The notes under the pieces: generated by a model
The model's database searches: none
Seen by the model: the letters and a program-made list of their open reading frames with translations, nothing else
Told to the model about the DNA's origin: nothing
Shown: piece after piece, positions 1-64,000 of the stretch
How positions within the stretch are numbered: the stretch's first letter is position 1
Layout: every line of letters starts with the position of its first letter
Made by a program: the position numbers and the translations under genes
Origin: Alloascoidea hylecoeti
Lineage: Eukaryota
Length of the DNA: 64,000 nt
Assembly (NCBI GenBank): GCA_001600815.1
Contig: BCKZ01000021.1
Location: 248,001-312,000, forward strand
Reading direction: 5' to 3'

Positions 1-558
1 TCTTTTCTGGGAGCTGAAATTAGAGTTTGTCATTTTGGATAGGGTATCTAGGGATTTTGGAGATAAGGAGTTCTTGGGCAAAGAGCCTCTGGGGGGAGCA
101 CCTCTGGGGGCGGTCTTTTTGGGCTGGGGCGGCGGGAAATACCCCGAGGCACGTGCGGACTCCTTGCTCAGCCGGATGGCCTCCTGCAAATCCTTATCGA
201 ACTGGGCGGCCGGATCTTCTTGCGGCGGAGTAGGGGGGACTTGGGATCGGCGGCGGGACCGTGTTCGGGAGCGCCGTGGGTTGGCCCGCGAGGACGCGCG
301 GGGGGTGGCGACGGCCGCCGGCCCCTCCGCGGGGGAGACGGGCTTCCTTTCGACTTGTATGATATCGTCGTCGTGCAGATCCCAGGACCTCAGCTTGATG
401 CGGTCGCCCGCCATGGCCTCGTTTTCGAACAGCAGCAGCATTTTGTCTGGGGGCACGCCCGTCTCGGAGTGGGCGAAGGCCTTGAGGTCGGCCAGGGACA
501 TGTAGCCGGACACCTCGATGGGGATGATGTCATCGCCGTGGAACAAAGTGAGTCTCAT
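1..558 (-). CDS. N-terminal part of a DDI1-like ubiquitin receptor (UBL domain plus UIM-like motif); runs off the left edge
   Basis: Not in the ORF track because no stop falls in the window. ATG at 558 opens MRLTLFHGDDIIPIEVSGYMSLADLKAFAHSETGVPPDKMLLLFENE..LRSWDLHDDDIIQV, a UBL fold resembling the Ddi1 N-terminus (PIEVS.DM.L.DL). DKDLQEAIRLSKES is UIM-like. The frame stays open to base 1. The diagnostic RVP protease domain is not visible in the window. Confidence 0.65.
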   Translation of the reverse strand, partial: MRLTLFHGDDIIPIEVSGYMSLADLKAFAHSETGVPPDKMLLLFENEAMAGDRIKLRSWDLHDDDIIQVERKPVSPAEGPAAVATPRASSRANPRRSRTRSRRRSQVPPTPPQEDPAAQFDKDLQEAIRLSKESARASGYFPPPQPKKTAPRGAPPRGSLPKNSLSPKSLDTLSKMTNSNFSSQKR

Positions 559-679
559 ATTTAACAGCGAGCAAAAGTGAGGTTGGAGGTGGAGTTAGTG
601 CCTGCTTATATACTCTACACCCGCACACCCACACACCCCTACTTAAACCCTGCCGGCACGATCGCAGCTCCCACCAGCA

Positions 680-1360
680 ATGCTCGAGTCCCTCTCCCTC
701 GCCGTGTCGGCCTCGCTGCCCCACGTCTTCGTCCGCCCCCTCGGACCACGCGACCTGCCGCAGTGCGTGGCCCTGGAACAGCTGGCCTTCCCCCCCAACG
801 AGCGGGCCACAGAGCAGAAGATCGCGTACAGGCTGCGTGTGTGTCCAGAACTAACGGCCGGCATCTTCCTACGAACTTTCTCCTTCGCCTCCAACGAATC
901 CTCCTCCTCGCAACTGGAGGACTCGGAATTCTCCTCGCAAATCGACGAGGATAAATTCGGTCCTTCCAAGGTCATAACCGACGAAAAACTGATTGCCCAT
1001 ATCCACGCAACGAAAATAAAGTCTCAAACTGTAACTGCTGAAACTATGGATATACCAGTTCTGGATTCTTGGGGTCGTAAAGTATCCTCTTCAAACATCG
1101 GCCATTCAGAAGATGGTATAAATGTTGCTCTACATTCTTTAGCTGTTCATCCGGATTATAGAAATCAATCTTTAGGTTCCTTACTATTAACTGATTATAT
1201 CCAAAGATTATCCAATTTAAAAGTAGCTGCGAAAATCGTTATTATTGCTCATGAAGAATTGGTATCTTATTATACAAGATTAGGCTTTGTGGACTACGGT
1301 CTTAGTGAATGTAACTGGGGTGGTGTTAAATGGCATGATTTGGCTATCTCTCTAACTTAA
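680..1360 (+). CDS. PAA1: Polyamine/arylalkylamine N-acetyltransferase (GNAT)
   Basis: LE..AFPPNERAT..KI.YRL..CPEL..G.F, LIAHI.ATK, GH...G..VALHSLAVHPDYRNQSLG.LL..DYIQRL, IIAHE.LV.YY.RLGF, WHDL motifs. Confidence 0.92.
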   Translation: MLESLSLAVSASLPHVFVRPLGPRDLPQCVALEQLAFPPNERATEQKIAYRLRVCPELTAGIFLRTFSFASNESSSSQLEDSEFSSQIDEDKFGPSKVITDEKLIAHIHATKIKSQTVTAETMDIPVLDSWGRKVSSSNIGHSEDGINVALHSLAVHPDYRNQSLGSLLLTDYIQRLSNLKVAAKIVIIAHEELVSYYTRLGFVDYGLSECNWGGVKWHDLAISLT

Positions 1361-1499
1361 CTTGATCTTTTACTTACATGTATATTAATTATGATACAAT
1401 TGAATTTTAATATAATCGACATGTGTACTTGTACATATGCATGTAAATAATTATTAAATTAATTTTATACAATTAATCACAATGACATTCAAGAATTTA

Positions 1500-4400
1500 T
1501 TATACATTTTCTTTGTTATCTTCTTCTTTATCTTCTTCTTCAGATGATTCTTTATCAATCATTGGCTTTTTTTTAGATGGTGTTAAATATTCCCAGATTT
1601 TCTTTGAAGTTCCCCAAAATCCTCCTTGATATTTACCACCTGAATTCTCAACTTCATTATCATCATCTCTTGATTTTGAAGTTGAACTTCTTGTTGATTT
1701 TGATTTTGATTTTGATTTTGGTGTACTTGCTATATCTTGATCAATATCAAGTTCATATTGTATATTCCCATTATAATTTGGTGTTCTTCTATTTTTATTT
1801 TTATTTTTATTTTTATTTTTATTTTTATTTTTATTTGCTGATTGGTATTGTATGGGATATTTAAATTTAAAATTAAATTCACCGTTATCATTATCAATAT
1901 CATTATCATTATCATTATCAATATCATTATTAATATCATTGTCATTAGCATCACTATTTTTTGTTTTTGTTTTTGTTCTTTTTATTGAAATGTTAACATT
2001 ATCATCCCATTCTTCTTCAATTCCATCTGTAACATCTTGTGATAATCTATGAATATAAAAATTATTATCATCATCTATATTAGTTTTTGTAATTTCTTCT
2101 TTAAATCTTTGAATTGCTTTTAAATATTGTTGTTTATGTTGTAATTCAATTTCTTTTAATGTTAAATTCTCATCTTCTTCAACTTTTTGAAAATTTTCAA
2201 TTTCTTCAACATCTTCATCATCATCAAAAGGATCATCATCATAATGTTGATGTTGTTGCTTTTGAAATCCTCTTCTTTGATTTTTAATTCGAATTGGATA
2301 TGCATCTAATGATTTAAAACTTTCAACTGATCCAACTGATAATCTTCTATGCCATGAATCCCATTCATTTTCTTCAATTTCTCTTTCTTTTTCTAAATTT
2401 GCGAGCATTGTTTTTCTTCTAATTGCTTCTCTTTGTTTTGCCCTTTCATTTTTAAAATTTTCAACTTGTTTTTGTGATGGTGCTTTTGATAATTTGGGAT
2501 CATTTGGTCCTCCAATAACTCGTCCACTACGTAATTTTAATGGTAATCTAGTTGAAAGTTCTTCACGTGTGATCCGATTTCTTGAATAACTACCATTAAC
2601 AATAACATTTTTATTTCTTCTTTTTGATGACCGTGTACGACTTGTAGATGGATAAGTTAATGATGATATACTTCCTGAATGTGTATGATTACGATATTGT
2701 TGTGAACTAGGTGGTGTTTCAAGATCAATATCCATACTATGTGCCCTACGACGACGTCGTTTTTTAAGTTGTATTTGTTCACCATTGTTATTTAACCATG
2801 TTTCATCTTCATCTTCATCTTCTGTATCATAATCATATTCTGAATGTGTTTGATCTTCTGGAATTGTTACATCTGTATTAATTTCATCATCAATTACAAC
2901 CACATGATCATGTTCATGTTCACTTTCATTTTCATTTTCATTTTCATGTTTATCTGCGTCTACTTGATGTTGATGTTCATGTTCATCTGTTCCTATTTCT
3001 GAATTTTGATCATTCATATTAATATCTCCATCACTTGACTCAGCTACCATATCATATGACATCTCATCTTGATTATCCATGTTATCATTTTCATCATCAA
3101 TATCCATTTCATTTTCATCTGTTTCTTCTTGTGGTTCATCTTCTAAATAACTCATTTCATTATGTTCATGTTTATTAAGATTTTGTTGGTTATTATCCAT
3201 ATCAAATTCAACTTCAACACCTTCCTCTTCAAGCCCATCACCAGTTTTAAAATTCATCTCTTCATCGTGATCATTATTATCACTAACTTTATTTTTAGAC
3301 TCCTCTTCAACCTTTTCATTTTCTTCCTTATCGGAGATAACATTATATTCTTCATCTTCTTGTAATCCTGATTTCCGATATCTCGTATTTTGTAAAGGAA
3401 CTTGTCCATTGTTATCAAAACGTGTCATGTTTTCATCCTCGTTCTCCTCATTCTCCTCATCCTGAGTAGTTGATAATTTAATAATTTGAGGATCGGAGTT
3501 ATGGTTATTATCATAATCATTTTTATGTTCATTTTTATTTTCAGTTTCATCTTCATCTTCATATTCATTTTCTTGCTGTTTCTTCATCAACGGCATCATC
3601 AATAACCCAGTAACATCAATGTCATTAATCCCATATTCATTACTATTATTAAAATTTTCAATCATTATTGTTTGACTATTTTTAATCTCTTCATTATTGT
3701 TTATTTCATTTATCTCATCTTTTATCAAAACAACCGATTCTTTAATTTCTTTATCATTATCACTTGATGGTGGTTCTTCTTCTTCTGTTTCTTCTTGAAT
3801 TATTGAATTGTCAAGTTTATACATTTGTTCATCTTGAAATTCAGCATTTATTCTACTCATATCAATAGTTGATTGATCAATTAATCGAGAATATGTAAAT
3901 GATTCAGAATTAGATGATTTTGATTCATCTTCATTTTCATCATTTTTATGAGGTGTTGATGTACTTGTAGGTTCTATATCATTATTATTATCTGATTTTG
4001 ATTCATTAGTATGATCCTCAATAAGTCCTTTAGATTCTTCAGAATATTCGGATTCACTTTGATTCTCAAGTATAACCGTAGAGTTTCCACCTTCCATAAC
4101 ATCAGGTAGTTGTGGATCTGGAATAGATTCCGCATGAGATTCATCATCACTTTCACTTCCTATGATGTCATGATCATTACTATCATGATTTCTACTTAAA
4201 GATTCCTTTTGATCATCTTCTTCATTACTAGAATAATCATCCTCTTTACTATGAATTTCATCATCACTTACAATTTCATTATGAATTATTTCTTCATTAT
4301 CTTTATCTTCAGCAATGATAACATCTGAATTTGTATCCAGATTTACAACTTCTGAAACTTGGTTTGAAGTTATTTCGAAAGATGGAGAAGGAGGTGTAGA

Positions 4401-7400
4401 TAAAACAAGATTATTAGTACTATTATTAGAATCGGAATCTTCTTCATTATCTGTCACATGTGCATTTATTTCATCATTTTGCGGGTGATTGTTTACGTCA
4501 CTTGTGATTTCAATTTTAATTTCCTTATCAGATGCATCAGATTCGTTATCTGAAGAAATATCCATATGCATATCCTTATTGTCTTCAGCAACATCCACAG
4601 CAGAATTATTTTCTAAATTTTCAACGTTAGAATTAAATGGTTGTAACTCTTCATTACTAACTTCAGGTTCCACTTGTATATTATCCTCTTCATTACCTTT
4701 TAGAATACTTTCATCCATAATCTTATCATCTTCTTCATCTAAATCTTCATTATCTGAAAATTTAAAACTTTTCTTAACATTTTCAATTTCAACCTTTGAG
4801 AATTCTTTAGATTCTTCATGTTCAGAATCATTTGATTCTTCTTCAGGATTTGGAAATGAAAATGAAAATGAAAACTGTTGCTGCTTTTTATGTTTCTGTT
4901 GGTCATGTATTGGGGTTTCATCATAATTATTTTCAGAAACACTAGATCTTAATCCATTTTCTAAATAAGGTTTTGTTGTATCATCACTTCTGATAGATGG
5001 AGGAGGTGGTGTTTTAACATCATATTCAACCGTTGTTTCTTCTTCTTCTTTTTCTTCTGTCTCTTCCTCCTCCTTATTAGAACCATCCATTGGAACTTGA
5101 ATAGAAAAACTAGAATCGACAATGAAACTGTCATCAGGACCAATTTGTTCATCATACATAGAGTTTACATTGATTTTAACTGCACTTCCCATCATTGGTG
5201 CTCTGCTAGCCATTTGAGGTGTGCTTATTTCATCCGATAATGATTCATCTAATGGTTCTTCGTACCCTTCGCTTTCATTATCATTATCATTATCATTATC
5301 ATAGTAATCGATATCACCGGAGTGCACCGGTGTGCTGCGGGCAACAATATCAACATCTTCATCTGAAGAAGCTTTATATACACCATTTTCGTTCTCACTC
5401 CCATCTTCATTTTCAGTATTATTATTTTCAACTTCAATTTCATTATTATTATCATCACTATTATTATTGTTTTCATTATTAATCTTAGTTTCATCATCAT
5501 CTGAAAAATTAAATGCCTTTTTCATAGTTTCAATTTCATCTGATGGATACATATCCTCATCATCTGATTCACTAACCTCAGGAAATACATATTTCAATCC
5601 AGAAGAAGCAATATTTTGAAATAAAATTTTATTTAATTGCTGCTGTTGTTCATCATTATTACCATCCATAGGAGTTTGAATAGAAGAAGTAGATTCAACA
5701 ATAAAACTATCATCTGGACCAATGACATCATCATTTATAGATGAGACATTTGTCTTTACGGCACTTCCCAAAATAGGAGCCGTTAATTTATGAGGAGTTG
5801 TAACCCTGTCATTATCCGAAGATGATTCATTGATGCTGTGATTATTCGTGGAATAGAATTCATAATCATCTGGGTGTTGAGGCGTGCTTCGACCAATAAT
5901 ATTCTTTTTCTCATCATTATCTTCATCTTCTTCAATTACATTTTCATCATTGTTATTGGTATTTTTGTTATTCAATGGTAGAGATTCATCATTTTCAATG
6001 GCTGACGGCGAATTATTACTTTCCGCTTTATTTGGAGTTGCTTGTTTTTCAAAAATTGAAACAGTAAATGGGTTAATACTAAATATTGGTTTACTGGGAG
6101 TCTCAGTCGATACTTGTTTAATTTCTTCTTTCTTATTTATATCTTCCGTTTGTTCTAGTGGTTGGTATGATAGTTCTGGTAATGGTGATGATTCTTTTTC
6201 ATTGATATTAGATGTCAATGACTCAATAACTGTAGAAAATTCTCCCATGTGCGTGTCCTCTGTGTTTGTGAGTCCAACTGACATACCATCATTGTGAACA
6301 TCCTGGATATGTATATCTTGTTTGGTAGTAGATTCAGGTGATCGTATATCATTACGTTCTAAAATCTCAGCATATGTATTTTGTTGTTCCGATATTCCTT
6401 TAACATTATCTTTTGGAGACAGTATATCATCCTTTTGTGAGGAAGATATGGAGACAGAATTGTTGTGGTCTTCTTCATCTGCAGGAATTTTAATGTCATT
6501 ATTATCAGTAGAAGGCAAGCCGTCAATATTAATATCAACTAATATTGGAGAATTCTCTTCTTTCGAATCAACATGTCCAAGCTCATAAACACCATCATCG
6601 TGACCTTCATTTCCATTGTTAAGAAACATACTAGGAATATTTTCCGGTTCATTGATAGTATTTATTGGATAATGTTGTATTGAATCAGGTATATCCTTAA
6701 TTTCTATCCCTGATAATTCTGTGATGGGTTCATTTTGATCATCCAATAGGATAAGATTATCAATATTATTTAAGAAATGTGAAGCATTTGGATTTGGGTT
6801 CGTGATTATATTATCATGTTGTTGTTGATTTGTATACATAGAAGTTGTTGGAGGAGATGAGGGAGGGCCAACACTATATTTAAATGATGATAGAACATTA
6901 ATAGCATCTGCTTCATTCCCGTGAAAAGATTCGATAGGTAGCGTTGTTTGAGATGATGAGGCGACTGGCTTCTGTAATTGTGCTTCATTATTTATCTCCT
7001 CGTGTTCATTATTACCATCTTCGCTTGATTCAATCCATGCACTATCATGCTCTCCTTCACTATAACTTTCCGATGATGCTTCGCGTTCCTTTGGAAATTG
7101 TAGTTCATCGGAGGTCTTTTCGTGTTCATTATCACCATCCTCACTCGAGACATCCCATACTATATCACGTTCATCCTCATTATTACTTTCAGATGATTGC
7201 CCTTGTTCCTGTTCTTGATCTTCCTCTGAAGTTGTGATTTCCGCCTTGATATCAGGGTCTATAACTGTATCAGTCGCAAATTGAAATTGATATTGTGGAT
7301 CTTGTATTTGTGCTTCACCCAAGTCGTAAAATATAGGGTTATTTGCAGTGTTGAGTGGCACCCGTTCTCCATTATTTTCTTCAAGATGCCCATTAATTGA

Positions 7401-8129
7401 AAAGCCATTATTATAATCAGTTGAAACATCAGGCTCCGAATTGTCAGATTCAGACTGTTGGGGTTGAATAACTTCGGTTAATGTACCTGTACCTGTTTGT
7501 GTTTGTTCATCTACAACTTCCTCACTTTCATAAAAGCTGTTATCATTTTGATTATGATTATTCTCAAAGGACAGCTAGTAAAAAAAAAATTAGTGATAGG
7601 TGAAAATAAAGAATCCGAAGCACAAACTTACTTTATCATCATCTCTTTTAACTTTCTTAAGGCTGGGTCCTGAATTATATTGCTCCAATTGTCTTTTCCT
7701 TTTAGTATCTTCTTCCTGAAGTAAGTAATTACCCAACTTATTGAACTCTTCGGTTCTAATTTGCTGCTGTAATCTCAAAATAGTTACTTCTTTTTCAAGT
7801 TCATCATCACGTCTTTTAACATCCTTTAATGTATTCTGCGCCTTTTGACGTAGATTTGCCATCCAAGACATTATATCATCATCTTTTTTCGTGGATAATA
7901 CTGTAGAACTCCGCCTTTTACCCTGAGGTATCTCTACTAATCGTTTTAAAGGAGTTGATCGATAATCTTTACCAAGTGGCATGGTTATTGACCTTGGACC
8001 TATATATCCACCACTTTTTAAAAGTGTTTGTTTCTGCGGGACCTTAGCAGAGGGTACATCAATGGACCGTGAAAACGGTGTAGGAGTGTCCGGATCAATG
8101 TGACGAAAATGGAGGTTTTTCTTTGCCAT
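1500..8129 (-). CDS. ~2190-aa highly acidic, disordered protein, probable Esc1 orthologue; exon 1 8129-7632, intron 7631-7575, exon 2 7574-1500
   Basis: ORFs 7590..8129 and 1500..7361 join in frame across a 57-nt phase-0 intron (GTAAGT at 7631, CACTAAT branch, TACTAG acceptor ending 7575). The N-terminal helix IMSWMANLRQKAQNTLKDV resembles recalled Esc1 ALSWVDSLINRGKSILTTL. The gene is divergent from TRS130. Confidence 0.75.
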
Positions 8130-9071
8130 TAAATGAATTAATTTTATATCTGAAAAAAAGAAGGTATAATTTTGGTTATTATCAAAAAATGTCGGGGCAA
8201 ACTTGCAAAGTTACCCGGCATATATATACTTAATTCTTGTTAGGGTACGATAATCAGAAGATCTATTATAACACACAGCTTAATAAAGTCTACAAATCTG
8301 TGGACATAAAAAATCTACAAAGACAAAATATATCCATAATTTAATTTAAACCTCTATAGCTGATTTCCTGTTAACCATGTGTATGTTATAGTTAACAGTA
8401 ACCAAATTGTCCAACATTATTTTCTATATTGCTGACTCTGTTCCATCAACAAAGACTCAATTAATATGTGTATGAATAATCACTTATAAATTTAAATGAT
8501 AATTAGATAAAGGAGAATAAAATTGAAATTAAACCGTCAGAAGGTTCGCTTAGTATCTTGTATTTAACGAGCACAGGGTTTTCTCCGAACGTTAATATTC
8601 AGCCAAGTTGCTGGAATGAAAATACGTGCTCTGATAAATAGCACTGGAATCACTTATTTATACAGACTTTATAGTTAATAACGAAATTATGTCAGTCCAA
8701 TTTCTCACAAATTTTAGATTAAACTCTATTCAAACCACAGCTGGAGGGCCAAAAATATCAAGGCTAATTACATACACGATCTTTTTTTCGGGTAAGTTCC
8801 CCTGATAACAAAAAAAATTACTCTATAATTTATAGTTACCCCACGTATACATCATTTAATTCCTAAAAAGAGGCTGTCGATAGATTCTATTTAAAAATCT
8901 TGTGAAGAAAATGAGGAAATAACTATATCGAGTATTGGTATACGTAGTACGCAGGAGTTTTAGACTCTTCTAGAGGAGATAAGTGAAAAAGCTGCCCTGG
9001 TGAAAGCAGTTTTAATCATGAATTTATGAGACAATAATCATGAAAAGTTACCCGGTACAACCATACTAAAC

Positions 9072-12000
9072 ATGCCAGGCATAGATACTCTTTTTCTCAT
9101 ATTCGCGATGAATGGGGATAATTCGTTAAAAGACCAGGGGAAAATCAAAATTGGCTATTATGATCCACACGGGTTAAGATCTGCTGTTATACCGAGACTC
9201 AATGTCTTATTTCCACTGACAAACCTCCATTGGAAAGCAAAGGAGCCTGCTGATTTAAGTCCAGATGATACTCCTACATCCAAACAAAGTTCAAGGCCCC
9301 TGAGAGCAATAACCTCATTAAGTGTTGATTTAGAGGAACAGAAAATCGAGGAGACGTCTCAGCAAATGCATCAAATACCTGGAATTTCTTCTGATCCTTA
9401 TGTTCAATTGTTATTTATCAATTGTATTGATTTTGATTCATATAGGAATGCTGTGAGACCATTGATTAAGGATTGGCTACATAAAACAGTTACCTCCAAA
9501 CGAGATCCAACTGGTTGGTTAATTATTCATTATGTTCCTAAAGGTGTTAAGATAAAGGAAACCACAAAATTCAAAATGGGCTTAACTGAGAAAATTCAAT
9601 ATGATTTTCATAATCATTGTGTAACACTTAATGAAACTGTAACAGAATCTATTAAAAATATATTAATCACAAGGTTAAAAGAAGAACTGCTGAATTCTTT
9701 TGGAGAAAGGGTGTCTTTATATGAGACTGAAGTATTAAAATTAGAAACAAAAATGGATGTGCCTGGTTGGAATTTTGGTAGATTTTTCGCTATGAAAGAA
9801 GCTTTAGCAAGTGCTTTTCAAAACATGAGTTTATACGATGATACCCTAATTCAATTTGATAAATTAGAAGATATTTTCAAAAAAGTTATAAATAAACCGA
9901 AATCAAAAAATAGTGATTCAACAATTGTATCATTTTTTACAAAAATTGGCTTTGATCATGTCCCAATGAATTTCATTAAACAAGAGAATATTAGCGATTT
10001 AAGAAAAAGCATTTTAAGAAATGATGTTACTTTATTTGAATTTAAATGTTTTATGTTTTATTGCCAGGTTACTGCTTTGAAAAATATGGCTATTGTATCT
10101 GCTTCATCATCCCCATCAATATCAGCTATTCATATATCGGATTTACTATTTCGTTTGATTCATTTTTTAACCGATATAAATATGTTCTTAAAATGTAGTA
10201 ATAAGGATCCTCTAATGATACTTGATTGGAATTTTATACTTATTGATGAATTTTTAGTATCAACTGCTGCAATTTTACCCGAATTAACGACTCCTGAAAT
10301 TGCCAAAGCTCGGGGTGAATTATTATTAATGACAAGAACATCACTATTATCAATAGCTGATCAATTTAAATGGTATATACCGGGGCATGTAATTGATGTT
10401 CCAATTCGTCCAAAATCAGCCAAAACTCCATATGAAATAAAAAGTGAATTATTATATTCTTATTTATCTTCAGAAGAATTACTTCATTCTGCATTCAGAA
10501 GAATAACAGGTCTAGCACTTGATGAATTTAGAACTGCAGGTTTAACTAGGATTGTCAATAGTTTAATTGTCGATTTGGCGCTATTAGATCATAAAGAAGG
10601 TGACTATAAAAATGCTGCAATAACATTAGAAAAAGCACCTGAAATGTATAATCAAGAAAACTGGAGCTTTATTTCTACTAATATTTTGCTAGTATATCAT
10701 GATTGTTTATTAAAATTACAAGAACTACAGCAGAAACAGCAGCAGGATGATAATGATAGCGCTAGCGAAGAACTACCAAAGAATGATTATTCTAAAAAAT
10801 TACTTGTGACTGAACTTCTATTATTATCTTTATTAAAAAACACACCACAAAAAACAAATGATTATTTACCTCAAGTTCTCAAATTATCAGAAACAACACA
10901 ATTAGATTATAAATTATCCGACTTATTCGAATTTGAAATATTACCGTACATAACTTATTCAGAAGAATCAAAATTATATGAAATTGAAATTGATATTAAA
11001 AATACAATGAATTCTGAATTTATTTATGATCAAATTGTATTAGAAATGACCGCAAATGATGAAGATGATGACAAAATAATATTTCAACCAATTTCCAAAG
11101 CTAATAAATTAATTAATGGATCAAATAAAATCATTTTAGGAACTTCACAAATTATAATGGGATTATTTCATCTATTTAAACTTACATTAATTACTGGAAA
11201 ATTATCATTATTTAAACATTTTACAGAAGATTACCTTAAATTAGAAAAAGTTTGTATCTATCCTTCTCCTATGTCATTACATTCTGAATTAAGAATTCCA
11301 GATGTTACTATATTATCAATGAGATGTTTAACACTTGATATTTTTCCTGGTGACGAATTCACACAATTTGGTAAAATTGAAGAAGGCGAGGTTCAATTTT
11401 GGAGTGCAACTGAAGGATTAGAACTGCTCGGTAGAAGCATCACAGCCAATGTAAATGATACTGAAGTAAATCTTGATTATGATGAATCAGAGACAATGAC
11501 CTTAAAGTGTAAGAATGTTACATTATCACCATCTGAATCAAATACAAAATATGGAGAATTAGGTAAATCAAAACTAACACTTTCAATACCATATACAATG
11601 TCAGATCCATTAAAAACAGAATTAAAACTACGAACTAAAATAACAATGTCATCAAATGGTAAAACTCAATCATTAATATTTTCCACAGACATTGATATAT
11701 CATTAGATGCTGCAATAATAGTACAGGATATATTTAAATGTTCCCTTTTTTCAAAATTTAATGTCTCTACTGCTGATTTAGTAACTCCATTAAGAATACT
11801 ATCTATTTCATTATCAGATGTTGAACATTATAAAATTTCCACAAATGTTGGCGCTATACCTTCAAATAATTTCAATAAAACCGAAACTGAAATTCACGAA
11901 GAAGGAAGTTCCTGTATTGTTTTTCCATCCCAGCCTGCTTCCTTTGCATTTAAGATAGAGCCGAAAGATGGGCATGTTGTTTCATCGGATGATTATTGTA

Positions 12001-12869
12001 GTTTGGTTTTACACTATTCAAGTTTGAGAAAAGAAAGTATTTGTATACTAAGTGATTTATTTTCAAGAATATTACAAAAACAGTCAATGATGTCTTATTG
12101 GTTATTATTAAAACCATTAATTGAAGATATCAGAGTTGATCTAACATTTTTTGGGATGACCGGTGTATTACGCTTAGACCGTAATAACAATAATGAAAGT
12201 AAAACAGGCATGGGACCAGAATGGTTAGAAATTTTAAATCATATTCGAGTTAAGGATAGAAAAATAATTGCTTCAATAATACGAAACTTTTTAAAACAAA
12301 ATATTATTTATGTGGCTGATTCAAACCAAAATGATTTCTTGATTTTAACTGATATTATCAAATACTCAAAACAAGAGCTTCATATATCTGTTCCTATCCC
12401 AATAGTATCAATCAATCACCACGTTGAAATCAAACTCCCCCCGGAATCACAATTTGTTGTAGGTGAACCTATTACAGCTACATTATCTATTCATTCTGCA
12501 TCTAAATGGAAAGGTTATCAATTGGATAATGAAGAAGATATTCCAAAAGCAAAATTCCAAGCATTTGTACAATACTCACATGATCTATGGGTTATTAGTG
12601 GGAAAAAACAATTTGTTTTCACTACAGGGGAGCCATTTAAAGATCTAGAATTAATACTTGTTCCTTTAAAACCCGGAAAACTCCTATTACCCAACGTTAC
12701 AATTAAACTTGTTAGTGAAAAACAAAAAACGCAATTACAAGAAAATGAATCTACTAAACAATCATCTGAAGCCATTGACAATGAAATTGTTTTCGAGACA
12801 GATAATATTAATGGTATCCAACGAGTTTTGGTTGTTGCCGAATTAAATAGAGTGACATTCACATTTTAA
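9072..12869 (+). CDS. TRS130: TRAPP-II complex subunit Trs130 (TRAPPC10)
   Basis: YDP....FPL.NLHWK, HQIPG....PY, PGWNF..FF..KE.LA.AF..M.LYDD.L..FD.L and TLFEF..F.F motifs; C-terminal W..SG.K..F and L.LVPL.PG.L.LP.V. Confidence 0.92.
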   Translation: MPGIDTLFLIFAMNGDNSLKDQGKIKIGYYDPHGLRSAVIPRLNVLFPLTNLHWKAKEPADLSPDDTPTSKQSSRPLRAITSLSVDLEEQKIEETSQQMHQIPGISSDPYVQLLFINCIDFDSYRNAVRPLIKDWLHKTVTSKRDPTGWLIIHYVPKGVKIKETTKFKMGLTEKIQYDFHNHCVTLNETVTESIKNILITRLKEELLNSFGERVSLYETEVLKLETKMDVPGWNFGRFFAMKEALASAFQNMSLYDDTLIQFDKLEDIFKKVINKPKSKNSDSTIVSFFTKIGFDHVPMNFIKQENISDLRKSILRNDVTLFEFKCFMFYCQVTALKNMAIVSASSSPSISAIHISDLLFRLIHFLTDINMFLKCSNKDPLMILDWNFILIDEFLVSTAAILPELTTPEIAKARGELLLMTRTSLLSIADQFKWYIPGHVIDVPIRPKSAKTPYEIKSELLYSYLSSEELLHSAFRRITGLALDEFRTAGLTRIVNSLIVDLALLDHKEGDYKNAAITLEKAPEMYNQENWSFISTNILLVYHDCLLKLQELQQKQQQDDNDSASEELPKNDYSKKLLVTELLLLSLLKNTPQKTNDYLPQVLKLSETTQLDYKLSDLFEFEILPYITYSEESKLYEIEIDIKNTMNSEFIYDQIVLEMTANDEDDDKIIFQPISKANKLINGSNKIILGTSQIIMGLFHLFKLTLITGKLSLFKHFTEDYLKLEKVCIYPSPMSLHSELRIPDVTILSMRCLTLDIFPGDEFTQFGKIEEGEVQFWSATEGLELLGRSITANVNDTEVNLDYDESETMTLKCKNVTLSPSESNTKYGELGKSKLTLSIPYTMSDPLKTELKLRTKITMSSNGKTQSLIFSTDIDISLDAAIIVQDIFKCSLFSKFNVSTADLVTPLRILSISLSDVEHYKISTNVGAIPSNNFNKTETEIHEEGSSCIVFPSQPASFAFKIEPKDGHVVSSDDYCSLVLHYSSLRKESICILSDLFSRILQKQSMMSYWLLLKPLIEDIRVDLTFFGMTGVLRLDRNNNNESKTGMGPEWLEILNHIRVKDRKIIASIIRNFLKQNIIYVADSNQNDFLILTDIIKYSKQELHISVPIPIVSINHHVEIKLPPESQFVVGEPITATLSIHSASKWKGYQLDNEEDIPKAKFQAFVQYSHDLWVISGKKQFVFTTGEPFKDLELILVPLKPGKLLLPNVTIKLVSEKQKTQLQENESTKQSSEAIDNEIVFETDNINGIQRVLVVAELNRVTFTF

Positions 12870-12985
12870 AAGAATAAATGCATTATGTTTTCAGCATGTT
12901 ATGCATGAACATTTATAAATTCCTTATACTTTTCTTCAGATTTATTTATATATTTGAATGTTCATTAATTGCATATATTTAATCA

Positions 12986-13816
12986 TCAGTTGACAGACAG
13001 ATTTTTAATTCCTTCTAATAAAGCGTCTGCCTGGGGTTTCACAGCAGTAACCTGTGGCTCGACATTATGTTCCAATAACCACTTTTGCGTAGTTGGCCCA
13101 ATTGATGCGATCCGTAGAGTGATATCTTGATTTTTACTTATTAGATAGTTGATTGATTCAAGTGCCTCATTAGCACCTTGAGGCGAAAAAAATACAACGA
13201 ATATTGTACTGTTTTTGTTAATTACTTTAGAAATCAGATCTAACTCATTAAAAATAGTTTCTTGCACGCCTTTTAATACTGTTGTTTTATAAACTATCTT
13301 TTCAAATAATCTGAGTTGCTTTCCAACAGACCCAAGTTTCCTTGGGATAATATCTCTCCTCGTTTCCCCAGTGAAAAATACAATACTAATTTTTGTTTTG
13401 GAACTTGATATTTGATATTCGTAATCTTGTAGTATCAAATCAGCCAAAATGGAACCGTTACCCGCATCAGATCCACCACGAACATCACTAAAGTCCAGTT
13501 TTTTGAGGACTTTTGAAGTAGCTGGACCTACGGTATATACAATTTTCTGTAGAATCTCTTGGAGACATTTTGGTTGATTTGTCTTGATTAATTGAAGCGC
13601 TGAATCTAAAACTTCGACAGCCCTCTGTGAGGTAATGATAAATGAATCTGATTCTAGAAAATCTGGTGATTGGAGATACCTAATCAGACCTTGATGATCT
13701 ACAAACTCGTGAGATAAAAGAGGTATAAAATGAGGTGTGATTCCTGCGGAAGAAAATGTGTCATTATAGGGGTCTGACGGGATTGTTTTGTTTTTCAAGA
13801 GAAGAGCATGGGACAT
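12986..13816 (-). CDS. HEM4: Uroporphyrinogen-III synthase
   Basis: LLLKNKT.P.DPY, IITSQRAVE, YTVGPAT, GETRRDIIP, VY.T, FFSPQG, SIGPTT, A.KP motifs. Confidence 0.95.
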   Translation of the reverse strand: MSHALLLKNKTIPSDPYNDTFSSAGITPHFIPLLSHEFVDHQGLIRYLQSPDFLESDSFIITSQRAVEVLDSALQLIKTNQPKCLQEILQKIVYTVGPATSKVLKKLDFSDVRGGSDAGNGSILADLILQDYEYQISSSKTKISIVFFTGETRRDIIPRKLGSVGKQLRLFEKIVYKTTVLKGVQETIFNELDLISKVINKNSTIFVVFFSPQGANEALESINYLISKNQDITLRIASIGPTTQKWLLEHNVEPQVTAVKPQADALLEGIKNLSVN

Positions 13817-14013
13817 TGCGATGATTGTGCATGAAAACAGGTGTTGATTAGATGAGAACAGTATATTTAGCTATTGTAATTAATTAAATGAGAACAAAAC
13901 AAAACTTCAACAAAATTTATTATATAAAACAAAATATATTACTTTTATATACCTATAACTATAATACAACTATTTACATGCCGATTTAGTGTTGGTGGTT
14001 TCATATTTAATTT

Positions 14014-16110
14014 TTATATCTTAGACGCGAAAAACATTTGTTTGATAATTCCACTTATACCCCGAGTGAAAAAAGAATCTTCAATTGATTTAATTTCAAC
14101 TTCCATTTCAATAATTTGTTCATCTGGCGATAAAGTTAAATCTAACATCTTCGGCATATATGTTCTCGGCTTCATAACCTTTAACTTATAATGTCTTGTA
14201 TTCCCGCTATTTCTTCTCTCGGTTACACTTGAAGTATTTCGATTTGCAATGATGTGTAACAGTCTTGATCTTTTCCTTTGTAAGAAATTAACATGATCAT
14301 GTAGCCTTTTCCCTATTTTCATATAGCGTATCACTAATAAGAGTAACATTCCAATGATAAATAAGCAACCTATTAAAAATTGAACATATAAAAAGAGAAA
14401 TGACTTGCCATCTCTTAATATTTCCAATTTCATAACAATAAACCTAGAAAATACAACTGATATACCACCAAAAGAAGATGCAATAGCAATTGCATAGGGA
14501 ATGAGTTTCATAGATAGTGAATCCGAGGCAAGTAATGGAAAATTTATCCAAATCATTCCTACAAGAGCACCATTGATTAACGAGTATGGCGCTATAGAAC
14601 CAATGCTTGTGGCAGGAATCCAAAAAGCAAATGCCAAAACACCTCCCAATAAAGAGTTTAAAATAGCCATGTTAATTTTACCAAAAATATCCGATAGTAG
14701 CCCTAAAACTGGAAGCCCTAGTATTTGACCTACACAAAATAGAGTAATCACTATTTTACTTTCAATAGTGCTAAGATTTATCGACGAACAATATAAAGGA
14801 AGTGAAACCTGAAAACAAAAATAAGATAGCATCATCATTGCCACCCATATATAAGCACAAATATGCCTAGGACCAACCAAGCTTTTAAATTCATTCGATT
14901 TTCTAAACTCCATCTCTTCATTTGGCTTAACTATAGCCAAATTTTCTTTTCCTCTTCCCAACAATATAACCATGGCTGATAATACCGCGATCGCGATACC
15001 CACGAATCGTAGGGACCAAGAAACGTTGCTGGTTTTATCCAGTAGCAGTTGAGGAATCCAATAAAAAAGTAACCCCCCTATTCCTATACCTGAATTTGCA
15101 AATCCCAGTGCGGTTGCTTTTCGTTTTGAGCTCTGTGATAAGCGTGTCACCAGAGCAATAATCACAGGAATATATACCAGACCTGATCCAATTGGAATAG
15201 CCAAACCCTGGCCAAGGAAGAGTTCCCAATCCCTCGTGATCTTAAAGGAAGTACCAATATAACCAGCTATTTGAATGCAAGCACCAAAAAGTACTGTTGC
15301 TCGTATACCAATAAGATTTGAAAGAGTAATTATCAATGGTGCTAATATCAGACCCATGCTTGAATTTAATCCAGATAGAAAGTAATATCCAGTTGAGGAA
15401 ATGCTTCGCAAAATGCTGGTTGGTTGATCTAAATAATGTTTTACCATAATATTATAAAACTCTGTTGCTCCCCAGGAAGCAATATTACACAAGAATGCAC
15501 AACATAGACAGGCCCACTTGGCTTTTATGGGTACAGGTTCCGTAATAGTATTTGGCTCTGATTTAGATTCTATTGGACAGTTCTTTGCAATCTGATCAGG
15601 AACCGCTTTCTTTGTATTTTTGTGGGAAGGGGAAGTAGGCCATACAGTATCAGGTGTCTTCACAATTGAATCTTTTATTGCTGGTCTAATGTCAGTATCA
15701 TGTTCAAATATGACACTAGAATATGGCGACATTATAGGTCGGAATGGTGAGCGTAATGGTAAATCTGATAATGATTGAGATCGCGATAGCGATCGTGATG
15801 ATGATCGTGATGGTGATTCAGACAACACAGCCGGTGTAGCGGATGGTGAAGCTCTTTCACTAGTTGTATCTTCTAACTTTAAATAACCACTGCTTTTTGC
15901 TGTTTTTAAACCTCCTGAAGCTAATAGAATAAAAGAACCACTTAGACTTCTGCTGATTTCTGCATTTTGGCTCAGCATTTGATCAATCACAGGGTAAAGT
16001 CTGTACTCTTCATCCAATGTATCTTCTAGAATGGGAAAGTTAAGCGTCGATTCATATTCTTCTATTGCTTCTTCAATAGTAGAAAGCATAGAGTCTATAT
16101 CAAACACCAT
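14014..16110 (-). CDS. MFS monocarboxylate-permease homologue (MCH/ESBP6-like)
   Basis: Ser/Pro-rich N-terminal extension followed by ~12 hydrophobic segments; W.L.L.QG...GSGL.Y.P, R..A.G....G.G.GG and G.LSD.FG.IN MFS signatures. Confidence 0.82.
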   Translation of the reverse strand: MVFDIDSMLSTIEEAIEEYESTLNFPILEDTLDEEYRLYPVIDQMLSQNAEISRSLSGSFILLASGGLKTAKSSGYLKLEDTTSERASPSATPAVLSESPSRSSSRSLSRSQSLSDLPLRSPFRPIMSPYSSVIFEHDTDIRPAIKDSIVKTPDTVWPTSPSHKNTKKAVPDQIAKNCPIESKSEPNTITEPVPIKAKWACLCCAFLCNIASWGATEFYNIMVKHYLDQPTSILRSISSTGYYFLSGLNSSMGLILAPLIITLSNLIGIRATVLFGACIQIAGYIGTSFKITRDWELFLGQGLAIPIGSGLVYIPVIIALVTRLSQSSKRKATALGFANSGIGIGGLLFYWIPQLLLDKTSNVSWSLRFVGIAIAVLSAMVILLGRGKENLAIVKPNEEMEFRKSNEFKSLVGPRHICAYIWVAMMMLSYFCFQVSLPLYCSSINLSTIESKIVITLFCVGQILGLPVLGLLSDIFGKINMAILNSLLGGVLAFAFWIPATSIGSIAPYSLINGALVGMIWINFPLLASDSLSMKLIPYAIAIASSFGGISVVFSRFIVMKLEILRDGKSFLFLYVQFLIGCLFIIGMLLLLVIRYMKIGKRLHDHVNFLQRKRSRLLHIIANRNTSSVTERRNSGNTRHYKLKVMKPRTYMPKMLDLTLSPDEQIIEMEVEIKSIEDSFFTRGISGIIKQMFFASKI

Positions 16111-17370
16111 ATTAAATTGTAGCTATATGACTTTTGGATAAAAGGTGGTATATGTTGTAGGTATTTTGACAATTGACAAGGGCTTGACTTTAACCTTAAG
16201 CTGGTGATGATGAGAAAGAAGAAGCGAAAAATGAAACAGAAACTCAGATTATTTTATATACCTATAACTATTAGAAATGGATAATTAAAATTATCGTGAT
16301 CAGGTTGGATTGCGATATTGATGATTATCAAGTTATATCAACTAATTTTAGCCTAGATCTAGAACAATGTTTATGCTATGTATATACTCCCGGTAAATGT
16401 TTTCAGTCAAATATTAAATATTCCATAGCAGGTATATCTATAATTTTAAAGTTTTCTTTGATGGATATTCTTAAGAATAACTTGTGTGAAGTAGTAATAA
16501 TCCCGATACTGATGTTTAACCACGGCGAGGAATTATAATAAAGGTGGACAGGTATGCATATTGTCTTATATGCCAATTTCCCCTGAAATTAATGTATTGG
16601 CTATAGTCAGCAATCTAATCCTTTTTCCAATGATATAGCAGTATTATAGCCATACTTTAAATATTATTCTATTAATGTAAAGTATCTGATGTCATTGGTA
16701 ATCCACAATAATTATATATAACTACTTGCAATTGAGTGGCTGATAAAATATAGAATACAGTACCTCTTGTACTGCCTCGGGGTATCTACAATTATAATCT
16801 TTAAATTTACTATATTAATTAGAAAATCTTGTCTATATATAGAAAAGCTTTTCGTTTATTCTGAGTAACGTAGACTTAATTTATGTAGTATTTGGATATT
16901 GAGATGCTTATGCAGCTGTAAGGTACACGTTAATATATAGATGATCTTAAATATTGCAAATATATAAATAAACGAGATTTAAATTTTGAACTTTATAGTT
17001 TAATTATACAAAGCTATACCGGTATCTATTTTTAGTCATACTTATGAAACTTCATAATTGAAAATAAATGTAATTTATAGAGCATCCAGAAATAGTTTAT
17101 GGCCGTATTAATATATATATCATATATATTTTGAAGCAAAAGCACATTTATGACTGTTCTATTTCCAATAATAAATCAACAAGTAATTCAATTCACAAAC
17201 AACTTGAATATAAACAATCATAATACATAAATATGTAGAAATAGAAATATCAAGACTAAGAAAAATGGGTATGGCCCCATATAAACCTTATTATTGCTTA
17301 TCGTTTTCTTAATAATCTTTAAAATCCTTAGCGCTATGCATGGTCAATTTATTCGTGAGAATCATTAAAA

Positions 17371-19650
17371 CTATATCCAATTCAAGACCCTTTTTGCTTT
17401 GTCAACTTTGTCCTGAATGATTGACACCCAATCAATAGCCCTATCGTATTTACCATCAACAATTGCATCGTGTAAACCAGGTAAAATATCACCTGCGTAA
17501 CCCAAATATCTATGTGGTCCATAAATTACGTGTTTGAACCATTCTCTACCATTGTCCAATCCATCATCATGTAAAAAAATACGATCAAAAGCAGATAATT
17601 TAAAATTAGCAATCTTTATTCTAAATAATAATGAGAGCTTTTTCAATGATTTGAACCATGGGTAATCAATCGTTAATTGTTCTTTTAAATCTTTGGTATA
17701 TTGGTCATAGCCATTTGCAGCATCAATAAATCCATAAATGGATTCTTTAAGATTATTTAATGATAAATCAAAATCAGTTTTATTCCATGAATCAGGTATA
17801 TCTTTGTAAACATGATCAACATATTGTTTAATTCCGTACGCATAATCTGATACTTCAAAGGATATGATTTCATTATCACTTAAAGTTAATGCTAATAAAC
17901 CAAGATATTTTGCAACGGCGCTGTGATATTTAAATCCTGGATCAGCAAATTCATCCATCCAATGGAAAGAATCATAATTAGAATGATAATGATAAACTGG
18001 ATCGTTGTTCCTATCTCTAAAACCCATATCAATTGATGGGATTCCAAGATGATTTTGAAATACAGAATAATCAGTCCCAGATCCTAACGTTTTAATAATA
18101 GCACCAGATTCTTCCTCCCAATGGTCATAAATTGAACCATTGACTGGATGAGGAATCTTTTTGGCAATTGATTTGGCAAGAGTATTCATTAATGGTGACG
18201 AAGAAACTCCAAAATGTGTACCTGATACACCAACATCTAAATTTAAATAAGCAACACACTTGGTTTTCAAATCTTTTGCATTATCCTCACCCCATTCCGT
18301 TGAACCAAGCATTGCGTACTCTTCACCATCCCAGGAGGCAAAAATAATAGTTCGTATTGGTTTCCAACCTTTTAATTGTAAATCATGAAGAGCTCTTGCG
18401 ATCTCTAAAATTACTGCTGAACCACTGTTTGGATCGCCAGCTCCTCCAACAATCCATGAATCTCTATGATTTCCAATAACAATATATTCATCATCAACAA
18501 TACCATTGATTCTCCCTATGACATCAACATTTGGTACTATTTTATATTCTTGTAGATTGTATAAATTGAGAGGAGTGGTACTCGGTCCTACATGATAGCT
18601 GAATTCATCTAATCCACCTTTCCAACCAAGATCAATTGACTTTTGGAAGTTTAACGTTTTGAGAATAGGTAAAGCTTCTCTGTAACTCATTGGTAAGCTC
18701 GGAATTTTCGGAATAGTTATAGGTTCAACTCTTTTTGAATGTTTTTTACTTGCCCAACCCGGAGTTGTTGGATCGCCGGGTGTTTCACTCCATAATTGGA
18801 CACTACCTCTTTGTATACTTGATGGATTTCTAGCTGGTCCTTCCGGATAAGCTTTTATTCCCTTTTCTTTATCTATTCTTACATTATCATCACCTGGGTC
18901 AGAATACATTAAAACTCCAACACATCCATGATCTTCTGCAAATTTAACTTTTAAACCTCTTAATATATTACCGTATCTTACGATGGCGATCTTCCCCTGA
19001 AGATCAACTCCGTTTGCCTCCAAGGCTTCAAAATCTTCCTTTCTTCCGTAATTTGCAAATATAAAATTGGCGGTAACATTTCCATTTGCTGAATAACCAT
19101 GAAAAGCCGGAATAGCATCAACTGACCCAGTTGTTTTATCTTCACTTAAAATGTCTTCTTTTAAAGTAGGTTGGTATACAATATTACCATCGCCATCCAG
19201 TAATTTTAAAGACATATTTAAAGGAGTATTAAGAAATACATCATACTTTTCTAACTCTGTTTTTAAACCATATTTCTGAAATTGTTGTCTTGTCCATTGA
19301 ACATAATGGTCGTTAGTCCCAGCTAGATGCGCTTCATTTGTATAAAATTGAACAATTTCTCTTGCATTATTCTCTTCTAAACTTTGAAAGAATAATCTTT
19401 CTACTTCATAGAATGGTAATGGTTGATTATGTAAACGTCTTAAATCCCTACTTAATGAGGTTCGAGGCCAGAAAACCAGATTAAACAAGAAAATAAATGC
19501 AACACCACAAACTATAAATACATAAAATCTGAGCCATCTTGTAGGTTTCAGAGGTGCAGTTGAGTCTAGTACTGATGAGCCGGAAGACTGGGTTGTATGG
19601 TCCCCGCCCTCGGGTTCCGAAACAGGAAGTAAAGGATCCGATTCTGACAT
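17371..19650 (-). CDS. VPS70: Transferrin-receptor-like/glutamate carboxypeptidase II family protein (PA, M28 and TFR dimer domains)
   Basis: Single N-terminal TM segment; GKIAIVRYG, SIQRGSV, GDPTTPG, IGNHRDSW, GAGDPNSG, SWDGEEY.MLGSTEW, YHYHSNYD, WFKHVIYGP. Confidence 0.85.
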   Translation of the reverse strand: MSESDPLLPVSEPEGGDHTTQSSGSSVLDSTAPLKPTRWLRFYVFIVCGVAFIFLFNLVFWPRTSLSRDLRRLHNQPLPFYEVERLFFQSLEENNAREIVQFYTNEAHLAGTNDHYVQWTRQQFQKYGLKTELEKYDVFLNTPLNMSLKLLDGDGNIVYQPTLKEDILSEDKTTGSVDAIPAFHGYSANGNVTANFIFANYGRKEDFEALEANGVDLQGKIAIVRYGNILRGLKVKFAEDHGCVGVLMYSDPGDDNVRIDKEKGIKAYPEGPARNPSSIQRGSVQLWSETPGDPTTPGWASKKHSKRVEPITIPKIPSLPMSYREALPILKTLNFQKSIDLGWKGGLDEFSYHVGPSTTPLNLYNLQEYKIVPNVDVIGRINGIVDDEYIVIGNHRDSWIVGGAGDPNSGSAVILEIARALHDLQLKGWKPIRTIIFASWDGEEYAMLGSTEWGEDNAKDLKTKCVAYLNLDVGVSGTHFGVSSSPLMNTLAKSIAKKIPHPVNGSIYDHWEEESGAIIKTLGSGTDYSVFQNHLGIPSIDMGFRDRNNDPVYHYHSNYDSFHWMDEFADPGFKYHSAVAKYLGLLALTLSDNEIISFEVSDYAYGIKQYVDHVYKDIPDSWNKTDFDLSLNNLKESIYGFIDAANGYDQYTKDLKEQLTIDYPWFKSLKKLSLLFRIKIANFKLSAFDRIFLHDDGLDNGREWFKHVIYGPHRYLGYAGDILPGLHDAIVDGKYDRAIDWVSIIQDKVDKAKRVLNWI

Positions 19651-19914
19651 GGCGAAAGAATGGAAAAAGAGGTTAAAATCACAATATGTTATTGTTCCTG
19701 TTATCGCACCTGACCAAACGTAAAGGTAGGGTAACGTATTGAGTTATCGCCTTCACGTGAGCTAACTTTTAGATCTAACAACCCTCGGCTCCTCCATTAG
19801 ATAGCTCCCTCATTCTACATACAGTACCTGGAAAAAATAGTTTCTTTTTCAACATCCGGACACTTTTTTGTAGACCTTAATCAGCTATTTTTTATAGGTA
19901 GATTTTTTCCTTCC

Positions 19915-20980
19915 TATGCTTGTGAAGCTACTTCTTCAATTAGAACAGTTGCTGCCTTAACGAGACAAGAAGGTGTTTGGGATACTTATCGTAATATAGT
20001 TAAAGCTCAAGTTAGATCATCNGCAATTTCTGTTGCNAANTCNGCNTTACTTTTTGGAGCAGGAGAAGGATCTGTTCCATGGATTATGGGTCTTGGATTT
20101 TGGTATGGTGCAACTTTAATGAGAGAAGGGAAATCTACTTCATTTCAATATTTTGTTGCTTTCATTTCTGTTATCTTTGGTGCTCAATCTGCTGGTGCTG
20201 TATTTTCATTTGCTCCTGGTATTGGAAAGGCAAAACAAGCTACTCAAAATNTTTATAAAGTTTTAAAAAATAAACCTAAAATTAATACTGCTTCAAAAGA
20301 ATTGAACCAAATGAAATCCAAGGTGATATAGAATTTGAAAATGTTCATTTTAGATATTCAATAAGAACAAAAGTTCCAGTTTTAAGAGGATTAAATTTAA
20401 CAGTTAAAAGAGGCCAATATGTAGGATTAGTTGGCTCTTCTGGTTGTGGTAAAAGTACAACTATTGGTTTAATTGAAAGATTTTATGATCCATTACATGG
20501 TAAAGTTTTACTTGATGGTGAAGATATTACTACTTTGAACATTAATGATTATAGGAAATGTATTTCTCTTGTTCAACAGGAACCTATTTTATATTCTGGA
20601 AGTATCAAAGAAAATATCAGTTTAGGNACCGATCACGAAGTTAGCGAAGAAGAAATCATTGAAGCTGCAAAATTAGCGAATATTCATGATTTTGTTATAT
20701 CATTACCAAATGGTTATGACACAATGTGTGGTTCAAAAGGTACATTATTATCAGGTGGACAAAAACAACGAATTGCAATTGCAAGAGCATTAATTAGAAA
20801 CCCCAAGATTTTATTATTAGATGAAGCAACAAGTGCTTTAGATTCTGAATCAGAAAAGATTGTGCAACAAGCTATGTTTTTGAAAATGGAAAGATTTTAG
20901 AAGAAGGTACTCATGAACAATTGATGAATAATAAATTAAGATACTATGAATTAGTCAGATTACAAGCATTAGAAAATTAA
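19915..20980 (+). pseudogene. 5'-truncated ABCB/MDR transporter pseudogene (end of TMD2 plus NBD2)
   Basis: ACEATSSIRTVAALT, LGFWYG, a frameshift near 20300, QGDIEFENVHFRY, Walker [36 protein letters not shown]. An internal deletion near 20875 removes the H-loop (AHRLST) segment. No 5' three-quarters of the gene; scattered n bases. Confidence 0.88.
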
Positions 20981-21423
20981 TCATAAATTTATAATTTATC
21001 AAAAAATATTTGTCTTTTTATTTTTTAATTTACCTTGGTGCTAAACACTTCATTCTCATTATTTTATAATAATATTTATAAATATTATATTTGTGGCTAG
21101 TATTACCTATTGTTACTATGCAAATGATTAAGCTTTTACTTTATTTTGATTTATTCTCATAAATACTTATTATGATAAATATATAGCGTTTAAAATAAAT
21201 CTTTCTTTAAAATATACTGACTTATATAAGTTATACCCAATCAAATGTGATATTCAAAAAATTGTGTGTATGAAAACTGTTGTGACACCAAATAAGTCTG
21301 GTTTAAAAATGAGAGTGAACTAACCACACACCAGTAACTGTAAAGATAATAAAGTGATCCCCAATTGTAGATGATTTATAAGCTCTAGAACACAATGACT
21401 TATAACCGGATTAATCAATTAAT

Positions 21424-21600
21424 ATTGCCTTTAGCTCAGGTTCTCAATGCTTATATCTCATCCAAGTTAGGTGGAAATGTCAATGAAACCAGTCTAGTCA
21501 CCCAAAGAATTATTCTTGGTCCTTTCCAGCTAAAATGGTAGTTTTATTAAATGAATGATGTAATTCTACTCTATGGACTACTTTTTCCCAGAACTTTCGA
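21424..21600. repeat. Diverged direct repeat, copy 1 (copy 2 at ~26051-26216)
   Basis: cctttagctcagg..gcttatatctca..gtcacccaa..tcttggtc..aggta aligns by eye with 26055-26170. Confidence 0.7.
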
Positions 21601-21934
21601 GAGAGGAGGTTTAGTTTTTTTTTTTTTGGCTTCTATGCAAAACATTTACCTATTCTAGTTTTTTATAATGTCAGTGTATTGATATTTAAGAGGTGTGCTT
21701 TTTAGCTCTACTGTTTGTCAGGCCAGAATTTTTGAACCTAACTCTTAGTCTTAAATTTTATCAAAGAAAGTAATAACCAAAAGAAATTTCATTAATAAAT
21801 ATATTTTTGTGTTATTTCAATTCATTGTATTAATAAAAATGGCCAAAAATATTTAATATAAATATGAATATAAATATATCTATTAGCATATAACAAATTA
21901 TCTATTATAAGTGGTGTAAATATGTGAAATACAC

Positions 21935-22694
21935 TTAGAAGGGTAAAGATTCTCCATCATAATTTAAAAATGATCCGGAACTTTCAATAGTAAGACCACT
22001 CAAAACTTTCAAAATAGAAGAGACAGATTCTTCGGGGATTAAGACCTTGAACGTTTGATCTCCATATTCACCTTGATCACCTACTTTGAGACCAAGTTGT
22101 TTGATAAACTTTTTACTCATATCAGTTGGTACCACACCCGGTTGAAACGAAGTAACAATGATACCATCTTTCTTTAAATTTATAGATAATACCTTCATAT
22201 AATAATTAAGCGCTGCTTTGGATGCCCCATATGCCGGAACAATATCAATAGTAGTTGCGCCAATAGATCCAAGAAGACTAGAAATGAAGATGATTTTAGG
22301 TGATATCCTTTTTGATAAAAATGGACGAAGTGCTCTAACAAGTAAAACTGGACCGATTGAGTTGACGGTAAATATTTTGGAAATCAGAAGCCGGGGTTTC
22401 TAGTATTGGTATAGTATTCNCACCACCGATTCCAGCATTTGANATCAAAACATCAATTCCATTAGTATACTTAGAAACTTGATCAGGTAAACCGGCAATA
22501 CTNTCCTCACTTGAAACATCAAGTTTGACGATTTTGGTATTAGNATGTTNCTTAGACCATTCTTGTAACTCTGTAGCTTTATCTGGATTTCTTGCAGAAG
22601 CAATAACTAGATTATCAGAATGTAAAGATAATTGTTTAACAAAGGAAAANCCAATTCCTCTATTTCCCCCAGAGATAAAATAAACGGTTGTCAT
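21935..22694 (-). CDS. Short-chain dehydrogenase/reductase (CsgA/sniffer-like), copy 1, with an apparent frameshift at ~22370
   Basis: MTTVYFISGGNRGIG (TGxxxGxG-like), LDV, NAGI, then after the frame change TVNSIGP, ISS, YGASKAALN (YxxxK), PGVV.TDM, SGSFLNYDG..LPF. Confidence 0.85.
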
Positions 22695-22924
22695 TTTCAG
22701 AATTGCAATAGATAGAGTATAAATTGAAGTTAATTTCAAATTTAATTATAAAAAATTATTTTTATAATTATTTTTACAATTGAGAAGAAGGAATGATATT
22801 GAATGTTATTTATATCCATAACACGTTTCGAATTGTAGCGATATATCCCAGAATAATATAGAAATTTTCAATTCTAATTAGAACAGTAATCTGATAGTAA
22901 TCTGAGCTGGAATTAACGGATTCA

Positions 22925-22983
22925 TTAGTAATCTTGAAGTGAGAGATCAATTAGTAATGTAGAAATGGCGGATGAATTAGTAA
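22925..22983. promoter_or_regulatory. Three Yap1/AP-1-type response elements (TTAGTAA) upstream of the SDR gene
   Basis: TTAGTAA at 22925, 22951 and 22977, with near-matches at ~22884 and ~22894, lying 230-290 bp upstream of the SDR ATG (22694). Confidence 0.6.
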
Positions 22984-23816
22984 TCTGGATTCTGGAATCA
23001 TCGGAATAAATATATTTCTGTTATAATTGTTCTATAATCAGATTTGTAACTAAAATATAAAATATTCAATATCTAGTATGAACATGTAGAACTAGATAGT
23101 TATCTTTAGATAATGATAAAGCAAAAAATCAACCAGCTACTGTAATATCATTATAATAAACAGTATATTAATAAAGTATGAAAGCTGTATGAACAAGAAG
23201 AAGATATACATGTATACTATTGTATATGTAAACTAAGGGATTATTTGCCTATTCATTTGAAGGTGTACCAACATGTGTTGATGGATTGATCACACGACCA
23301 CGAATCTAATTGGAACAACAATATCTACATATTCGTAACTTTCGTTGCCCTCTAATCATGATCCTCGGACCCGCCATCTAAACCGTCCCTGCATATGGGC
23401 CATCTTTTAATATCAACCACTTTTGACATAAATTAGCCCATATTTGAGTAAACATTCTCCAGCATATTGGAATAATTGGGATTGTGATGTAATAATAGTC
23501 GGCCACATAACTCAATAAATATTCGGCCGCTAAACACTTAATATGTGGCCACTATTTAAATCAAATACTCGGCCATGGCCACATCATGATTCACAACTTC
23601 CCAAAGTTTTCTTAGCCTTTTATTAAATCAAGTAATTTGAAAAATACTTTCCTTTAATATATATCTTTGTGGGATTTTAGTTCACTGTATTTATGAAAAT
23701 GGACATCATAATTTAGTGTAAATAGAAATATAACAAACTATCAATGCTAGTAAATTTATATAACCAACCATCTACATGTATTAATATTGTATATGATATA
23801 AACAAATAAAATATAC

Positions 23817-24376
23817 TTAGAACGGTAAAGGTTCTCCTCCATAATTTAAAAATGATCCAGAATNCTCAATAGTAAGACTACTCANAACTTTCAAAATAGA
23901 AGAAACGGATTCATTGGTGGATAATACCTTGAACTTTTGATCTTCGTACTCAGTTTGATCACCTTTTTTAAGACCAAATGTTTTAAGAAACTTTTTACTC
24001 ATATCAGTTGCTACCACACCCGGGTGAAACGAAGNNNNNNNNNNNNNNNNNNNNNNNNNNNNNNNNNNNNNNNNNNNNNNNNNNNNNNNNNNNNNNNNNN
24101 NNNNNNNNNNNNNNNNNNNNNNNNNNNNNNNNNNNNNNNNNNNNNNNNNNNNNNNNNNNNNNNNNNNNNNNNNNNNNNNNNNNNNNNNNNNNNNNNNNNN
24201 NNNNNNNNNNNNNNNNNNNNNNNNNNNNNNNNNNNNNNNNNNNNNNNNNNNNNNGTAGCTTTATCTGGATTTCTTGCAGAAGCAATAACTAGATTATCAG
24301 AATGTAAAGATAATTGTTTAACAAAGGAAAATCCAATTCCTCTATTTCCACCAGAGATAAAATAAACGGTTGTCAT
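23817..24376 (-). CDS. SDR copy 2 (tandem paralogue), interrupted by an assembly gap at 24035-24254
   Basis: N-terminus is identical to copy 1 (MTTVYFISGGNRGIGFSFVKQLSLHSDN). C-terminus PGVVATDMSKKF..SGSFLNYGGEPLPF is similar but not identical. Confidence 0.8.
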
Positions 24377-24679
24377 TTTTAGAGTTGCAATAAGTAGAGT
24401 TGATATACTGTTAATTTCAAGTTTAATTTGAATTAATTCAAGTTTATGATTAAGAAGTAAAGTAATTGAATAGAACCCATTTGAAATTTTATGTTTGACA
24501 TTTGAAAATTGATGTTTAACTTATTATTATTCAAAAGTATTGCATTATATATATATATATATATATTTTAATCTTGTTACATAAAGATGAAGCCCTACCT
24601 TACAAAACAAACCCAAAGTTTTTTTTTTTTTTTTCTTTTCCTTTTCAATTATAGATATATTTCTAATGGTCAGTCAAGC

Positions 24680-25650
24680 ATAACCAAGGACGCTCCACTG
24701 AAGCAGAAAAAATCAGAATGCACAACATGAGAAATGATTCTGGTGTTTCCATTCTTGAGATTTCTAAAAATAACAACGCGTCGCGTCAGGCAATGTACAT
24801 GTTCTTTAAGCGATCGAACGCTCAACACCAGGCTATTCAGAAGATTGAAACCCGTAGAAGTGAGCCAATTAATACACCTCTGTCTATAAGGCATTTAGTA
24901 CGCATAACGATTAGTGATTGTGATTCAACACTGACAAGTATCACGAAACAATCTACGTAAAACAGTGTAGAGACACATGCCACACTGCTCTGGGCTCAGT
25001 CGTTTTAAAAAGACATCATGGAGTCAATAAGATTCCCCTGGAGGAGGGTCATATTAGTCACCGAAAGAAATGGGGAAACCCACCCTCAGTAAGATGAGGA
25101 GTTTAAAATTATAATTTCGTCCAGAAATTCCAGAAATATCAAATGGGTAACTCGTAGTCTGTAGAAAAGTAGTTTCCGGCCCTGTAAGTACGAAAGGGAA
25201 GTCTAGAGGTCTGTAACTAATAGTTTGAAGCTTCATAGGGGGTAATATCCCATCCCAATTTCACGTTTTTGATAATGTAAGAAATATATTTGGATGTACT
25301 TAGAGGTTTTAAGACCCACCTGATTAAATATTTAAGGAGACTTCAGAAATAAGGTTATTACCATGTAAGCTAACGCGCCCATTTATAAAACTGGCGTCGT
25401 GATGGCTTAGTTTAGAGAAGAGGAGATTGAAGTGATGGAGTCCGACATACAACCCAGACCTCAACCCAATTGAGAAGGTCTGGGATAAGTGGAAGCGTTT
25501 GATCCCGTATGATGAGCGCCAGCCTTGATAAAATTGCTTGAAACCAAGGGAGAAAAATGGATCAACAATTTTATTCAAAAATTATATCGCGAACGCCAAA
25601 GGTCATGGAAGAGCTTCTAAAAAATGGTGGTGGTCATATGGGTGGTTAAG
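24680..25650 (+). mobile_element. Degenerate Tc1/mariner (IS630-Tc1) transposase relic
   Basis: 24718-24960 gives HTH-like GVSILEISK..SRQAM..FFKR...IRHLVR. 25350-25650 gives M*ANAPIYK..V.A*FREEEIEVME / PTYNPDLNPIEKVW..WKR ..LLKNGGGH, matching the Tc1 QDNAP.H and WP..SPDLNPIE.VW motifs. Stops and frameshifts throughout. Confidence 0.78.
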
Positions 25651-26050
25651 CTACAACTACTCAATTTATAATTCTATAAATAGCATGATTAGAAAGAGCA
25701 GATCAAAAGCTTTTTTCTTCTAACACAAATCGTTTTTCTATTCTAATATGTGTGATTTGTGGTTATGTTATGGTGTTGTCTGGATGTTGAAATAGTACGG
25801 TAGATAGCAGACTTTCCTTTAATTTACATTACCTCATTATCTTATCTTTATATTACCTCTTACTCCTCCTATCTGATCAGTAATAGACATTGTATTAACA
25901 TTACATCGTAACGCTAAGTGAATAGGGTTTAATGTCAAATATAGACCAAACACAGGTCAGTCACTCTCCAGATAATATAAGGAAATATAGATCACTTGTA
26001 ATCTTTAATACCTAGTGATCTCACTCAATAACTTGGAATCAAATTAAGTA

Positions 26051-26216
26051 ATTGTCCTTTTAACTCAGGTACACAAAGCTTATATCTCACTCAAGTCAGT
26101 TGAAAAAGTCAATTAAACAAGTCCCGTCACCCAATTTACTACTCTTGGTCTTTTCTAGCAAAGGTAATTGTATTATAGCGTATAACTTATGGAGTGCTTC
26201 TTTTCCGGAACCTTCT
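26051..26216. repeat. Diverged direct repeat, copy 2
   Basis: Aligns with 21424-21600. Confidence 0.7.
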
Positions 26217-26955
26217 ACCAAAACATAAGGGGTTTCGTCAGGAGCCCAACAAATAGTATACGGAGGTGAAACCAATCAATAAAGGTTGACCAAGCTCGGG
26301 TGGATTCGGTTTTAGTATGATAATCCCACAATATAGTAGCAATACCCCACTTTTATGTTAATTTGGTTTCTACTCTAGGTTTCATCCATGTTATTGTTGT
26401 AGATACTTTTCTTTGGAACTTTCCGAACGGTTAATATTCTGGAAAATGTTTAGGCTATATTCTAAAGAAAGATTAAGCTTGGTATGCATGTCTGGCCCAT
26501 ATACTTCTGTAAGTAAAGAAAGTATCAATTAAATCCCATTGTCCTTTTCGTCCTATAGTTTTGAAAGTCCAATTTTCCCCGGACCCGGGAGATAGATAAT
26601 ATAATCAATTCGATAAAGTTAAACTCCTACCCTCCTCTTCTAGGGTGGTGATTTGTGGGGAATATTTATATCATATCCAACTGGGTTACTTGTTAGCTTC
26701 AACAATACTAATTGTAGTCAGATACTATTAATATTCAATTCACTTTCAAAAGTGATCTAATGATCAGTTTGAAACATAAGTAGATGAAGCTATCTATCAG
26801 CAAGGTAATGAACTTAACTTTAAATTACAAAAATTATAGGCCGGTTTTTACACTAGTCAGCGGTCGCTGTAAAATTGATAAATAGTACCTCCTCCCCCCC
26901 AATTGTATTATTCACTGGCTATAAACTGAAGAATTATCTAACTACATCACTAAAC

Positions 26956-28614
26956 ATGAGCTGGACTGAAATCGCAGAAGATAAGAGACATCAACTTTTG
27001 TCTAAGATTCCTAAAGAATGGTTATTGGAACATATTCCAACTCCTGATGAGGAACCAAATGCTCTTGAATTCTTAAACAAAAACTTACCTCGAGATGAGC
27101 AAGAAATAACAGAAAGTTCAATTGTCAAATTGGCATCTGATATTTCTAATGGGAAATACACAGCTGTTGAAGTAACTACAGCATTTTGTCATAGAACTGC
27201 TGTGGCCCAACAATTACTTAATTGCTGTTCTGAGATTTGTTTCGAAGAAGCGTTAACAACAGCAAAGAATTTAGATGATTATTATGCGAAAACAGGAAAA
27301 ACTGTTGGACCTTTACATGGAGTACCAATCTCCATTAAAGATCAATTAAATGTTGAAGGACTTGATTCTGCAATTGGTTATATTGGTGAATTGAATAAGC
27401 CCAAAACTAAGGAACAGGAATCGAATTTTACAACTATTTTAAGAAATTCGGGTGCTATTATTTACTGTAAGACGACCGTTCCAATGGCAATGATGTCTGT
27501 CGAAACACACTCAAATATTTATGGTGATACGCTAAATGCTTTAAATAGACATTTATCTTGTGGGGGAAGCTCTGGTGGTGAAGGTGCTCTAATTGGTGCA
27601 AGAGGTTCATTATTAGGACTTGGAACTGATATTGGTGGAAGCATTAGATTTCCGGCATCTGTGCAAGGTCTTTATGGTTTAAGGCCAAGTACTAGTAGAT
27701 TGCCTTATTGTAAGCTTGACAATTCAATGCCATTTCAACCTTATATTCCTTCGGTCATTGGCCCTATCGCACAAGATCTAGACGATTTGAAGTTCTTCAC
27801 AAAGATGGTCATAGATACAAAACCCTGGCTTGATGACCCTAAGTGCCCCCCAATTCCTTGGAGGGAACCAGAGGAAGTAAAGGGTAAGAAGCTTACGTTT
27901 GGTATAATGAAATTCGATGGGATATCAATGCCACATCCTCCAGTTTTGAGAGCAATCGATGAGCTTACACAAACCTTGAAGGCTGCTGGTCATGATGTTG
28001 TTGAATGGGATCCACCTAGCCACGAAGAAATTTATGATGCTACCAGTGCGATTTATACCGCTGATGGATACCAAGAAATTTTAGACCACTGCAAGTTGAG
28101 CGGTGAACCATACTGTGATATTTTATTAGGACTACCTTTAAATCATAAAGAATCACCAGATTTGAATCTTAAAGCTGTATCAGTTGGTGAGCATTGGAAT
28201 CAGGGAAAACGAAAATATGAATTACAACTTAAATATGATGCTTATTGGAAATCAACAAAGAAAATAACTTCAACAGGAAGACCAATTGATGCATTTATTG
28301 CTCCTGTTTGTGAGGCTGCTGCTTTTAAACCAGGACAAGCCCCCTTATTATCTTTGAGCTATACATGCGCTATCAATCTTTTAGATTATTCTACTTGTAT
28401 TGTACCGGTCACAAAAGTTGACAAGAATATTGATCCCATCGATACCTCTTACAAGCCAATCAATGATAGAGATAAGAGGGCGTATGAGATATATGACCCC
28501 GAGTTATTTGATGGAGCTCCAGTTTCATTACAGGTTATTGGAGGGAGATATGAAGAAGAAAAAACTATTTATATTTCAAGCGTTATTCGTGATCTCTTAC
28601 AAGTCCATGGTTAG
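26956..28614 (+). CDS. Amidase-signature family enzyme (acetamidase/AMD2-like)
   Basis: GPLHGVPISIKD, GGSSGGEG, GTDIGGSIRFP catalytic signature. The first ATG is at 26956 (the track start 26875 is TTG). Confidence 0.93.
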   Translation: MSWTEIAEDKRHQLLSKIPKEWLLEHIPTPDEEPNALEFLNKNLPRDEQEITESSIVKLASDISNGKYTAVEVTTAFCHRTAVAQQLLNCCSEICFEEALTTAKNLDDYYAKTGKTVGPLHGVPISIKDQLNVEGLDSAIGYIGELNKPKTKEQESNFTTILRNSGAIIYCKTTVPMAMMSVETHSNIYGDTLNALNRHLSCGGSSGGEGALIGARGSLLGLGTDIGGSIRFPASVQGLYGLRPSTSRLPYCKLDNSMPFQPYIPSVIGPIAQDLDDLKFFTKMVIDTKPWLDDPKCPPIPWREPEEVKGKKLTFGIMKFDGISMPHPPVLRAIDELTQTLKAAGHDVVEWDPPSHEEIYDATSAIYTADGYQEILDHCKLSGEPYCDILLGLPLNHKESPDLNLKAVSVGEHWNQGKRKYELQLKYDAYWKSTKKITSTGRPIDAFIAPVCEAAAFKPGQAPLLSLSYTCAINLLDYSTCIVPVTKVDKNIDPIDTSYKPINDRDKRAYEIYDPELFDGAPVSLQVIGGRYEEEKTIYISSVIRDLLQVHG

Positions 28615-29488
28615 AACTACTTATATTTAATTATAGTCTTTAACTTTAAGATTATGGTAATTCAACATATAGACCTATAAATTATAACATTAGATCTATC
28701 TAGTATTTCATGACACACTTTCCAATTGATGATTCGCGATCGATATCTATAGATGTGTACCTACAACTAATTGATTTATAAAAATTTCAGATAATTATAG
28801 TCATCAAGATTAAACTAAAGCAACTTCACCGGTATTTCAGCTTGTAGTACTGTAGCAGCGCTAGCAGTTAATTATGATTATGACTTATATTCCATAACCA
28901 CTCATGGTCTCATGGTCGTATACTATGCATAGCTACTTTTGGCATAAATTCTTCGAGCATATTAGACTTCGATCTGCAGCTGCAGTTCTACACTAGTTAG
29001 TGGTTATGAATGAGCTCGAGGGTTGTATTATTGTTTTCAACACTTCCAGGGTGGTAAATGATCGGCAGGGAATATATGGATCTTAGGGAAATGTTTATAC
29101 TTTACATTGGATTCGAGGTGGTCATGATTAATCTTTAAAATTTGGTATGAAAAATGAGTTAAATAATCATTGGGGCTAATCAATATCAGGAAGAGCGGAA
29201 AACTATGAGTGTATCCTTTGATTACCTATACTTAGATTGATATTGCTTATTGTACTATAGGCCTATATCAAATCATGGGTTTCTCATTTTAAGCTCTGGC
29301 TCTAACCAAGTAACTACGTGTTATTTGTTATGCATTTTTTGCTTTCAAAAACTCACAAACTCACAAACTCACTGTTAACGTTTACCATAATCTCTTACTT
29401 TTCTGAAAATTTCAATTAAACTAAATTTAACGTTCATCAATTTCAATGTAAAATAAATATTATTGTCATATATGATTATAAACATAAG

Positions 29489-29959
29489 TCATGTGTGTAC
29501 TTTGCGATTAGGCATTGGAGATTTAGAAAATTTCCTTTTCCTTCCACTATAGAAGTCACAGTTCTCTCTTAGATGCTTATTCAATCCACCTATAGATATC
29601 TTTAACCCTTTGAAAGATTTGGCTAGTTGCGCCTGCATTTCTCGTACCGTGATTGTTGGATCTGCTTCAATGATATCAAATAAAAACTGTTCATGCTCTG
29701 GGCGGATTTTTGCTGGTCTACCACGCAGCTTTCCAACAGTTTTTCCTGGTTCATCCACAAATGCATAATCATCATTTTTGTCTTTCCTAATCCAGTCGTC
29801 AACAGTACTACGTGGAATTCCAAGATCGATGGCGATCATAGTTGGTGTGCACAACATATTGTGTGCTCTTTCAAATACCTCAGCTTTAAGTTCGGCATTA
29901 TAACGTCTGTAGGGTTTTCTGGCTTTTCCTTTTTTCTTTATGGGCTCATCCTCCTTTAG

Positions 29960-30035
<76 letters not shown>

Positions 30036-30301
30036 GATGTCTCGCCTATCGTCTCAGTATCTCCAGTCTGATTATCTGTCTCATCAATATCCTTAACTGA
30101 ATCTTTGGGATCCTTGGAAGCACTATGAATAGCTGAGTACATCTCATTAGTTAGAATGGGTTTGGCTGGACAGTGTGATCCATCTATATTGAAATAATAT
30201 TTATTTGCTAATAAATATCATCAGCAATAAACCCACTACCATCTGAAAAATCATTTATACGTACTACTAGTATCATTGATAGAGCTGTGATTGCTTGCCA
30301 T
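29489..30301 (-). CDS. Transposase-derived tandem HTH DNA-binding protein without a DDE domain; predicted exon 1 30301-30265, intron 30264-30133, exon 2 30132-29489
   Basis: YRRY..E.K....IAIDLGIPRSTVDDW and RGRPAKI.PEH.QFL...I..DP.ITV.EM...L...F.GL.IS IS630/Tc1-type HTHs, ending at a stop with no catalytic domain. A GTACGT..TTCTAAC..CAG intron restores the frame (A|CT). Contains a poly-Asn tract. Confidence 0.7.
29961..30034. repeat. (AAT)n microsatellite, ~24 units, encoding poly-Asn
   Basis: Perfect tta/att run seen directly. Confidence 0.95.
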
Positions 30302-30619
30302 CTCTAATTTTCAGTTTTAGTAAATTTTAATGGTGGAAAACTATAGAAAGATTATACAAGTATACAAGCGATATGCTTACCTATATTGAGCTTGGTAGAA
30401 ATATTAGAAGAAGAATAATAATGAGCAAATTTCAAAGTTAAGGAGAATTGACCTTCAATTTATATAGAAGGCCATATGGCCGTCGATGTGCATCCACCGT
30501 TGCTACTTAATTTCAGCAAATAAAACAGATATGTTCGTTGCCATGGAGACAGACTTTCCGTACAAGCGTAAGAAAAATAACATAATTAGATCGATCTGTA
30601 GGGTTGTTATGAGAAGTTA

Positions 30620-30942
30620 AATAAATGATCGGCAAAAACTGTATAAATCTTCGGGGAATGTATCATAGTAGTATATGTTACCAGAGTGATTTATCTTCGG
30701 TACACGAGGGTCTCAAGTACCTACTCTGCCCTCTTCCTTGACTCCCCAAGCTTGCTTGATTACTAGAACCAACCAGTGTTATTTTTTAAATTTCTTATTC
30801 GATCATTCTGAGGCTCTTTTTATAATATAACAAGTTTAAATATAAATTAAATAGACTTATATGGGAAGATTAATCACTCTGGTAACGAAAAATAATTATC
30901 AGATTCCACGAAGATTTATATGGTTTTTGCCGATCATTTATT
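30620..30942. mobile_element. MITE-like element with ~80-bp imperfect inverted arms
   Basis: 30620-30698 (ataaatgatcggcaaaaac..tataaatcttcg..gttaccagagtgatt) is the reverse complement of 30865-30942. Confidence 0.7.
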
Positions 30943-31682
30943 CAATTATTTAATTAATTGGGTGTAATTATCACTGTAATACCACTCTGATCATGAATTG
31001 AAAATTTACATTTAAATTTAAATTTATGATGCTATTCTATTTAACTTCGTCCAATTAGTGGACTAAATATTCGGTCACTTACTGACCCAGATAATCGGCC
31101 ATGTGGTAACTAAGTATTAAATTTGCTGTCGATCTTCCACTTTCTACCGAATATTTAATGCCATACACGTCACAGAGCTCTTTAAATTTCTGTCATTGTT
31201 TCGATAATTTATCTCCACAGTAACGAAACATTTTGGTGTAGTTGCTGAAATTAACCGTAAACTAAGTTATTTAGTAAAAGATTGTCTGGAAACAAAAAAA
31301 TACATTTGCCAATAAGTTTATTCACAATTTCACACACGGGAACCAATATACATATTAAATATACTTAGCTTTGCTAATCTTAATATTAATTTTAAATAAT
31401 ACAAATGTTGGCGCGCAAGTGCTGTAATAACAAAGCTTTATAATTAGAATTTCCTCGAATTCGGTTAACGTTAATTAGTTTGTGTAAGTGTGTAAGCCTA
31501 TATCCAATTGCAATTTTAAGGAAATATACGTATAAAGCTTTTATGGAAATTATAAATTTAATTATAAATATTAAATGAAATTCTATCATGAGACCATAAC
31601 CAATTCAAAAGGGAAAAAAAGCAAAGTTAAGCCACTATAGTATACATGTACCAGAACAAATCATTGAACAAAACCTCCCTTA

Positions 31683-34600
31683 TTAACTATTATTAAAATT
31701 AGTAACATTATTTTGATCCTCTTGCAATTTTTTGGGGTTGCTATTTCTTCGATTCAGACTTTCAGATGCTCCGGGTGCTTCTCTTTCATCCTCGCTCTGA
31801 TATCCATCCTCATCCAAACTGATACTTTCAGAGTCATGTTCATGATCAACAGGACGGATTACAGTTTCTAGAAATGTTACCTCAGTATAACGTTTCTTCT
31901 CATTTCTTGCTGATCTAGCAACCGCCAAACCTTCCTCCAAAATCCCTTTCCTGTACTTGAACAGTTTGATTTGTTCCCTCACATGCCTTGTAATAGCTTC
32001 TTTCAGCAAGACTTCTTTCGCTTTATAGTAATCTCCGACATCTATGGCTAAACCTTCATGTAGATCATGTAATTGCGTCTCCAGATGCAATTTTCTAGTT
32101 AATAATTCATCCCTTTCAACAAGTAGTTTTCTTTGTCTATTCATTCGACGAGTCCTAGAATCAACAAAGTTAAAGAACCCATTAGTAGGTGGAGGCGGCA
32201 ATGATGATGCAGACATAGACGATAATGATGTTTGCTTTATTACCCTTCTAGGCGAATCAATACTGTTATTATCATCGCTAAGACATGATGTGCTTGTATC
32301 AGCATACATATGGTGTTCAATTATACTTCCATTTATGCTTCTTGTATCCATATTATCACCAGTGATGTATCCATTTTCATTGACTGTTAATTTCCTATTA
32401 CCTTTAGACATCTTATCATCAAGCTTAATTAATTCCTTTTCAATTAAAACCTGCCGATTCCAAATTTTCCAAAATTGTGGTATTTGATATTTAATTGGCG
32501 CTGATAATTTATTATAAACAATTTGTGTAAAATCGGTCAAAGTCAAAAGAAAATTAGCTAAAGTTTGTGAATCAGGATGACATTTATCCGAGTATGCATT
32601 TTCTAAAACTTGAAATAAATTCTCATTCTCTTTATCGATGAGATTTCCATTCCGTGCGAAAGCAATTCCATGAATTGTTTCATTTAACAGTTGAATAGAA
32701 GGTCTTAATTTATCTCTTTCCACGTTCATAATTTGAAGAGAAATCCTAAAACATTTTCCTAAAACTGTTTTGACCATACTAAGCTCCAATTCCAAGTGCT
32801 TTAAAAAACCCTCCATTGTTTTTATATCATTAGGGTAATCAACATAACCTTGCATCAATTGAATATCCTCAAGTTTTCTCTTTTCACTCCAAATTGCCTC
32901 ATTGACGATCTTTTTATCTTCCAAAAGGGATTTTACTTTTAAATTCGAACGAGAGATACACTGCGGCTTATTTATATCAGGAACAAGTAAAAACTCCCAA
33001 AGTAATTCATGCTGTTGAATCTTTGGAAGAGAGAGTAGTGTCCATAGAAATTGGTTTAATAAATAAATGATTTCATGATTTAATTTCTGATGAAATTTTA
33101 AAGGAAGGGACATATTATCGTGTTTGAATGAGAATTTTGGATATACCTGTTCAGATGAGATATAATTTGAGTTATCAAGAGTATTAGCTTGTGGAATACT
33201 TTTACTTTGTATATCATACAGATCCGGATTTAATCTCAGTCTTTCTGCTGCTGACAGCGTTGAGTTAGAGTTCGAAGTTGTATTTGAGTTTGTCTTGGTA
33301 TTTGGTTGTCCCTTTGAACTTTTATTCATACTAGATGGAAATGGTTGAGGAAATATTGAAGGAACACCTGAGTTTGGAAATTCAAACTGTAACAAATTCG
33401 CGAGAAATTCAAAATCTTCTAAAGATCGATAAACTGTAAAAATCTGGCAAACTTTCCCTTTACTTTTTCCTTTTGCATCTTTTTTATCATGGTCTTCTAT
33501 AACCTCATTTATCAGCCCAGTCTTTATCACAAACTTAGCTTCATCTCGAATATATAGATATCTGACAACCCCTACAATGAACTCTTTTTCCTTCCCAACT
33601 TTCTCATCTTTATATTGTTTATTAACATGAAACATCCCAATTTCTTTAAATAATCTTAATTCATCGAGCATAATTTTAAGTGTTTTATCCTTTGCTAAAT
33701 CAGCGGCTGTTTGCCCTTTATTATTTAATAATGAAAATTCAATATCATCATAACGAAATGAAGAATTAGTGTTAAATTTCTTCCCAAATTCACTAGATCC
33801 ATGATGCTCTGAGTGTAGTTTAGGGTGCTGTTGAGCAGAAGCATATATATGAGAATTGTGACACAATTCTCTGATTACTTCTTCCCTGCCATATTTTGCC
33901 CAGACCATTAGAGAAGTCAAATTTTTCTCATTTCCTGAATTTACATTCAGAAACTTTCCATACTTATATATTAAAGATATTGTTTTCGGAGTTGTTAAAA
34001 TATGAAGTAAAGTATTATGCTTATTATCTATATGGTCTGATAGCAAAATTGTTCTCAAGCCGTGTGATGATACCGTTGATTTATTAGAGGTTATAGATGA
34101 ATGATGATTCTCTAAATGATAGTACCACTCGGCACAAGATTTCATCGCAACTTCTACAACAGTATCATATTGAGAATGATCATAACATCTACATATTGCA
34201 AATAATGGTGTCTGTCCATTGGCATCCTTCACTTTCCAGTTGATATAAGGACTGATTTGCGGTATAAGTTTGTAGTTATTAAATAGATAGTGAGGTGCTG
34301 TTCTGTGATAAATATCCGGGACACATAAAAATGAGGTTAACTGCGATGGAGTTAAATAAGAGTAGAGAAATTTTAATAGTATCAATATGATTTTATCATT
34401 AACAGTATAATCGCTCGAATCACTTGAGTTGGAAGAAGAACCACTCTCAGAAGGAACTTCTGAAGTTGAATATGAAGGTGAAGTTTGCAATGCGGCTGAC
34501 AGTAATGTAACATCATTTATGCCAGTATCACTGATAGCAAAATCAGATCCATTTAATTCTAGTAAATCCGTAAACATTTGAACTCTAAGATCTTCATTAA

Positions 34601-35906
34601 ATGGTGAAAGAGAAGTTGTGGCGGTTATGATATACATCAATCCTGATTCATTATTTGTATTTGTAGCCCAAATTACACTCTCAAAACTATCTTTATCTTC
34701 TTTAATTATTCTTTGAAACTCTTCGTAATCTGCATTTTCAATACTTTTGAAAAAATCTTGATTTTTCTTTGATATATCCAATAAATGATTTAATTGTGCA
34801 GAATCTTTTAGATGATATAAAACACCTTCAATAGTTGACATTATATAGCCTAATTTACCGGATTCCGGTGAGTTGAATGAAAAGTTATTAATATATAATA
34901 AATGATGCGGTAAATTTTTAACCTGTGAACGTAATATAACAAATAGCATTAAACCTACTAATACATCGGCATTTATTGTTAATTCACACTCAGGTTCATT
35001 TGTTGTTAGGATCTCCATTGTTTTTAAAAGTATATCTTCTCTTTTTTGGGTAGAATCACATTCTTCTAGTTTACTAAATTCTTTTATGGATCTTGATACT
35101 TGTTTATGTAACTTATTGAATTGATTTGGTGCCATACGAGGCAACGAAACTTGATTTAGTGAAATATTTGATAGAATAGTTTGATCAGTCGAGGATAAAA
35201 AAAAGAGTTCTTTATAATTATTTGGATGAAATGACAATATGTGTGCCCATAATCTATCACCTACCTTCTCTTCTATATATCCATGTAATAGTTTCTCGAT
35301 ATCCTCACCAGTTAGATCGGTTTCGGCCACCAGCTGTTTAAGTAAAGGGTCACTCAATTGCATAAATATATTGACTGCTTGGACCTTTAATGCCTTGAAA
35401 CTTTCGATTACTTCCGATGGCGATTGGCAAGATTTCACTGAGTAAGAATTGAACAAGTCTCTGAATGAAGGACCGATAGAGGCTGAAATTAGTGGGTACA
35501 TCTTCATGACATCATGGAATTGTAATGATGAGCTACCACTGTCGCTTCTACTATGAATATCAAGCTTGAGGTTCATTTCTTCACTAACATTATTCTTGAT
35601 TGGTCCTGTTTGTACAACTAACCATAATCTGCCATCTTCATCCCAAAGACATTTATGATCTAGAATTTTAGAAGTGCCCGAGCCTGGGACTGTAATCAAA
35701 TCTCCTGTAAATGTGACAGTGTTTCCATCTGAAGTTATGAATCGTTTTCCTTGCCGCACTGGGCCTTCATTCGATTTGCTGGTAGAAGTGGGAATAACAT
35801 GGATGGGTGAAGATAATGTAGTTTCTTGTTGGGATATGAATGGGAATGGTAGTAAAACGATGAGGGGACTTTGTGGGTGAAGATCCAGCTCCGATATGAC
35901 GTCCAT
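31683..35906 (-). CDS. VRL1: VPS9-domain / ankyrin-repeat / PX-like Rab GEF (UPF0507, VARP-like)
   Basis: VPS9 core INADVLVGLMLFVILRS..L..HL.YI.NF....GKLGY..ST.EG; ankyrin-like KDANGQTPLFAICRCYDH and LTSLM.WAKYGR; PX-like TVYRSLEDF.FL..LL. Confidence 0.85.
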   Translation of the reverse strand: MDVISELDLHPQSPLIVLLPFPFISQQETTLSSPIHVIPTSTSKSNEGPVRQGKRFITSDGNTVTFTGDLITVPGSGTSKILDHKCLWDEDGRLWLVVQTGPIKNNVSEEMNLKLDIHSRSDSGSSSLQFHDVMKMYPLISASIGPSFRDLFNSYSVKSCQSPSEVIESFKALKVQAVNIFMQLSDPLLKQLVAETDLTGEDIEKLLHGYIEEKVGDRLWAHILSFHPNNYKELFFLSSTDQTILSNISLNQVSLPRMAPNQFNKLHKQVSRSIKEFSKLEECDSTQKREDILLKTMEILTTNEPECELTINADVLVGLMLFVILRSQVKNLPHHLLYINNFSFNSPESGKLGYIMSTIEGVLYHLKDSAQLNHLLDISKKNQDFFKSIENADYEEFQRIIKEDKDSFESVIWATNTNNESGLMYIITATTSLSPFNEDLRVQMFTDLLELNGSDFAISDTGINDVTLLSAALQTSPSYSTSEVPSESGSSSNSSDSSDYTVNDKIILILLKFLYSYLTPSQLTSFLCVPDIYHRTAPHYLFNNYKLIPQISPYINWKVKDANGQTPLFAICRCYDHSQYDTVVEVAMKSCAEWYYHLENHHSSITSNKSTVSSHGLRTILLSDHIDNKHNTLLHILTTPKTISLIYKYGKFLNVNSGNEKNLTSLMVWAKYGREEVIRELCHNSHIYASAQQHPKLHSEHHGSSEFGKKFNTNSSFRYDDIEFSLLNNKGQTAADLAKDKTLKIMLDELRLFKEIGMFHVNKQYKDEKVGKEKEFIVGVVRYLYIRDEAKFVIKTGLINEVIEDHDKKDAKGKSKGKVCQIFTVYRSLEDFEFLANLLQFEFPNSGVPSIFPQPFPSSMNKSSKGQPNTKTNSNTTSNSNSTLSAAERLRLNPDLYDIQSKSIPQANTLDNSNYISSEQVYPKFSFKHDNMSLPLKFHQKLNHEIIYLLNQFLWTLLSLPKIQQHELLWEFLLVPDINKPQCISRSNLKVKSLLEDKKIVNEAIWSEKRKLEDIQLMQGYVDYPNDIKTMEGFLKHLELELSMVKTVLGKCFRISLQIMNVERDKLRPSIQLLNETIHGIAFARNGNLIDKENENLFQVLENAYSDKCHPDSQTLANFLLTLTDFTQIVYNKLSAPIKYQIPQFWKIWNRQVLIEKELIKLDDKMSKGNRKLTVNENGYITGDNMDTRSINGSIIEHHMYADTSTSCLSDDNNSIDSPRRVIKQTSLSSMSASSLPPPPTNGFFNFVDSRTRRMNRQRKLLVERDELLTRKLHLETQLHDLHEGLAIDVGDYYKAKEVLLKEAITRHVREQIKLFKYRKGILEEGLAVARSARNEKKRYTEVTFLETVIRPVDHEHDSESISLDEDGYQSEDEREAPGASESLNRRNSNPKKLQEDQNNVTNFNNS

Positions 35907-36278
35907 TACCTCTTATAAATATTTGGTATCTGCTAATAATATGGTGATGATTGAGTGTTTGGTGGTTTCAAAAGAATTATATTATTATATCTTCAAAATC
36001 TGTAAGTCTACAACAATCAACCTTTTTTTTATCTAATCCAATAACCATTGATAAATTTCACGGTTGAGTTCCAGAACACGATCCCTTATTTACTAATCAC
36101 TAACTAATTAAACATACATTATTATTTCTTTTAAGAAATATGGTACCAAATAAAATGTACCTTCATACCAATTTCTTACTTTATAAGGCGTACCATTCAG
36201 AAACACTAAGCAATGTAGCATTTTGGTTCACACATGCTGGACTCATTAATATCATCTGTTTGAGGCTCTACAGAAATT

Positions 36279-36352
36279 GGGCGTCTGGTGTAGTTGGTTA
36301 TCACATTCGCTTAGCATGCGAGAGGTCCCCGGTTCGATTCCGGTGTCGTCCA
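36279..36352 (+). tRNA. tRNA-Ala(AGC)
   Basis: Cloverleaf with acceptor GGGCGTC/GTCGTCC-A and G3:U70, anticodon arm TTCGC-TTAGCAT-GCGAG, T arm CCGG-TTCGATT-CCGG, followed by a T-rich terminator. Confidence 0.97.
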
Positions 36353-36374
36353 TTTATCTTTTGTTTTTTATTAC

Positions 36375-36875
36375 GGAATTAATAAAAAAAAAAGGTGGAG
36401 AATCCTTCAAAAAATCAATAATAAAAAACAAGGTGATGTCGATTTCCTACATAGACTAAGTTTAAGAAATTATACCCATCACTAGACTCACATATTCAAT
36501 CAATGTAGAATAAACCCAATAATTATATTATATATTACATTTTATGGGAAAAGATTATCAACTAAATGAAATGATTTGTGATTCTACAAGAAACACAAAT
36601 GAATCAATTCAAATCAACAGTATAGGAGAAGCAATTAGAAATCTGAGAAACAAAAAAATATTCGAAATAACAACATTAGAATCGACAGACAAAGAACTTT
36701 TGACTGCAGTGAAAGCTGACATATACTTATGATCATACAAACTTATGGCATATTCTTAAATATCAAAGTCAAACAAAAAATCAACTTATGATAAATAAGC
36801 AAATAACACAACAGCAATATTAGCTATAAATTAAATAGTATAATAAAATATTAATAGTTAAAAAAATAAAAAAGC
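36375..36875 (+). mobile_element. 5'-truncated non-LTR retrotransposon (L1/Zorro/Ylli-like) ORF2 3' end with A-rich tail
   Basis: Broken frames give RWRILQKIN..DVDFLHRLSLRNYTHH*, HIFNQC, GKDYQLNEMIC..INSIGEAIRNLRN..FEIT, homologous to 54270-54650. A-rich tail at ~36860-36873. Confidence 0.68.
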
Positions 36876-36889
36876 AAAGTTAAATTTTT

Positions 36890-38300
36890 ATTGCTTTCCC
36901 TTCTGGTTTCTTTTTAACTACTTGGAAAATAAGACGATTGACAACTTCAAAGAGCAAATGAAATCGCAAGGAAAAACAGTAAAAATATTTTAACAGGGGT
37001 GACCAATTGGTCGCTTTTGCAGGACCTGACGCGTCAAAAATAATCAAAACAATGAATTCTTAGTCACTTGTTTAAGTGCTCACTATGGAAGAATCAATCC
37101 CTTGTTAAAAGTGGCAGTACTTACTACCGATACTCCCATCCATATTGCCGATGTGGAGAGAGAATTATCCTAAACAATTGGTTATCTTGCTATTCATTTA
37201 TGATACGGATAATCTTTCTTAGATCGTAAAAGCCCCAACTACATCTTAGTTGAAGTCCCCGAAAAGAGCACCATCGTACCGAAGGTAATAAATTTGAAGG
37301 TCCCACTTGAAGTATATGGGACAACTACTGTTTTTGTTGAACACTCTTTTCGTCTTCAGGTCAAAACCAATAGAAAGCTGTGTTGCATCCACTGCAATTC
37401 CCTTTCCCATGGAAAAACGAGTTGTCATCAGCAAACTATTGCTAAGCCTACTGGTAATCATTTGTCTACGGATCTTACCCGTGCAAGATCCGGAAAGGAA
37501 CGAGCCTCTAATCCACATCTCATAGTTTTACAAAAGGACATTAATGGGAATAATGAATTCATTGTTCCTAAGAAAACAGCTCGCAATGTTGCTCAAACAT
37601 TACATCCTGATACTGCAATCAATTCCTCTTTGAAAACGAATCCTTTTGACGTCCTCCAACAACTGATGTGAACTGATCCACCTCCGCAGACCTTGTATAA
37701 TCACCTTGAACTTGCATCTCCGAATAGAAACTCAGCCCCTCCTAAAAAGGCAAAAATCAAAAATCTAATGTGTCAAGGCCCTCTACACCCATTGAGGATG
37801 TTGATGCCATGGATATTACTGAATCGGAGGCTGAAGAGTCTTTGAATAGTGAATCTTCCGATTCTTCTGATAATTAAGATGTTGCAGTTGTACCAGAATT
37901 GGCATTAGATGCTACCCAATTGAGCATGACCTCACAAGTAAGATTACCATAACCCTAACGACATTGATGATGTTAATGCGAAGGACATTACAGATTCCGA
38001 AGCTGAAGGGTATCATGATAGCTATTCATTGGACCCAGATTTTGTATCAGATCTTCTTTCTGATAATGAGGATACTGCTGTGCAGTCATGGGTGTAGACG
38101 ACAATATCCTATTGAAGGAAGCATAAATAAACCAAAAAGAAAACCAAGTGATTAATATTACTGAAATACCTGAGAGGTTATTAGTATCCCCCGACAATAA
38201 TCCTGGCATTTCCAGACTTCTCCCTTCACGCAATAATCAGCATTCAAGCACGTAACTATAAATTCGGGAATCGTTAATTCCCGTAAACCAACCAAAACAC
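36890..38300 (+). mobile_element. Degenerate retroelement ORF1/gag-like relic
   Basis: Perfect CX2CX4HX4C zinc knuckle (CIHCNSLSHGKTSC, 37384-37425) followed by TNPFDVL, embedded in frames broken by stops. Boundaries are approximate. Confidence 0.6.
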
Positions 38301-38971
38301 TTGTTTATATTACATAATTAACATCCAAAAAGGTTATGATACGAAACACACCTTTTCAGGCAAAAACTCCTAGGAAAACCTCCATAGGATCACTTATTCT
38401 TGTAAACTGTTGCTTCTTCATAAAACACACTCTACCATATTTTTTTATATTTCGATTATGTAAAATCTTAACGTTCTAACGGAGATGATTTTGCTTCTTC
38501 TGGTTTATTCTTTGTGTGATGCTTTGGTTTCATCTTCGTTTTAGAGTTACTTGTATTGCGATCCTCATTTTCATTTTCATTATTGTCAAGATTATCTATG
38601 TCCATCGCTTGATCATCAGTCCGATAATTATCTGACTGTCATCACAATAGAGAATTCATCCGTTGATACATTTTCAGAATATTCGTCAATCTCTGCTCCT
38701 GATTCTGTAATGTTCATATTGTTTTTTTTCTTTTATTTTGTAGTATTTCGCTTGATTTCTCATTTGTAATTTCTTTTATTGAGGGACCTGCTTTATCTGG
38801 AACATTGTATACTTACTAAGAGCATTTCAATTTTCCATGGGATAATGCATTACATTTTACGCAGTAATTCTTACCTTTCAACATATAAAGGTAGTACTCT
38901 ATCTGAAAACAATCATGCCAACACCATGAATAAAGAAATAGATACCCTACCGATACTCGTCGATTGGAACG

Positions 38972-39230
38972 AAAAAAACAGTCGCAGACTATTCCAAGGC
39001 CAGCCACACCATAACACAGAGGATGACACCCGTCTTCGCAGTCAAACGGTAGGAGTTCTCTGCTGGATTGCTCCCCTGAAGAATATCTCCTGTACTTATG
39101 GCTCAAAGCTCTACAGATTACTCGTATAGAAACTAAGTGCCCACCGCCAGACTCGAACCGGACACCTCACGTGATGAGCACAGCTTAACACAGGCAAGTT
39201 GATCCACTTCCGCCACACGCCATTACAGCG
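38972..39230 (-). ncRNA. SCR1: Signal recognition particle RNA (7SL/scR1), copy A
   Basis: 5' CGCTGTAATGGC fungal Alu motif, B box GGTTCGAGTC, helix 6 with GTAA tetraloop, helix 8 CAGGGGAGCAATCCAGCAG (SRP54 site), ending in T7. Confidence 0.9.
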
Positions 39231-39500
39231 AAGGGTTCTGCGGTGCTCTTGACCACATTTGTTTTCCATTTTTCAGAATTTCACTATAGAGAGATTTGCT
39301 CAGAATTTACATAGTTTCTAGTTATATGATTTAATTGGAAAATATATGAAAAGTTAAAAAAAACTCAGTTAAATATTTTCTAGTTAGAAATTTTATTAGT
39401 AAAGACTTAAAAAATATGCCACATATAAAGTTTATATCAGATGAAAAAGAAGACACTAATATGATGGAAGTAAAATTGTAAAATTATATAAATAATTAAA

Positions 39501-42500
39501 TTAAAAAAACAACTCAATAAACTCATTCCAATTGAGCACTTCGTATTTCGGTGTGAAGCTGATACTGAATAATCGATTTTTTATCATCATCATATCTACC
39601 ACTTCTGTATCTGTATTTAACACAATATTCTTTTGAACAGCTAGTCTCATAATCTTTAACTGTTTTTCTACTGGCATAACATTTTCATTGGTTCGGGTTA
39701 TTTGAGATTCTACACATTTATTCAATTTTTCATGAAGTTCTGAGTCCGTTGTGAATAGCCTCAAGTCTCCCTTTGTCAAATCTCCCAAATACCATGATGT
39801 GCTTCTGCGTTGATTGCATAATAATGCATTTCCTTGATCTAGTAGTTTTATGTATCGATTTGCTATTAATTTTCTCTTGAGTTCAGAATTCAACCAAATC
39901 CCAAAACTGGTGTCAACTTTAACAGAGATCATTAGTATATCTTTCAATTCTAATGGATTGTGAATTGCTTCTGAAATACCCTCTATACTTTCTTTATTGA
40001 TGGTAAATGGGATGGATGAGAAGGCGGTTAAGTCATTCATCTTTTTTTCATAAATAGTCGTATAACCATATCGATAATTAGAATTTATGTCTACTTCCGT
40101 CGAATTTCTTTCAAAAATATCTGTATTCATGTTTGATTGAACATGTGTTGTTAAACTCATATTTAAACCTTTGGTGAGACTATCAGAATCCAGCAATGGG
40201 TTTATACCTTGTTTGTCCCTCTTTTTCAATTCATCTACTACATTTTTATCGACTTTTAAATTAAGATAGACTTCAGGAGAAGTTCTATTCAGTCTTTTGA
40301 TCGCATCAATTTCTTCGTCCATTATATCATTATCTAAATATTCTGAGAGATCGTCAGATGTTAGCTGATGTATGTGTAATATCCCACTTTTATCAATTTC
40401 AACTTTGGAATTTTCTTCGCGTATTGTAGATGTAAAATTTGAATATTCATACTTCAGCTCATATAATACATTATCTAGACAAATAGGGGTCTCGGGGATA
40501 TTATCGATTCTGTTATAAGTATTTGTAACTAATGTTGAAGATGATTCATAAATAAATCTGGGGTGTATTAATCTAATACAATCATATTCTCTCACCATTT
40601 TGTTTGGAATGAACTCAGTTCTCGTGGTTGAAGGTTCTGTTCCCTTTTTATCTGTGAGAATTCTTTCCACCCTATTATATAGTTGAACTACATCATTCAG
40701 TTTTCCATTTCTCAGCCCCTTTACTTCGGTGTTGATTCTATTTTCATGGCGTAATAAATGCTTGAATATATCCACATCATTAGAGTCTGAATTAATATAA
40801 CTAGTTTTAGGGAGGAGACCAAGAGTAACAGATAATGCATTATCTTTATTTAAGTCAGTATACCTTAGTTCTTTCATCTGGAACCTTTTTTCTAATGTTT
40901 TCTTTTGAACGAGCTTCATTTTATAAAGTTTCTGATAGTTAGGATTCAACATTTCTTCTAGGTGTCTTGTGTCACTATTTAATGTTCTTATGAACACTTC
41001 ATATGATTCAGCAGTAACATTACCTCGGGATTCTTCTGGAATATTCAAACGACTAAGTGTACGAGATTCTCGTGTATAAGTATTGGTAAAGGTTTTCGAA
41101 AATTTCTTGTCATCTGATATATTCAGACTGTTTAATGTCTTATTATAAATATTAGCTTTGAATCTTTGAAATAACGATCCAACTGAAGTGCTCATATATT
41201 CTGCTCTGAATTTACGTGAATTTCCTTTCAAAATTGTTTCGAATTTAAACAATATTTCCTTATCTTCCCTAATACCATGTTTTGTATAGACTGGTGGTAC
41301 TCCTGATCTAAGTGTATCATCCTTGGGATATCCAACATCGGAGAACGAGAGATTCCATTTCCTGAGAAATCCAAGATAATTAAACAGAACAATTTGTTTG
41401 GCTGCATGATGAGCACACCCACTGTTCGTTGAAGTGTGATATAAATTGATCACATCGTTATAATCTTGAAACATATTTCCACTTGTCGTAGAATTAATCA
41501 AACGGTTTACGAATTTAATTTCATTGGACCCAATACCATCTATAGATAAAAATTCTGAGTTAAATTCAACAAAATTGTTTGAAATAATGTTTTTGTATTC
41601 TGAAGTTTTAATTCCAAAATATATCAAGTAGTTTCCAATATTATGTAGGAATTTATCGATTTCCATTAGACTCAATCTTATATGGTATTCAATATTGAAA
41701 TTTGTTGTTGGCCGTAGGAGATTACATTGAATAAACAATGCTGCATCATCTGAGGTTAACATACTATCAACATTTATATTCACCATGTTCAGACTTCTAT
41801 CAAGATTTGTTATTTTAGAGTATACTACTTCCTTCAAGTCTCCCAGATAGGACTTAGTTGTCAATGCATGAAACATTGAACTTGTGTAATGAAATATGCC
41901 TTGTCCCATATGAAATCTCCCAATTTTCCCTGGTAAAGAATATCCACACTCAACTCGGTCATAGAGCTCCACGTTAAAAGGATGAACTTCAAATATCTTA
42001 TATTCGGATAATAGACATACTATCGCAGGAATAAACGCCTCTGTTGTATATCTTGACATCGTTGCTAACATTAATGAAAAGCACGCAGTAGACAGATTAG
42101 CACACCATTTTGTTTGATCCATTGTTAGCATTCTGCAATGAGCTGAATCTAAGGATTTATCAAATTTGCTACAAAAGTCTTTGAGCTTATCAGGTGAGTC
42201 TAAGTATTCGTTTCCGATATGCTTATTAACCTTCTTTGAGAAATGTTCAGCTACAAATTGTATTACCCTATATTCAGATGATAAAATTGAAACATCTCTG
42301 TTCCCCCCAGTCTGTGGCTTATTCATCATTCTCATTGTAATATCAATTGGTCCGGATTTTGATAGAATCTTATATACAAGTAATGGAAGATGTGATGTTC
42401 CATATAATTGACAAAGTACTTGAACAGAATCTGCACATATGGTTGTTTTCCCTTCAAAAGTATCTGTACTTGCTTTAGTAGTCAACAGATCGGTTATATT

Positions 42501-44897
42501 TATTGGCGTATAAGTCGTTTTAGAAATTTTAAAAACATCTGCAATCGCTTTCTTAATCTCAGAATATATTAAGATAATAGATAAAGGACACATGGTGAAT
42601 CGTTGATCCGTGAGCTTGGAAACGTGATCAACTTGATCAAAATATCTCCTATAGAAAGATATTAATGATTCGCCTCGATTTAGAGTGGTTATCCGGTTCT
42701 GAAAGGTGTCGAAAAGATCTCTTTTAATAACATCAAAATAGTCATTGAACATGTCCAACTCATCATATAAATCTGATAAAGAATCTCTCAAATGTTTTAA
42801 CTCTCCAAATGTTTGCGTTGGACAAAGATTAACCAGAAATGCTTCCCAACCAATGTGTTTGAATTCTAGACCCAATAATGGCGTTACTCCCATTTGCTCG
42901 GCATCCACTTTCAGCATATCAAGTATTAACCGAAGACTTAGCTTCTTGCAATGTTTACTTTTAATACTTCCTATGAATTTATCCTTCTGCTGTTTCAGTA
43001 ATGGTGATTTAACTAGATAACCAGTGACAAAATACCTCCATGGTTTCAAAACTTCAGATAAGCCCCAAGAATTTTCATTTAATATCCTTCCGTATAGACT
43101 GGTAAGGCCTTTTATAACGGATAAAATTGTTGGCTTTGGATATTTTCCAGCTTTAGTGAGGTTTAAATATACTGTGCTTATAAGTGCTACCAAGACATCT
43201 GGAGCTTTAAGAAAGGCTTCAATATGTGATTGTTTCCATATTCTGGTACATATTAGATTATTTTCTTCGAAAAATGATATTAAAACGTCACCCCAACCCT
43301 TTTGAACGACTTGACCTCTAATCATCACTTCAGCGTGTTTATTCGAATCCCTCCAGTGCAAGACTTTAAATGGGGTTTTGCTAGCCTTGACATCCAAGAT
43401 TGCAACAGCCACTCTTGAATTCATTCGCAGATCAGAATATTCTCTGGAGTTCTCTAATATTGTGACAATATCTGTGAGATCATCCTTTTCCAAAAGTGCA
43501 TAATGATTCGGATCTATTTTGTATCTAACGGAAGTCCCAGATTCTCTTTCTAACAGTTTACCACGATGGGGGCTACATGAGACAAACCGTGAAACATCAG
43601 GACTTTCGACATTTCCAGGTACAATATTATCAAAAGTAGATCTCCAACGAAAACGAAAATTACTTCGTTTGAGTCTGTCAAATGTATATTTCTTTATTAC
43701 GCGATCTTTTATTTTAGTCTTGATGAATTCATCTATTTTGAAAACTGATTGGTAGTTATTTTCCCTTCCAACATCAGGTTCTTTTATATCCATATATGTA
43801 TTATGATGGATTCGCATCCTGTATAAGCTTGAGGTAGCTTGGGATTTCCTTTCACAGCCGGGAACTTCTAGCTTATACGTTTCCTTGTCTAGTTCAATCT
43901 TTGTTTTGAAAGCTATTGAATCCATTCCCTCATAAACAAATTTAGTTTTATCATATTTTTTTTCTTGAAATAAATAATAGTCCGTTTCATAGAATTTCTC
44001 TTCTTGTGATGGTTCATTTGCGTAAGTAACTTTAATTTTTTCTGAAAGTTCTTTAATTAACTCATATCTCATGTTTTTCAATTCATAGTCATTTAAACTA
44101 GAGTTTAACTCACTTCTAATTTCAGCATTGACTATTCTTTCTCTAAAAACTTGGTGCGCAACAGATGAGTGAAAGTCTATTGTATTTCCATCTCGATCAG
44201 TTCCTGTCTTTCCTGAGAAGAAATCAAACATCTCTTTGGTAACCAAGTCTTTCTTTGAGTTAGAATTTAATAGACTATTCTTTTGGAGGTCTCTTTTCTT
44301 AAAACAATCATCCGAATTCATAGTATCTTCTATAGTGGACCAATGATGAATCAAGCTTTGATCAGTATCACTAACTGTTAAGAATTCATATTTCCAAATT
44401 GAAATCCTTGTCATCCCTTGAGGTGCAGGATCAATATCTTTTGGGTCTAGTTTGACAGATGATACATTAAAAAGAACTCTAGATTTTCCACTTTCAGTTG
44501 TAAAAAGTAAATCTGCTGCTGGTACATTTTCTGGTTGATATGCAGCTTTCCCATCTTTGATTGAAAGGATTAAACTCAGACATACGAGTTGGTGTAGCAT
44601 ATGAGAAGCAGATATGGACCCAAAATGAGTAGAAGTAGTGCATGAATAAATCTCTTCGGCTGTTTTCTTGAAAGTTCTAGGATCTGATACCAGTGGAATT
44701 GGCTCTAAAATAGGTGATGAACACGTTCCTATAGCTCTTTGAGATTGAATATCAAGATCACCATGTATAATGGTTTGAATAAAGACTGTATTGTCATCAT
44801 CCGATATAATTTGCAGTGACCCTTGAAGTGTGGAATTGGCTGTTTTGTTAAACGATTTTTTATATTTATTTGGTAATTCAATATCTCTGAAGCTCAT
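39501..44897 (-). CDS. Endogenous viral element: full-length L protein (RdRp) of a segmented negative-strand RNA virus (Bunyaviricetes-like)
   Basis: 1798-aa intronless ORF with motifs in canonical order: pre-A/F KPQTGGNRDVSI (~42290-42325), A DQTKW (42105-42119), B HMGQGIFHYTSS (~41877-41912), C TSDD (~41745-41756), D GIKTSEYK, E FVEFNSEF (~41550-41575). Confidence 0.93.
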   Translation of the reverse strand: MSFRDIELPNKYKKSFNKTANSTLQGSLQIISDDDNTVFIQTIIHGDLDIQSQRAIGTCSSPILEPIPLVSDPRTFKKTAEEIYSCTTSTHFGSISASHMLHQLVCLSLILSIKDGKAAYQPENVPAADLLFTTESGKSRVLFNVSSVKLDPKDIDPAPQGMTRISIWKYEFLTVSDTDQSLIHHWSTIEDTMNSDDCFKKRDLQKNSLLNSNSKKDLVTKEMFDFFSGKTGTDRDGNTIDFHSSVAHQVFRERIVNAEIRSELNSSLNDYELKNMRYELIKELSEKIKVTYANEPSQEEKFYETDYYLFQEKKYDKTKFVYEGMDSIAFKTKIELDKETYKLEVPGCERKSQATSSLYRMRIHHNTYMDIKEPDVGRENNYQSVFKIDEFIKTKIKDRVIKKYTFDRLKRSNFRFRWRSTFDNIVPGNVESPDVSRFVSCSPHRGKLLERESGTSVRYKIDPNHYALLEKDDLTDIVTILENSREYSDLRMNSRVAVAILDVKASKTPFKVLHWRDSNKHAEVMIRGQVVQKGWGDVLISFFEENNLICTRIWKQSHIEAFLKAPDVLVALISTVYLNLTKAGKYPKPTILSVIKGLTSLYGRILNENSWGLSEVLKPWRYFVTGYLVKSPLLKQQKDKFIGSIKSKHCKKLSLRLILDMLKVDAEQMGVTPLLGLEFKHIGWEAFLVNLCPTQTFGELKHLRDSLSDLYDELDMFNDYFDVIKRDLFDTFQNRITTLNRGESLISFYRRYFDQVDHVSKLTDQRFTMCPLSIILIYSEIKKAIADVFKISKTTYTPINITDLLTTKASTDTFEGKTTICADSVQVLCQLYGTSHLPLLVYKILSKSGPIDITMRMMNKPQTGGNRDVSILSSEYRVIQFVAEHFSKKVNKHIGNEYLDSPDKLKDFCSKFDKSLDSAHCRMLTMDQTKWCANLSTACFSLMLATMSRYTTEAFIPAIVCLLSEYKIFEVHPFNVELYDRVECGYSLPGKIGRFHMGQGIFHYTSSMFHALTTKSYLGDLKEVVYSKITNLDRSLNMVNINVDSMLTSDDAALFIQCNLLRPTTNFNIEYHIRLSLMEIDKFLHNIGNYLIYFGIKTSEYKNIISNNFVEFNSEFLSIDGIGSNEIKFVNRLINSTTSGNMFQDYNDVINLYHTSTNSGCAHHAAKQIVLFNYLGFLRKWNLSFSDVGYPKDDTLRSGVPPVYTKHGIREDKEILFKFETILKGNSRKFRAEYMSTSVGSLFQRFKANIYNKTLNSLNISDDKKFSKTFTNTYTRESRTLSRLNIPEESRGNVTAESYEVFIRTLNSDTRHLEEMLNPNYQKLYKMKLVQKKTLEKRFQMKELRYTDLNKDNALSVTLGLLPKTSYINSDSNDVDIFKHLLRHENRINTEVKGLRNGKLNDVVQLYNRVERILTDKKGTEPSTTRTEFIPNKMVREYDCIRLIHPRFIYESSSTLVTNTYNRIDNIPETPICLDNVLYELKYEYSNFTSTIREENSKVEIDKSGILHIHQLTSDDLSEYLDNDIMDEEIDAIKRLNRTSPEVYLNLKVDKNVVDELKKRDKQGINPLLDSDSLTKGLNMSLTTHVQSNMNTDIFERNSTEVDINSNYRYGYTTIYEKKMNDLTAFSSIPFTINKESIEGISEAIHNPLELKDILMISVKVDTSFGIWLNSELKRKLIANRYIKLLDQGNALLCNQRRSTSWYLGDLTKGDLRLFTTDSELHEKLNKCVESQITRTNENVMPVEKQLKIMRLAVQKNIVLNTDTEVVDMMMIKNRLFSISFTPKYEVLNWNEFIELFF

Positions 44898-47642
44898 TTA
44901 TGATAATTGGATTTTATGTAATTGTGAAACCACGTAAGTATCAAATTGAAAAATATTTATGAAGACAATGCAATAATATACCCTACCAATTAATGCTAAT
45001 TAGGGTTTAGTTTTGTAATTAGTGTTCCAATTCTACTCTTATATCGATGAAGACTTGAAAACTTAAAGAGTTAGTTAAATAATATTGGAAACTTTTTCCC
45101 AGAAGTATCTTACATAGGAGCTGTATTTCAAATAGCTTAATAAAATAATGAGAAATAGCTATGGATATTTAAAAAATGAGTGCGGAATCTTTTGTTTAAA
45201 TAGTATATTCAGCAAACTAATTTGGCTCTTGCAGTATCAATTGCATTTGCTCATATCTACAGTGTAGATAAATACCAAATGAAAACTTTTAATCAATCAT
45301 TTATCTAGCTTATCACTGTAAATATGACTCCAATCAGTGAAGGATATGGTTGTCCAATTGGGTACATAACCTCTCTTTCTCCTTAATTCCTACCAGGTTT
45401 GATATCTGTAAATCACAATTTCAGCAACATTAATCATTTAACAGTTTTCAGAGTATATCCAAAGTTCTCTTCTCTGTGACTAAAGGCATTTCAATTGGAT
45501 TCCATTTAAATATCAAAAATATCGGTGTTTTTAAATAACGCGTAGGTTACAGGTACTTTATTTAGCGCCCAATTCAACTATCGATTATTTAATATATTAT
45601 GATATGTCTAAAAAGCTACAATATGTTATATATAGCTAATGGTTGGAACTAAATAGTACTATATAATAGTATATTTCCTATTCTAAGATCTAAATAAATT
45701 TAAAGGAATAATTTACTCTCCGAATTCGTGTTACATTCGGTGTGTGTAGGTGTTTCGGACCAGGATGTAACTAAAAGTTCGGTGTCAGTGTGATACACTT
45801 TTCGCTATTTTGTTTAAGTTCATCCCACATTCGAGTTAGAATTCGTTAGAAATTTTGGTGGCAGTAGTTTAAAGGAATGATCGTCACCCACATATTTCCC
45901 TCCAATTGCCATACCGAATTCAGATTCGAAATATTGTATGAAGATAATCTAATGGTACAGTGTACTTTCTAAGGAATTACATGTAATTAGTTAATCAAGT
46001 TATAATACTGAGTCTGACGCGTAGTTCGAATTCGTTGATTATCATTAAATATAATTAAGAAGAGAATATCATATAAAGTGTAATATAATTAAGTTCTAAA
46101 ATATTGTTAATCAATGCTTCCTTCCCAATCCATGTCTTTCAATCATTTCTTTTTGGAGGTGAGATTTGGGACCATTAAGAGTTAGAATGTTTCTGGAATT
46201 TTCCAGTCGAGTGACTTTTGATTTCACTTTGTTCGTTATATCTTATATTAGAGATTTAGCTATATCTAGTCTCATCAGATGTAAAAATTATTATATTGAA
46301 GTTTCTAGCCAAGTGTCTTTTGAATTTGCTTTGCCCAGTATAGATGGATTTATGAGTACTAGTTTTTTTTCTGGACCTCTTTGGGGTATAATGATTTTAT
46401 CCATAAGTTATATCTTACAGCCTTCAGAATATGTTAGTTGAAAATATTCAGCTTCTCTGTCTTCGGCACTGGATTTTTCTGTGTATTTTTCCCAGAAGAA
46501 ATAGGACTAGATTTCGCCATATTGATTTCATCCGTAAAACATTCCACACTTTCGCCAACAACGTCAAAGAAATATGCTTTATGACACCATTTTAAAGCAT
46601 CCGTATAATGTACTTCTAGACAATACTGCCCTTTTGGTGAAAGATTATGGGGACTGCTCTTATTTATAGATTACTCTACCGATGATAAAAGTGAAATCGA
46701 TTTATTAATGTTGCACAGCTTTATAAATATTTTAATGCTTTTGTATTCTCTTAATTTGTATGACGAACTCTCTTCCCTAACCTATTTTAGGACCGAAAGA
46801 TGTCATAGGACGGTTGGAGATATATTTCATCAACTAATACAATGCTATTAATAACTGTCGTTGTAAAGTTATTTTCCAATCTCGAATAAAATAAATGCAA
46901 TATCAGTTTTAGCTAGAAGAAAAAAAATTGCTCACCCTTTGCCACCCAAGAAGCGAACCATTCTCAGTAGATATTGGTGTATATTCATACATGTAACGCA
47001 TATGGGGACGATATCTACGTTAATTATGGGACCAGCTCCAAAAACGAGCTAAGTGTCACCCAAGAAACTAATTTTTTGGTTTCCAACATGCCGCAAATGC
47101 ACACCCTAATACGACAATATTCACTCGAATATGGCGAATTAGGAGCGAAAAAGCTGTACTTACACTACTCAAAATCATACTATACAAATTAAACAAGTCC
47201 TAATAACAATTGCAGTTGCATAATTCTCAAAAGCTAGGGTAATAATAAGACTAAAAATTAAATTTCAAAGTTCAAAAATTCTAATTTGTCTTCCATTTCC
47301 AATTTCAACTCTGATTAAAGAAATAAAATAGAATATAAACAATTAGTAATTAAGAGCACAATATTAAAAAACATAATAAGATAGATTAGGTAAAGTTAGC
47401 CAATAGACTTTTTTCCTATATTCCCAAAAACAATAATGACAAAAGAACTCCAAATAAAAAATTAAGTGTGAATGTGGGCATATGAACATTTAGAAAATAG
47501 AAATAGAGACTTCGAGTTTCATCATTGAATTATTCCCTAATTTTCTCTTTTTATTATTATATACAATTTAACTGTATCAACAAGATATATCCAAGAAGAA
47601 ATTCCAAGTTTTCTCACTGGTGTCATAACCAATACTAGGCTC

Positions 47643-49778
47643 TCAGTTTTCTTTATTATTTTCTAAATTTGTTTGAGTATTATTAGTATTAGCATTAGCA
47701 TTAGAATTAGAATTAATATTATTATTGGAATCATCATGTTGAGTATCATCATGTGATGAATTATCATTATCAATAGGTCCTAAATCATGATTTCTAATAA
47801 ATAATGTGCAAATTATTGCAGGTACACATAATATAGTACCAGTGATACATAATACTTTTTGAACATGCTTATAAGCATTAACTACCAGTTGTCTTTCTGT
47901 TGTTTCCCAAGTATATTTTTCAATAAAAGAAAAAGGTGAATCATAAGCAAATTGTCTAAGTGAATCCGGTAAACGTTTTGATATTTGTCTTGGTAATAGT
48001 TCTGTCCAAATTGCACCAGTTATTGCACTACCAAAAGCAGCACCAATATTAAAAGATGCTAAATAGATTGGTACAACAGTATGTAATTTATCAGGATCTG
48101 ATGAAACCTGAATTGATGCTTGTGCTGGATATGTAAATAAACCTGCTGCAAAACCTAAGAAACATAACGCACCAATTATACCTGAATGAGAATGTTCACT
48201 ACCACGAAATAACACTAACAATCCCATTGATGTAATCCAACAAAATGAACCAAAAGTAATAATTGGTTTCACATTTTTAACTTTTGTAATCATTAAACTT
48301 ATGAATGTACCAACTAAAACAGAAACAAAGGAATATAATGAAACAATTCGAGTTGCCGATTTAACTGATTCATGAACAGATATAACAAGAACAGTATACA
48401 TATAATCACCTTGCATATACCAAACAAGATTTAAAGACATTGCAATAATTAAAGCAGCCCAAATTCCTCTATTTCGAATTAAGTGAGATGTTACAATTGG
48501 ATAATCTGTACCAAACGTTTCCCATAATATAAACACTGGAACACAACATCCACCAACTACCAAAGGTGCAATTGTACTTGCTGAACTCCATGATCTTATT
48601 ATTCCACCTGATATAGTTAAAGGTACTAAGATTAAAATTTGTATTGCTGCTGCTAAAATTGTACCAATTGGATCTAAAGTGACTATAAATTTGACGACTT
48701 TGTTGATAGAGTGAAGATTCAAATTAGTGTTATTATTAATATTATTTTCATCTTTATTTTTATCAGCTGCATTTTTCCCTTTCTCATTTAAATTTATATG
48801 GTTATCTTGTTTATAATTTTGTTGATCCTTCAATGTTTTCCACTGATCAGTTTTAACTGCTTTGTATCGCATATGTAACAGGCATATAAGCAAAGGAATC
48901 GACATAACAGGCATTATAATTGCCCACATTCCAATACCCCATGACCATTTATCTCCTCCTAAAGCTTGGGCAATATCACCACCAATCCAAGTATTTACAA
49001 CAAACGGAATAGCTGGAACAAAATAACAAAATAGATTTGAATTAACACAAGTTAAATCTCCGATTAATAATTGTAAAGTTAATAGTAAACCTGTGTAACC
49101 GATTTGAAATAAAGTAGCACCGCCAGCGTAAGTTGAAACATTATTCGATTGAGATTCTACGAGGGTTCCGATTGAATAAAACAAAATGGATATGATTAAC
49201 ATTTCATGTCTTGGTAATTTTTCTTCCAATCTAGCCATCATTGGATGTATAGCGGCAGATACAGAACCATTTATCACATTAATTGTAGCTAATAATGAAT
49301 GTCTTGCAAAAGAGTTTGTAGCATAGGCTTGATAAACATTTCTTATTGTTAAATCCAATCCATAACTAAAAGTAACCAAAAATATACAAAAATATACAAA
49401 TGCTTGACCGATAGTTCCATATTGATTTGCGATTATCCGAACTTCCGTTTCAGGAAATTCATACCGATAATTATTGTCGCCTCTATCTTCATCCTCGTGA
49501 TGATGGTGGTGATGATGATGATGATGTTGTTGTGATGAGCCATTTGAATTGATATTATTGATATTAATATTATTCGTATGATAGGACAAACCACTATTGA
49601 TATGGTCTATTGAACTAAGAGAAGTTTCCAAATCTCCTTGTCGGGACTGAGTGTCGACGGAATTTTGAGACGGGACCAGATCATCAAAACTGATAGAATA
49701 CCGATCGCGGGATCGAGGTTGACTTGAGATGATGTCCAAGCCCGGGACCCCTACAGCATCCTGTGGCGAAAGGTTCAT
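47643..49778 (-). CDS. Siderophore-iron MFS transporter (ARN/SIT1 family)
   Basis: YGLD.TIR.VYQAYAT.SF..HSLL.T.NV, PF..NTWIGG, WSWGIGMWAII.P, W.MQGDY.YTVL, Y.SPF.FI..Y.W.T.ER..VV.AY..VQ..LCI.G. Confidence 0.92.
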   Translation of the reverse strand: MNLSPQDAVGVPGLDIISSQPRSRDRYSISFDDLVPSQNSVDTQSRQGDLETSLSSIDHINSGLSYHTNNININNINSNGSSQQHHHHHHHHHHEDEDRGDNNYRYEFPETEVRIIANQYGTIGQAFVYFCIFLVTFSYGLDLTIRNVYQAYATNSFARHSLLATINVINGSVSAAIHPMMARLEEKLPRHEMLIISILFYSIGTLVESQSNNVSTYAGGATLFQIGYTGLLLTLQLLIGDLTCVNSNLFCYFVPAIPFVVNTWIGGDIAQALGGDKWSWGIGMWAIIMPVMSIPLLICLLHMRYKAVKTDQWKTLKDQQNYKQDNHINLNEKGKNAADKNKDENNINNNTNLNLHSINKVVKFIVTLDPIGTILAAAIQILILVPLTISGGIIRSWSSASTIAPLVVGGCCVPVFILWETFGTDYPIVTSHLIRNRGIWAALIIAMSLNLVWYMQGDYMYTVLVISVHESVKSATRIVSLYSFVSVLVGTFISLMITKVKNVKPIITFGSFCWITSMGLLVLFRGSEHSHSGIIGALCFLGFAAGLFTYPAQASIQVSSDPDKLHTVVPIYLASFNIGAAFGSAITGAIWTELLPRQISKRLPDSLRQFAYDSPFSFIEKYTWETTERQLVVNAYKHVQKVLCITGTILCVPAIICTLFIRNHDLGPIDNDNSSHDDTQHDDSNNNINSNSNANANTNNTQTNLENNKEN

Positions 49779-52739
49779 AACACACGCGATCTACAAGTGA
49801 GGAGGTTAGAAAAAGACTCAGATAAAAGCAATCGATTATCTTGCTTCTGCAAGTATTTGATTAAGGATAAATGAATAAGCGATGTATGTTTCATGGTTTA
49901 TCATCCAATTAGGAATATAGCATCCTATATTGAGCCAGATTCAGCCGTATCTGGAGGTAAAGGATCAGATGTAATTTATAAAAAGGGGTAGTTTTCACCC
50001 AATTCGTAAATAAAGGTGAGTCATGCATGCGTGAAATCCTATTTCAATCCCGATTATCCCAATAATTTTAAAATTCTTAATCTTATAATTGCGTTCATTT
50101 CATTCATTTTCGAGCTTAAGTAGAGAAATGGTTAACTAGTGAAGAGGATAGCCGATCATTCTTAATCAGCAAGGTCGAATATTTAATTCAAAATGTAATC
50201 GCAATCAAGTGGATTCCATGACAAGATATTATGGTATGTTGGGCATGGTAAAGATTTGATGGAACAGAATATTAATGATCATATTATTTCCCAGACAAGA
50301 AAGACTACTACATTCATCATTCTATCATTCACTAAACAAGATTAGTGATAACAATAATTTTATCATTTCCCTGAACAGGACCTAGCGATAGCCGTAATCT
50401 TATCATCCCACAAACAGCACTAGTTATAACAATCAATATGTGCCAATACCCCTATGAGTGAACCTTCAATTTTTTTCAATGTATAATGATCAATTTATAT
50501 AAATGGACATGATTCTTTTTTGCGATTAGTTGAACTACCATAGAAAGCTCTTTCCTAGTTAGAATCTACTTATTTGATTCACATAAAGTTGATGATGTTT
50601 TTGTTAGGTTGCTAGAATCTGATGACATGGCAAATCTTAACGACTGACCTTTTTGGTGTAGTGGACGACAATCTCTATTGGTTATTACGTCACTCAAACC
50701 ATTTTACAAATTCACTACATATTGAACAGGTAGGATACCATGCTAAGCATTGCTCCAACAGGTATGATTACACCCTAGCTTATGAGAATTTAGATATTAT
50801 GAAATCTACCATATATTGGGGAATTATGGCCAAGTCAATGGCACTGAACTTGGTTACAGAGTAGATAATTTCAATTGAAGTCGATGGATACTACAACATG
50901 AGTTATGTGACGAGAATTTTGAATCTAATATATATATATGCATTTAATTTGAAGGGAAATTAACATTAAGTAGTAGCACCAACAGTTTCAATTTTAGTGA
51001 TAGCTGAGCATGAACTTTGACTAGTATTTTATTTCAGACAAATTACCGGAATATGAAATTTAAACAGTTTCAACTTTTCAAGTGCTGATCAGGAAAAAAT
51101 GCATAATTAACTAGGATATGTGGTACCCCTATAACTAATAGACACCCTATTGGCCTCGTTCTTTCCTCCGCATGGTTTCATTTGATTGTTTAATATTATT
51201 GAAAAGGAATTTAAAGGATCATAAAATTCATAATATTAAAAAAAAAAATGCTTTCGATTCCGCTTTGTAAGCCGTAGCTGCCATACGATATGTCAAGGTT
51301 TCTCGGATTATTTCAAAACTTGTTCCAAACTCTAATATCCAGCTCTAAATTCTCTAATTCTCGTTGTTGTTATATTTATGGACCCAGCATTCTATAGAGA
51401 TAACTTCAAAATTACACACAGGTCAGCTGAACATGCTTGCTCTTGAAGTAAAGTTAAAGTTCGTAAGGAGAAACTATGGGTCATCCTAGTTGTCTTTTTC
51501 GGTACATATAAAATTTGGTCAGGACGAGGTATGATCACCTCAAAGTCTTTAATCGATAAGCAAATTTGCTTAAATGATCCCCTAGCACTTCTACAAAACG
51601 AATGGTTATCATAAAGTAAGTTTCCTGTTCTGGGGTTCATACTTTATTAGAATGAATGGTTCTTAATATGGCCATTTGAATTTCCAAGGATGTGATTGAC
51701 TGATTGATGGTAGTAATTTGATAATATTCGATACATATTTTGTATCGTAGAGATAGGGCTGTAAAATGTGTTAAAGGAAAGGGAAGGATATGTGTGATGG
51801 TGTAAGCATGATATATCTTCAATGATCGATCCCGGTAAATTGAAAGTTGTTATGGATCTAGATATATTTTTACGCTTACACTGTACATGTTGCTTCTCTA
51901 AGAAGACAGAAACTCTATAATGGATGAAAATATGACATTAAGGTCGTAAGAAATGTAAACAGTAAACTCATTACGGCCGTTTGGCAGTAAAATATCCGCT
52001 CTAAAAACATCTTTGGTGTCCGATTATATTACTTTATCCGAGTACTATAGGCAGTTGAAGCCTTGAAGGTATAACTATTGGCGCCAGTACCTTAACTTGA
52101 TAAATCTGGTATCAATATCTATAATGATAGGATTATAATATTAATCTATAGGCCTATATAGCTATAGACCTTAAGTCCATAATACTCCATAGATTCGAGC
52201 CACTAATATTGCAGATATTACAATATTAATGTTTGTTTAGAAATTCCATGAATAATTACGTAATACGTATAACGGGAACATTTTAATTACCACTTTGAGA
52301 ACAGGGTTTCATTGGGGATGTCAGAACTTAAAAGTTTTATGAACGCTAACTATAAGTTCCAATTGCAAACTGTCACCTGTGATAGACTTATTTTAAATTT
52401 GTAATTACAATTGCAAACATTTTTTAATTCGATAAATATCTATCCCTTGATCTATTTCTTTTATTGAAGTGGAGATTACAATATTTACAATACTCCAGTT
52501 TAGAACTCAATTAAATTTAAATTCAGATTAATTAATTATATAAATATTATTGAGAAAACTAAAAACTTTAATTCAGAGAACAAATGCATAAAAATAAAAT
52601 AAAACAAATACAGAGGTAGATAGGAAATTTAATTAATTATTTTCTATTTTAAAATTTCATTAATCATATTTTCATTGTTATTAAGTGAATATTATTAATT
52701 ATAATTAATTTATTTTGTTTACTATATCTATTAATAGAT

Positions 52740-53378
52740 TTAAAGTAAAAGAGCAACGAGACCTGCGGCAACACCGAAGGCACTTGAACCAACTAAGATG
52801 GCACCACTGTTAGATGTACCGGAAGCTGATGCTGAACCGGAAGCGGAACCAGAGGCTTCAGATGAGCCGGAAGCTGAGGAAGATTTAGAAGATTTGGAAG
52901 AAGACTTGGAAGAACCCGAGCCAGTAGCTTCAGATGAACCAGTAGCTTCTGAAGAACCAGTAGCAGTAGCTTCTGAAGAACCAGTAGCAGTAGCAGCCTC
53001 GGAAGCAGAACCGGAAGCAGCCTCGGAAGCAGATTCAGTGCCAGTACTAGTTGCTTTGGTAGTTTTACCAGTTGCAGTGGCAGTAGCAGATGTGGTAGGA
53101 TTCTGTGGGACAGCAGAATTTGTGTAGAGATAGTCAGTTCTTCTATTAGATTGGTAATATTCATTATAATCTCTTAATAAAGTGGAGTAGTAAGCAACAT
53201 TTGAGGCAGAAATAGCACAACTGTTGTAAACACAGGTAAGCAAAGCATTTTCGTCAAGCTCATTTCCATTGTAGTCTTCAACACAAGAAGAAGCACAAGC
53301 TGGGTACCCGGTAACAGAGAAATCTGCGGCATAAGCCCGGGCAGCAAGGAGCATGATTGGTAGAATGAAAGATTGCAT
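52740..53378 (-). CDS. GPI-anchored Ser/Thr/Ala-rich cell-wall protein with a 4-Cys, partially CFEM-like N-terminus
   Basis: Signal peptide; YPACASSC...TCVYNSC; (T/A)GSSEA repeats; C-terminal NSG plus a hydrophobic GPI signal. Confidence 0.82.
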   Translation of the reverse strand: MQSFILPIMLLAARAYAADFSVTGYPACASSCVEDYNGNELDENALLTCVYNSCAISASNVAYYSTLLRDYNEYYQSNRRTDYLYTNSAVPQNPTTSATATATGKTTKATSTGTESASEAASGSASEAATATGSSEATATGSSEATGSSEATGSGSSKSSSKSSKSSSASGSSEASGSASGSASASGTSNSGAILVGSSAFGVAAGLVALLL

Positions 53379-53888
53379 GTTTAAAGATGTGAAAACGAGA
53401 GTAGAGGCTCAGCGAATAGTTCAAGTATTAGGGATATAAAAAATCTGAAAGAAAAAAAAATAAAGGAGGCTTGGAGGATTTAAATACAAATATATACGCC
53501 TGGAATTCTGGAGAAGAGAAAGGAAGAAATAATAATTTCGGCAGTTTTGCAGGTTTTCTTCCTGTGACCGCCACGATCTTCTGGGTGCTCATTTGTCCTG
53601 GTAGTAATTGCTAGCTAATATGGTTACTGCATGCATCTTCTTGGCATTTGCAGGCGTAATATCCACTGCGGAGCTGTTAAAATGGCTATTTCCCTCCATA
53701 AGTCTATAAATAGTTACAAATATGACCTGTCTCCTAGCTAATCATACTATAATAGTGCTTTGTTGCATCGATTAATAATTGAAATTTGAATTTATTATAA
53801 TTAATTTTTCATCAAGAATGCCGCTGTTGGATGAAAGGAAAATGGAGACAGGAAAAACAAGTGTGTTCAAGAGCACCGCAGAACCCTT

Positions 53889-54146
53889 CGCTGTAATGGC
53901 GTGTGGCGGAAGTGGATCAACTTGCCTGTGTTAAGCTGTCCTCATCACGTGAGGTGTCCGGTTCGAGTCTGGCGGTGGGCACTTAGTTTCTACACGAGTA
54001 ATCTGTAGAGCTTTGAGCCATAAGTACAGGAGATATTCTTCAGGGGAGCAATCCAGCAGAGAACTCCTACCGTTTGACTGCGAAGACGGGTGTCATCCTC
54101 TGTGTTATGGTGTGGCTGGCCTTGGAGTAGTCTGCGACTGTTTTTT
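53889..54146 (+). ncRNA. SCR1: Signal recognition particle RNA (7SL/scR1), copy B
   Basis: Same motifs as copy A, with three substitutions counted by eye; ends in T6. Confidence 0.9.
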
Positions 54147-54149
54147 ATG

Positions 54150-54660
54150 AAATAATAACAACCATTAAAAATGGCGTTTAATACAAAATGTACAGATCAA
54201 AGATGATCAAGACTCACAAATGACGATATTTAGACAGACAGCCGCTCGTTATAATAGCACATTAGTCCCTTTTACAACAAATTGGAAAACATGGTGGGGA
54301 TTCTTAGCAAAGATAAACAAAGATAAACAAAGAAAAGATCAAAGAAAATCCTGGATCAGTGGATTTTACACCGGCTAAACATACGAAATTATTCTCATCA
54401 TTGGGAATTTAAATCCAAACATCACATTAATGGATCACTATGTTTTCAACCAGGTATAGAAACAGAATTGCATATATTTAATAAATGTGAAATCAAGAAA
54501 ATGATATTCAAAACCCTATATGGTACAGATGTAACTTTGGAAGATTTGTTATGCCCGGCGATAACGAATCATGAGATTATCAGAAACTTGAGTTTGATTT
54601 CTGAGATAATATGGAATATAAGAGATTCATTACCCAGATATGAGATTACCTTGGCTTATC
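54150..54660 (+). mobile_element. 5'-truncated non-LTR retrotransposon ORF2 3' end (zf-RVT-like zinc domain)
   Basis: NWKTWWGFLAKIN, VDF/HRLNIRNYSHHW, LCFQPGIETELHIFNKC (C..ET..H.F..C), SEIIWNIR; frameshifted. Confidence 0.72.
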
Positions 54661-55344
54661 TCACTTATAATATATTGCCGGAATTGGGTTGCTGTTCTAC
54701 ATGCATATGGTACATGTATTGCATATGAATTCGGGTCACCTCTATTACGTTACTTATAAAATAGCCCATGAAGAGAGTTATTCCCTCAAGAGTTCTTCTC
54801 TAATCTTCCTTGTCTTTCAATAATCAATAATTTCAACATGATCCTTAAGCTTCAGTCGATCCCTCGTTACGTAGGCATGTTTGGTATACTAGTGATGTTA
54901 CTTAAGCTTGAATGTAAGCATTCAGGACCAACGATTACAATAGTACAGGAATATTAATGCTTACATTCAAATTCATTGTTTGGTTAATAACCATAATGAA
55001 AGGACAGATTAATTATAAAAAAATATTAATCCCTATAAACTGGCTACTAGTTTGCTCCTAGATCACGATAGTGCGTTCCCAATTGCAACAGGATAATTTT
55101 ATCGTGAAGTTTATAAAAATGATCCTGGTACCAGTTGGTGCCTTTAACTTCTAATTTGTTCTGTATCACAGAGATACTACTTCTCGTTTTTTGACCGATC
55201 GGAGAATAAACATCGCGTGCACCAAAAGCCGGGTAAGAATAACAACCGTACATTCACGCAAACCATCAAAAAAAAAAGTGGAAAAAGTGCGATAGAAAAA
55301 TTCAAGTTAAAAAACAAAACAAAACAAAACAAAAAAAATGAGCA

Positions 55345-58300
55345 ATGAGGCTCTCACTCATTTGTCTTACCGAGAAGCCTTTTATTAACAGTGTGGGAAT
55401 ACAATATTTATCTAAATCAATTCATAAAACATTATTCCCGAAACATTTAAGAGAAGCTGTAACTGAATCAAAGGAACTCCAGTCTTTTTCATATGAACAA
55501 TTATCACATACCCATTTACGGAGACATAACTTATTAGGGAAAACGACTGCTATAAATGATCCTATATCTTTCAAATTACCGAAATTACAAGGAAATTCTT
55601 TAGATGAACATTTTTCAAGAATTGCTTTACAAGATTCTTATCCTTATAAGGATATGGCTCTTAACTTTGCCGAAGCCCCAATTCCTTTAATGCCACCAGA
55701 GTCTTCTTATATATTGCAATCAGGATGGACTTGTTATCCGATATCTTCGAGGAAAGCCCCATATAAAGTTGGATATCCTAATGATGATTGCCTAGTATTT
55801 GATACTGAAGTTTTATATAAAATTAGTCCTTATCCTGTCATAGCCACAGCAGTCTCATCAAAAGCCTGGTATGTTTGGCTATCACCTTTCATTACCGATG
55901 ATTCTGAAGATATAAAGCAATTGATACCATTGGGGACACATTCAAAGGAAAAAATCATCATTGGTCATAATATTGGATATGATAGATCTAAAATTTTGGA
56001 TGAATATTCTTTAAAACAAAGTAAAGCTTTTTTTATAGATACAATGAGTTTACATTCTGCTGCAAATGGTATGTGTTCAAGACAAAGGCCAATGTGGATG
56101 AGTTATAAGTCTACTTCAAAAAAAGTAAAAGATGAAGAAGATTTAAGAAATAATAATAATAATGAAAATAATGGAAATGAAAATGAACATAATAATATAA
56201 TAAGAAAAAATAAATCGAAAACTTTAGCTGATATAAGAGGTAGTGCTAAAACAGAAGGATTACAAAGTCTTTTATCAAATCCTGTACTTGATGAATTTTC
56301 ATCAAGAATTTTTTCAACTTCTTCAAATAATACATTAGATAATAATTTGTCTGATTCTGGTAATGAATTACAATTAGATATAAAAGATAATCCATGGATG
56401 ACAAAATCGTCATTAAATAATTTAGCTGATGTTGCAAAACTTCATTGTGGTATTAATTTATCAAAAGAAATTAGAAATCAATTTGATACTATTGATCCAA
56501 CAACAATTAAAAATAATTTACCACAATTAATTACTTATTGTGCAACTGATGTTCAAACAACTTATAGAGTTTATCAAAAAATTTTACCATTATATTTAAA
56601 AACTTGTCCACATCCAATATCTTTTTCAGCATTAAGACATATTTCAACATCATTTTTACCAATCAATAAATCATATGAAAATTATGTTATATCATCAGAA
56701 TCAAAATATTTAGAAATGAAACAAAAAATTGAAAATGAATTACAAAGATTAACTTATTTATACCTTGATTTAAAAGATCATCCTGAAATTTATAATAAAG
56801 ATCCTTGGTTAAAACAATTAGATTGGACAATTAAACCAATAAAATATACAAAACCAACAAAATTAAATCCAATTCCAAGATTAGTTAAAAATCAAAAATT
56901 ACCTGGTAAACCAAAATGGTTTAAAGAATTATGTAAAACTGATTCAAAATTAGAAATTACTGTTAGATCAAGAATAACTGCTTTATTATTAAAATTAAGT
57001 TGGGAAGGTAAACCTGTAGTTTGGTGTGATGGTTGGTGTATTCGTGTTCCATCTTCTCAAGTTAAAGATTATATCGATAGAAATTATGAATTATTAAAAC
57101 CAGTTAATAATGATGGTTATAATCCTGATTTTTTCAGTAACGATGAAGGTATGCTATTTGGAATCCCACATAAAGATGGTAAAGGTAAAAGATGCGTTAA
57201 TTTAATGGCAAAGAATTATTTACAAGCTTTTGAGAAAGGAATTTTAAAAAGTGAAGTTGATTCAAAAGATCCAACTTTAAAAATTAAAGAATTAGATAAT
57301 ATAGATAATGATACAACTACTAAAAATATTAGTGGTAGCGCAGCTGTTGAAATGAATGTTGCTTGTTCATATTGGATTGCTACAAGAGAAAGAATAAGTT
57401 CTCAAATGAGAGTTTGGAATAAGGATTTTGACATGGGTTATGAAAATCCATATATCAAAAAAGTTTCAAAAAAGAAAAATTTAAAAGTTCTAAAAAATGA
57501 TATTAATAATGAAAAAGAAGAAAAACAACAACAACAACAACAACATTTAAATCATGGTTTAAAACATGATGATTTTGGAATGATTTTACCAATGGTTGTA
57601 CCAATGGGTACAATTACTCGCCGTGCTGTTGAAAAAACATGGTTAACAGCTTCAAATGCCAAGAAAAATAGAATTGGATCGGAATTAAAAGCAATGGTCC
57701 AGGCCCCACCACCATATGTATTCATTGGTGCAGATGTTGATTCTGAAGAACTTTGGATTGCATCATTAGTTGGTGATTCTGTTTTCAAATTACATGGTAG
57801 TACTGCTATGGGATGGATGACTTTAGAAGGTAATAAAAAAGAAGCTACTGATTTACATTCAAAAACTGCTGGTATCTTAGGTATTAGTAGAAATAATGCA
57901 AAAGTTTTCAATTATGGTAGAATTTATGGTGCTGGTTTAAAATTTGCAACACAACTTTTGAAACAATTTAACCCAACATTAACTGATGAACAGGCAACAA
58001 AAGTATGTCAAGATTTATATGATGCAACAAAAGGTTTACAAGGTAGATCAAAACTTTTACATCCACCAAAAAATCTTGAAGGTAAACTTAAGCCTCAAAA
58101 GTTTTGGTATAGTGGTACAGAATCCATTACATTTAATAAATTAGAAGAAATTGCTGAACAAGAATCACCAAGAACTCCAGTGTTGGGTGCAGGTATAACT
58201 TCTGCATTGAAAAGAAAAAATTTAAATACTTCAAATTTTATGACATCACGCGTAAATTGGGCTATTCAATCTAGTGGGGTTGATTATTTACATTTATTAA

Positions 58301-59181
58301 TTGTTTCAATGTCATATCTTATAAAAAGATTTAATTTAGATGCAAGGCTTTCAATAACAGTTCACGATGAAATTCGATATATGGTTCATGAAAAGGATAA
58401 ATGGAAGGCTATTTTAGCGTTACAAGTTTCAAATCTTTGGACTCGTGCAATGTTTTGTGAGCAGTTGGGTATTTATGATGTTCCACAAAGTTGTGCATTT
58501 TTCTCACAGGTTGATGTTGATTGGGTATTAAGAAAAGAAGTTGATTTAGATTGTATCACCATGTCAAATGAAACCCCTATTAAACCAGGCAAAGCATATT
58601 CAATTAATGATTTAATGGATAAAATCAATGAAAATGAAGATGAAGTAATATTAAAAGAAGATTCTTTAAATAATAAGAACATTCAAAACATGGATCAGTT
58701 AATAGCTGGATTTGAATATATTCCTCGTAAATCAGTCTTTGAGGAAATAGAAGAAGAAGCATGTAAAACTAATGATTCAAAATTGGCATTTACAAGGGCT
58801 CAAATTGCTGAATCAAGAGAAGAAGTTAAACTTATAGAAAAAGAATTAAGAATTGTCGCTAAAACTAACAATAATAATACAACACTAAGGAAGCGGAAAC
58901 CTACTGTCTCAAAACCATCAACTTTTAAGAATAACAAATCAATGACTAAAAATAATAAGGATGTCATTTCTAAATCTAAAGAACAAGATACAAAGCAATT
59001 TATAGATCAAGAATCTGAAATTTTTGAAGATATAAACTGGTTTGGGAACGAAATACTACCACCACATCCTGTAACATTTGAAGATAACAATAATAATTGG
59101 TTTGATAGTAATATTCCTCCAACCGATGATTTTTGGCTTAATGTTGATCTGACAATGAATATAATTGAGAATCAAGTATAA
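55345..59181 (+). CDS. MIP1: Mitochondrial DNA polymerase gamma
   Basis: Exo I VFDTE, Exo II GHNIGYDR, Exo III YCATDV; Pol A GADVDSEELW, Pol B RNNAKVFNYGRIYGAG, Pol C TVHDEIRY. Confidence 0.97.
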   Translation: MRLSLICLTEKPFINSVGIQYLSKSIHKTLFPKHLREAVTESKELQSFSYEQLSHTHLRRHNLLGKTTAINDPISFKLPKLQGNSLDEHFSRIALQDSYPYKDMALNFAEAPIPLMPPESSYILQSGWTCYPISSRKAPYKVGYPNDDCLVFDTEVLYKISPYPVIATAVSSKAWYVWLSPFITDDSEDIKQLIPLGTHSKEKIIIGHNIGYDRSKILDEYSLKQSKAFFIDTMSLHSAANGMCSRQRPMWMSYKSTSKKVKDEEDLRNNNNNENNGNENEHNNIIRKNKSKTLADIRGSAKTEGLQSLLSNPVLDEFSSRIFSTSSNNTLDNNLSDSGNELQLDIKDNPWMTKSSLNNLADVAKLHCGINLSKEIRNQFDTIDPTTIKNNLPQLITYCATDVQTTYRVYQKILPLYLKTCPHPISFSALRHISTSFLPINKSYENYVISSESKYLEMKQKIENELQRLTYLYLDLKDHPEIYNKDPWLKQLDWTIKPIKYTKPTKLNPIPRLVKNQKLPGKPKWFKELCKTDSKLEITVRSRITALLLKLSWEGKPVVWCDGWCIRVPSSQVKDYIDRNYELLKPVNNDGYNPDFFSNDEGMLFGIPHKDGKGKRCVNLMAKNYLQAFEKGILKSEVDSKDPTLKIKELDNIDNDTTTKNISGSAAVEMNVACSYWIATRERISSQMRVWNKDFDMGYENPYIKKVSKKKNLKVLKNDINNEKEEKQQQQQQHLNHGLKHDDFGMILPMVVPMGTITRRAVEKTWLTASNAKKNRIGSELKAMVQAPPPYVFIGADVDSEELWIASLVGDSVFKLHGSTAMGWMTLEGNKKEATDLHSKTAGILGISRNNAKVFNYGRIYGAGLKFATQLLKQFNPTLTDEQATKVCQDLYDATKGLQGRSKLLHPPKNLEGKLKPQKFWYSGTESITFNKLEEIAEQESPRTPVLGAGITSALKRKNLNTSNFMTSRVNWAIQSSGVDYLHLLIVSMSYLIKRFNLDARLSITVHDEIRYMVHEKDKWKAILALQVSNLWTRAMFCEQLGIYDVPQSCAFFSQVDVDWVLRKEVDLDCITMSNETPIKPGKAYSINDLMDKINENEDEVILKEDSLNNKNIQNMDQLIAGFEYIPRKSVFEEIEEEACKTNDSKLAFTRAQIAESREEVKLIEKELRIVAKTNNNNTTLRKRKPTVSKPSTFKNNKSMTKNNKDVISKSKEQDTKQFIDQESEIFEDINWFGNEILPPHPVTFEDNNNNWFDSNIPPTDDFWLNVDLTMNIIENQV

Positions 59182-60020
59182 ATTCAATTAAGAAAGAAAC
59201 AAATTAAAATTAAAATGAGCTTAAACCATTATATATATGATCTTCAGTTAATATTTTGTTTGATATCATTAAATATTTGATGTTATGGGATATGATGATT
59301 TCTCATTTTTGTTATTGTAAATATTTATATCATGCACTGTTTATCTTTAATTAGCCCAATCACTACTTTGATAGGTTATATATATAGAGAAAGCTAAAAT
59401 TAGATCATAAGTGAAAGAATTATGTGTAATATAGTTTCTAACTATTTAGTGTATAGCTATTTCTAGCGGAATGGCCATTAAACTTATAGTAACTTCAAGC
59501 GAAAGTAGCCTATTTTTTATAAGGAAAGTTCAGGCTATAATTCATTATGTATTTAATTTATATATTCATCATGTTGAATAGTTATTATCACCCAAATAAA
59601 TGGTGTTACCGCGCGGTCGGTTGCACAAACGATATACAACAGCATATTGGATATTTACAACGTTATGATTATCGAGCTTTCATTTCCATTTTAGTTTTAA
59701 TGTGAAATTTTTAGGCAGTGATTAACCATGATGAACCACAGTAAGTTTAGGAACAGCAAACAAGTGATTAATACAATTAACTTTAAAGTATATAAACAAA
59801 TGTGCATATAACAACTTTGGATTCATATTGCCTAGGTTTATTTGAATTTGTGGTCTTTAGCATCAACTATTAATTATCTGTCTCAACTTTATAGTTCCTT
59901 TTTAAAATTATAATTAAACTAAAATATATCCTAATATAATTTTTAGAAGAATATATAACATCCCACTTTTATTCACAAACCTTTCCAGTCAACCATATAG
60001 CATGACTCCCTTTATATTAG

Positions 60021-60942
60021 GAAATCAACTGGATCAGCTCATCAATCAAGGTCTATTTTATCCAGGTCTTAGCCCTATCCTAGGCTATTTTTCGTTGGTG
60101 TAGCAAATTACGTCGTATCTAAAAATCAGAATTACGAATCGTTGCTGATTATAGAAGCGAAAACTCAATTGCAACACAGTCTCTGCTACATTCATCTTAC
60201 CCTTTCCAACCATTTTCAATCATAGTTGCTACAACACGTTTTAAATCTCTCACTACCTTTCTTTGGAATGATTTAGTATGTTATTATTTAGAGAATAGCA
60301 ATGCTATGCATGAATGATTCACAGCTTCTTCTCTGATAAGAATTGAATCATGCAGGACCGTTTTTTAATCCAAAAATTATGCATCACTACTAATATTGGT
60401 CTGGCGATTATACTACCCTTTTCTTGAGAAACCCACTTCAGTGCAATTTGGTAAGAGGCTTGAGAAAGATCAATGGTACTAAAATACGTACTGTTCGCTG
60501 ATATTCTAATTCATTCCGAAACCTTTAAAAAAATGGTGAGAGATTCAAAACTTGTTACTACATATGCATATGAAAAAAACCAGCTTAAGCATCATCTAAA
60601 AAATCAAGAAATCTCATTTATTCCTACAAACAAGTGATACCTTTTTCGGATTTATTATATCTGATAAATGACTCAAAGTTAGTCCACACAAATTCGAAAG
60701 GATTACATATTGGCCATTATTATCTGATATTCTTAAGTTTGATCAATTTTGAAACGGGAAGGTGAATGTAGCAGAGATTGTGTTGCAAATTGCAATTGAG
60801 TCTTCGCTTCTATAATCAGCAACCATTCGTAATTCTGATTTATTTTTCATAGATACAAGGAAACTGATGAACACCAACGAGATTCGAGAATTAGGATTTG
60901 AATAAAGAATACGCTGATTAATGAGCTGATCCAGTTGAATTC
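60021..60942. mobile_element. Foldback element with ~190-bp imperfect inverted arms and a ~540-bp non-coding spacer
   Basis: 60021-60208 is the reverse complement of ~60749-60942 (e.g. tcaactggatcagctcat; aaatcagaattacgaat.gttgctgattatagaagcgaa.actcaattgcaa; tctctgctacattca). Confidence 0.75.
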
Positions 60943-62751
60943 TGCCTTTAGCATGTAAGATTTTAAAGGAGGGTTAACGTTATACATACTATACATACTG
61001 CTCATCAATTAAACTTCAAATAAACCTGAAAAAATCACTATGTAATATTAAATGTATAGCTATTAGATTGATCCAGTCTGTTTAGCATATTTCCCTTTTC
61101 TGAAAACATCAGAACAATCAGCTCAGAATACTCGTTTGCTCCATTGTGTATTATTATTAAAAATTCTCTTCAGCCAATTATAACAATTTACCAATTAACT
61201 AGCTACTTACAAGAGTGGTCACTGTTCATGAACGGCTTCCATTATAATTAATCTTGACATTAAACTATTTTACAAACTACTACACCATTAATATTCATTT
61301 AATTAATATCGAGATCACCCACAAATTTCAAAGCGCTACCTAACTATAGCACATACGAATTAAAATTTAAATATCGCTATCAAACAATGGGAACGAAGAC
61401 TTCTAAAGTTCATGAAAAATCTTGTTTTAGCTAGTTAGTGAACAATCACAAAAGGAAAACTTATGATGTATGTTCATGAATCCGGATCAAACAATTCCAC
61501 ATTCCATTAAATATTTATTATTTTCTTCTCTTCTAGCTAGGCCCTTTTAGAATCACATGTTTCCCCTTTGAAAAAAATGAATTTCAAATACTAATTTAAG
61601 ATCATAGAGGGCTCAAGGGACGAAATTGACAAAATTAAAATAGCTATAATTTGACCGTTAACAAGGGTTATAAAAGACCGTACGGCCGAGAATAATCGTG
61701 AGTGTAATATCAATTGTGGTATAGTTTCAGAGTAACATTTAGTATGAACCCCTCATTATCATTAAATGGAAAGAAATTTACAATTGATTTTTCAATAAAA
61801 AGTAACTATCTATAGCTAATAGAGACAAATGAATAGCTAAAAAGTATGGTTATATGTTTTGAGATTGAGATCAACCTAGAATTAATTATGTTATAGGCTT
61901 AAAAGCATGTAAACTATACGTAAAGTTTAATTGACTGTATGCAATAATATTAATATGAAATGACATTAGCTATTGTAGAAATGCATGTCATCGCTCAATT
62001 ATGAAAATCCATGATGTTGTCATCATATAACTAATTATGTAATTGTTTTTTAAAGGTGTTAAATGGCTAATAGTTAATACCAAATAGAGAGAAAATAGTC
62101 TTTTACTTTTTCATTTGCCGGTGTGTCATTGAGCAGCGGCACATCATCTATATAATTACAATTGCAACCATAACAGATTTTCATGAGGGAATAACTAATG
62201 CGCTATATTATCAAGCTGATTAAACTTTTATCGACATCGATTCATATTCATTTAAATTTCATAAGACAATTACAATTGAAAAATACACAATCGCAATTAT
62301 TTTTACAGACTTACATATAAATTATATTATTAAATATAACAAGATAGTTAACTTAATTATAAATTAAAAGTTAGAAAAAAAATATTTAAAGTTTCAAATT
62401 TAAAAATCAATCAAATGACATTAAGATAAGAATCAACTTGCCATAACAAGCATATAAACAAACGATATAAAACAACTCAAAAAAATAATCTTCAATTGCT
62501 GAAGTCATACAAAGAGGGAGCGATAGCAGTTAAATAAAAAGAGACACAAGACCTTAGGCTTATGAGGTTATTGAGTTCGAGTAGTGTTGCTGAATTCTCT
62601 CACATTTATATATAGTAATAGTAATATAAAATAGTGGATCACTATAATTGTTTATAGTCAATAATGTTGTTTATCTGTCCTCCGACACAATTTACAAAAA
62701 TTAATTATTATTCTCCTCCAACGACCATAAAATTTTGAAAAAAATTATAAT

Positions 62752-63540
62752 TTAATCAATTTTAACATCCGATCCATTAGTAACTCCATTAACGATAACT
62801 TTTTCATCACTCTTAAATTTAGCTAAACCAGCAGAAACTGTACCGTTGACTTTCCCAACAATTTCTGAAGGTAATTTTTTACCATTGGCAACTAAATTAT
62901 TCTTTTGATCGTTTAATTCATTTTTTTTAGTTAGAGCTAAATTTTTGTATTCATTTAATTTTACAGAAACCAAAGAATTTGTTCTTGAATAAGCATTTTT
63001 TGAAATATTAATTGTTCTTTCAACACCAGTTGATGTTGAATCTTTTGAAATTGTAGTTGAACTTGGTAAATAAGTATCAATTACTTTTTCAATTCTATCA
63101 TTAATTGGTTCAACTAATGTATTAACTTTACCGTTTATTGTGCTGACTTTACTATTTAAGGTGGTTTTGGCAGAATCAACCTTATTATTAATAGTGGTTT
63201 TAGTGTAATCCAAAGTTTTGGTTGGTAAATCCTTAACGTCTTCTGTAGTTGTTGCCTTCAATTGTGGGATCCAAAAATCGATTTTTGCTAATACAGCGTC
63301 AAGGAAGGAATCGAGTTTTGAGACATAAGGTTTAATGTTATCCGAAAACGGTTTAAGTAGATCCAGAACTGTAGTGGCAATGTAAGAGGAAATGGCAAAA
63401 GCCTTTGCGAGAATGCTGAAGGTGAGCAGATAAGAGACCAAGGAGGTCAGCAGAGGATAAGAACCTAGATGGGAGATTGTCAAGGAGGAGAAGGTGAGAG
63501 TGGTGGAGGGGTTCGTGGTTGTTATAGTGGTAGTAGCCAT
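62752..63540 (-). CDS. Perilipin-like lipid-droplet protein (Pet10/Pln1/CAP20 family)
   Basis: SHL.SYP N-terminal motif, PYV.KLDS..D..L.K.D...P.LK, and amphipathic Lys/Thr/Asn-rich helices. Confidence 0.72.
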   Translation of the reverse strand: MATTTITTTNPSTTLTFSSLTISHLGSYPLLTSLVSYLLTFSILAKAFAISSYIATTVLDLLKPFSDNIKPYVSKLDSFLDAVLAKIDFWIPQLKATTTEDVKDLPTKTLDYTKTTINNKVDSAKTTLNSKVSTINGKVNTLVEPINDRIEKVIDTYLPSSTTISKDSTSTGVERTINISKNAYSRTNSLVSVKLNEYKNLALTKKNELNDQKNNLVANGKKLPSEIVGKVNGTVSAGLAKFKSDEKVIVNGVTNGSDVKID

Positions 63541-63806
63541 TTTCGATGAATGAAGAAGTAAAAAAGAAGAAGAGGAAAAAGGAGAATTTGTGTGTTTTTA
63601 TATAAATTTTCCTTACAATTAATCCTTTAAAACATGTGAAAAAGAATGAGATGTATCTCATGCATGTCGATGCACCAGAACATGTTCAGATTTCACATGC
63701 GCATATGCGTCCAGCCCAATGCGGTAAGTGTACATTCAGATCCGGGTAACTTGTCTGCAGAATTCTTTTAAGAATTTAAAATTTGAAATGTGTGTGAAAA
63801 TGAGTA

Positions 63807-64000
63807 ATGAAATTCGCCAAAGTTCTCCAACAAACGCTAGAAGAAGACAACGTTCCTCCCGAATGGGCCTCTGCAGCTATTCAGTACAAGAAGTTGAAGA
63901 AATGTATCAACAAAGTTGTCAACGACCTCCACGAAATCGGATTCAGCAAAGACTTTGTGGCCGAAAACATCCAATATGATATCACTTTGGAACCTACACA
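63807..64000 (+). CDS. N-terminus of an SPX-domain protein (probably SPX-RING type); runs off the right edge
   Basis: Not in the ORF track. MKFAKVLQQTLEEDNVPPEWASAAIQYKKLKKCINKVV.DL.EIG carries the SPX start MKF.K.L...PEW....I.YK.LKK.I. Confidence 0.85.
   Translation, partial: MKFAKVLQQTLEEDNVPPEWASAAIQYKKLKKCINKVVNDLHEIGFSKDFVAENIQYDITLEPT

What the first reader, a model, noticed from the sequence alone, without database searches (positions are those of the whole stretch)
36353..54660. Homologous LINE 3' fragments sit directly behind the terminators of two different Pol III genes
Seen: both tRNA-Ala (ends 36352) and SRP RNA copy B (ends 54146) are followed closely, in the same orientation, by 5'-truncated fragments of one non-LTR family. 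The matches are DFLHRLSLRNYTHH vs DF-HRLNIRNYSHH, HIFNQC vs HIFNKC, and G.D..L...C...I.E.I.N.R...EIT. The copies are diverged, suggesting independent insertions. Established: yeast Ty1 and Ty3 target upstream of Pol III genes, Dictyostelium TRE3 non-LTR elements target downstream of tRNA genes, and Pol III head plus LINE tail is the SINE architecture. Inference: a yeast L1-like family that targets Pol III 3' flanks or T-tracts, or forms proto-SINE chimeras.
Basis: partly seen in the sequence, partly recalled or inferred. Interest (0 to 1): 0.7.

Follow-up and report, generated by a model that had tools for sequence, protein, structure and literature searches.

The report
Yeast LINE tails behind Pol III genes
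Two decayed tail-ends of a jumping gene (an L1-type LINE) sit just behind a tRNA gene and a signal-recognition-particle RNA gene in a yeast chromosome, which hints, but does not prove, that this element prefers to land behind genes read by RNA polymerase III.

Summary
tRNA-Ala (36278-36352) and SRP RNA copy B (53888-54146) are each followed, in the same orientation, by a decayed 5'-truncated C-terminal ORF2 fragment of one multi-copy family. An outside family member (P0001) matches fragment B at E=1e-46 and fragment A at E=6e-9. It gives a weak but near full-length zf-RVT match (E=0.0017, below Pfam's cut-off). The two fragments belong to different subfamilies and start at different points, so they are independent insertions.

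The RNA-chimera or proto-SINE reading is disfavoured. Both terminators are intact. Fragment A is separated from the terminator by a 14-nt spacer plus an A10 tract and has A-tracts on both sides, as Zorro3 insertions do. The two SRP genes share about 62 nt of upstream flank, so they are DNA paralogs, not retrocopies. Targeting of terminator T-tracts does not fit the orientation.

A real preference for the 3' flank of Pol III genes, like Dictyostelium TRE3, is the best remaining reading (about 0.5). It rests on one window. No genome, full-length element, empty site or RNA data could be obtained.

In passing: an intact 1798-aa bunyavirus-like L gene lies in the chromosome beside SRP copy A.

The parts
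36278..36352 (+). tRNA-Ala(AGC) gene, canonical
   Evidence: ARAGORN; Rfam RF00005, 46.2 bits
36359..36369 (+). Pol III terminator T4-G-T6 in the tRNA trailer
   Evidence: read from the sequence
36370..36393 (+). 14-nt non-LINE spacer (36370-36383) followed by the A10 tract (36384-36393) at the 5' junction of LINE fragment A
   Evidence: sequence; A-tract list. It is one of only 7 A/T runs of 9 or more in the 64 kb.
36394..36732 (+). LINE fragment A: decayed ORF2 C-terminus. It begins at the WW motif, has one in-frame stop and at least one frame change, lacks about 21-28 codons of the zinc-finger region, and ends at the family's stop position.
   Evidence: ORFs; P0001 tblastn E=6e-9; alignment A1; up to 8 paralogous contigs in one run at 36620
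36733..36873 (+). Putative 3' UTR of fragment A ending in an A7TA6 tail (36860-36873). Other family copies diverge from this copy after 36722.
   Evidence: sequence; loose ends behind 36722 in 3 contigs of X1 and 2 of X4. Assignment is inferred.
37213..38097 (+). Decayed CCHC zinc-knuckle (37384-37425) plus acidic-tail pseudo-ORF. Possibly LINE ORF1-like; family not established.
   Evidence: ORFs; no Pfam family; Atlas nearest cluster zf-CCHC_4 at 0.85, a lead only; single copy by depth
38468..38971 (-). Second decayed CCHC-knuckle plus acidic pseudo-ORF. It starts directly behind the terminator of SRP copy A, in the same orientation as that gene.
   Evidence: ORFs; knuckle matches the + strand copy at E=5.6e-5, 10 of 17 residues identical; DNA-level similarity not significant
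38972..39293 (-). SRP RNA gene copy A: T7 terminator 38972-38978, RNA to 39231, and about 62 nt of upstream flank shared with copy B
   Evidence: Rfam 96.6 bits; 293 bp at 98.3% to copy B; alignment
53826..54146 (+). SRP RNA gene copy B: shared upstream flank, RNA 53888-54140, T6 terminator 54141-54146
   Evidence: Rfam 99.3 bits
54169..54728 (+). LINE fragment B: decayed ORF2 C-terminus. Its true 5' edge lies somewhere between 54147 and about 54215. It carries a 22-nt duplication, a 2-nt deletion and a 15-nt deletion that removes two finger cysteines. The 3' end lies before 54879; no clear poly-A tail.
   Evidence: ORFs; P0001 E=1e-46 and P0003 E=7e-12; indels and multi-copy depth 76.7 against about 23

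Best explanation
The host is a budding yeast. Fragments A and B are two independent, dead, 5'-truncated 3' ends of a multi-copy L1-type non-LTR retrotransposon. They belong to two subfamilies of about 50% amino-acid identity.

They entered by ordinary target-primed reverse transcription into DNA just behind resident, DNA-encoded Pol III genes. Fragment A lies 24 nt behind the tRNA-Ala terminator. Fragment B starts between 0 and about 70 nt behind the terminator of SRP RNA copy B (its reading frame is open from 23 nt behind it). Both point the same way as the gene.

At the tRNA the element used an A-tract, which now lies on both sides of it. This is how Candida Zorro3 inserts.

The recurrence is best explained by an integration preference for the 3' flank of Pol III genes. 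That is functionally like Dictyostelium TRE3. It may work through contact with the Pol III machinery or the nucleosome-free region it maintains, combined with use of A-tracts.

Shown: homology, family membership, copy multiplicity, geometry, intact terminators, A-tract flanks of A, and the DNA-level nature of the SRP paralogs.

Inferred: that the family is a LINE (no RT or endonuclease part was seen), that the placement reflects targeting, and how targeting works.
For: 1. Family and homology: P0001 and P0003 against the window; alignment A1; zf-RVT match of P0001 over nearly the whole profile.

2. Multi-copy: at 36620 the alternative base is carried by 8 contigs in X1, 4 in X2 and 3 in X4, with depth 248.6 against a baseline of about 23. 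At 54469 it is 5, 1 and 2 contigs.

3. Both family copies found in the window (2 of 2) lie within 45 nt behind 2 of its 3 Pol III genes, in sense orientation. Only 0.28% of the window is such territory.

4. The third Pol III gene, SRP copy A, is followed immediately by a CCHC-knuckle pseudo-ORF in sense orientation.

5. Similarity between SRP copies A and B fades gradually upstream, to about -62 with indels. It stops abruptly at the end of the T-run. That pattern is expected if foreign DNA was inserted right behind the terminator of one or both copies.

6. Fragment A is preceded by A10 and followed by A7TA6, sharing a 9-mer. This matches the Zorro3 pattern of poly-A on both flanks (PMC1965478 passages; PMC7175516 passages).

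7. One contig of metagenome run X2 joins 36353, just past a tRNA-Ala 3' end, to B-like sequence at 54275. This may be a further tRNA+LINE locus. It is a weak lead.

8. Host is fungal: Pol gamma scores 1001 bits to 9c51 against about 620 bits to human POLG; Fungi_SRP match.
Against: - There is only one window. No genome is held, so the distribution of the other copies is unknown, and the window was picked after the pattern was seen.
- Zorro3, the best-studied yeast LINE, shows no association with tRNA genes among 30 new insertions (PMC1965478).
- Fragment B has no clear A-tract, tail or target duplication, and its 5' edge is known only to within about 70 nt.
- No RT or endonuclease domain of the family was seen. 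No Pfam RT/EN hit came from the 62 of 97 intergenic frames of 50 aa or more that were scanned. Four of the remaining 35 had already been scanned; about 31, mostly overlapping the RNA genes, were never scanned. No longer relatives were found in two 'longer' protein searches. The LINE identity therefore rests on a sub-threshold zf-RVT match.
- The CCHC fragments are single-copy by depth and are not assigned to the family.
- The X2 joint has a 30-nt side, was laid at 82% likeness in a metagenome, and is absent from X1 and X4.
- All three DNA samples show the same structure. No empty site was seen.
Confidence: 0.5

Rival explanations
1. There is no recognition of Pol III. The family simply inserts at A-tracts or in nucleosome-free AT-rich intergenic DNA, as Zorro3 does. 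Two such sites happen to lie behind Pol III genes, where insertions are also harmless and so retained.
For: A10 and A7TA6 flank fragment A. Zorro3 targets poly-A with no tRNA link. The window was chosen after the fact. The whole tRNA-Ala to SRP-A spacer is gene-free debris.
Against: Only 1 of the 7 A/T runs of 9 or more in the window lies behind a Pol III gene. Fragment B has no such run at its junction. Two of two copies in the same geometry, plus sense-oriented debris behind the third Pol III gene, is improbable under this model.
Confidence: 0.2
2. RNA-level chimeras. The LINE reverse transcriptase switched template, or an RNA ligation occurred, from LINE RNA to a Pol III transcript. This would create [Pol III RNA]-[LINE 3' end] retrocopies, as in mammalian U6/L1 or Magnaporthe WEIRD/MGL chimeras. 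That is a possible first step towards a SINE.
For: The geometry is the same as in U6/L1 chimeras: a full-length small RNA, in sense, 5' of a 5'-truncated LINE (bioRxiv 10.1101/2025.02.02.635956 passages, which also lists 7SL and tRNA chimeras). Fungal LINE chimeras exist (PMC2104539 abstract). Zorro3 switches templates in S. cerevisiae (PMC7175516 passage). SRP A/B identity ends exactly at the T-run.
Against: SRP copies share flank to about -62 upstream of the RNA start. A retrocopy should begin at the transcript's 5' end. At the tRNA, 14 untranscribed bases and an A10 tract lie between the T-run and the LINE. No direct repeat of 6 nt or more flanks the tRNA+LINE unit. The intact terminators would stop Pol III before the LINE tail, so the unit could not act as a SINE.
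Confidence: 0.12
3. Endonuclease-independent capture. LINE cDNA was pasted into chromosome breaks, which are frequent at Pol III genes because these genes stall replication forks.
For: The spacer between tRNA-Ala and SRP A is a patchwork of fragments truncated at both ends, in both orientations. Fragment B lacks a tail and a target duplication. An RNA-virus-derived gene and a short high-copy retroposon end also lie beside SRP A.
Against: Both family fragments, and the debris behind SRP A, are sense-oriented. Fragment A keeps the family's stop codon and an A-rich tail and sits in an A-tract, as a normal insertion would.
Confidence: 0.1
4. The fragments are not LINE-derived. They are relics of some other repeated CCHC-finger gene family.
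For: The window fragments hit no Pfam family. P0001's zf-RVT score is below the cut-off. No RT-bearing relative was found. The AlphaFold model was useless, with pLDDT 43.1.
Against: The zf-RVT match covers profile positions 18-83 of 85 with the Cys/His pattern. The family is multi-copy with variable 5' starts and an A-rich end.
Confidence: 0.05

Closest known systems
Zorro3 (and Zorro1/2), L1-clade LINEs of Candida albicans
   Same: A yeast L1-type element with a C-terminal Cys/His finger in ORF2. Fragment A lies in an A-tract with A-runs on both flanks, as Zorro3 insertions do. 5'-truncated copies occur (PMC1965478; PMC7175516).
   Different: No detectable sequence similarity. A phmmer search of 1.84 billion proteins with fragment B found only two short relatives and no Zorro ORF2. 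Zorro3 shows no link to tRNA genes. Zorro1/2 are subtelomeric.
TRE3 (and TRE5, NLTR-A/B) tRNA-gene-targeted non-LTR elements of dictyostelid amoebae
   Same: L1-group LINEs with an ORF2 zinc finger, found a short distance downstream of Pol III genes. TRE3 lies 14-450 bp, typically about 100 bp, behind tRNA genes (PMC5006619; PMC5911963).
   Different: The host is an amoeba, not a fungus. TRE3 targeting is shown genome-wide for tens of copies; here there are two copies in one window. The distances here are shorter (24 nt and at most about 70 nt behind the terminator), and one target is an SRP RNA gene. No homology was tested. The review's table of Pol III-targeting elements lists no fungal non-LTR element.
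LINE/small-RNA chimeric retrocopies (U6/L1, 7SL/L1, tRNA/L1 in mammals; WEIRD/MGL in Magnaporthe)
   Same: Order and orientation: small Pol III RNA, then the LINE 3' end.
   Different: Here the small-RNA parts are genes with native flanks and terminators, a spacer and an A-tract separate head and tail, and no flanking repeat encloses the pair. In mammals tRNA/L1 chimeras mostly hold antisense tRNA halves.
Ty1-Ty4, Tca8/beta, Tj1: fungal LTR retrotransposons targeted to Pol III genes
   Same: Pol III genes serve as safe havens in a compact yeast genome.
   Different: Those are LTR elements using an integrase, and they lie upstream of the gene. Here a non-LTR element lies downstream.

Membership tests
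L1-type non-LTR retrotransposon (LINE) | Reverse transcriptase domain in ORF2 | tested here: inconclusive
   No RT Pfam hit in the 62 of 97 intergenic frames scanned or in the fragments. Both copies are 5'-truncated downstream of where RT would be. No longer relative was found.
L1-type non-LTR retrotransposon (LINE) | APE-type endonuclease at the ORF2 N-terminus | not testable with these tools
   No full-length copy is in the window and no genome is held.
L1-type non-LTR retrotransposon (LINE) | C-terminal Cys/His finger (Pfam zf-RVT) | tested here: inconclusive
   P0001 gives E=0.0017, 19.4 bits, below the cut-off of 27.5, but covers profile positions 18-83 of 85. The window copies have lost part of the finger. 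The Atlas's nearest named cluster is zf-RVT at 0.95, a lead only.
L1-type non-LTR retrotransposon (LINE) | Dispersed multi-copy family with variable 5' truncation and an A-rich 3' end | tested here: met
   3-8 contigs per run at 36620 for the A type and 1-5 at 54469 for the B type. A and B start at different ORF2 positions. Fragment A has an A7TA6 tail about 130 nt after the stop. Fragment B has no clear tail.
Zorro3-type poly-A-tract insertion | Poly-A tract at both the 5' and 3' junction, with no other target duplication | tested here: inconclusive
   Met for fragment A: A10 at 36384-36393 and A7TA6 at 36860-36873. Not seen for fragment B, where there is only an A-rich stretch at 54150-54169.
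TRE3-like Pol III-downstream-targeted LINE | Most genomic copies lie within a narrow window downstream of Pol III genes | not testable with these tools
   No genome is held and the metagenome scan was empty. In the window 2 of 2 family copies qualify.
TRE3-like Pol III-downstream-targeted LINE | The targets are resident, functional Pol III genes | tested here: met
   Canonical tRNA with a T4GT6 terminator. The SRP copy scores above the Rfam cut-off and has paralogous upstream flank to about -62.
LINE/Pol III-RNA chimeric retrocopy or SINE | The small-RNA part starts at the transcript's 5' end, without native upstream flank | tested here: not met
   SRP A and B share about 62 nt upstream of the RNA start. 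This could not be tested for the tRNA.
LINE/Pol III-RNA chimeric retrocopy or SINE | Direct fusion of the RNA 3' end to LINE sequence, with one target duplication around the pair | tested here: not met
   At the tRNA a 14-nt spacer and A10 lie between the T-run and the LINE. No shared word of 6 nt or more flanks the pair. The junction at SRP B is unresolved within about 70 nt.
LINE/Pol III-RNA chimeric retrocopy or SINE | Head and tail are transcribed as one Pol III unit | tested here: not met
   T4GT6 and T6 terminators stand between head and tail. No RNA run holds the region, so read-through could not be examined directly.

The most novel reading that the evidence does not exclude
A budding-yeast L1-type LINE family has evolved position-specific, orientation-specific integration a few tens of bases behind Pol III terminators, at both tRNA and SRP RNA genes. 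This would be convergent with Dictyostelium TRE3. It would be the first non-LTR element in fungi targeted to Pol III genes, and the first known to use an SRP RNA gene as a landmark. Use of both gene types would point to recognition of the Pol III machinery or of termination, rather than of tRNA sequence.
Probability: 0.4. Interest if true: 0.7.

Novelty: new variant of a known kind. Interest (0 to 1): 0.5.

Why it matters
Targeting of Pol III genes as safe havens is known in fungi only for LTR retrotransposons, which use an integrase and land upstream. For LINEs it is known only in social amoebae. A yeast LINE that lands behind Pol III terminators would be a new, independent invention of safe-haven targeting. 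It would use a different integration chemistry (target-primed reverse transcription) in an organism group where genetics is easy. It could show which Pol III factor or chromatin feature a LINE ribonucleoprotein can read. If the pattern is not genome-wide, the finding is two ordinary dead LINE tails.

Tried and rejected
- Whole genome: none is held, so the genome-wide test could not be run.
- Full-length reference element: phmmer of fragment B against 1.84 billion proteins gave only P0001 and P0003, plus one spurious Ig-repeat protein, P0002. 'Longer' word-index searches with P0001 and with alignment A1 gave nothing. Cluster look-up gave no names.
- Metagenome contigs scanned with A1: 236 pattern matches, none confirmed.
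- Earlier notes of this scan: none for this genome or sequence. A word search returned only unrelated cases.
- Sequencing runs: no RNA holder listed. The one RNA metatranscriptome laid (X7) put only 11 short low-likeness pieces on the stretch, so read-through transcription could not be examined.
- Empty sites: no polymorphism was seen among X1, X2 and X4.
- DNA-level alignments: A against B, the 3' UTRs, the SRP-A downstream flank against the SRP-B downstream flank, and the two CCHC fragments were all no better than shuffles.
- Structure: AlphaFold2 of P0001 with the 4-row alignment gave pLDDT 43.1 and pTM 0.28, too poor for a fold search. None was run.
- Tripartite chimera idea, [viral L gene]-[SRP RNA]-[LINE]: dropped. 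The SRP genes are DNA paralogs with native upstream flank, and an unrelated antisense repeat lies between the viral gene and SRP A.

Full report
**Host and setting**

The window is from a budding yeast.
- GC content is about 32%.
- Both SRP RNA copies match the fungal SRP model.
- The 1278-aa ORF at 55345-59181 is DNA polymerase gamma. It scores 1001 bits to PDB entry 9c51 against about 620 bits to human POLG.

I checked this because earlier notes of this scan record 'yeast-like' LINE windows that turned out to be Naegleria. No whole genome is held for this window. Everything below rests on the 64 kb, on outside protein libraries, and on contigs of four public runs.

**The observation**

The window has three Pol III genes:
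- tRNA-Ala(AGC) at 36278-36352, + strand
- SRP RNA copy A at 38974-39231, - strand
- SRP RNA copy B at 53888-54145, + strand

Copy B needs one frameshift to read 'DF' before 'HRLNIRNYSHH'.

Within the window, A against B is only marginally significant: E=2.4e-4 and 4.5e-4 among 160 query pieces. The decisive evidence comes from outside.
- A phmmer search of 1.84 billion proteins with the 133-aa frame of B returned P0001 (126 aa, 91% identity) and P0003 (78 aa, 49%). It also returned one spurious Ig-repeat protein.
- Searched back on the window, P0001 hits B at E=1e-46 and A (36387-36482) at E=6e-9. P0003 hits B at E=7e-12.
- The four sequences align colinearly to the end of the frame.

P0001 keeps a Cys-x2-Cys ... 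His-x4-Cys finger. It matches Pfam zf-RVT over profile positions 18-83 of 85, at E=0.0017 and 19.4 bits, which is below the cut-off of 27.5. The window copies themselves hit no Pfam family, because both have lost part of the finger.

The 'zf-RVT' label is plausible but sub-threshold.

**The family is repeated in the genome**

I laid Logan contigs of two isolates of the same organism (X1, X4) and of a wood-decay metagenome (X2) on 36000-55500 at 82% likeness.
- The A-type tail is covered by up to 8 extra contigs in X1 at 36620. Depth there is 248.6 against a baseline of about 23.
- The B-type fragment is covered by up to 5 extra contigs at 54469. The bin depth is 76.7.
- Other copies lack B's 22-nt duplication at 54318.
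- Other copies carry 2 bases missing from B at 54366.
- Other copies carry 15 bases missing from B at 54438. These encode part of the finger.

B is therefore a decayed member of a family with more intact relatives. A lacks about 21-28 codons of the finger region and has an in-frame stop.

A and B cannot be aligned as DNA. They are about 50% identical as protein, and they begin at different ORF2 positions.

**Junction anatomy**

Behind the tRNA the sequence reads, in order:
- 6 nt of trailer
- T4-G-T6 at 36359-36369
- a 14-nt spacer
- A10 at 36384-36393
- LINE sequence from 36394, which corresponds to the WW motif of the family

The frame ends at the family's stop position, 36730-36732. An A7TA6 run follows at 36860-36873.

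A-tracts on both sides with no other target duplication is the pattern reported for Zorro3 of Candida albicans. Zorro3 integrates into poly-A tracts, and even its 5'-truncated copies begin with poly-A (PMC1965478 passages; PMC7175516 passages). A10 is one of only 7 A or T runs of 9 or more in the whole window.

Behind SRP copy B the T6 run ends at 54146. The LINE reading frame is open from 54169, and paralogous contigs cover at least 54215 onward. The junction therefore lies between 0 and about 70 nt behind the terminator. No clear A-tract, tail or duplication marks B. Multi-copy depth has ended by the last depth bin, 54879-55500.

**Are the Pol III genes resident genes or retrocopies?**

SRP copies A and B share 293 bp at 98.3%.
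- There are three differences inside the RNA.
- Similarity continues upstream to about -62, with two indels and a few mismatches.
- Downstream, similarity stops abruptly at the end of the T-run.

Upstream flank shared beyond the RNA start means these are DNA-level paralogs, not reverse-transcribed copies of the RNA. A gradual decay upstream with an abrupt stop at the terminator is what insertion of foreign DNA right behind the terminator, in one or both copies, would produce.

The tRNA has a normal trailer and terminator. No word of 6 nt or more is shared between the 40 nt before the tRNA and the DNA after the LINE tail.

Together with the spacer and A10, this speaks against the chimera reading, even though the order and orientation match U6/L1-type chimeras (bioRxiv 10.1101/2025.02.02.635956 passages; PMC2104539 abstract). 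With T4GT6 and T6 in place, Pol III would not read into the LINE tail, so neither unit could work as a SINE.

Targeting of terminator T-tracts is also unlikely. An element that uses an A-tract on its own sense strand would lie antisense at a T-run.

**The third Pol III gene**

Directly behind the T7 run of SRP copy A, on its strand, lies an open frame with a CX2CX4HX4C knuckle followed by an acidic stretch (38971 down to 38468). A related knuckle plus acidic pseudo-ORF lies on the + strand at 37213-38097. The knuckles match at E=5.6e-5, with 10 of 17 residues identical.
- They hit no Pfam family.
- They are single-copy by depth.
- They do not align as DNA.
- The Atlas's nearest cluster is zf-CCHC_4 at 0.85, which is only a lead.

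They may be ORF1 relics of older LINE insertions. Zorro ORF1 carries zinc knuckles (PMC3956500 passages). I could not establish this. The whole 2.6-kb spacer between the convergent tRNA-Ala and SRP A genes looks like retroelement debris.

**How unlikely is the placement?**

Only 0.28% of the window lies within 60 nt downstream of its three Pol III genes. Both family copies in the window lie there, in sense orientation.

One X2 contig joins position 36353, one base past a tRNA-Ala 3' end, to B-like sequence at 54275. Its shorter side is 30 nt and its depth is 19.5. This may be another tRNA+LINE locus. The tool warns that such joints in metagenomes at low likeness are unreliable, and X1 and X4 do not show it.

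Against a real preference:
- Zorro3 shows no tRNA association.
- The window was noticed after the fact.
- The other copies could not be placed.

I therefore put about 0.5 on a real preference for Pol III 3' flanks. A-tract or open-chromatin insertion without Pol III recognition gets 0.2, RNA chimeras 0.12, break capture 0.1, and 'not a LINE' 0.05.

**Comparison with what is known**

Functionally the closest system is TRE3 of dictyostelids. These are L1-group LINEs found 14-450 bp behind tRNA genes (PMC5006619 passages). A 2018 review's table of Pol III-targeting elements lists only LTR elements for fungi and only amoebal non-LTR elements (PMC5911963 passages). My search for 'non-LTR retrotransposon' with 'downstream of tRNA genes' returned 5 papers, all on Dictyostelium or general reviews. 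Within that library I found no report of a fungal LINE associated with Pol III genes. Subscription journals are not covered.

Membership in L1/Zorro could not be tested beyond the finger. If real, the pattern is a new variant of a known kind.

**Seen in passing**

- The 1798-aa ORF at 39501-44897 (- strand), between the two SRP copies, is an uninterrupted bunyavirus-like L (RdRp) gene.
  - Residues 780-1280 have 16 relatives at E=1e-92 to 3e-21. These are proteins of 1133-2150 aa. The 13 with a recorded contig lie on contigs of about 4.7-5.9 kb.
  - Several carry Pfam Bunya_RdRp or are named bunyavirus-like L proteins.
  - PDB hits are phenuivirus-type L proteins at the polymerase motifs.
  - DNA contigs of X2 and X4 run from inside the gene into the host flank.
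- A very high-copy A-tailed repeat end lies at 39290-39363, 59 nt from the 5' end of SRP A.

Noticed in passing
window 39501-44897 (- strand): An intact 1798-aa ORF that is a full-length bunyavirus-like L protein (RdRp) gene inside the yeast chromosome. Residues 780-1280 have 16 relatives at E=1e-92 to 3e-21; the 13 with a recorded contig lie on contigs of about 4.7-5.9 kb. Several carry Pfam PF04196 or are named bunyavirus-like L proteins. The best identity is 43%. PDB hits are phenuivirus-type L proteins over the polymerase motifs. The ORF itself gave no Pfam hit. Contigs of X2 (39334-47476) and X4 (43675-48423) bridge it to host DNA. It is an endogenous viral element with an unbroken 5.4-kb frame, so it is either recent or under selection. 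It lies between the inverted SRP RNA copies.
   Followed up: partly
window 39290-39363 (+ strand): A short, very high-copy repeat end: 23-30 contigs per run, with summed depth about 300 times baseline at 39328. It ends in an A8 run that is longer and followed by variable flanks in other copies. It looks like the 3' end of an A-tailed retroposon (LINE or SINE). It lies 59 nt from the 5' end of SRP copy A, on the opposite strand. It has no second copy in the window and no similarity to fragments A or B.
   Followed up: partly
window 38972-39293 and 53826-54146: The SRP RNA gene is present twice, as an inverted pair pointing outward, 14.6 kb apart. The copies are 98.3% identical over 293 bp and share upstream flank to about -62. 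The pair brackets the viral L gene and an MFS transporter gene and could mediate inversion of that block. In X2 the copy-B contig carries some copy-A bases. That may be gene conversion or an assembly path through the other copy.
   Followed up: partly
window 60021-60209 (+) and 60748-60942 (-): An inverted pair of decayed frames, 73% identical as DNA, with an '...LR.VADYRSE...' motif (translations). By recall this motif resembles the RT of Ty3/gypsy-type LTR retrotransposons. There was no Pfam hit at E<=0.01, and no Pol III gene is nearby.
   Followed up: no
window 20022-24452: A stretch with scattered N and a 220-N gap. It holds local duplications: 21756-22152 against 23618-24034, and 22573-22770 against 24255-24452. 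It also holds broken frames for an ABC-transporter ATPase (20286-20897) and a short-chain dehydrogenase (21938-22399). This is probably an assembly-poor duplicated gene cluster.
   Followed up: no
run X2, contig joint 36353 to 54275: A metagenome contig appears to join a tRNA-Ala 3' end to B-like LINE sequence. Its shorter side is 30 nt and its depth 19.5. It is not seen in the isolates X1 and X4. It may be another tRNA+LINE locus in a related strain, or an artefact.
   Followed up: no

Follow-up and report, generated by a model that had tools for sequence, protein, structure and literature searches.

The window, meaning the whole 64-kb stretch of DNA analysed here from the yeast Alloascoidea hylecoeti, harbors an open reading frame (ORF) of 1798 codons, whose 1798-aa product is termed P0001. 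An earlier note, made from the sequence alone, had described this ORF as uninterrupted, about 5.4 kb long, and flanked by host genes. All of this was borne out by the ORF list, the translation, and the annotation, which placed a VPS9-domain gene on one side and an MFS transporter gene and MIP1 on the other (Table 1). The five motifs named in the note were recovered in the stated order, namely KPQTGGNRD (residues 860-868), DQTKW (927-931), HMGQGIFHYTSS (996-1007), TSDD (1048-1051), and EFNSEF (1111-1116). When the ORF was shuffled 200 times, the longest open frame had a mean of 95 aa and a maximum of 167 aa, and a frame of 1798 codons arising by chance is thus excluded.

The frame is open under the standard code too. 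The possibility that the host reads CTG as serine was tested. Host CTG codons occur in leucine-like contexts, the 19 CTG codons of the ORF align mostly with leucine or hydrophobic columns, and the standard code was assumed. A protein search for homologues of the host proteins, intended for the CTG test, returned the query itself only. The codon usage of the ORF correlates with that of the host genes at r 0.94, a value that does not discriminate, with AT-rich free relatives reaching up to 0.90. In addition, a large ORF at 1500-6839 was compared with P0001 as possible kin and proved unrelated.

Table 1. Positions of the ORF, its predicted domains, and neighbouring features in the window
Feature	Position	Strand	Remarks or basis
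VPS9-domain host gene	31683-35906
tRNA-Ala(AGC)	36278..36353	+
Fungal SRP RNA gene, Pol III type	38974..39231	-	Rfam RF01502, 96.6 bits
Short high-copy dispersed repeat between SRP RNA gene and ORF	39290..39363	.	read depth
L (RNA-dependent RNA polymerase) ORF of bunya-like virus, complete	39501..44897	-	1798 codons plus stop, ATG start
C-terminal region (residues 1329-1797), homologous to relatives' C-terminus	39507..40913	-	HMM of 18 relatives
Polymerase core, motifs pre-A to E (residues 860-1116)	41550..42320	-	family alignments, RVFV/SFTSV alignment
Putative N-terminal endonuclease-like domain (residues 74-193)	44319..44678	-	family alignments, weak fold matches
Asn144 codon, acidic column of H..PD..(D/E)xT..K motif	44466..44468	-	alignments
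Non-coding stretch of 2.7 kb, ORF start to MFS gene	44898..47642	.	spanned by single contigs
Host MFS transporter gene	47643..49778	-	contig linkage to ORF
Second SRP RNA gene, inverted partner	53888..54145	+	302 nt, 97%
MIP1 host gene	55345-59181

Neighbourhood and chromosomal state

The 5' end of the nearer SRP RNA gene lies 270 bp past the stop codon of the ORF, on the same strand. This gene was considered as a retrocopy generated by the same event as the ORF, a reading that was rejected because both SRP RNA copies look like two functional genes, having some 40 nt in common upstream of the RNA start and stopping at the T-run. The repeat that separates it from the ORF is represented by 31 contigs with a summed depth of about 600 times single copy and interrupts all short-read contigs at the 3' junction, and no second copy of it was found in the 64-kb window; another dispersed repeat, likewise revealed by read depth, sits beside the tRNA-Ala gene at about 36420-36720. 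The earlier note had spoken of transposable element relics nearby; these yielded no match in Pfam, which detected no retroelement domain in 15 stop-to-stop pieces of the flanks, although dispersed repeats are revealed there by read depth. The search around the ORF for an LTR pair, a terminal inverted repeat, or a target duplication was negative as well. Visual inspection picked out two CCHC-like knuckle strings, near 37.4 and 38.85 kb.

Sequence data from three studies were used for depth and contigs; the window's own source may be among the data of two of them. The depth of the ORF equals that of neighbouring host genes in all of them (61.5 versus 61, 9.1 versus 11, and 8.3 versus 7.3), and a replicating RNA virus is not expected at single-copy DNA depth. 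A contig of 9090 nt (X1) covers 39334-48423 with 0 differences, running from the ORF through the 2.7 kb non-coding stretch into the MFS gene, and a contig of 4749 nt (X4), which stems from another sample and study, follows the same path over 43675-48423. A third contig, from a wood-decay metagenome (X2), extends from the ORF almost to the MFS gene (39334-47476). The ORF is chromosomal DNA, as the earlier note had held, present in single copy and joined to the host MFS gene; the SRP RNA side is unbridged. There, the 3' junction (39265-39334) is spanned by no contig of the four runs compared with the window, and of the four runs containing the stretch, two may be the window's own source. Both facts would suit an assembly artefact, in which a viral cDNA or RNA contig of an infected culture was misjoined to the yeast chromosome; however, the break is explained by the high-copy repeat together with the duplicated SRP RNA gene, and the equal depth and the contigs reaching the MFS gene speak against a misjoin, which is considered very improbable. 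At 80% likeness, a run from a related species (X9) was matched in short pieces only, namely a tRNA and some fragments of 36-50 nt, which have no bearing on presence or absence in that species.

Polymerase identity and relatives

On the evidence of profile comparison and structural modelling, P0001 is identified as a bunyavirus-type L polymerase. The conserved motifs pre-A (KxQxGGxR), A (DxxKW), B (QGxxxxxSS), C (SDD), D (Lys), and E (ExxSE) are all present in order, and the core residues K860, Q862, R867, D927, W931, H996, M997, G1000, S1006, S1049, D1050, D1051, K1102, and N1113 are invariant in the family, as scored over 32 and 39 family rows. In a phmmer search of P0001 against the PDB, the six best matches were phenuivirus L proteins, and their alignments included motifs pre-A, A, B, C, and E; up to E 0.22 only phenuivirus L was retrieved, and the sole other row was a MazG-like protein at E 1.2. 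The family profile matched six phenuivirus L chains at E 1e-14 to 4.8e-13 and nothing else at E <= 0.01, and the core motifs of P0001 line up with their counterparts in RVFV and SFTSV L. An AlphaFold model of residues 1-1200 (pLDDT 83.7, pTM 0.84) was searched against the PDB with Foldseek, where all 47 matches listed were bunyaviral L proteins (E 3e-19 to 3e-14, with TM 0.38-0.51 normalised to the query over 825-1463 columns). The best matches of this model in a virus structure library were Beihai barnacle virus 6 (4.2e-32), Kristianstad virus, and Beihai blue swimmer crab virus 2.

Homology to the relatives spans residue 1 to 1797. An HMM built from the C-termini of 18 relatives matched P0001 at E 5.3e-33 over profile positions 4-432 of 437, and the protein can thus be regarded as full-length, in agreement with the earlier note, since this profile reaches its last residues (1329-1797).

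Among 1.84 billion representatives, the family comprises 78 proteins at E <= 1e-3 and 50 at E <= 1e-30. The best relatives share 31-37% identity with P0001, the top one 36% (44% over trimmed core columns), and no close free relative was found among these representatives. Contigs of 5.2-5.7 kb carry 14 of the 16 relatives that have a contig on record, and none of the family's loci, 52 of them viral and 16 from metagenomes, exceeds 5.7 kb. Complementary ends at the very tips were observed in five of 21 full-length relative contigs (four distinct ends, L004 being the same as L056). The contigs of the relatives are probably RNA genomes, as suggested by size, naming, and the viral collection. The nearest relatives form an unclassified clade with L segments of about 5.3 kb, which includes Beihai barnacle virus 6, Kristianstad virus, Beihai blue swimmer crab virus 2, Bat faecal associated bunyavirus 7, as well as BSF uncharacterized bunyavirus-like 1 (PMC10460066).

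The tree was built from 48 family rows, including P0001, and rooted with ten phenui-like L proteins, none of them a named reference phenuivirus. P0001 is placed deep within the clade as the sister of P0002 (SH-aLRT 86), with end branches of 0.63 for P0001 and 0.63 for this free sister, and the polymerase of Beihai blue swimmer crab virus 2 (P0016) is one of the core-clade rows. In this tree P0001 nests among exogenous viral L segments, and exogenous viruses of the bunya type have no DNA stage. The branch that splits the 48 family rows from the ten phenui-like rows measures 1.96 changes per column, and the Pfam family L_protein_N was found in three of the four outgroup proteins scanned, in none of 17 relatives, and not in P0001. 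Both lines suggest that the family lies outside the Phenuiviridae, whose L proteins are the nearest solved structures only. The likeness to nairo-, arena-, and phenui-type L proteins proposed in the earlier note is retained for phenuiviruses in the structural sense, but the nearest relatives belong to the unclassified clade and not to nairo- or arenaviruses.

A cellular or DNA-element polymerase that merely resembles L, or an ancestor of such viruses, was also weighed. It could draw on the fact that no Pfam family is matched by P0001, even at E <= 10; the Bunya_RdRp family (PF04196) is linked to P0001 only transitively, because P0001 is unmatched and only some of its relatives match, with three of 17 passing the cut-off (P0005, P0022, and P0030), two falling below it, and 12 unmatched. 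A tblastn search of P0001 against phage records gave no match. A word-index protein search was empty as well, which is accounted for by P0001 belonging to a cluster of the collection whose representative is a 41-aa piece. Against this reading stand the three relatives that pass the Bunya_RdRp cut-off, the structural matches listed, which are all viral L and none cellular, and the position of P0001 deep in a clade of 47 others that have L-segment-sized contigs or virus names and is rooted with phenui-like L. It is the least probable of all the readings considered. The assignment made in the earlier note, to the polymerases of segmented negative-strand viruses, stands, resting on the PDB profile, Foldseek, and the tree.

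In the N-terminal region, H102, D129, and K169 of an endonuclease-like motif are kept, and Asn144 occupies the acidic column, where 30 of 31 relatives and all 18 viral contigs have D or E (48 of 49 overall). H..PD..ExT..K is the phenuivirus form of the N-terminal motif. Fold comparison of residues 74-193 with VIA gave Z 4.1-4.7 for PA endonucleases of orthomyxoviruses and 3.5 for the N-terminal domain of a reptarenavirus L, values short of the level at which the tool trusts a match, and Foldseek found no match for this domain at E <= 0.001. The domain is regarded as a putative nuclease on the basis of the motif and these weak fold scores (Z <= 4.7).

Selection or recent capture

P0001 is almost certainly an integrated viral copy, that is, a non-retroviral endogenous viral element. 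For such a copy the earlier note had offered either a recent capture or a co-opted RdRp, and this was the right pair of readings; once integration is granted, preservation of the frame by selection is judged a little better than an even bet, and a young, neutral copy falls somewhat short of one.

A young copy would be functionless, captured less than about 1% of neutral divergence ago, still free of stops and frameshifts, and bound to decay. Single substitutions create a stop in the ORF in 5.4% of cases; the survival of the open frame falls to 5% after 54-84 substitutions (1.0-1.55% of sites), and its half-life is 12-19 substitutions, which still gives a new insertion real room, although a snapshot would be likelier to catch a long-lived selected copy than so short a window. 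Long residence at the host mutation rate is expected to shorten the branch of P0001, and the equality of its end branch with that of P0002 would count against selection. Moreover, no differences were seen in the listed pieces of the ORF from three data sets, and no RNA run occurs among the runs listed as containing the stretch, so there is no positive sign of expression; both are in keeping with a young insertion.

The conserved columns of the core clade point in the other direction. P0001 deviates at 16 of 116 such columns versus 5.7 expected from its branch length (+4.8 sd), and the largest residual among 26 relatives at the same columns is 4.7 columns. At most about four of 66 random substitutions would land in the 116 conserved codons, and the excess cannot be attributed to neutral decay in a surviving frame, because such decay would break the frame. 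The deviations may derive from the donor virus before capture, and under recent capture the odd residues would have been present already in the donor RNA, perhaps a variant that was defective or peculiar to its lineage. Two relatives with longer branches show 15 deviations each, which lends some credit to this possibility; they are P0017, from a contig of 5.2 kb, and P0034, a published L sequence for which no contig is recorded. Nevertheless, a young and neutral copy would need a donor already 4.8 sd beyond the branch-length expectation and without the acidic residue kept by nearly all relatives, which would be odd for a replicating virus, and the lack of a close free relative in the protein search also weighs against it.

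The best explanation taken as a whole, an integrated L copy kept open by selection as a host gene, is assigned about an even chance. The donor was almost certainly an unclassified bunya-like negative-strand RNA virus, of which the whole L-segment reading frame is present as a DNA copy. A host retroelement reverse transcriptase may have copied the L-segment RNA, and the cDNA may have been inserted in the Pol III-upstream region, 270 bp from the SRP RNA gene, with no surviving junction signature; yeast LTR elements tend to insert upstream of Pol III genes. Selection would then keep the frame as a host gene with a preserved polymerase core, a changed nuclease site of the cap-snatching type, and shifted constraints at the sites conserved in the family. 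A likely role would be interference with related viruses, for instance through unproductive binding of their RNA or nucleoprotein.

A bolder version is judged unlikely: the chromosomal gene would encode a bunya-type RNA polymerase that is still catalytically active but has its cap-snatching nuclease switched off, and that copies cytoplasmic RNAs or blocks incoming relatives of the donor. The RNAs copied might be leftover small viral segments without a polymerase of their own, or silencing templates; the host yeast lineage is not known to have a cellular RdRP. If leftover segments were copied, the nucleus would have received one portion of an RNA virus genome, with the rest staying as an RNA replicon.

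Significance and comparison with known systems

Negative-strand RNA viruses are not known from budding yeasts, and a full-text literature search found no published bunya-like element in a budding yeast genome. An integrated copy is direct evidence for past replication of such a virus in a yeast germ line. All records of the orphan clade come from barnacle, crab, mosquito, bat-faeces, fly-frass, and environmental RNA, and yeasts or other fungi associated with those animals may be the true hosts. The ORF may also represent a viral polymerase kept as a host gene, for which the bat element eEBLL-1 was the one comparable example found in the portion of the literature searched; the yeast version is experimentally tractable, deletion, tagging, expression, and polymerase assays being routine.

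P0001 shares with the unclassified clade the L family, a length of about 1,650-1,900 aa, L segments of about 5.2-5.7 kb, and all motifs. In contrast, the clade consists of RNA sequences from animal-associated or environmental samples with unproven hosts, and P0001 is DNA in a yeast chromosome, 31-37% identical, with Asn at the acidic column. Judged by sequence profile (E 1e-14), no solved structures are nearer than the L proteins of the Phenuiviridae (RVFV 7eei and 9qtb; SFTSV 6l42, 7alp, and 8as6). These share the L fold and would share the N-terminal motif type, but they are about 300 residues longer and lie a branch of 1.96 apart, and L_protein_N and Bunya_RdRp match the phenui-like outgroup and not P0001.

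Totivirus-derived genes in yeasts were reportedly described by Taylor and Bruenn in 2009. According to the report of the STORM array, RNA virus genes have been fixed in budding-yeast chromosomes with open frames (PMC13756089), and in this respect the yeast ORF resembles those non-retroviral genes. The latter are of dsRNA origin, comprise a capsid or capsid-RdRp fusion, and often form arrays, whereas the yeast ORF is a single negative-strand polymerase gene. The endogenous bornavirus-like L of Eptesicus bats, eEBLL-1, possesses an intact frame of 1,718 codons with conserved RdRp motifs, has orthologues kept for more than 11.8 My, and has been characterized by measured selection and detected transcripts (PMC4865735). 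eEBLL-1 and the yeast ORF have in common a complete, intact negative-strand polymerase gene of similar size (1,718 versus 1,798 codons) in a host chromosome; eEBLL-1 derives from a non-segmented mononegavirus in a mammal, whereas the yeast ORF derives from a segmented bunya-like virus in a yeast.

A viral polymerase frame and its free relatives

A single open frame of 1798 codons with an ATG start was located by an ORF finder on the minus strand, and the longest frame after base shuffling of the ORF averaged 95 aa with a maximum of 167 aa (n = 200 shuffles). Within residues 860-1116 of its translation, termed P0001, the motifs KPQTGGNRD, DQTKW, HMGQGIFHYTSS, TSDD and EFNSEF follow one another in the order that the earlier note had read from the sequence alone. 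P0001 is present, unnamed, in public protein sets (sources NCBI and Logan), and Pfam gave no match to it even at E <= 10. In a search of all PDB sequences with P0001, phenuivirus L proteins took the first six places (E 0.016-0.22), and motifs pre-A, A, B, C and E stand in register with theirs. The profile comparison with bunyavirus L proteins suggested in the earlier note pointed the same way: a family profile built from P0001 and 31 relatives matched six phenuivirus L chains of the PDB at E 1e-14 to 4.8e-13 and, beyond these, nothing at E <= 0.01.

An exhaustive HMMER search with residues 500-1500 against 1.84 billion representatives returned 78 proteins at E <= 1e-3 and 50 at E <= 1e-30, the best of which are 31-37% identical to P0001 and mostly 1,640-1,900 aa long. 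Pfam Bunya_RdRp was found above the cut-off in three of 17 relatives and below it in two, with no match in the other 12, while four more distant matches (~2,200-2,700 aa) carry plain Bunya_RdRp, accompanied in three of them by L_protein_N. Moreover, an AlphaFold model of residues 1-1200 was built from a 39-row alignment (pLDDT 83.7, pTM 0.84), and in a Foldseek search of the PDB bunyaviral L proteins made up all 47 matches listed (E 3e-19 to 3e-14), including those of Hantaan, La Crosse, SFTSV, Rift Valley fever, Sin Nombre, Lassa, Crimean-Congo, tomato spotted wilt and Machupo viruses. In a library of predicted viral structures, Beihai barnacle virus 6 came first (4.2e-32), with Kristianstad virus (3.8e-29; 34% identity in one piece) and Beihai blue swimmer crab virus 2 also among the top matches. 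The best rows of a language-model look-up were likewise all clusters of negative-strand virus polymerases. Alignment to the relatives begins at Met1, and a profile made from the final 450 residues of 18 relatives, P0001 excluded, matches residues 1329-1797 over 429 of 437 profile positions (E 5.3e-33), so that the whole length of the frame is viral L, without a fused host part.

The relatives of P0001 are free viral segments. Where a contig is on record, 14 of 16 lie on contigs of 5,214-5,702 nt and the other two on 6,584 and 9,942 nt; the loci in a viral contig collection (52) and a metagenome collection (16) are all at most 5,687 nt. Complementary ends occur at the very tips of 5 of 21 full-length contigs (L019, L053, L004 and L056, L012), and the remaining ones probably lack their true ends. 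Two relatives are oversized, namely P0045 (3,280 aa, 9.9-kb contig) and P0012 (2,003 aa, 6.6-kb contig). Publicly named members are P0016, the polymerase of Beihai blue swimmer crab virus 2, and P0034, the L protein of Bat faecal associated bunyavirus 7. A black soldier fly virus paper (PMC10460066) regards Kristianstad virus and Beihai barnacle virus 6 as bunyaviruses that lack a taxonomic characterization, and it describes a relative from larvae and frass whose L segment measures 5,696 nt and whose candidate S segment measures 853 nt. Separately, L068, a 3.8-kb contig with a genome-style accession and a G+C of 0.43, holds at 2555-3043 about 87 residues of the pre-motif A region of this family, 43% identical and amid unrelated sequence, which has the look of a partial endogenous copy in some other organism.

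A quick maximum-likelihood tree was computed from 574 kept core columns of 58 rows, comprising 48 family members (>= 1,290 aa; P0027, P0029, P0037, P0043, P0048, P0050 and P0052 omitted) and 10 phenui-like outgroup rows, without named reference viruses of recognised families. In this phylogeny, of the kind proposed in the earlier note, P0001 is sister to P0002 (SH-aLRT 86), with P0003 next (93), and nests deep within the family; the branch between family and outgroup measures 1.96 changes per column.

Chromosomal state and surroundings

The L ORF copy is chromosomal DNA. Between 0.93 and 0.97 of the sampled words of window 38700-45400 were found in four runs from three studies, of which two come from one organism A sample (2016), one from another organism A sample and study (2023) and one from a wood-decay metagenome (2020); two of the four may be the window's own source. 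Upon contig placement over 31000-50000, one contig of run X1 (9,090 nt) was found to extend, with zero differences, through the entire ORF and a 2.7-kb non-coding stretch over the first 780 nt of an MFS gene. Depth over the ORF and over the VPS9 gene region was 61.5 vs ~61, 9.1 vs ~11 and 8.3 vs 7.3 in the three data sets. Because contigs join the ORF to the MFS gene and its depth equals that of the VPS9 region, a contaminating RNA virus or loose cDNA is excluded. The junctions named in the earlier note fared differently: the side beyond 45.1 kb is bridged by contigs from X1, X2 (the wood-decay metagenome) and X4 (a different sample and study from X1), whereas no contig spans the ORF and the SRP RNA gene, the contigs ending at 39265 and resuming at 39334. 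Between these ends lies a short repeat that recurs in 31 contigs; in each of the three data sets its summed depth is some 600-fold that of single-copy sequence. The window contains no second copy of it, an A-rich stretch follows its other copies, and its neighbour is the SRP RNA gene.

The neighbours are ordinary fungal genes (TRAPPC10-like, HEM4, two MFS transporters, M28 peptidase, amidase, VPS9-domain protein and mitochondrial DNA polymerase), which together with one tRNA-Ala and two fungal SRP RNA genes agree with the host flanks previously claimed, and G+C is ~0.32 over the ORF and its neighbours. The SRP RNA genes form an inverted repeat of 302 nt, 97% alike and 14.6 kb apart, enclosing the L ORF, the MFS gene and a Ser/Thr-rich ORF; their similarity begins ~40 nt before the RNA start and stops at the T-run. 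The integrated bunyavirus-like L gene proposed at the outset is upheld, and the ORF is a non-retroviral endogenous viral element whose polymerase frame is intact.

Elsewhere in the window, another very long ORF (1779 aa) has no relationship to the L ORF and no Pfam match, and it looked acidic and of low complexity in the fragments inspected. A block of ~60% G+C, compared with ~30% elsewhere in the window, contains a ubiquitin-like ORF and ends within a GNAT acetyltransferase ORF, whose codon usage correlates with other host genes at r only 0.21.

Features of the window and contig coverage around the L ORF
Feature	Position	Strand
High-G+C block	1-960	
Ubiquitin-like ORF	1-558	-
GNAT acetyltransferase ORF	680-1360	
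1779-aa ORF	1500-6839	-
Two direct repeat families	21903-24452	
217-aa HTH_32 ORF	29489-30142	-
Dispersed repeats near tRNA-Ala	36420-36720; 37021-37134	
Open piece with CCHC-like string at 37384-37416	37213-37671	+
Open piece with CCHC-like string at 38831-38863	38816-39166	-
SRP RNA genes	38973-39274; 53845-54146	
Short repeat between contig ends	~39290-39363	
L ORF (P0001)	39501-44897	-
X1 contig	39334-48423	
X2 coverage	39334-47476	
X4 coverage	43675-48423	

Altered conserved columns and the age of the copy

Columns were regarded as conserved at >= 90% agreement among the other rows. P0001 departs at 13 of 87 such columns in a 32-row alignment, compared with 0-4 in its closest relatives, at 8 of 75 in the 48-row family alignment, and at 16 of 116 in the 27-row core clade, the top value there. 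Among the other 26 core-clade rows, departures increase with end-branch length (r 0.86) with a largest excess of 4.7 columns, and for the P0001 branch of 0.63 the fit predicts 5.7 departures, so that the observed number lies 4.8 residual standard deviations higher. E868D and I869V beside pre-motif A and R930K, G932C and P933A around motif A are included, and the catalytic residues of the polymerase core are all retained.

Towards the N-terminus, P0001 retains H102, D129 and K169 of the family-wide pattern H..PD..(D/E)xT..K, and its Asn144 occupies a column with Asp or Glu in 30 of 31 aligned relatives and in all 18 translated viral contigs. The other exception is P0016, which has Gln there and PH instead of PD. 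Residues 74-193 gave weak fold matches to orthomyxovirus PA endonucleases (Z 4.1-4.7), the reptarenavirus L N-terminal domain (3.5) and several restriction-endonuclease-like folds, and Foldseek found no match for the N-terminal domain; motif and folds hint that this domain might be a cap-snatching nuclease.

Stop codons would be created by 5.4% of all single substitutions in the ORF. With indels left out, frame survival drops to 50% after 12-19 substitutions and to 5% after 54-84 (1.0-1.55% of sites), and this rapid expected loss implies that the copy is either very young or held open by selection. Sixty-six random substitutions would put at most ~4 into the 116 conserved codons; had the ~10 extra changes come by neutral drift after insertion, the frame would have broken. 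Since it is intact despite the excess, the changes either pre-date capture, in the donor virus, or post-date it under frame-keeping selection with shifted constraints. Given integration, we lean slightly towards an ORF kept open by selection. A recent neutral capture, which we hold to be quite possible at somewhat short of even chances, draws on the end branch of P0001, which equals that of its free sister (0.63 each), whereas a copy evolving at the host rate should lag; long residence is thereby disfavoured. No differences within the ORF were seen among the three data sets in the pieces compared. In codon usage the ORF correlates closely with host genes (r 0.94; host genes among themselves 0.71-0.98), but this gives no insertion date, as AT-rich free relatives reach 0.90. 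The standard genetic code applies: host CTG codons stand in leucine-like contexts, and the 19 CTG codons of the ORF fall mostly at Leu or hydrophobic columns, position 804 being Leu in 30 of 31 relatives.

Route of insertion and precedents

Yeast LTR retrotransposons tend to land in Pol III-upstream regions, and retroelement reverse transcriptase is the route of RNA virus sequences into DNA. The stop codon of the ORF lies 270 bp upstream of the start of a Pol III-type (SRP RNA) gene, and a tRNA gene with an adjoining dispersed repeat is situated 3 kb further on. The L RNA may have been copied by a retroelement reverse transcriptase and inserted into this Pol III-upstream region. No retroelement domain was found in the ORF flanks, no flanking LTR, inverted repeat or target duplication around the ORF, and no poly(A) after its stop codon. 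The adjacent SRP RNA gene was also considered as a retrocopy from the same insertion event, which was rejected after comparing the SRP RNA twins, whose shared stretch is what two working genes would show.

The dispersed repeats near tRNA-Ala, found in 3-8 contigs at raised depth, may be solo LTR remains, and the two CCHC zinc-knuckle-like strings, oppositely oriented and without a Pfam match, may be gag relics. The 217-aa ORF has an HTH_32 homeodomain-like domain (33.9 bits vs a cut-off of 33.7) and may be a Tc1/mariner-type transposase remnant, a kind lately reported from wood-associated yeasts (PMC13756089). The direct repeats (250 nt at 82% and 198 nt at 84%, spaced 1.7-1.9 kb) sit in a 7-kb stretch without long ORFs.

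A full-text literature search gave no report of a bunya-like element or negative-strand RNA virus in budding yeast. Totivirus-derived genes of yeasts were reportedly described by Taylor and Bruenn in 2009. The nearest precedents are those totivirus-derived genes (PMC13756089) and the intact bornavirus-like L gene of Eptesicus bats (PMC4865735). In contrast with the bat gene, the present ORF encodes a bunyavirus-like L protein in a yeast; its host, the completeness of the frame and a hint that constraint has shifted make it notable.
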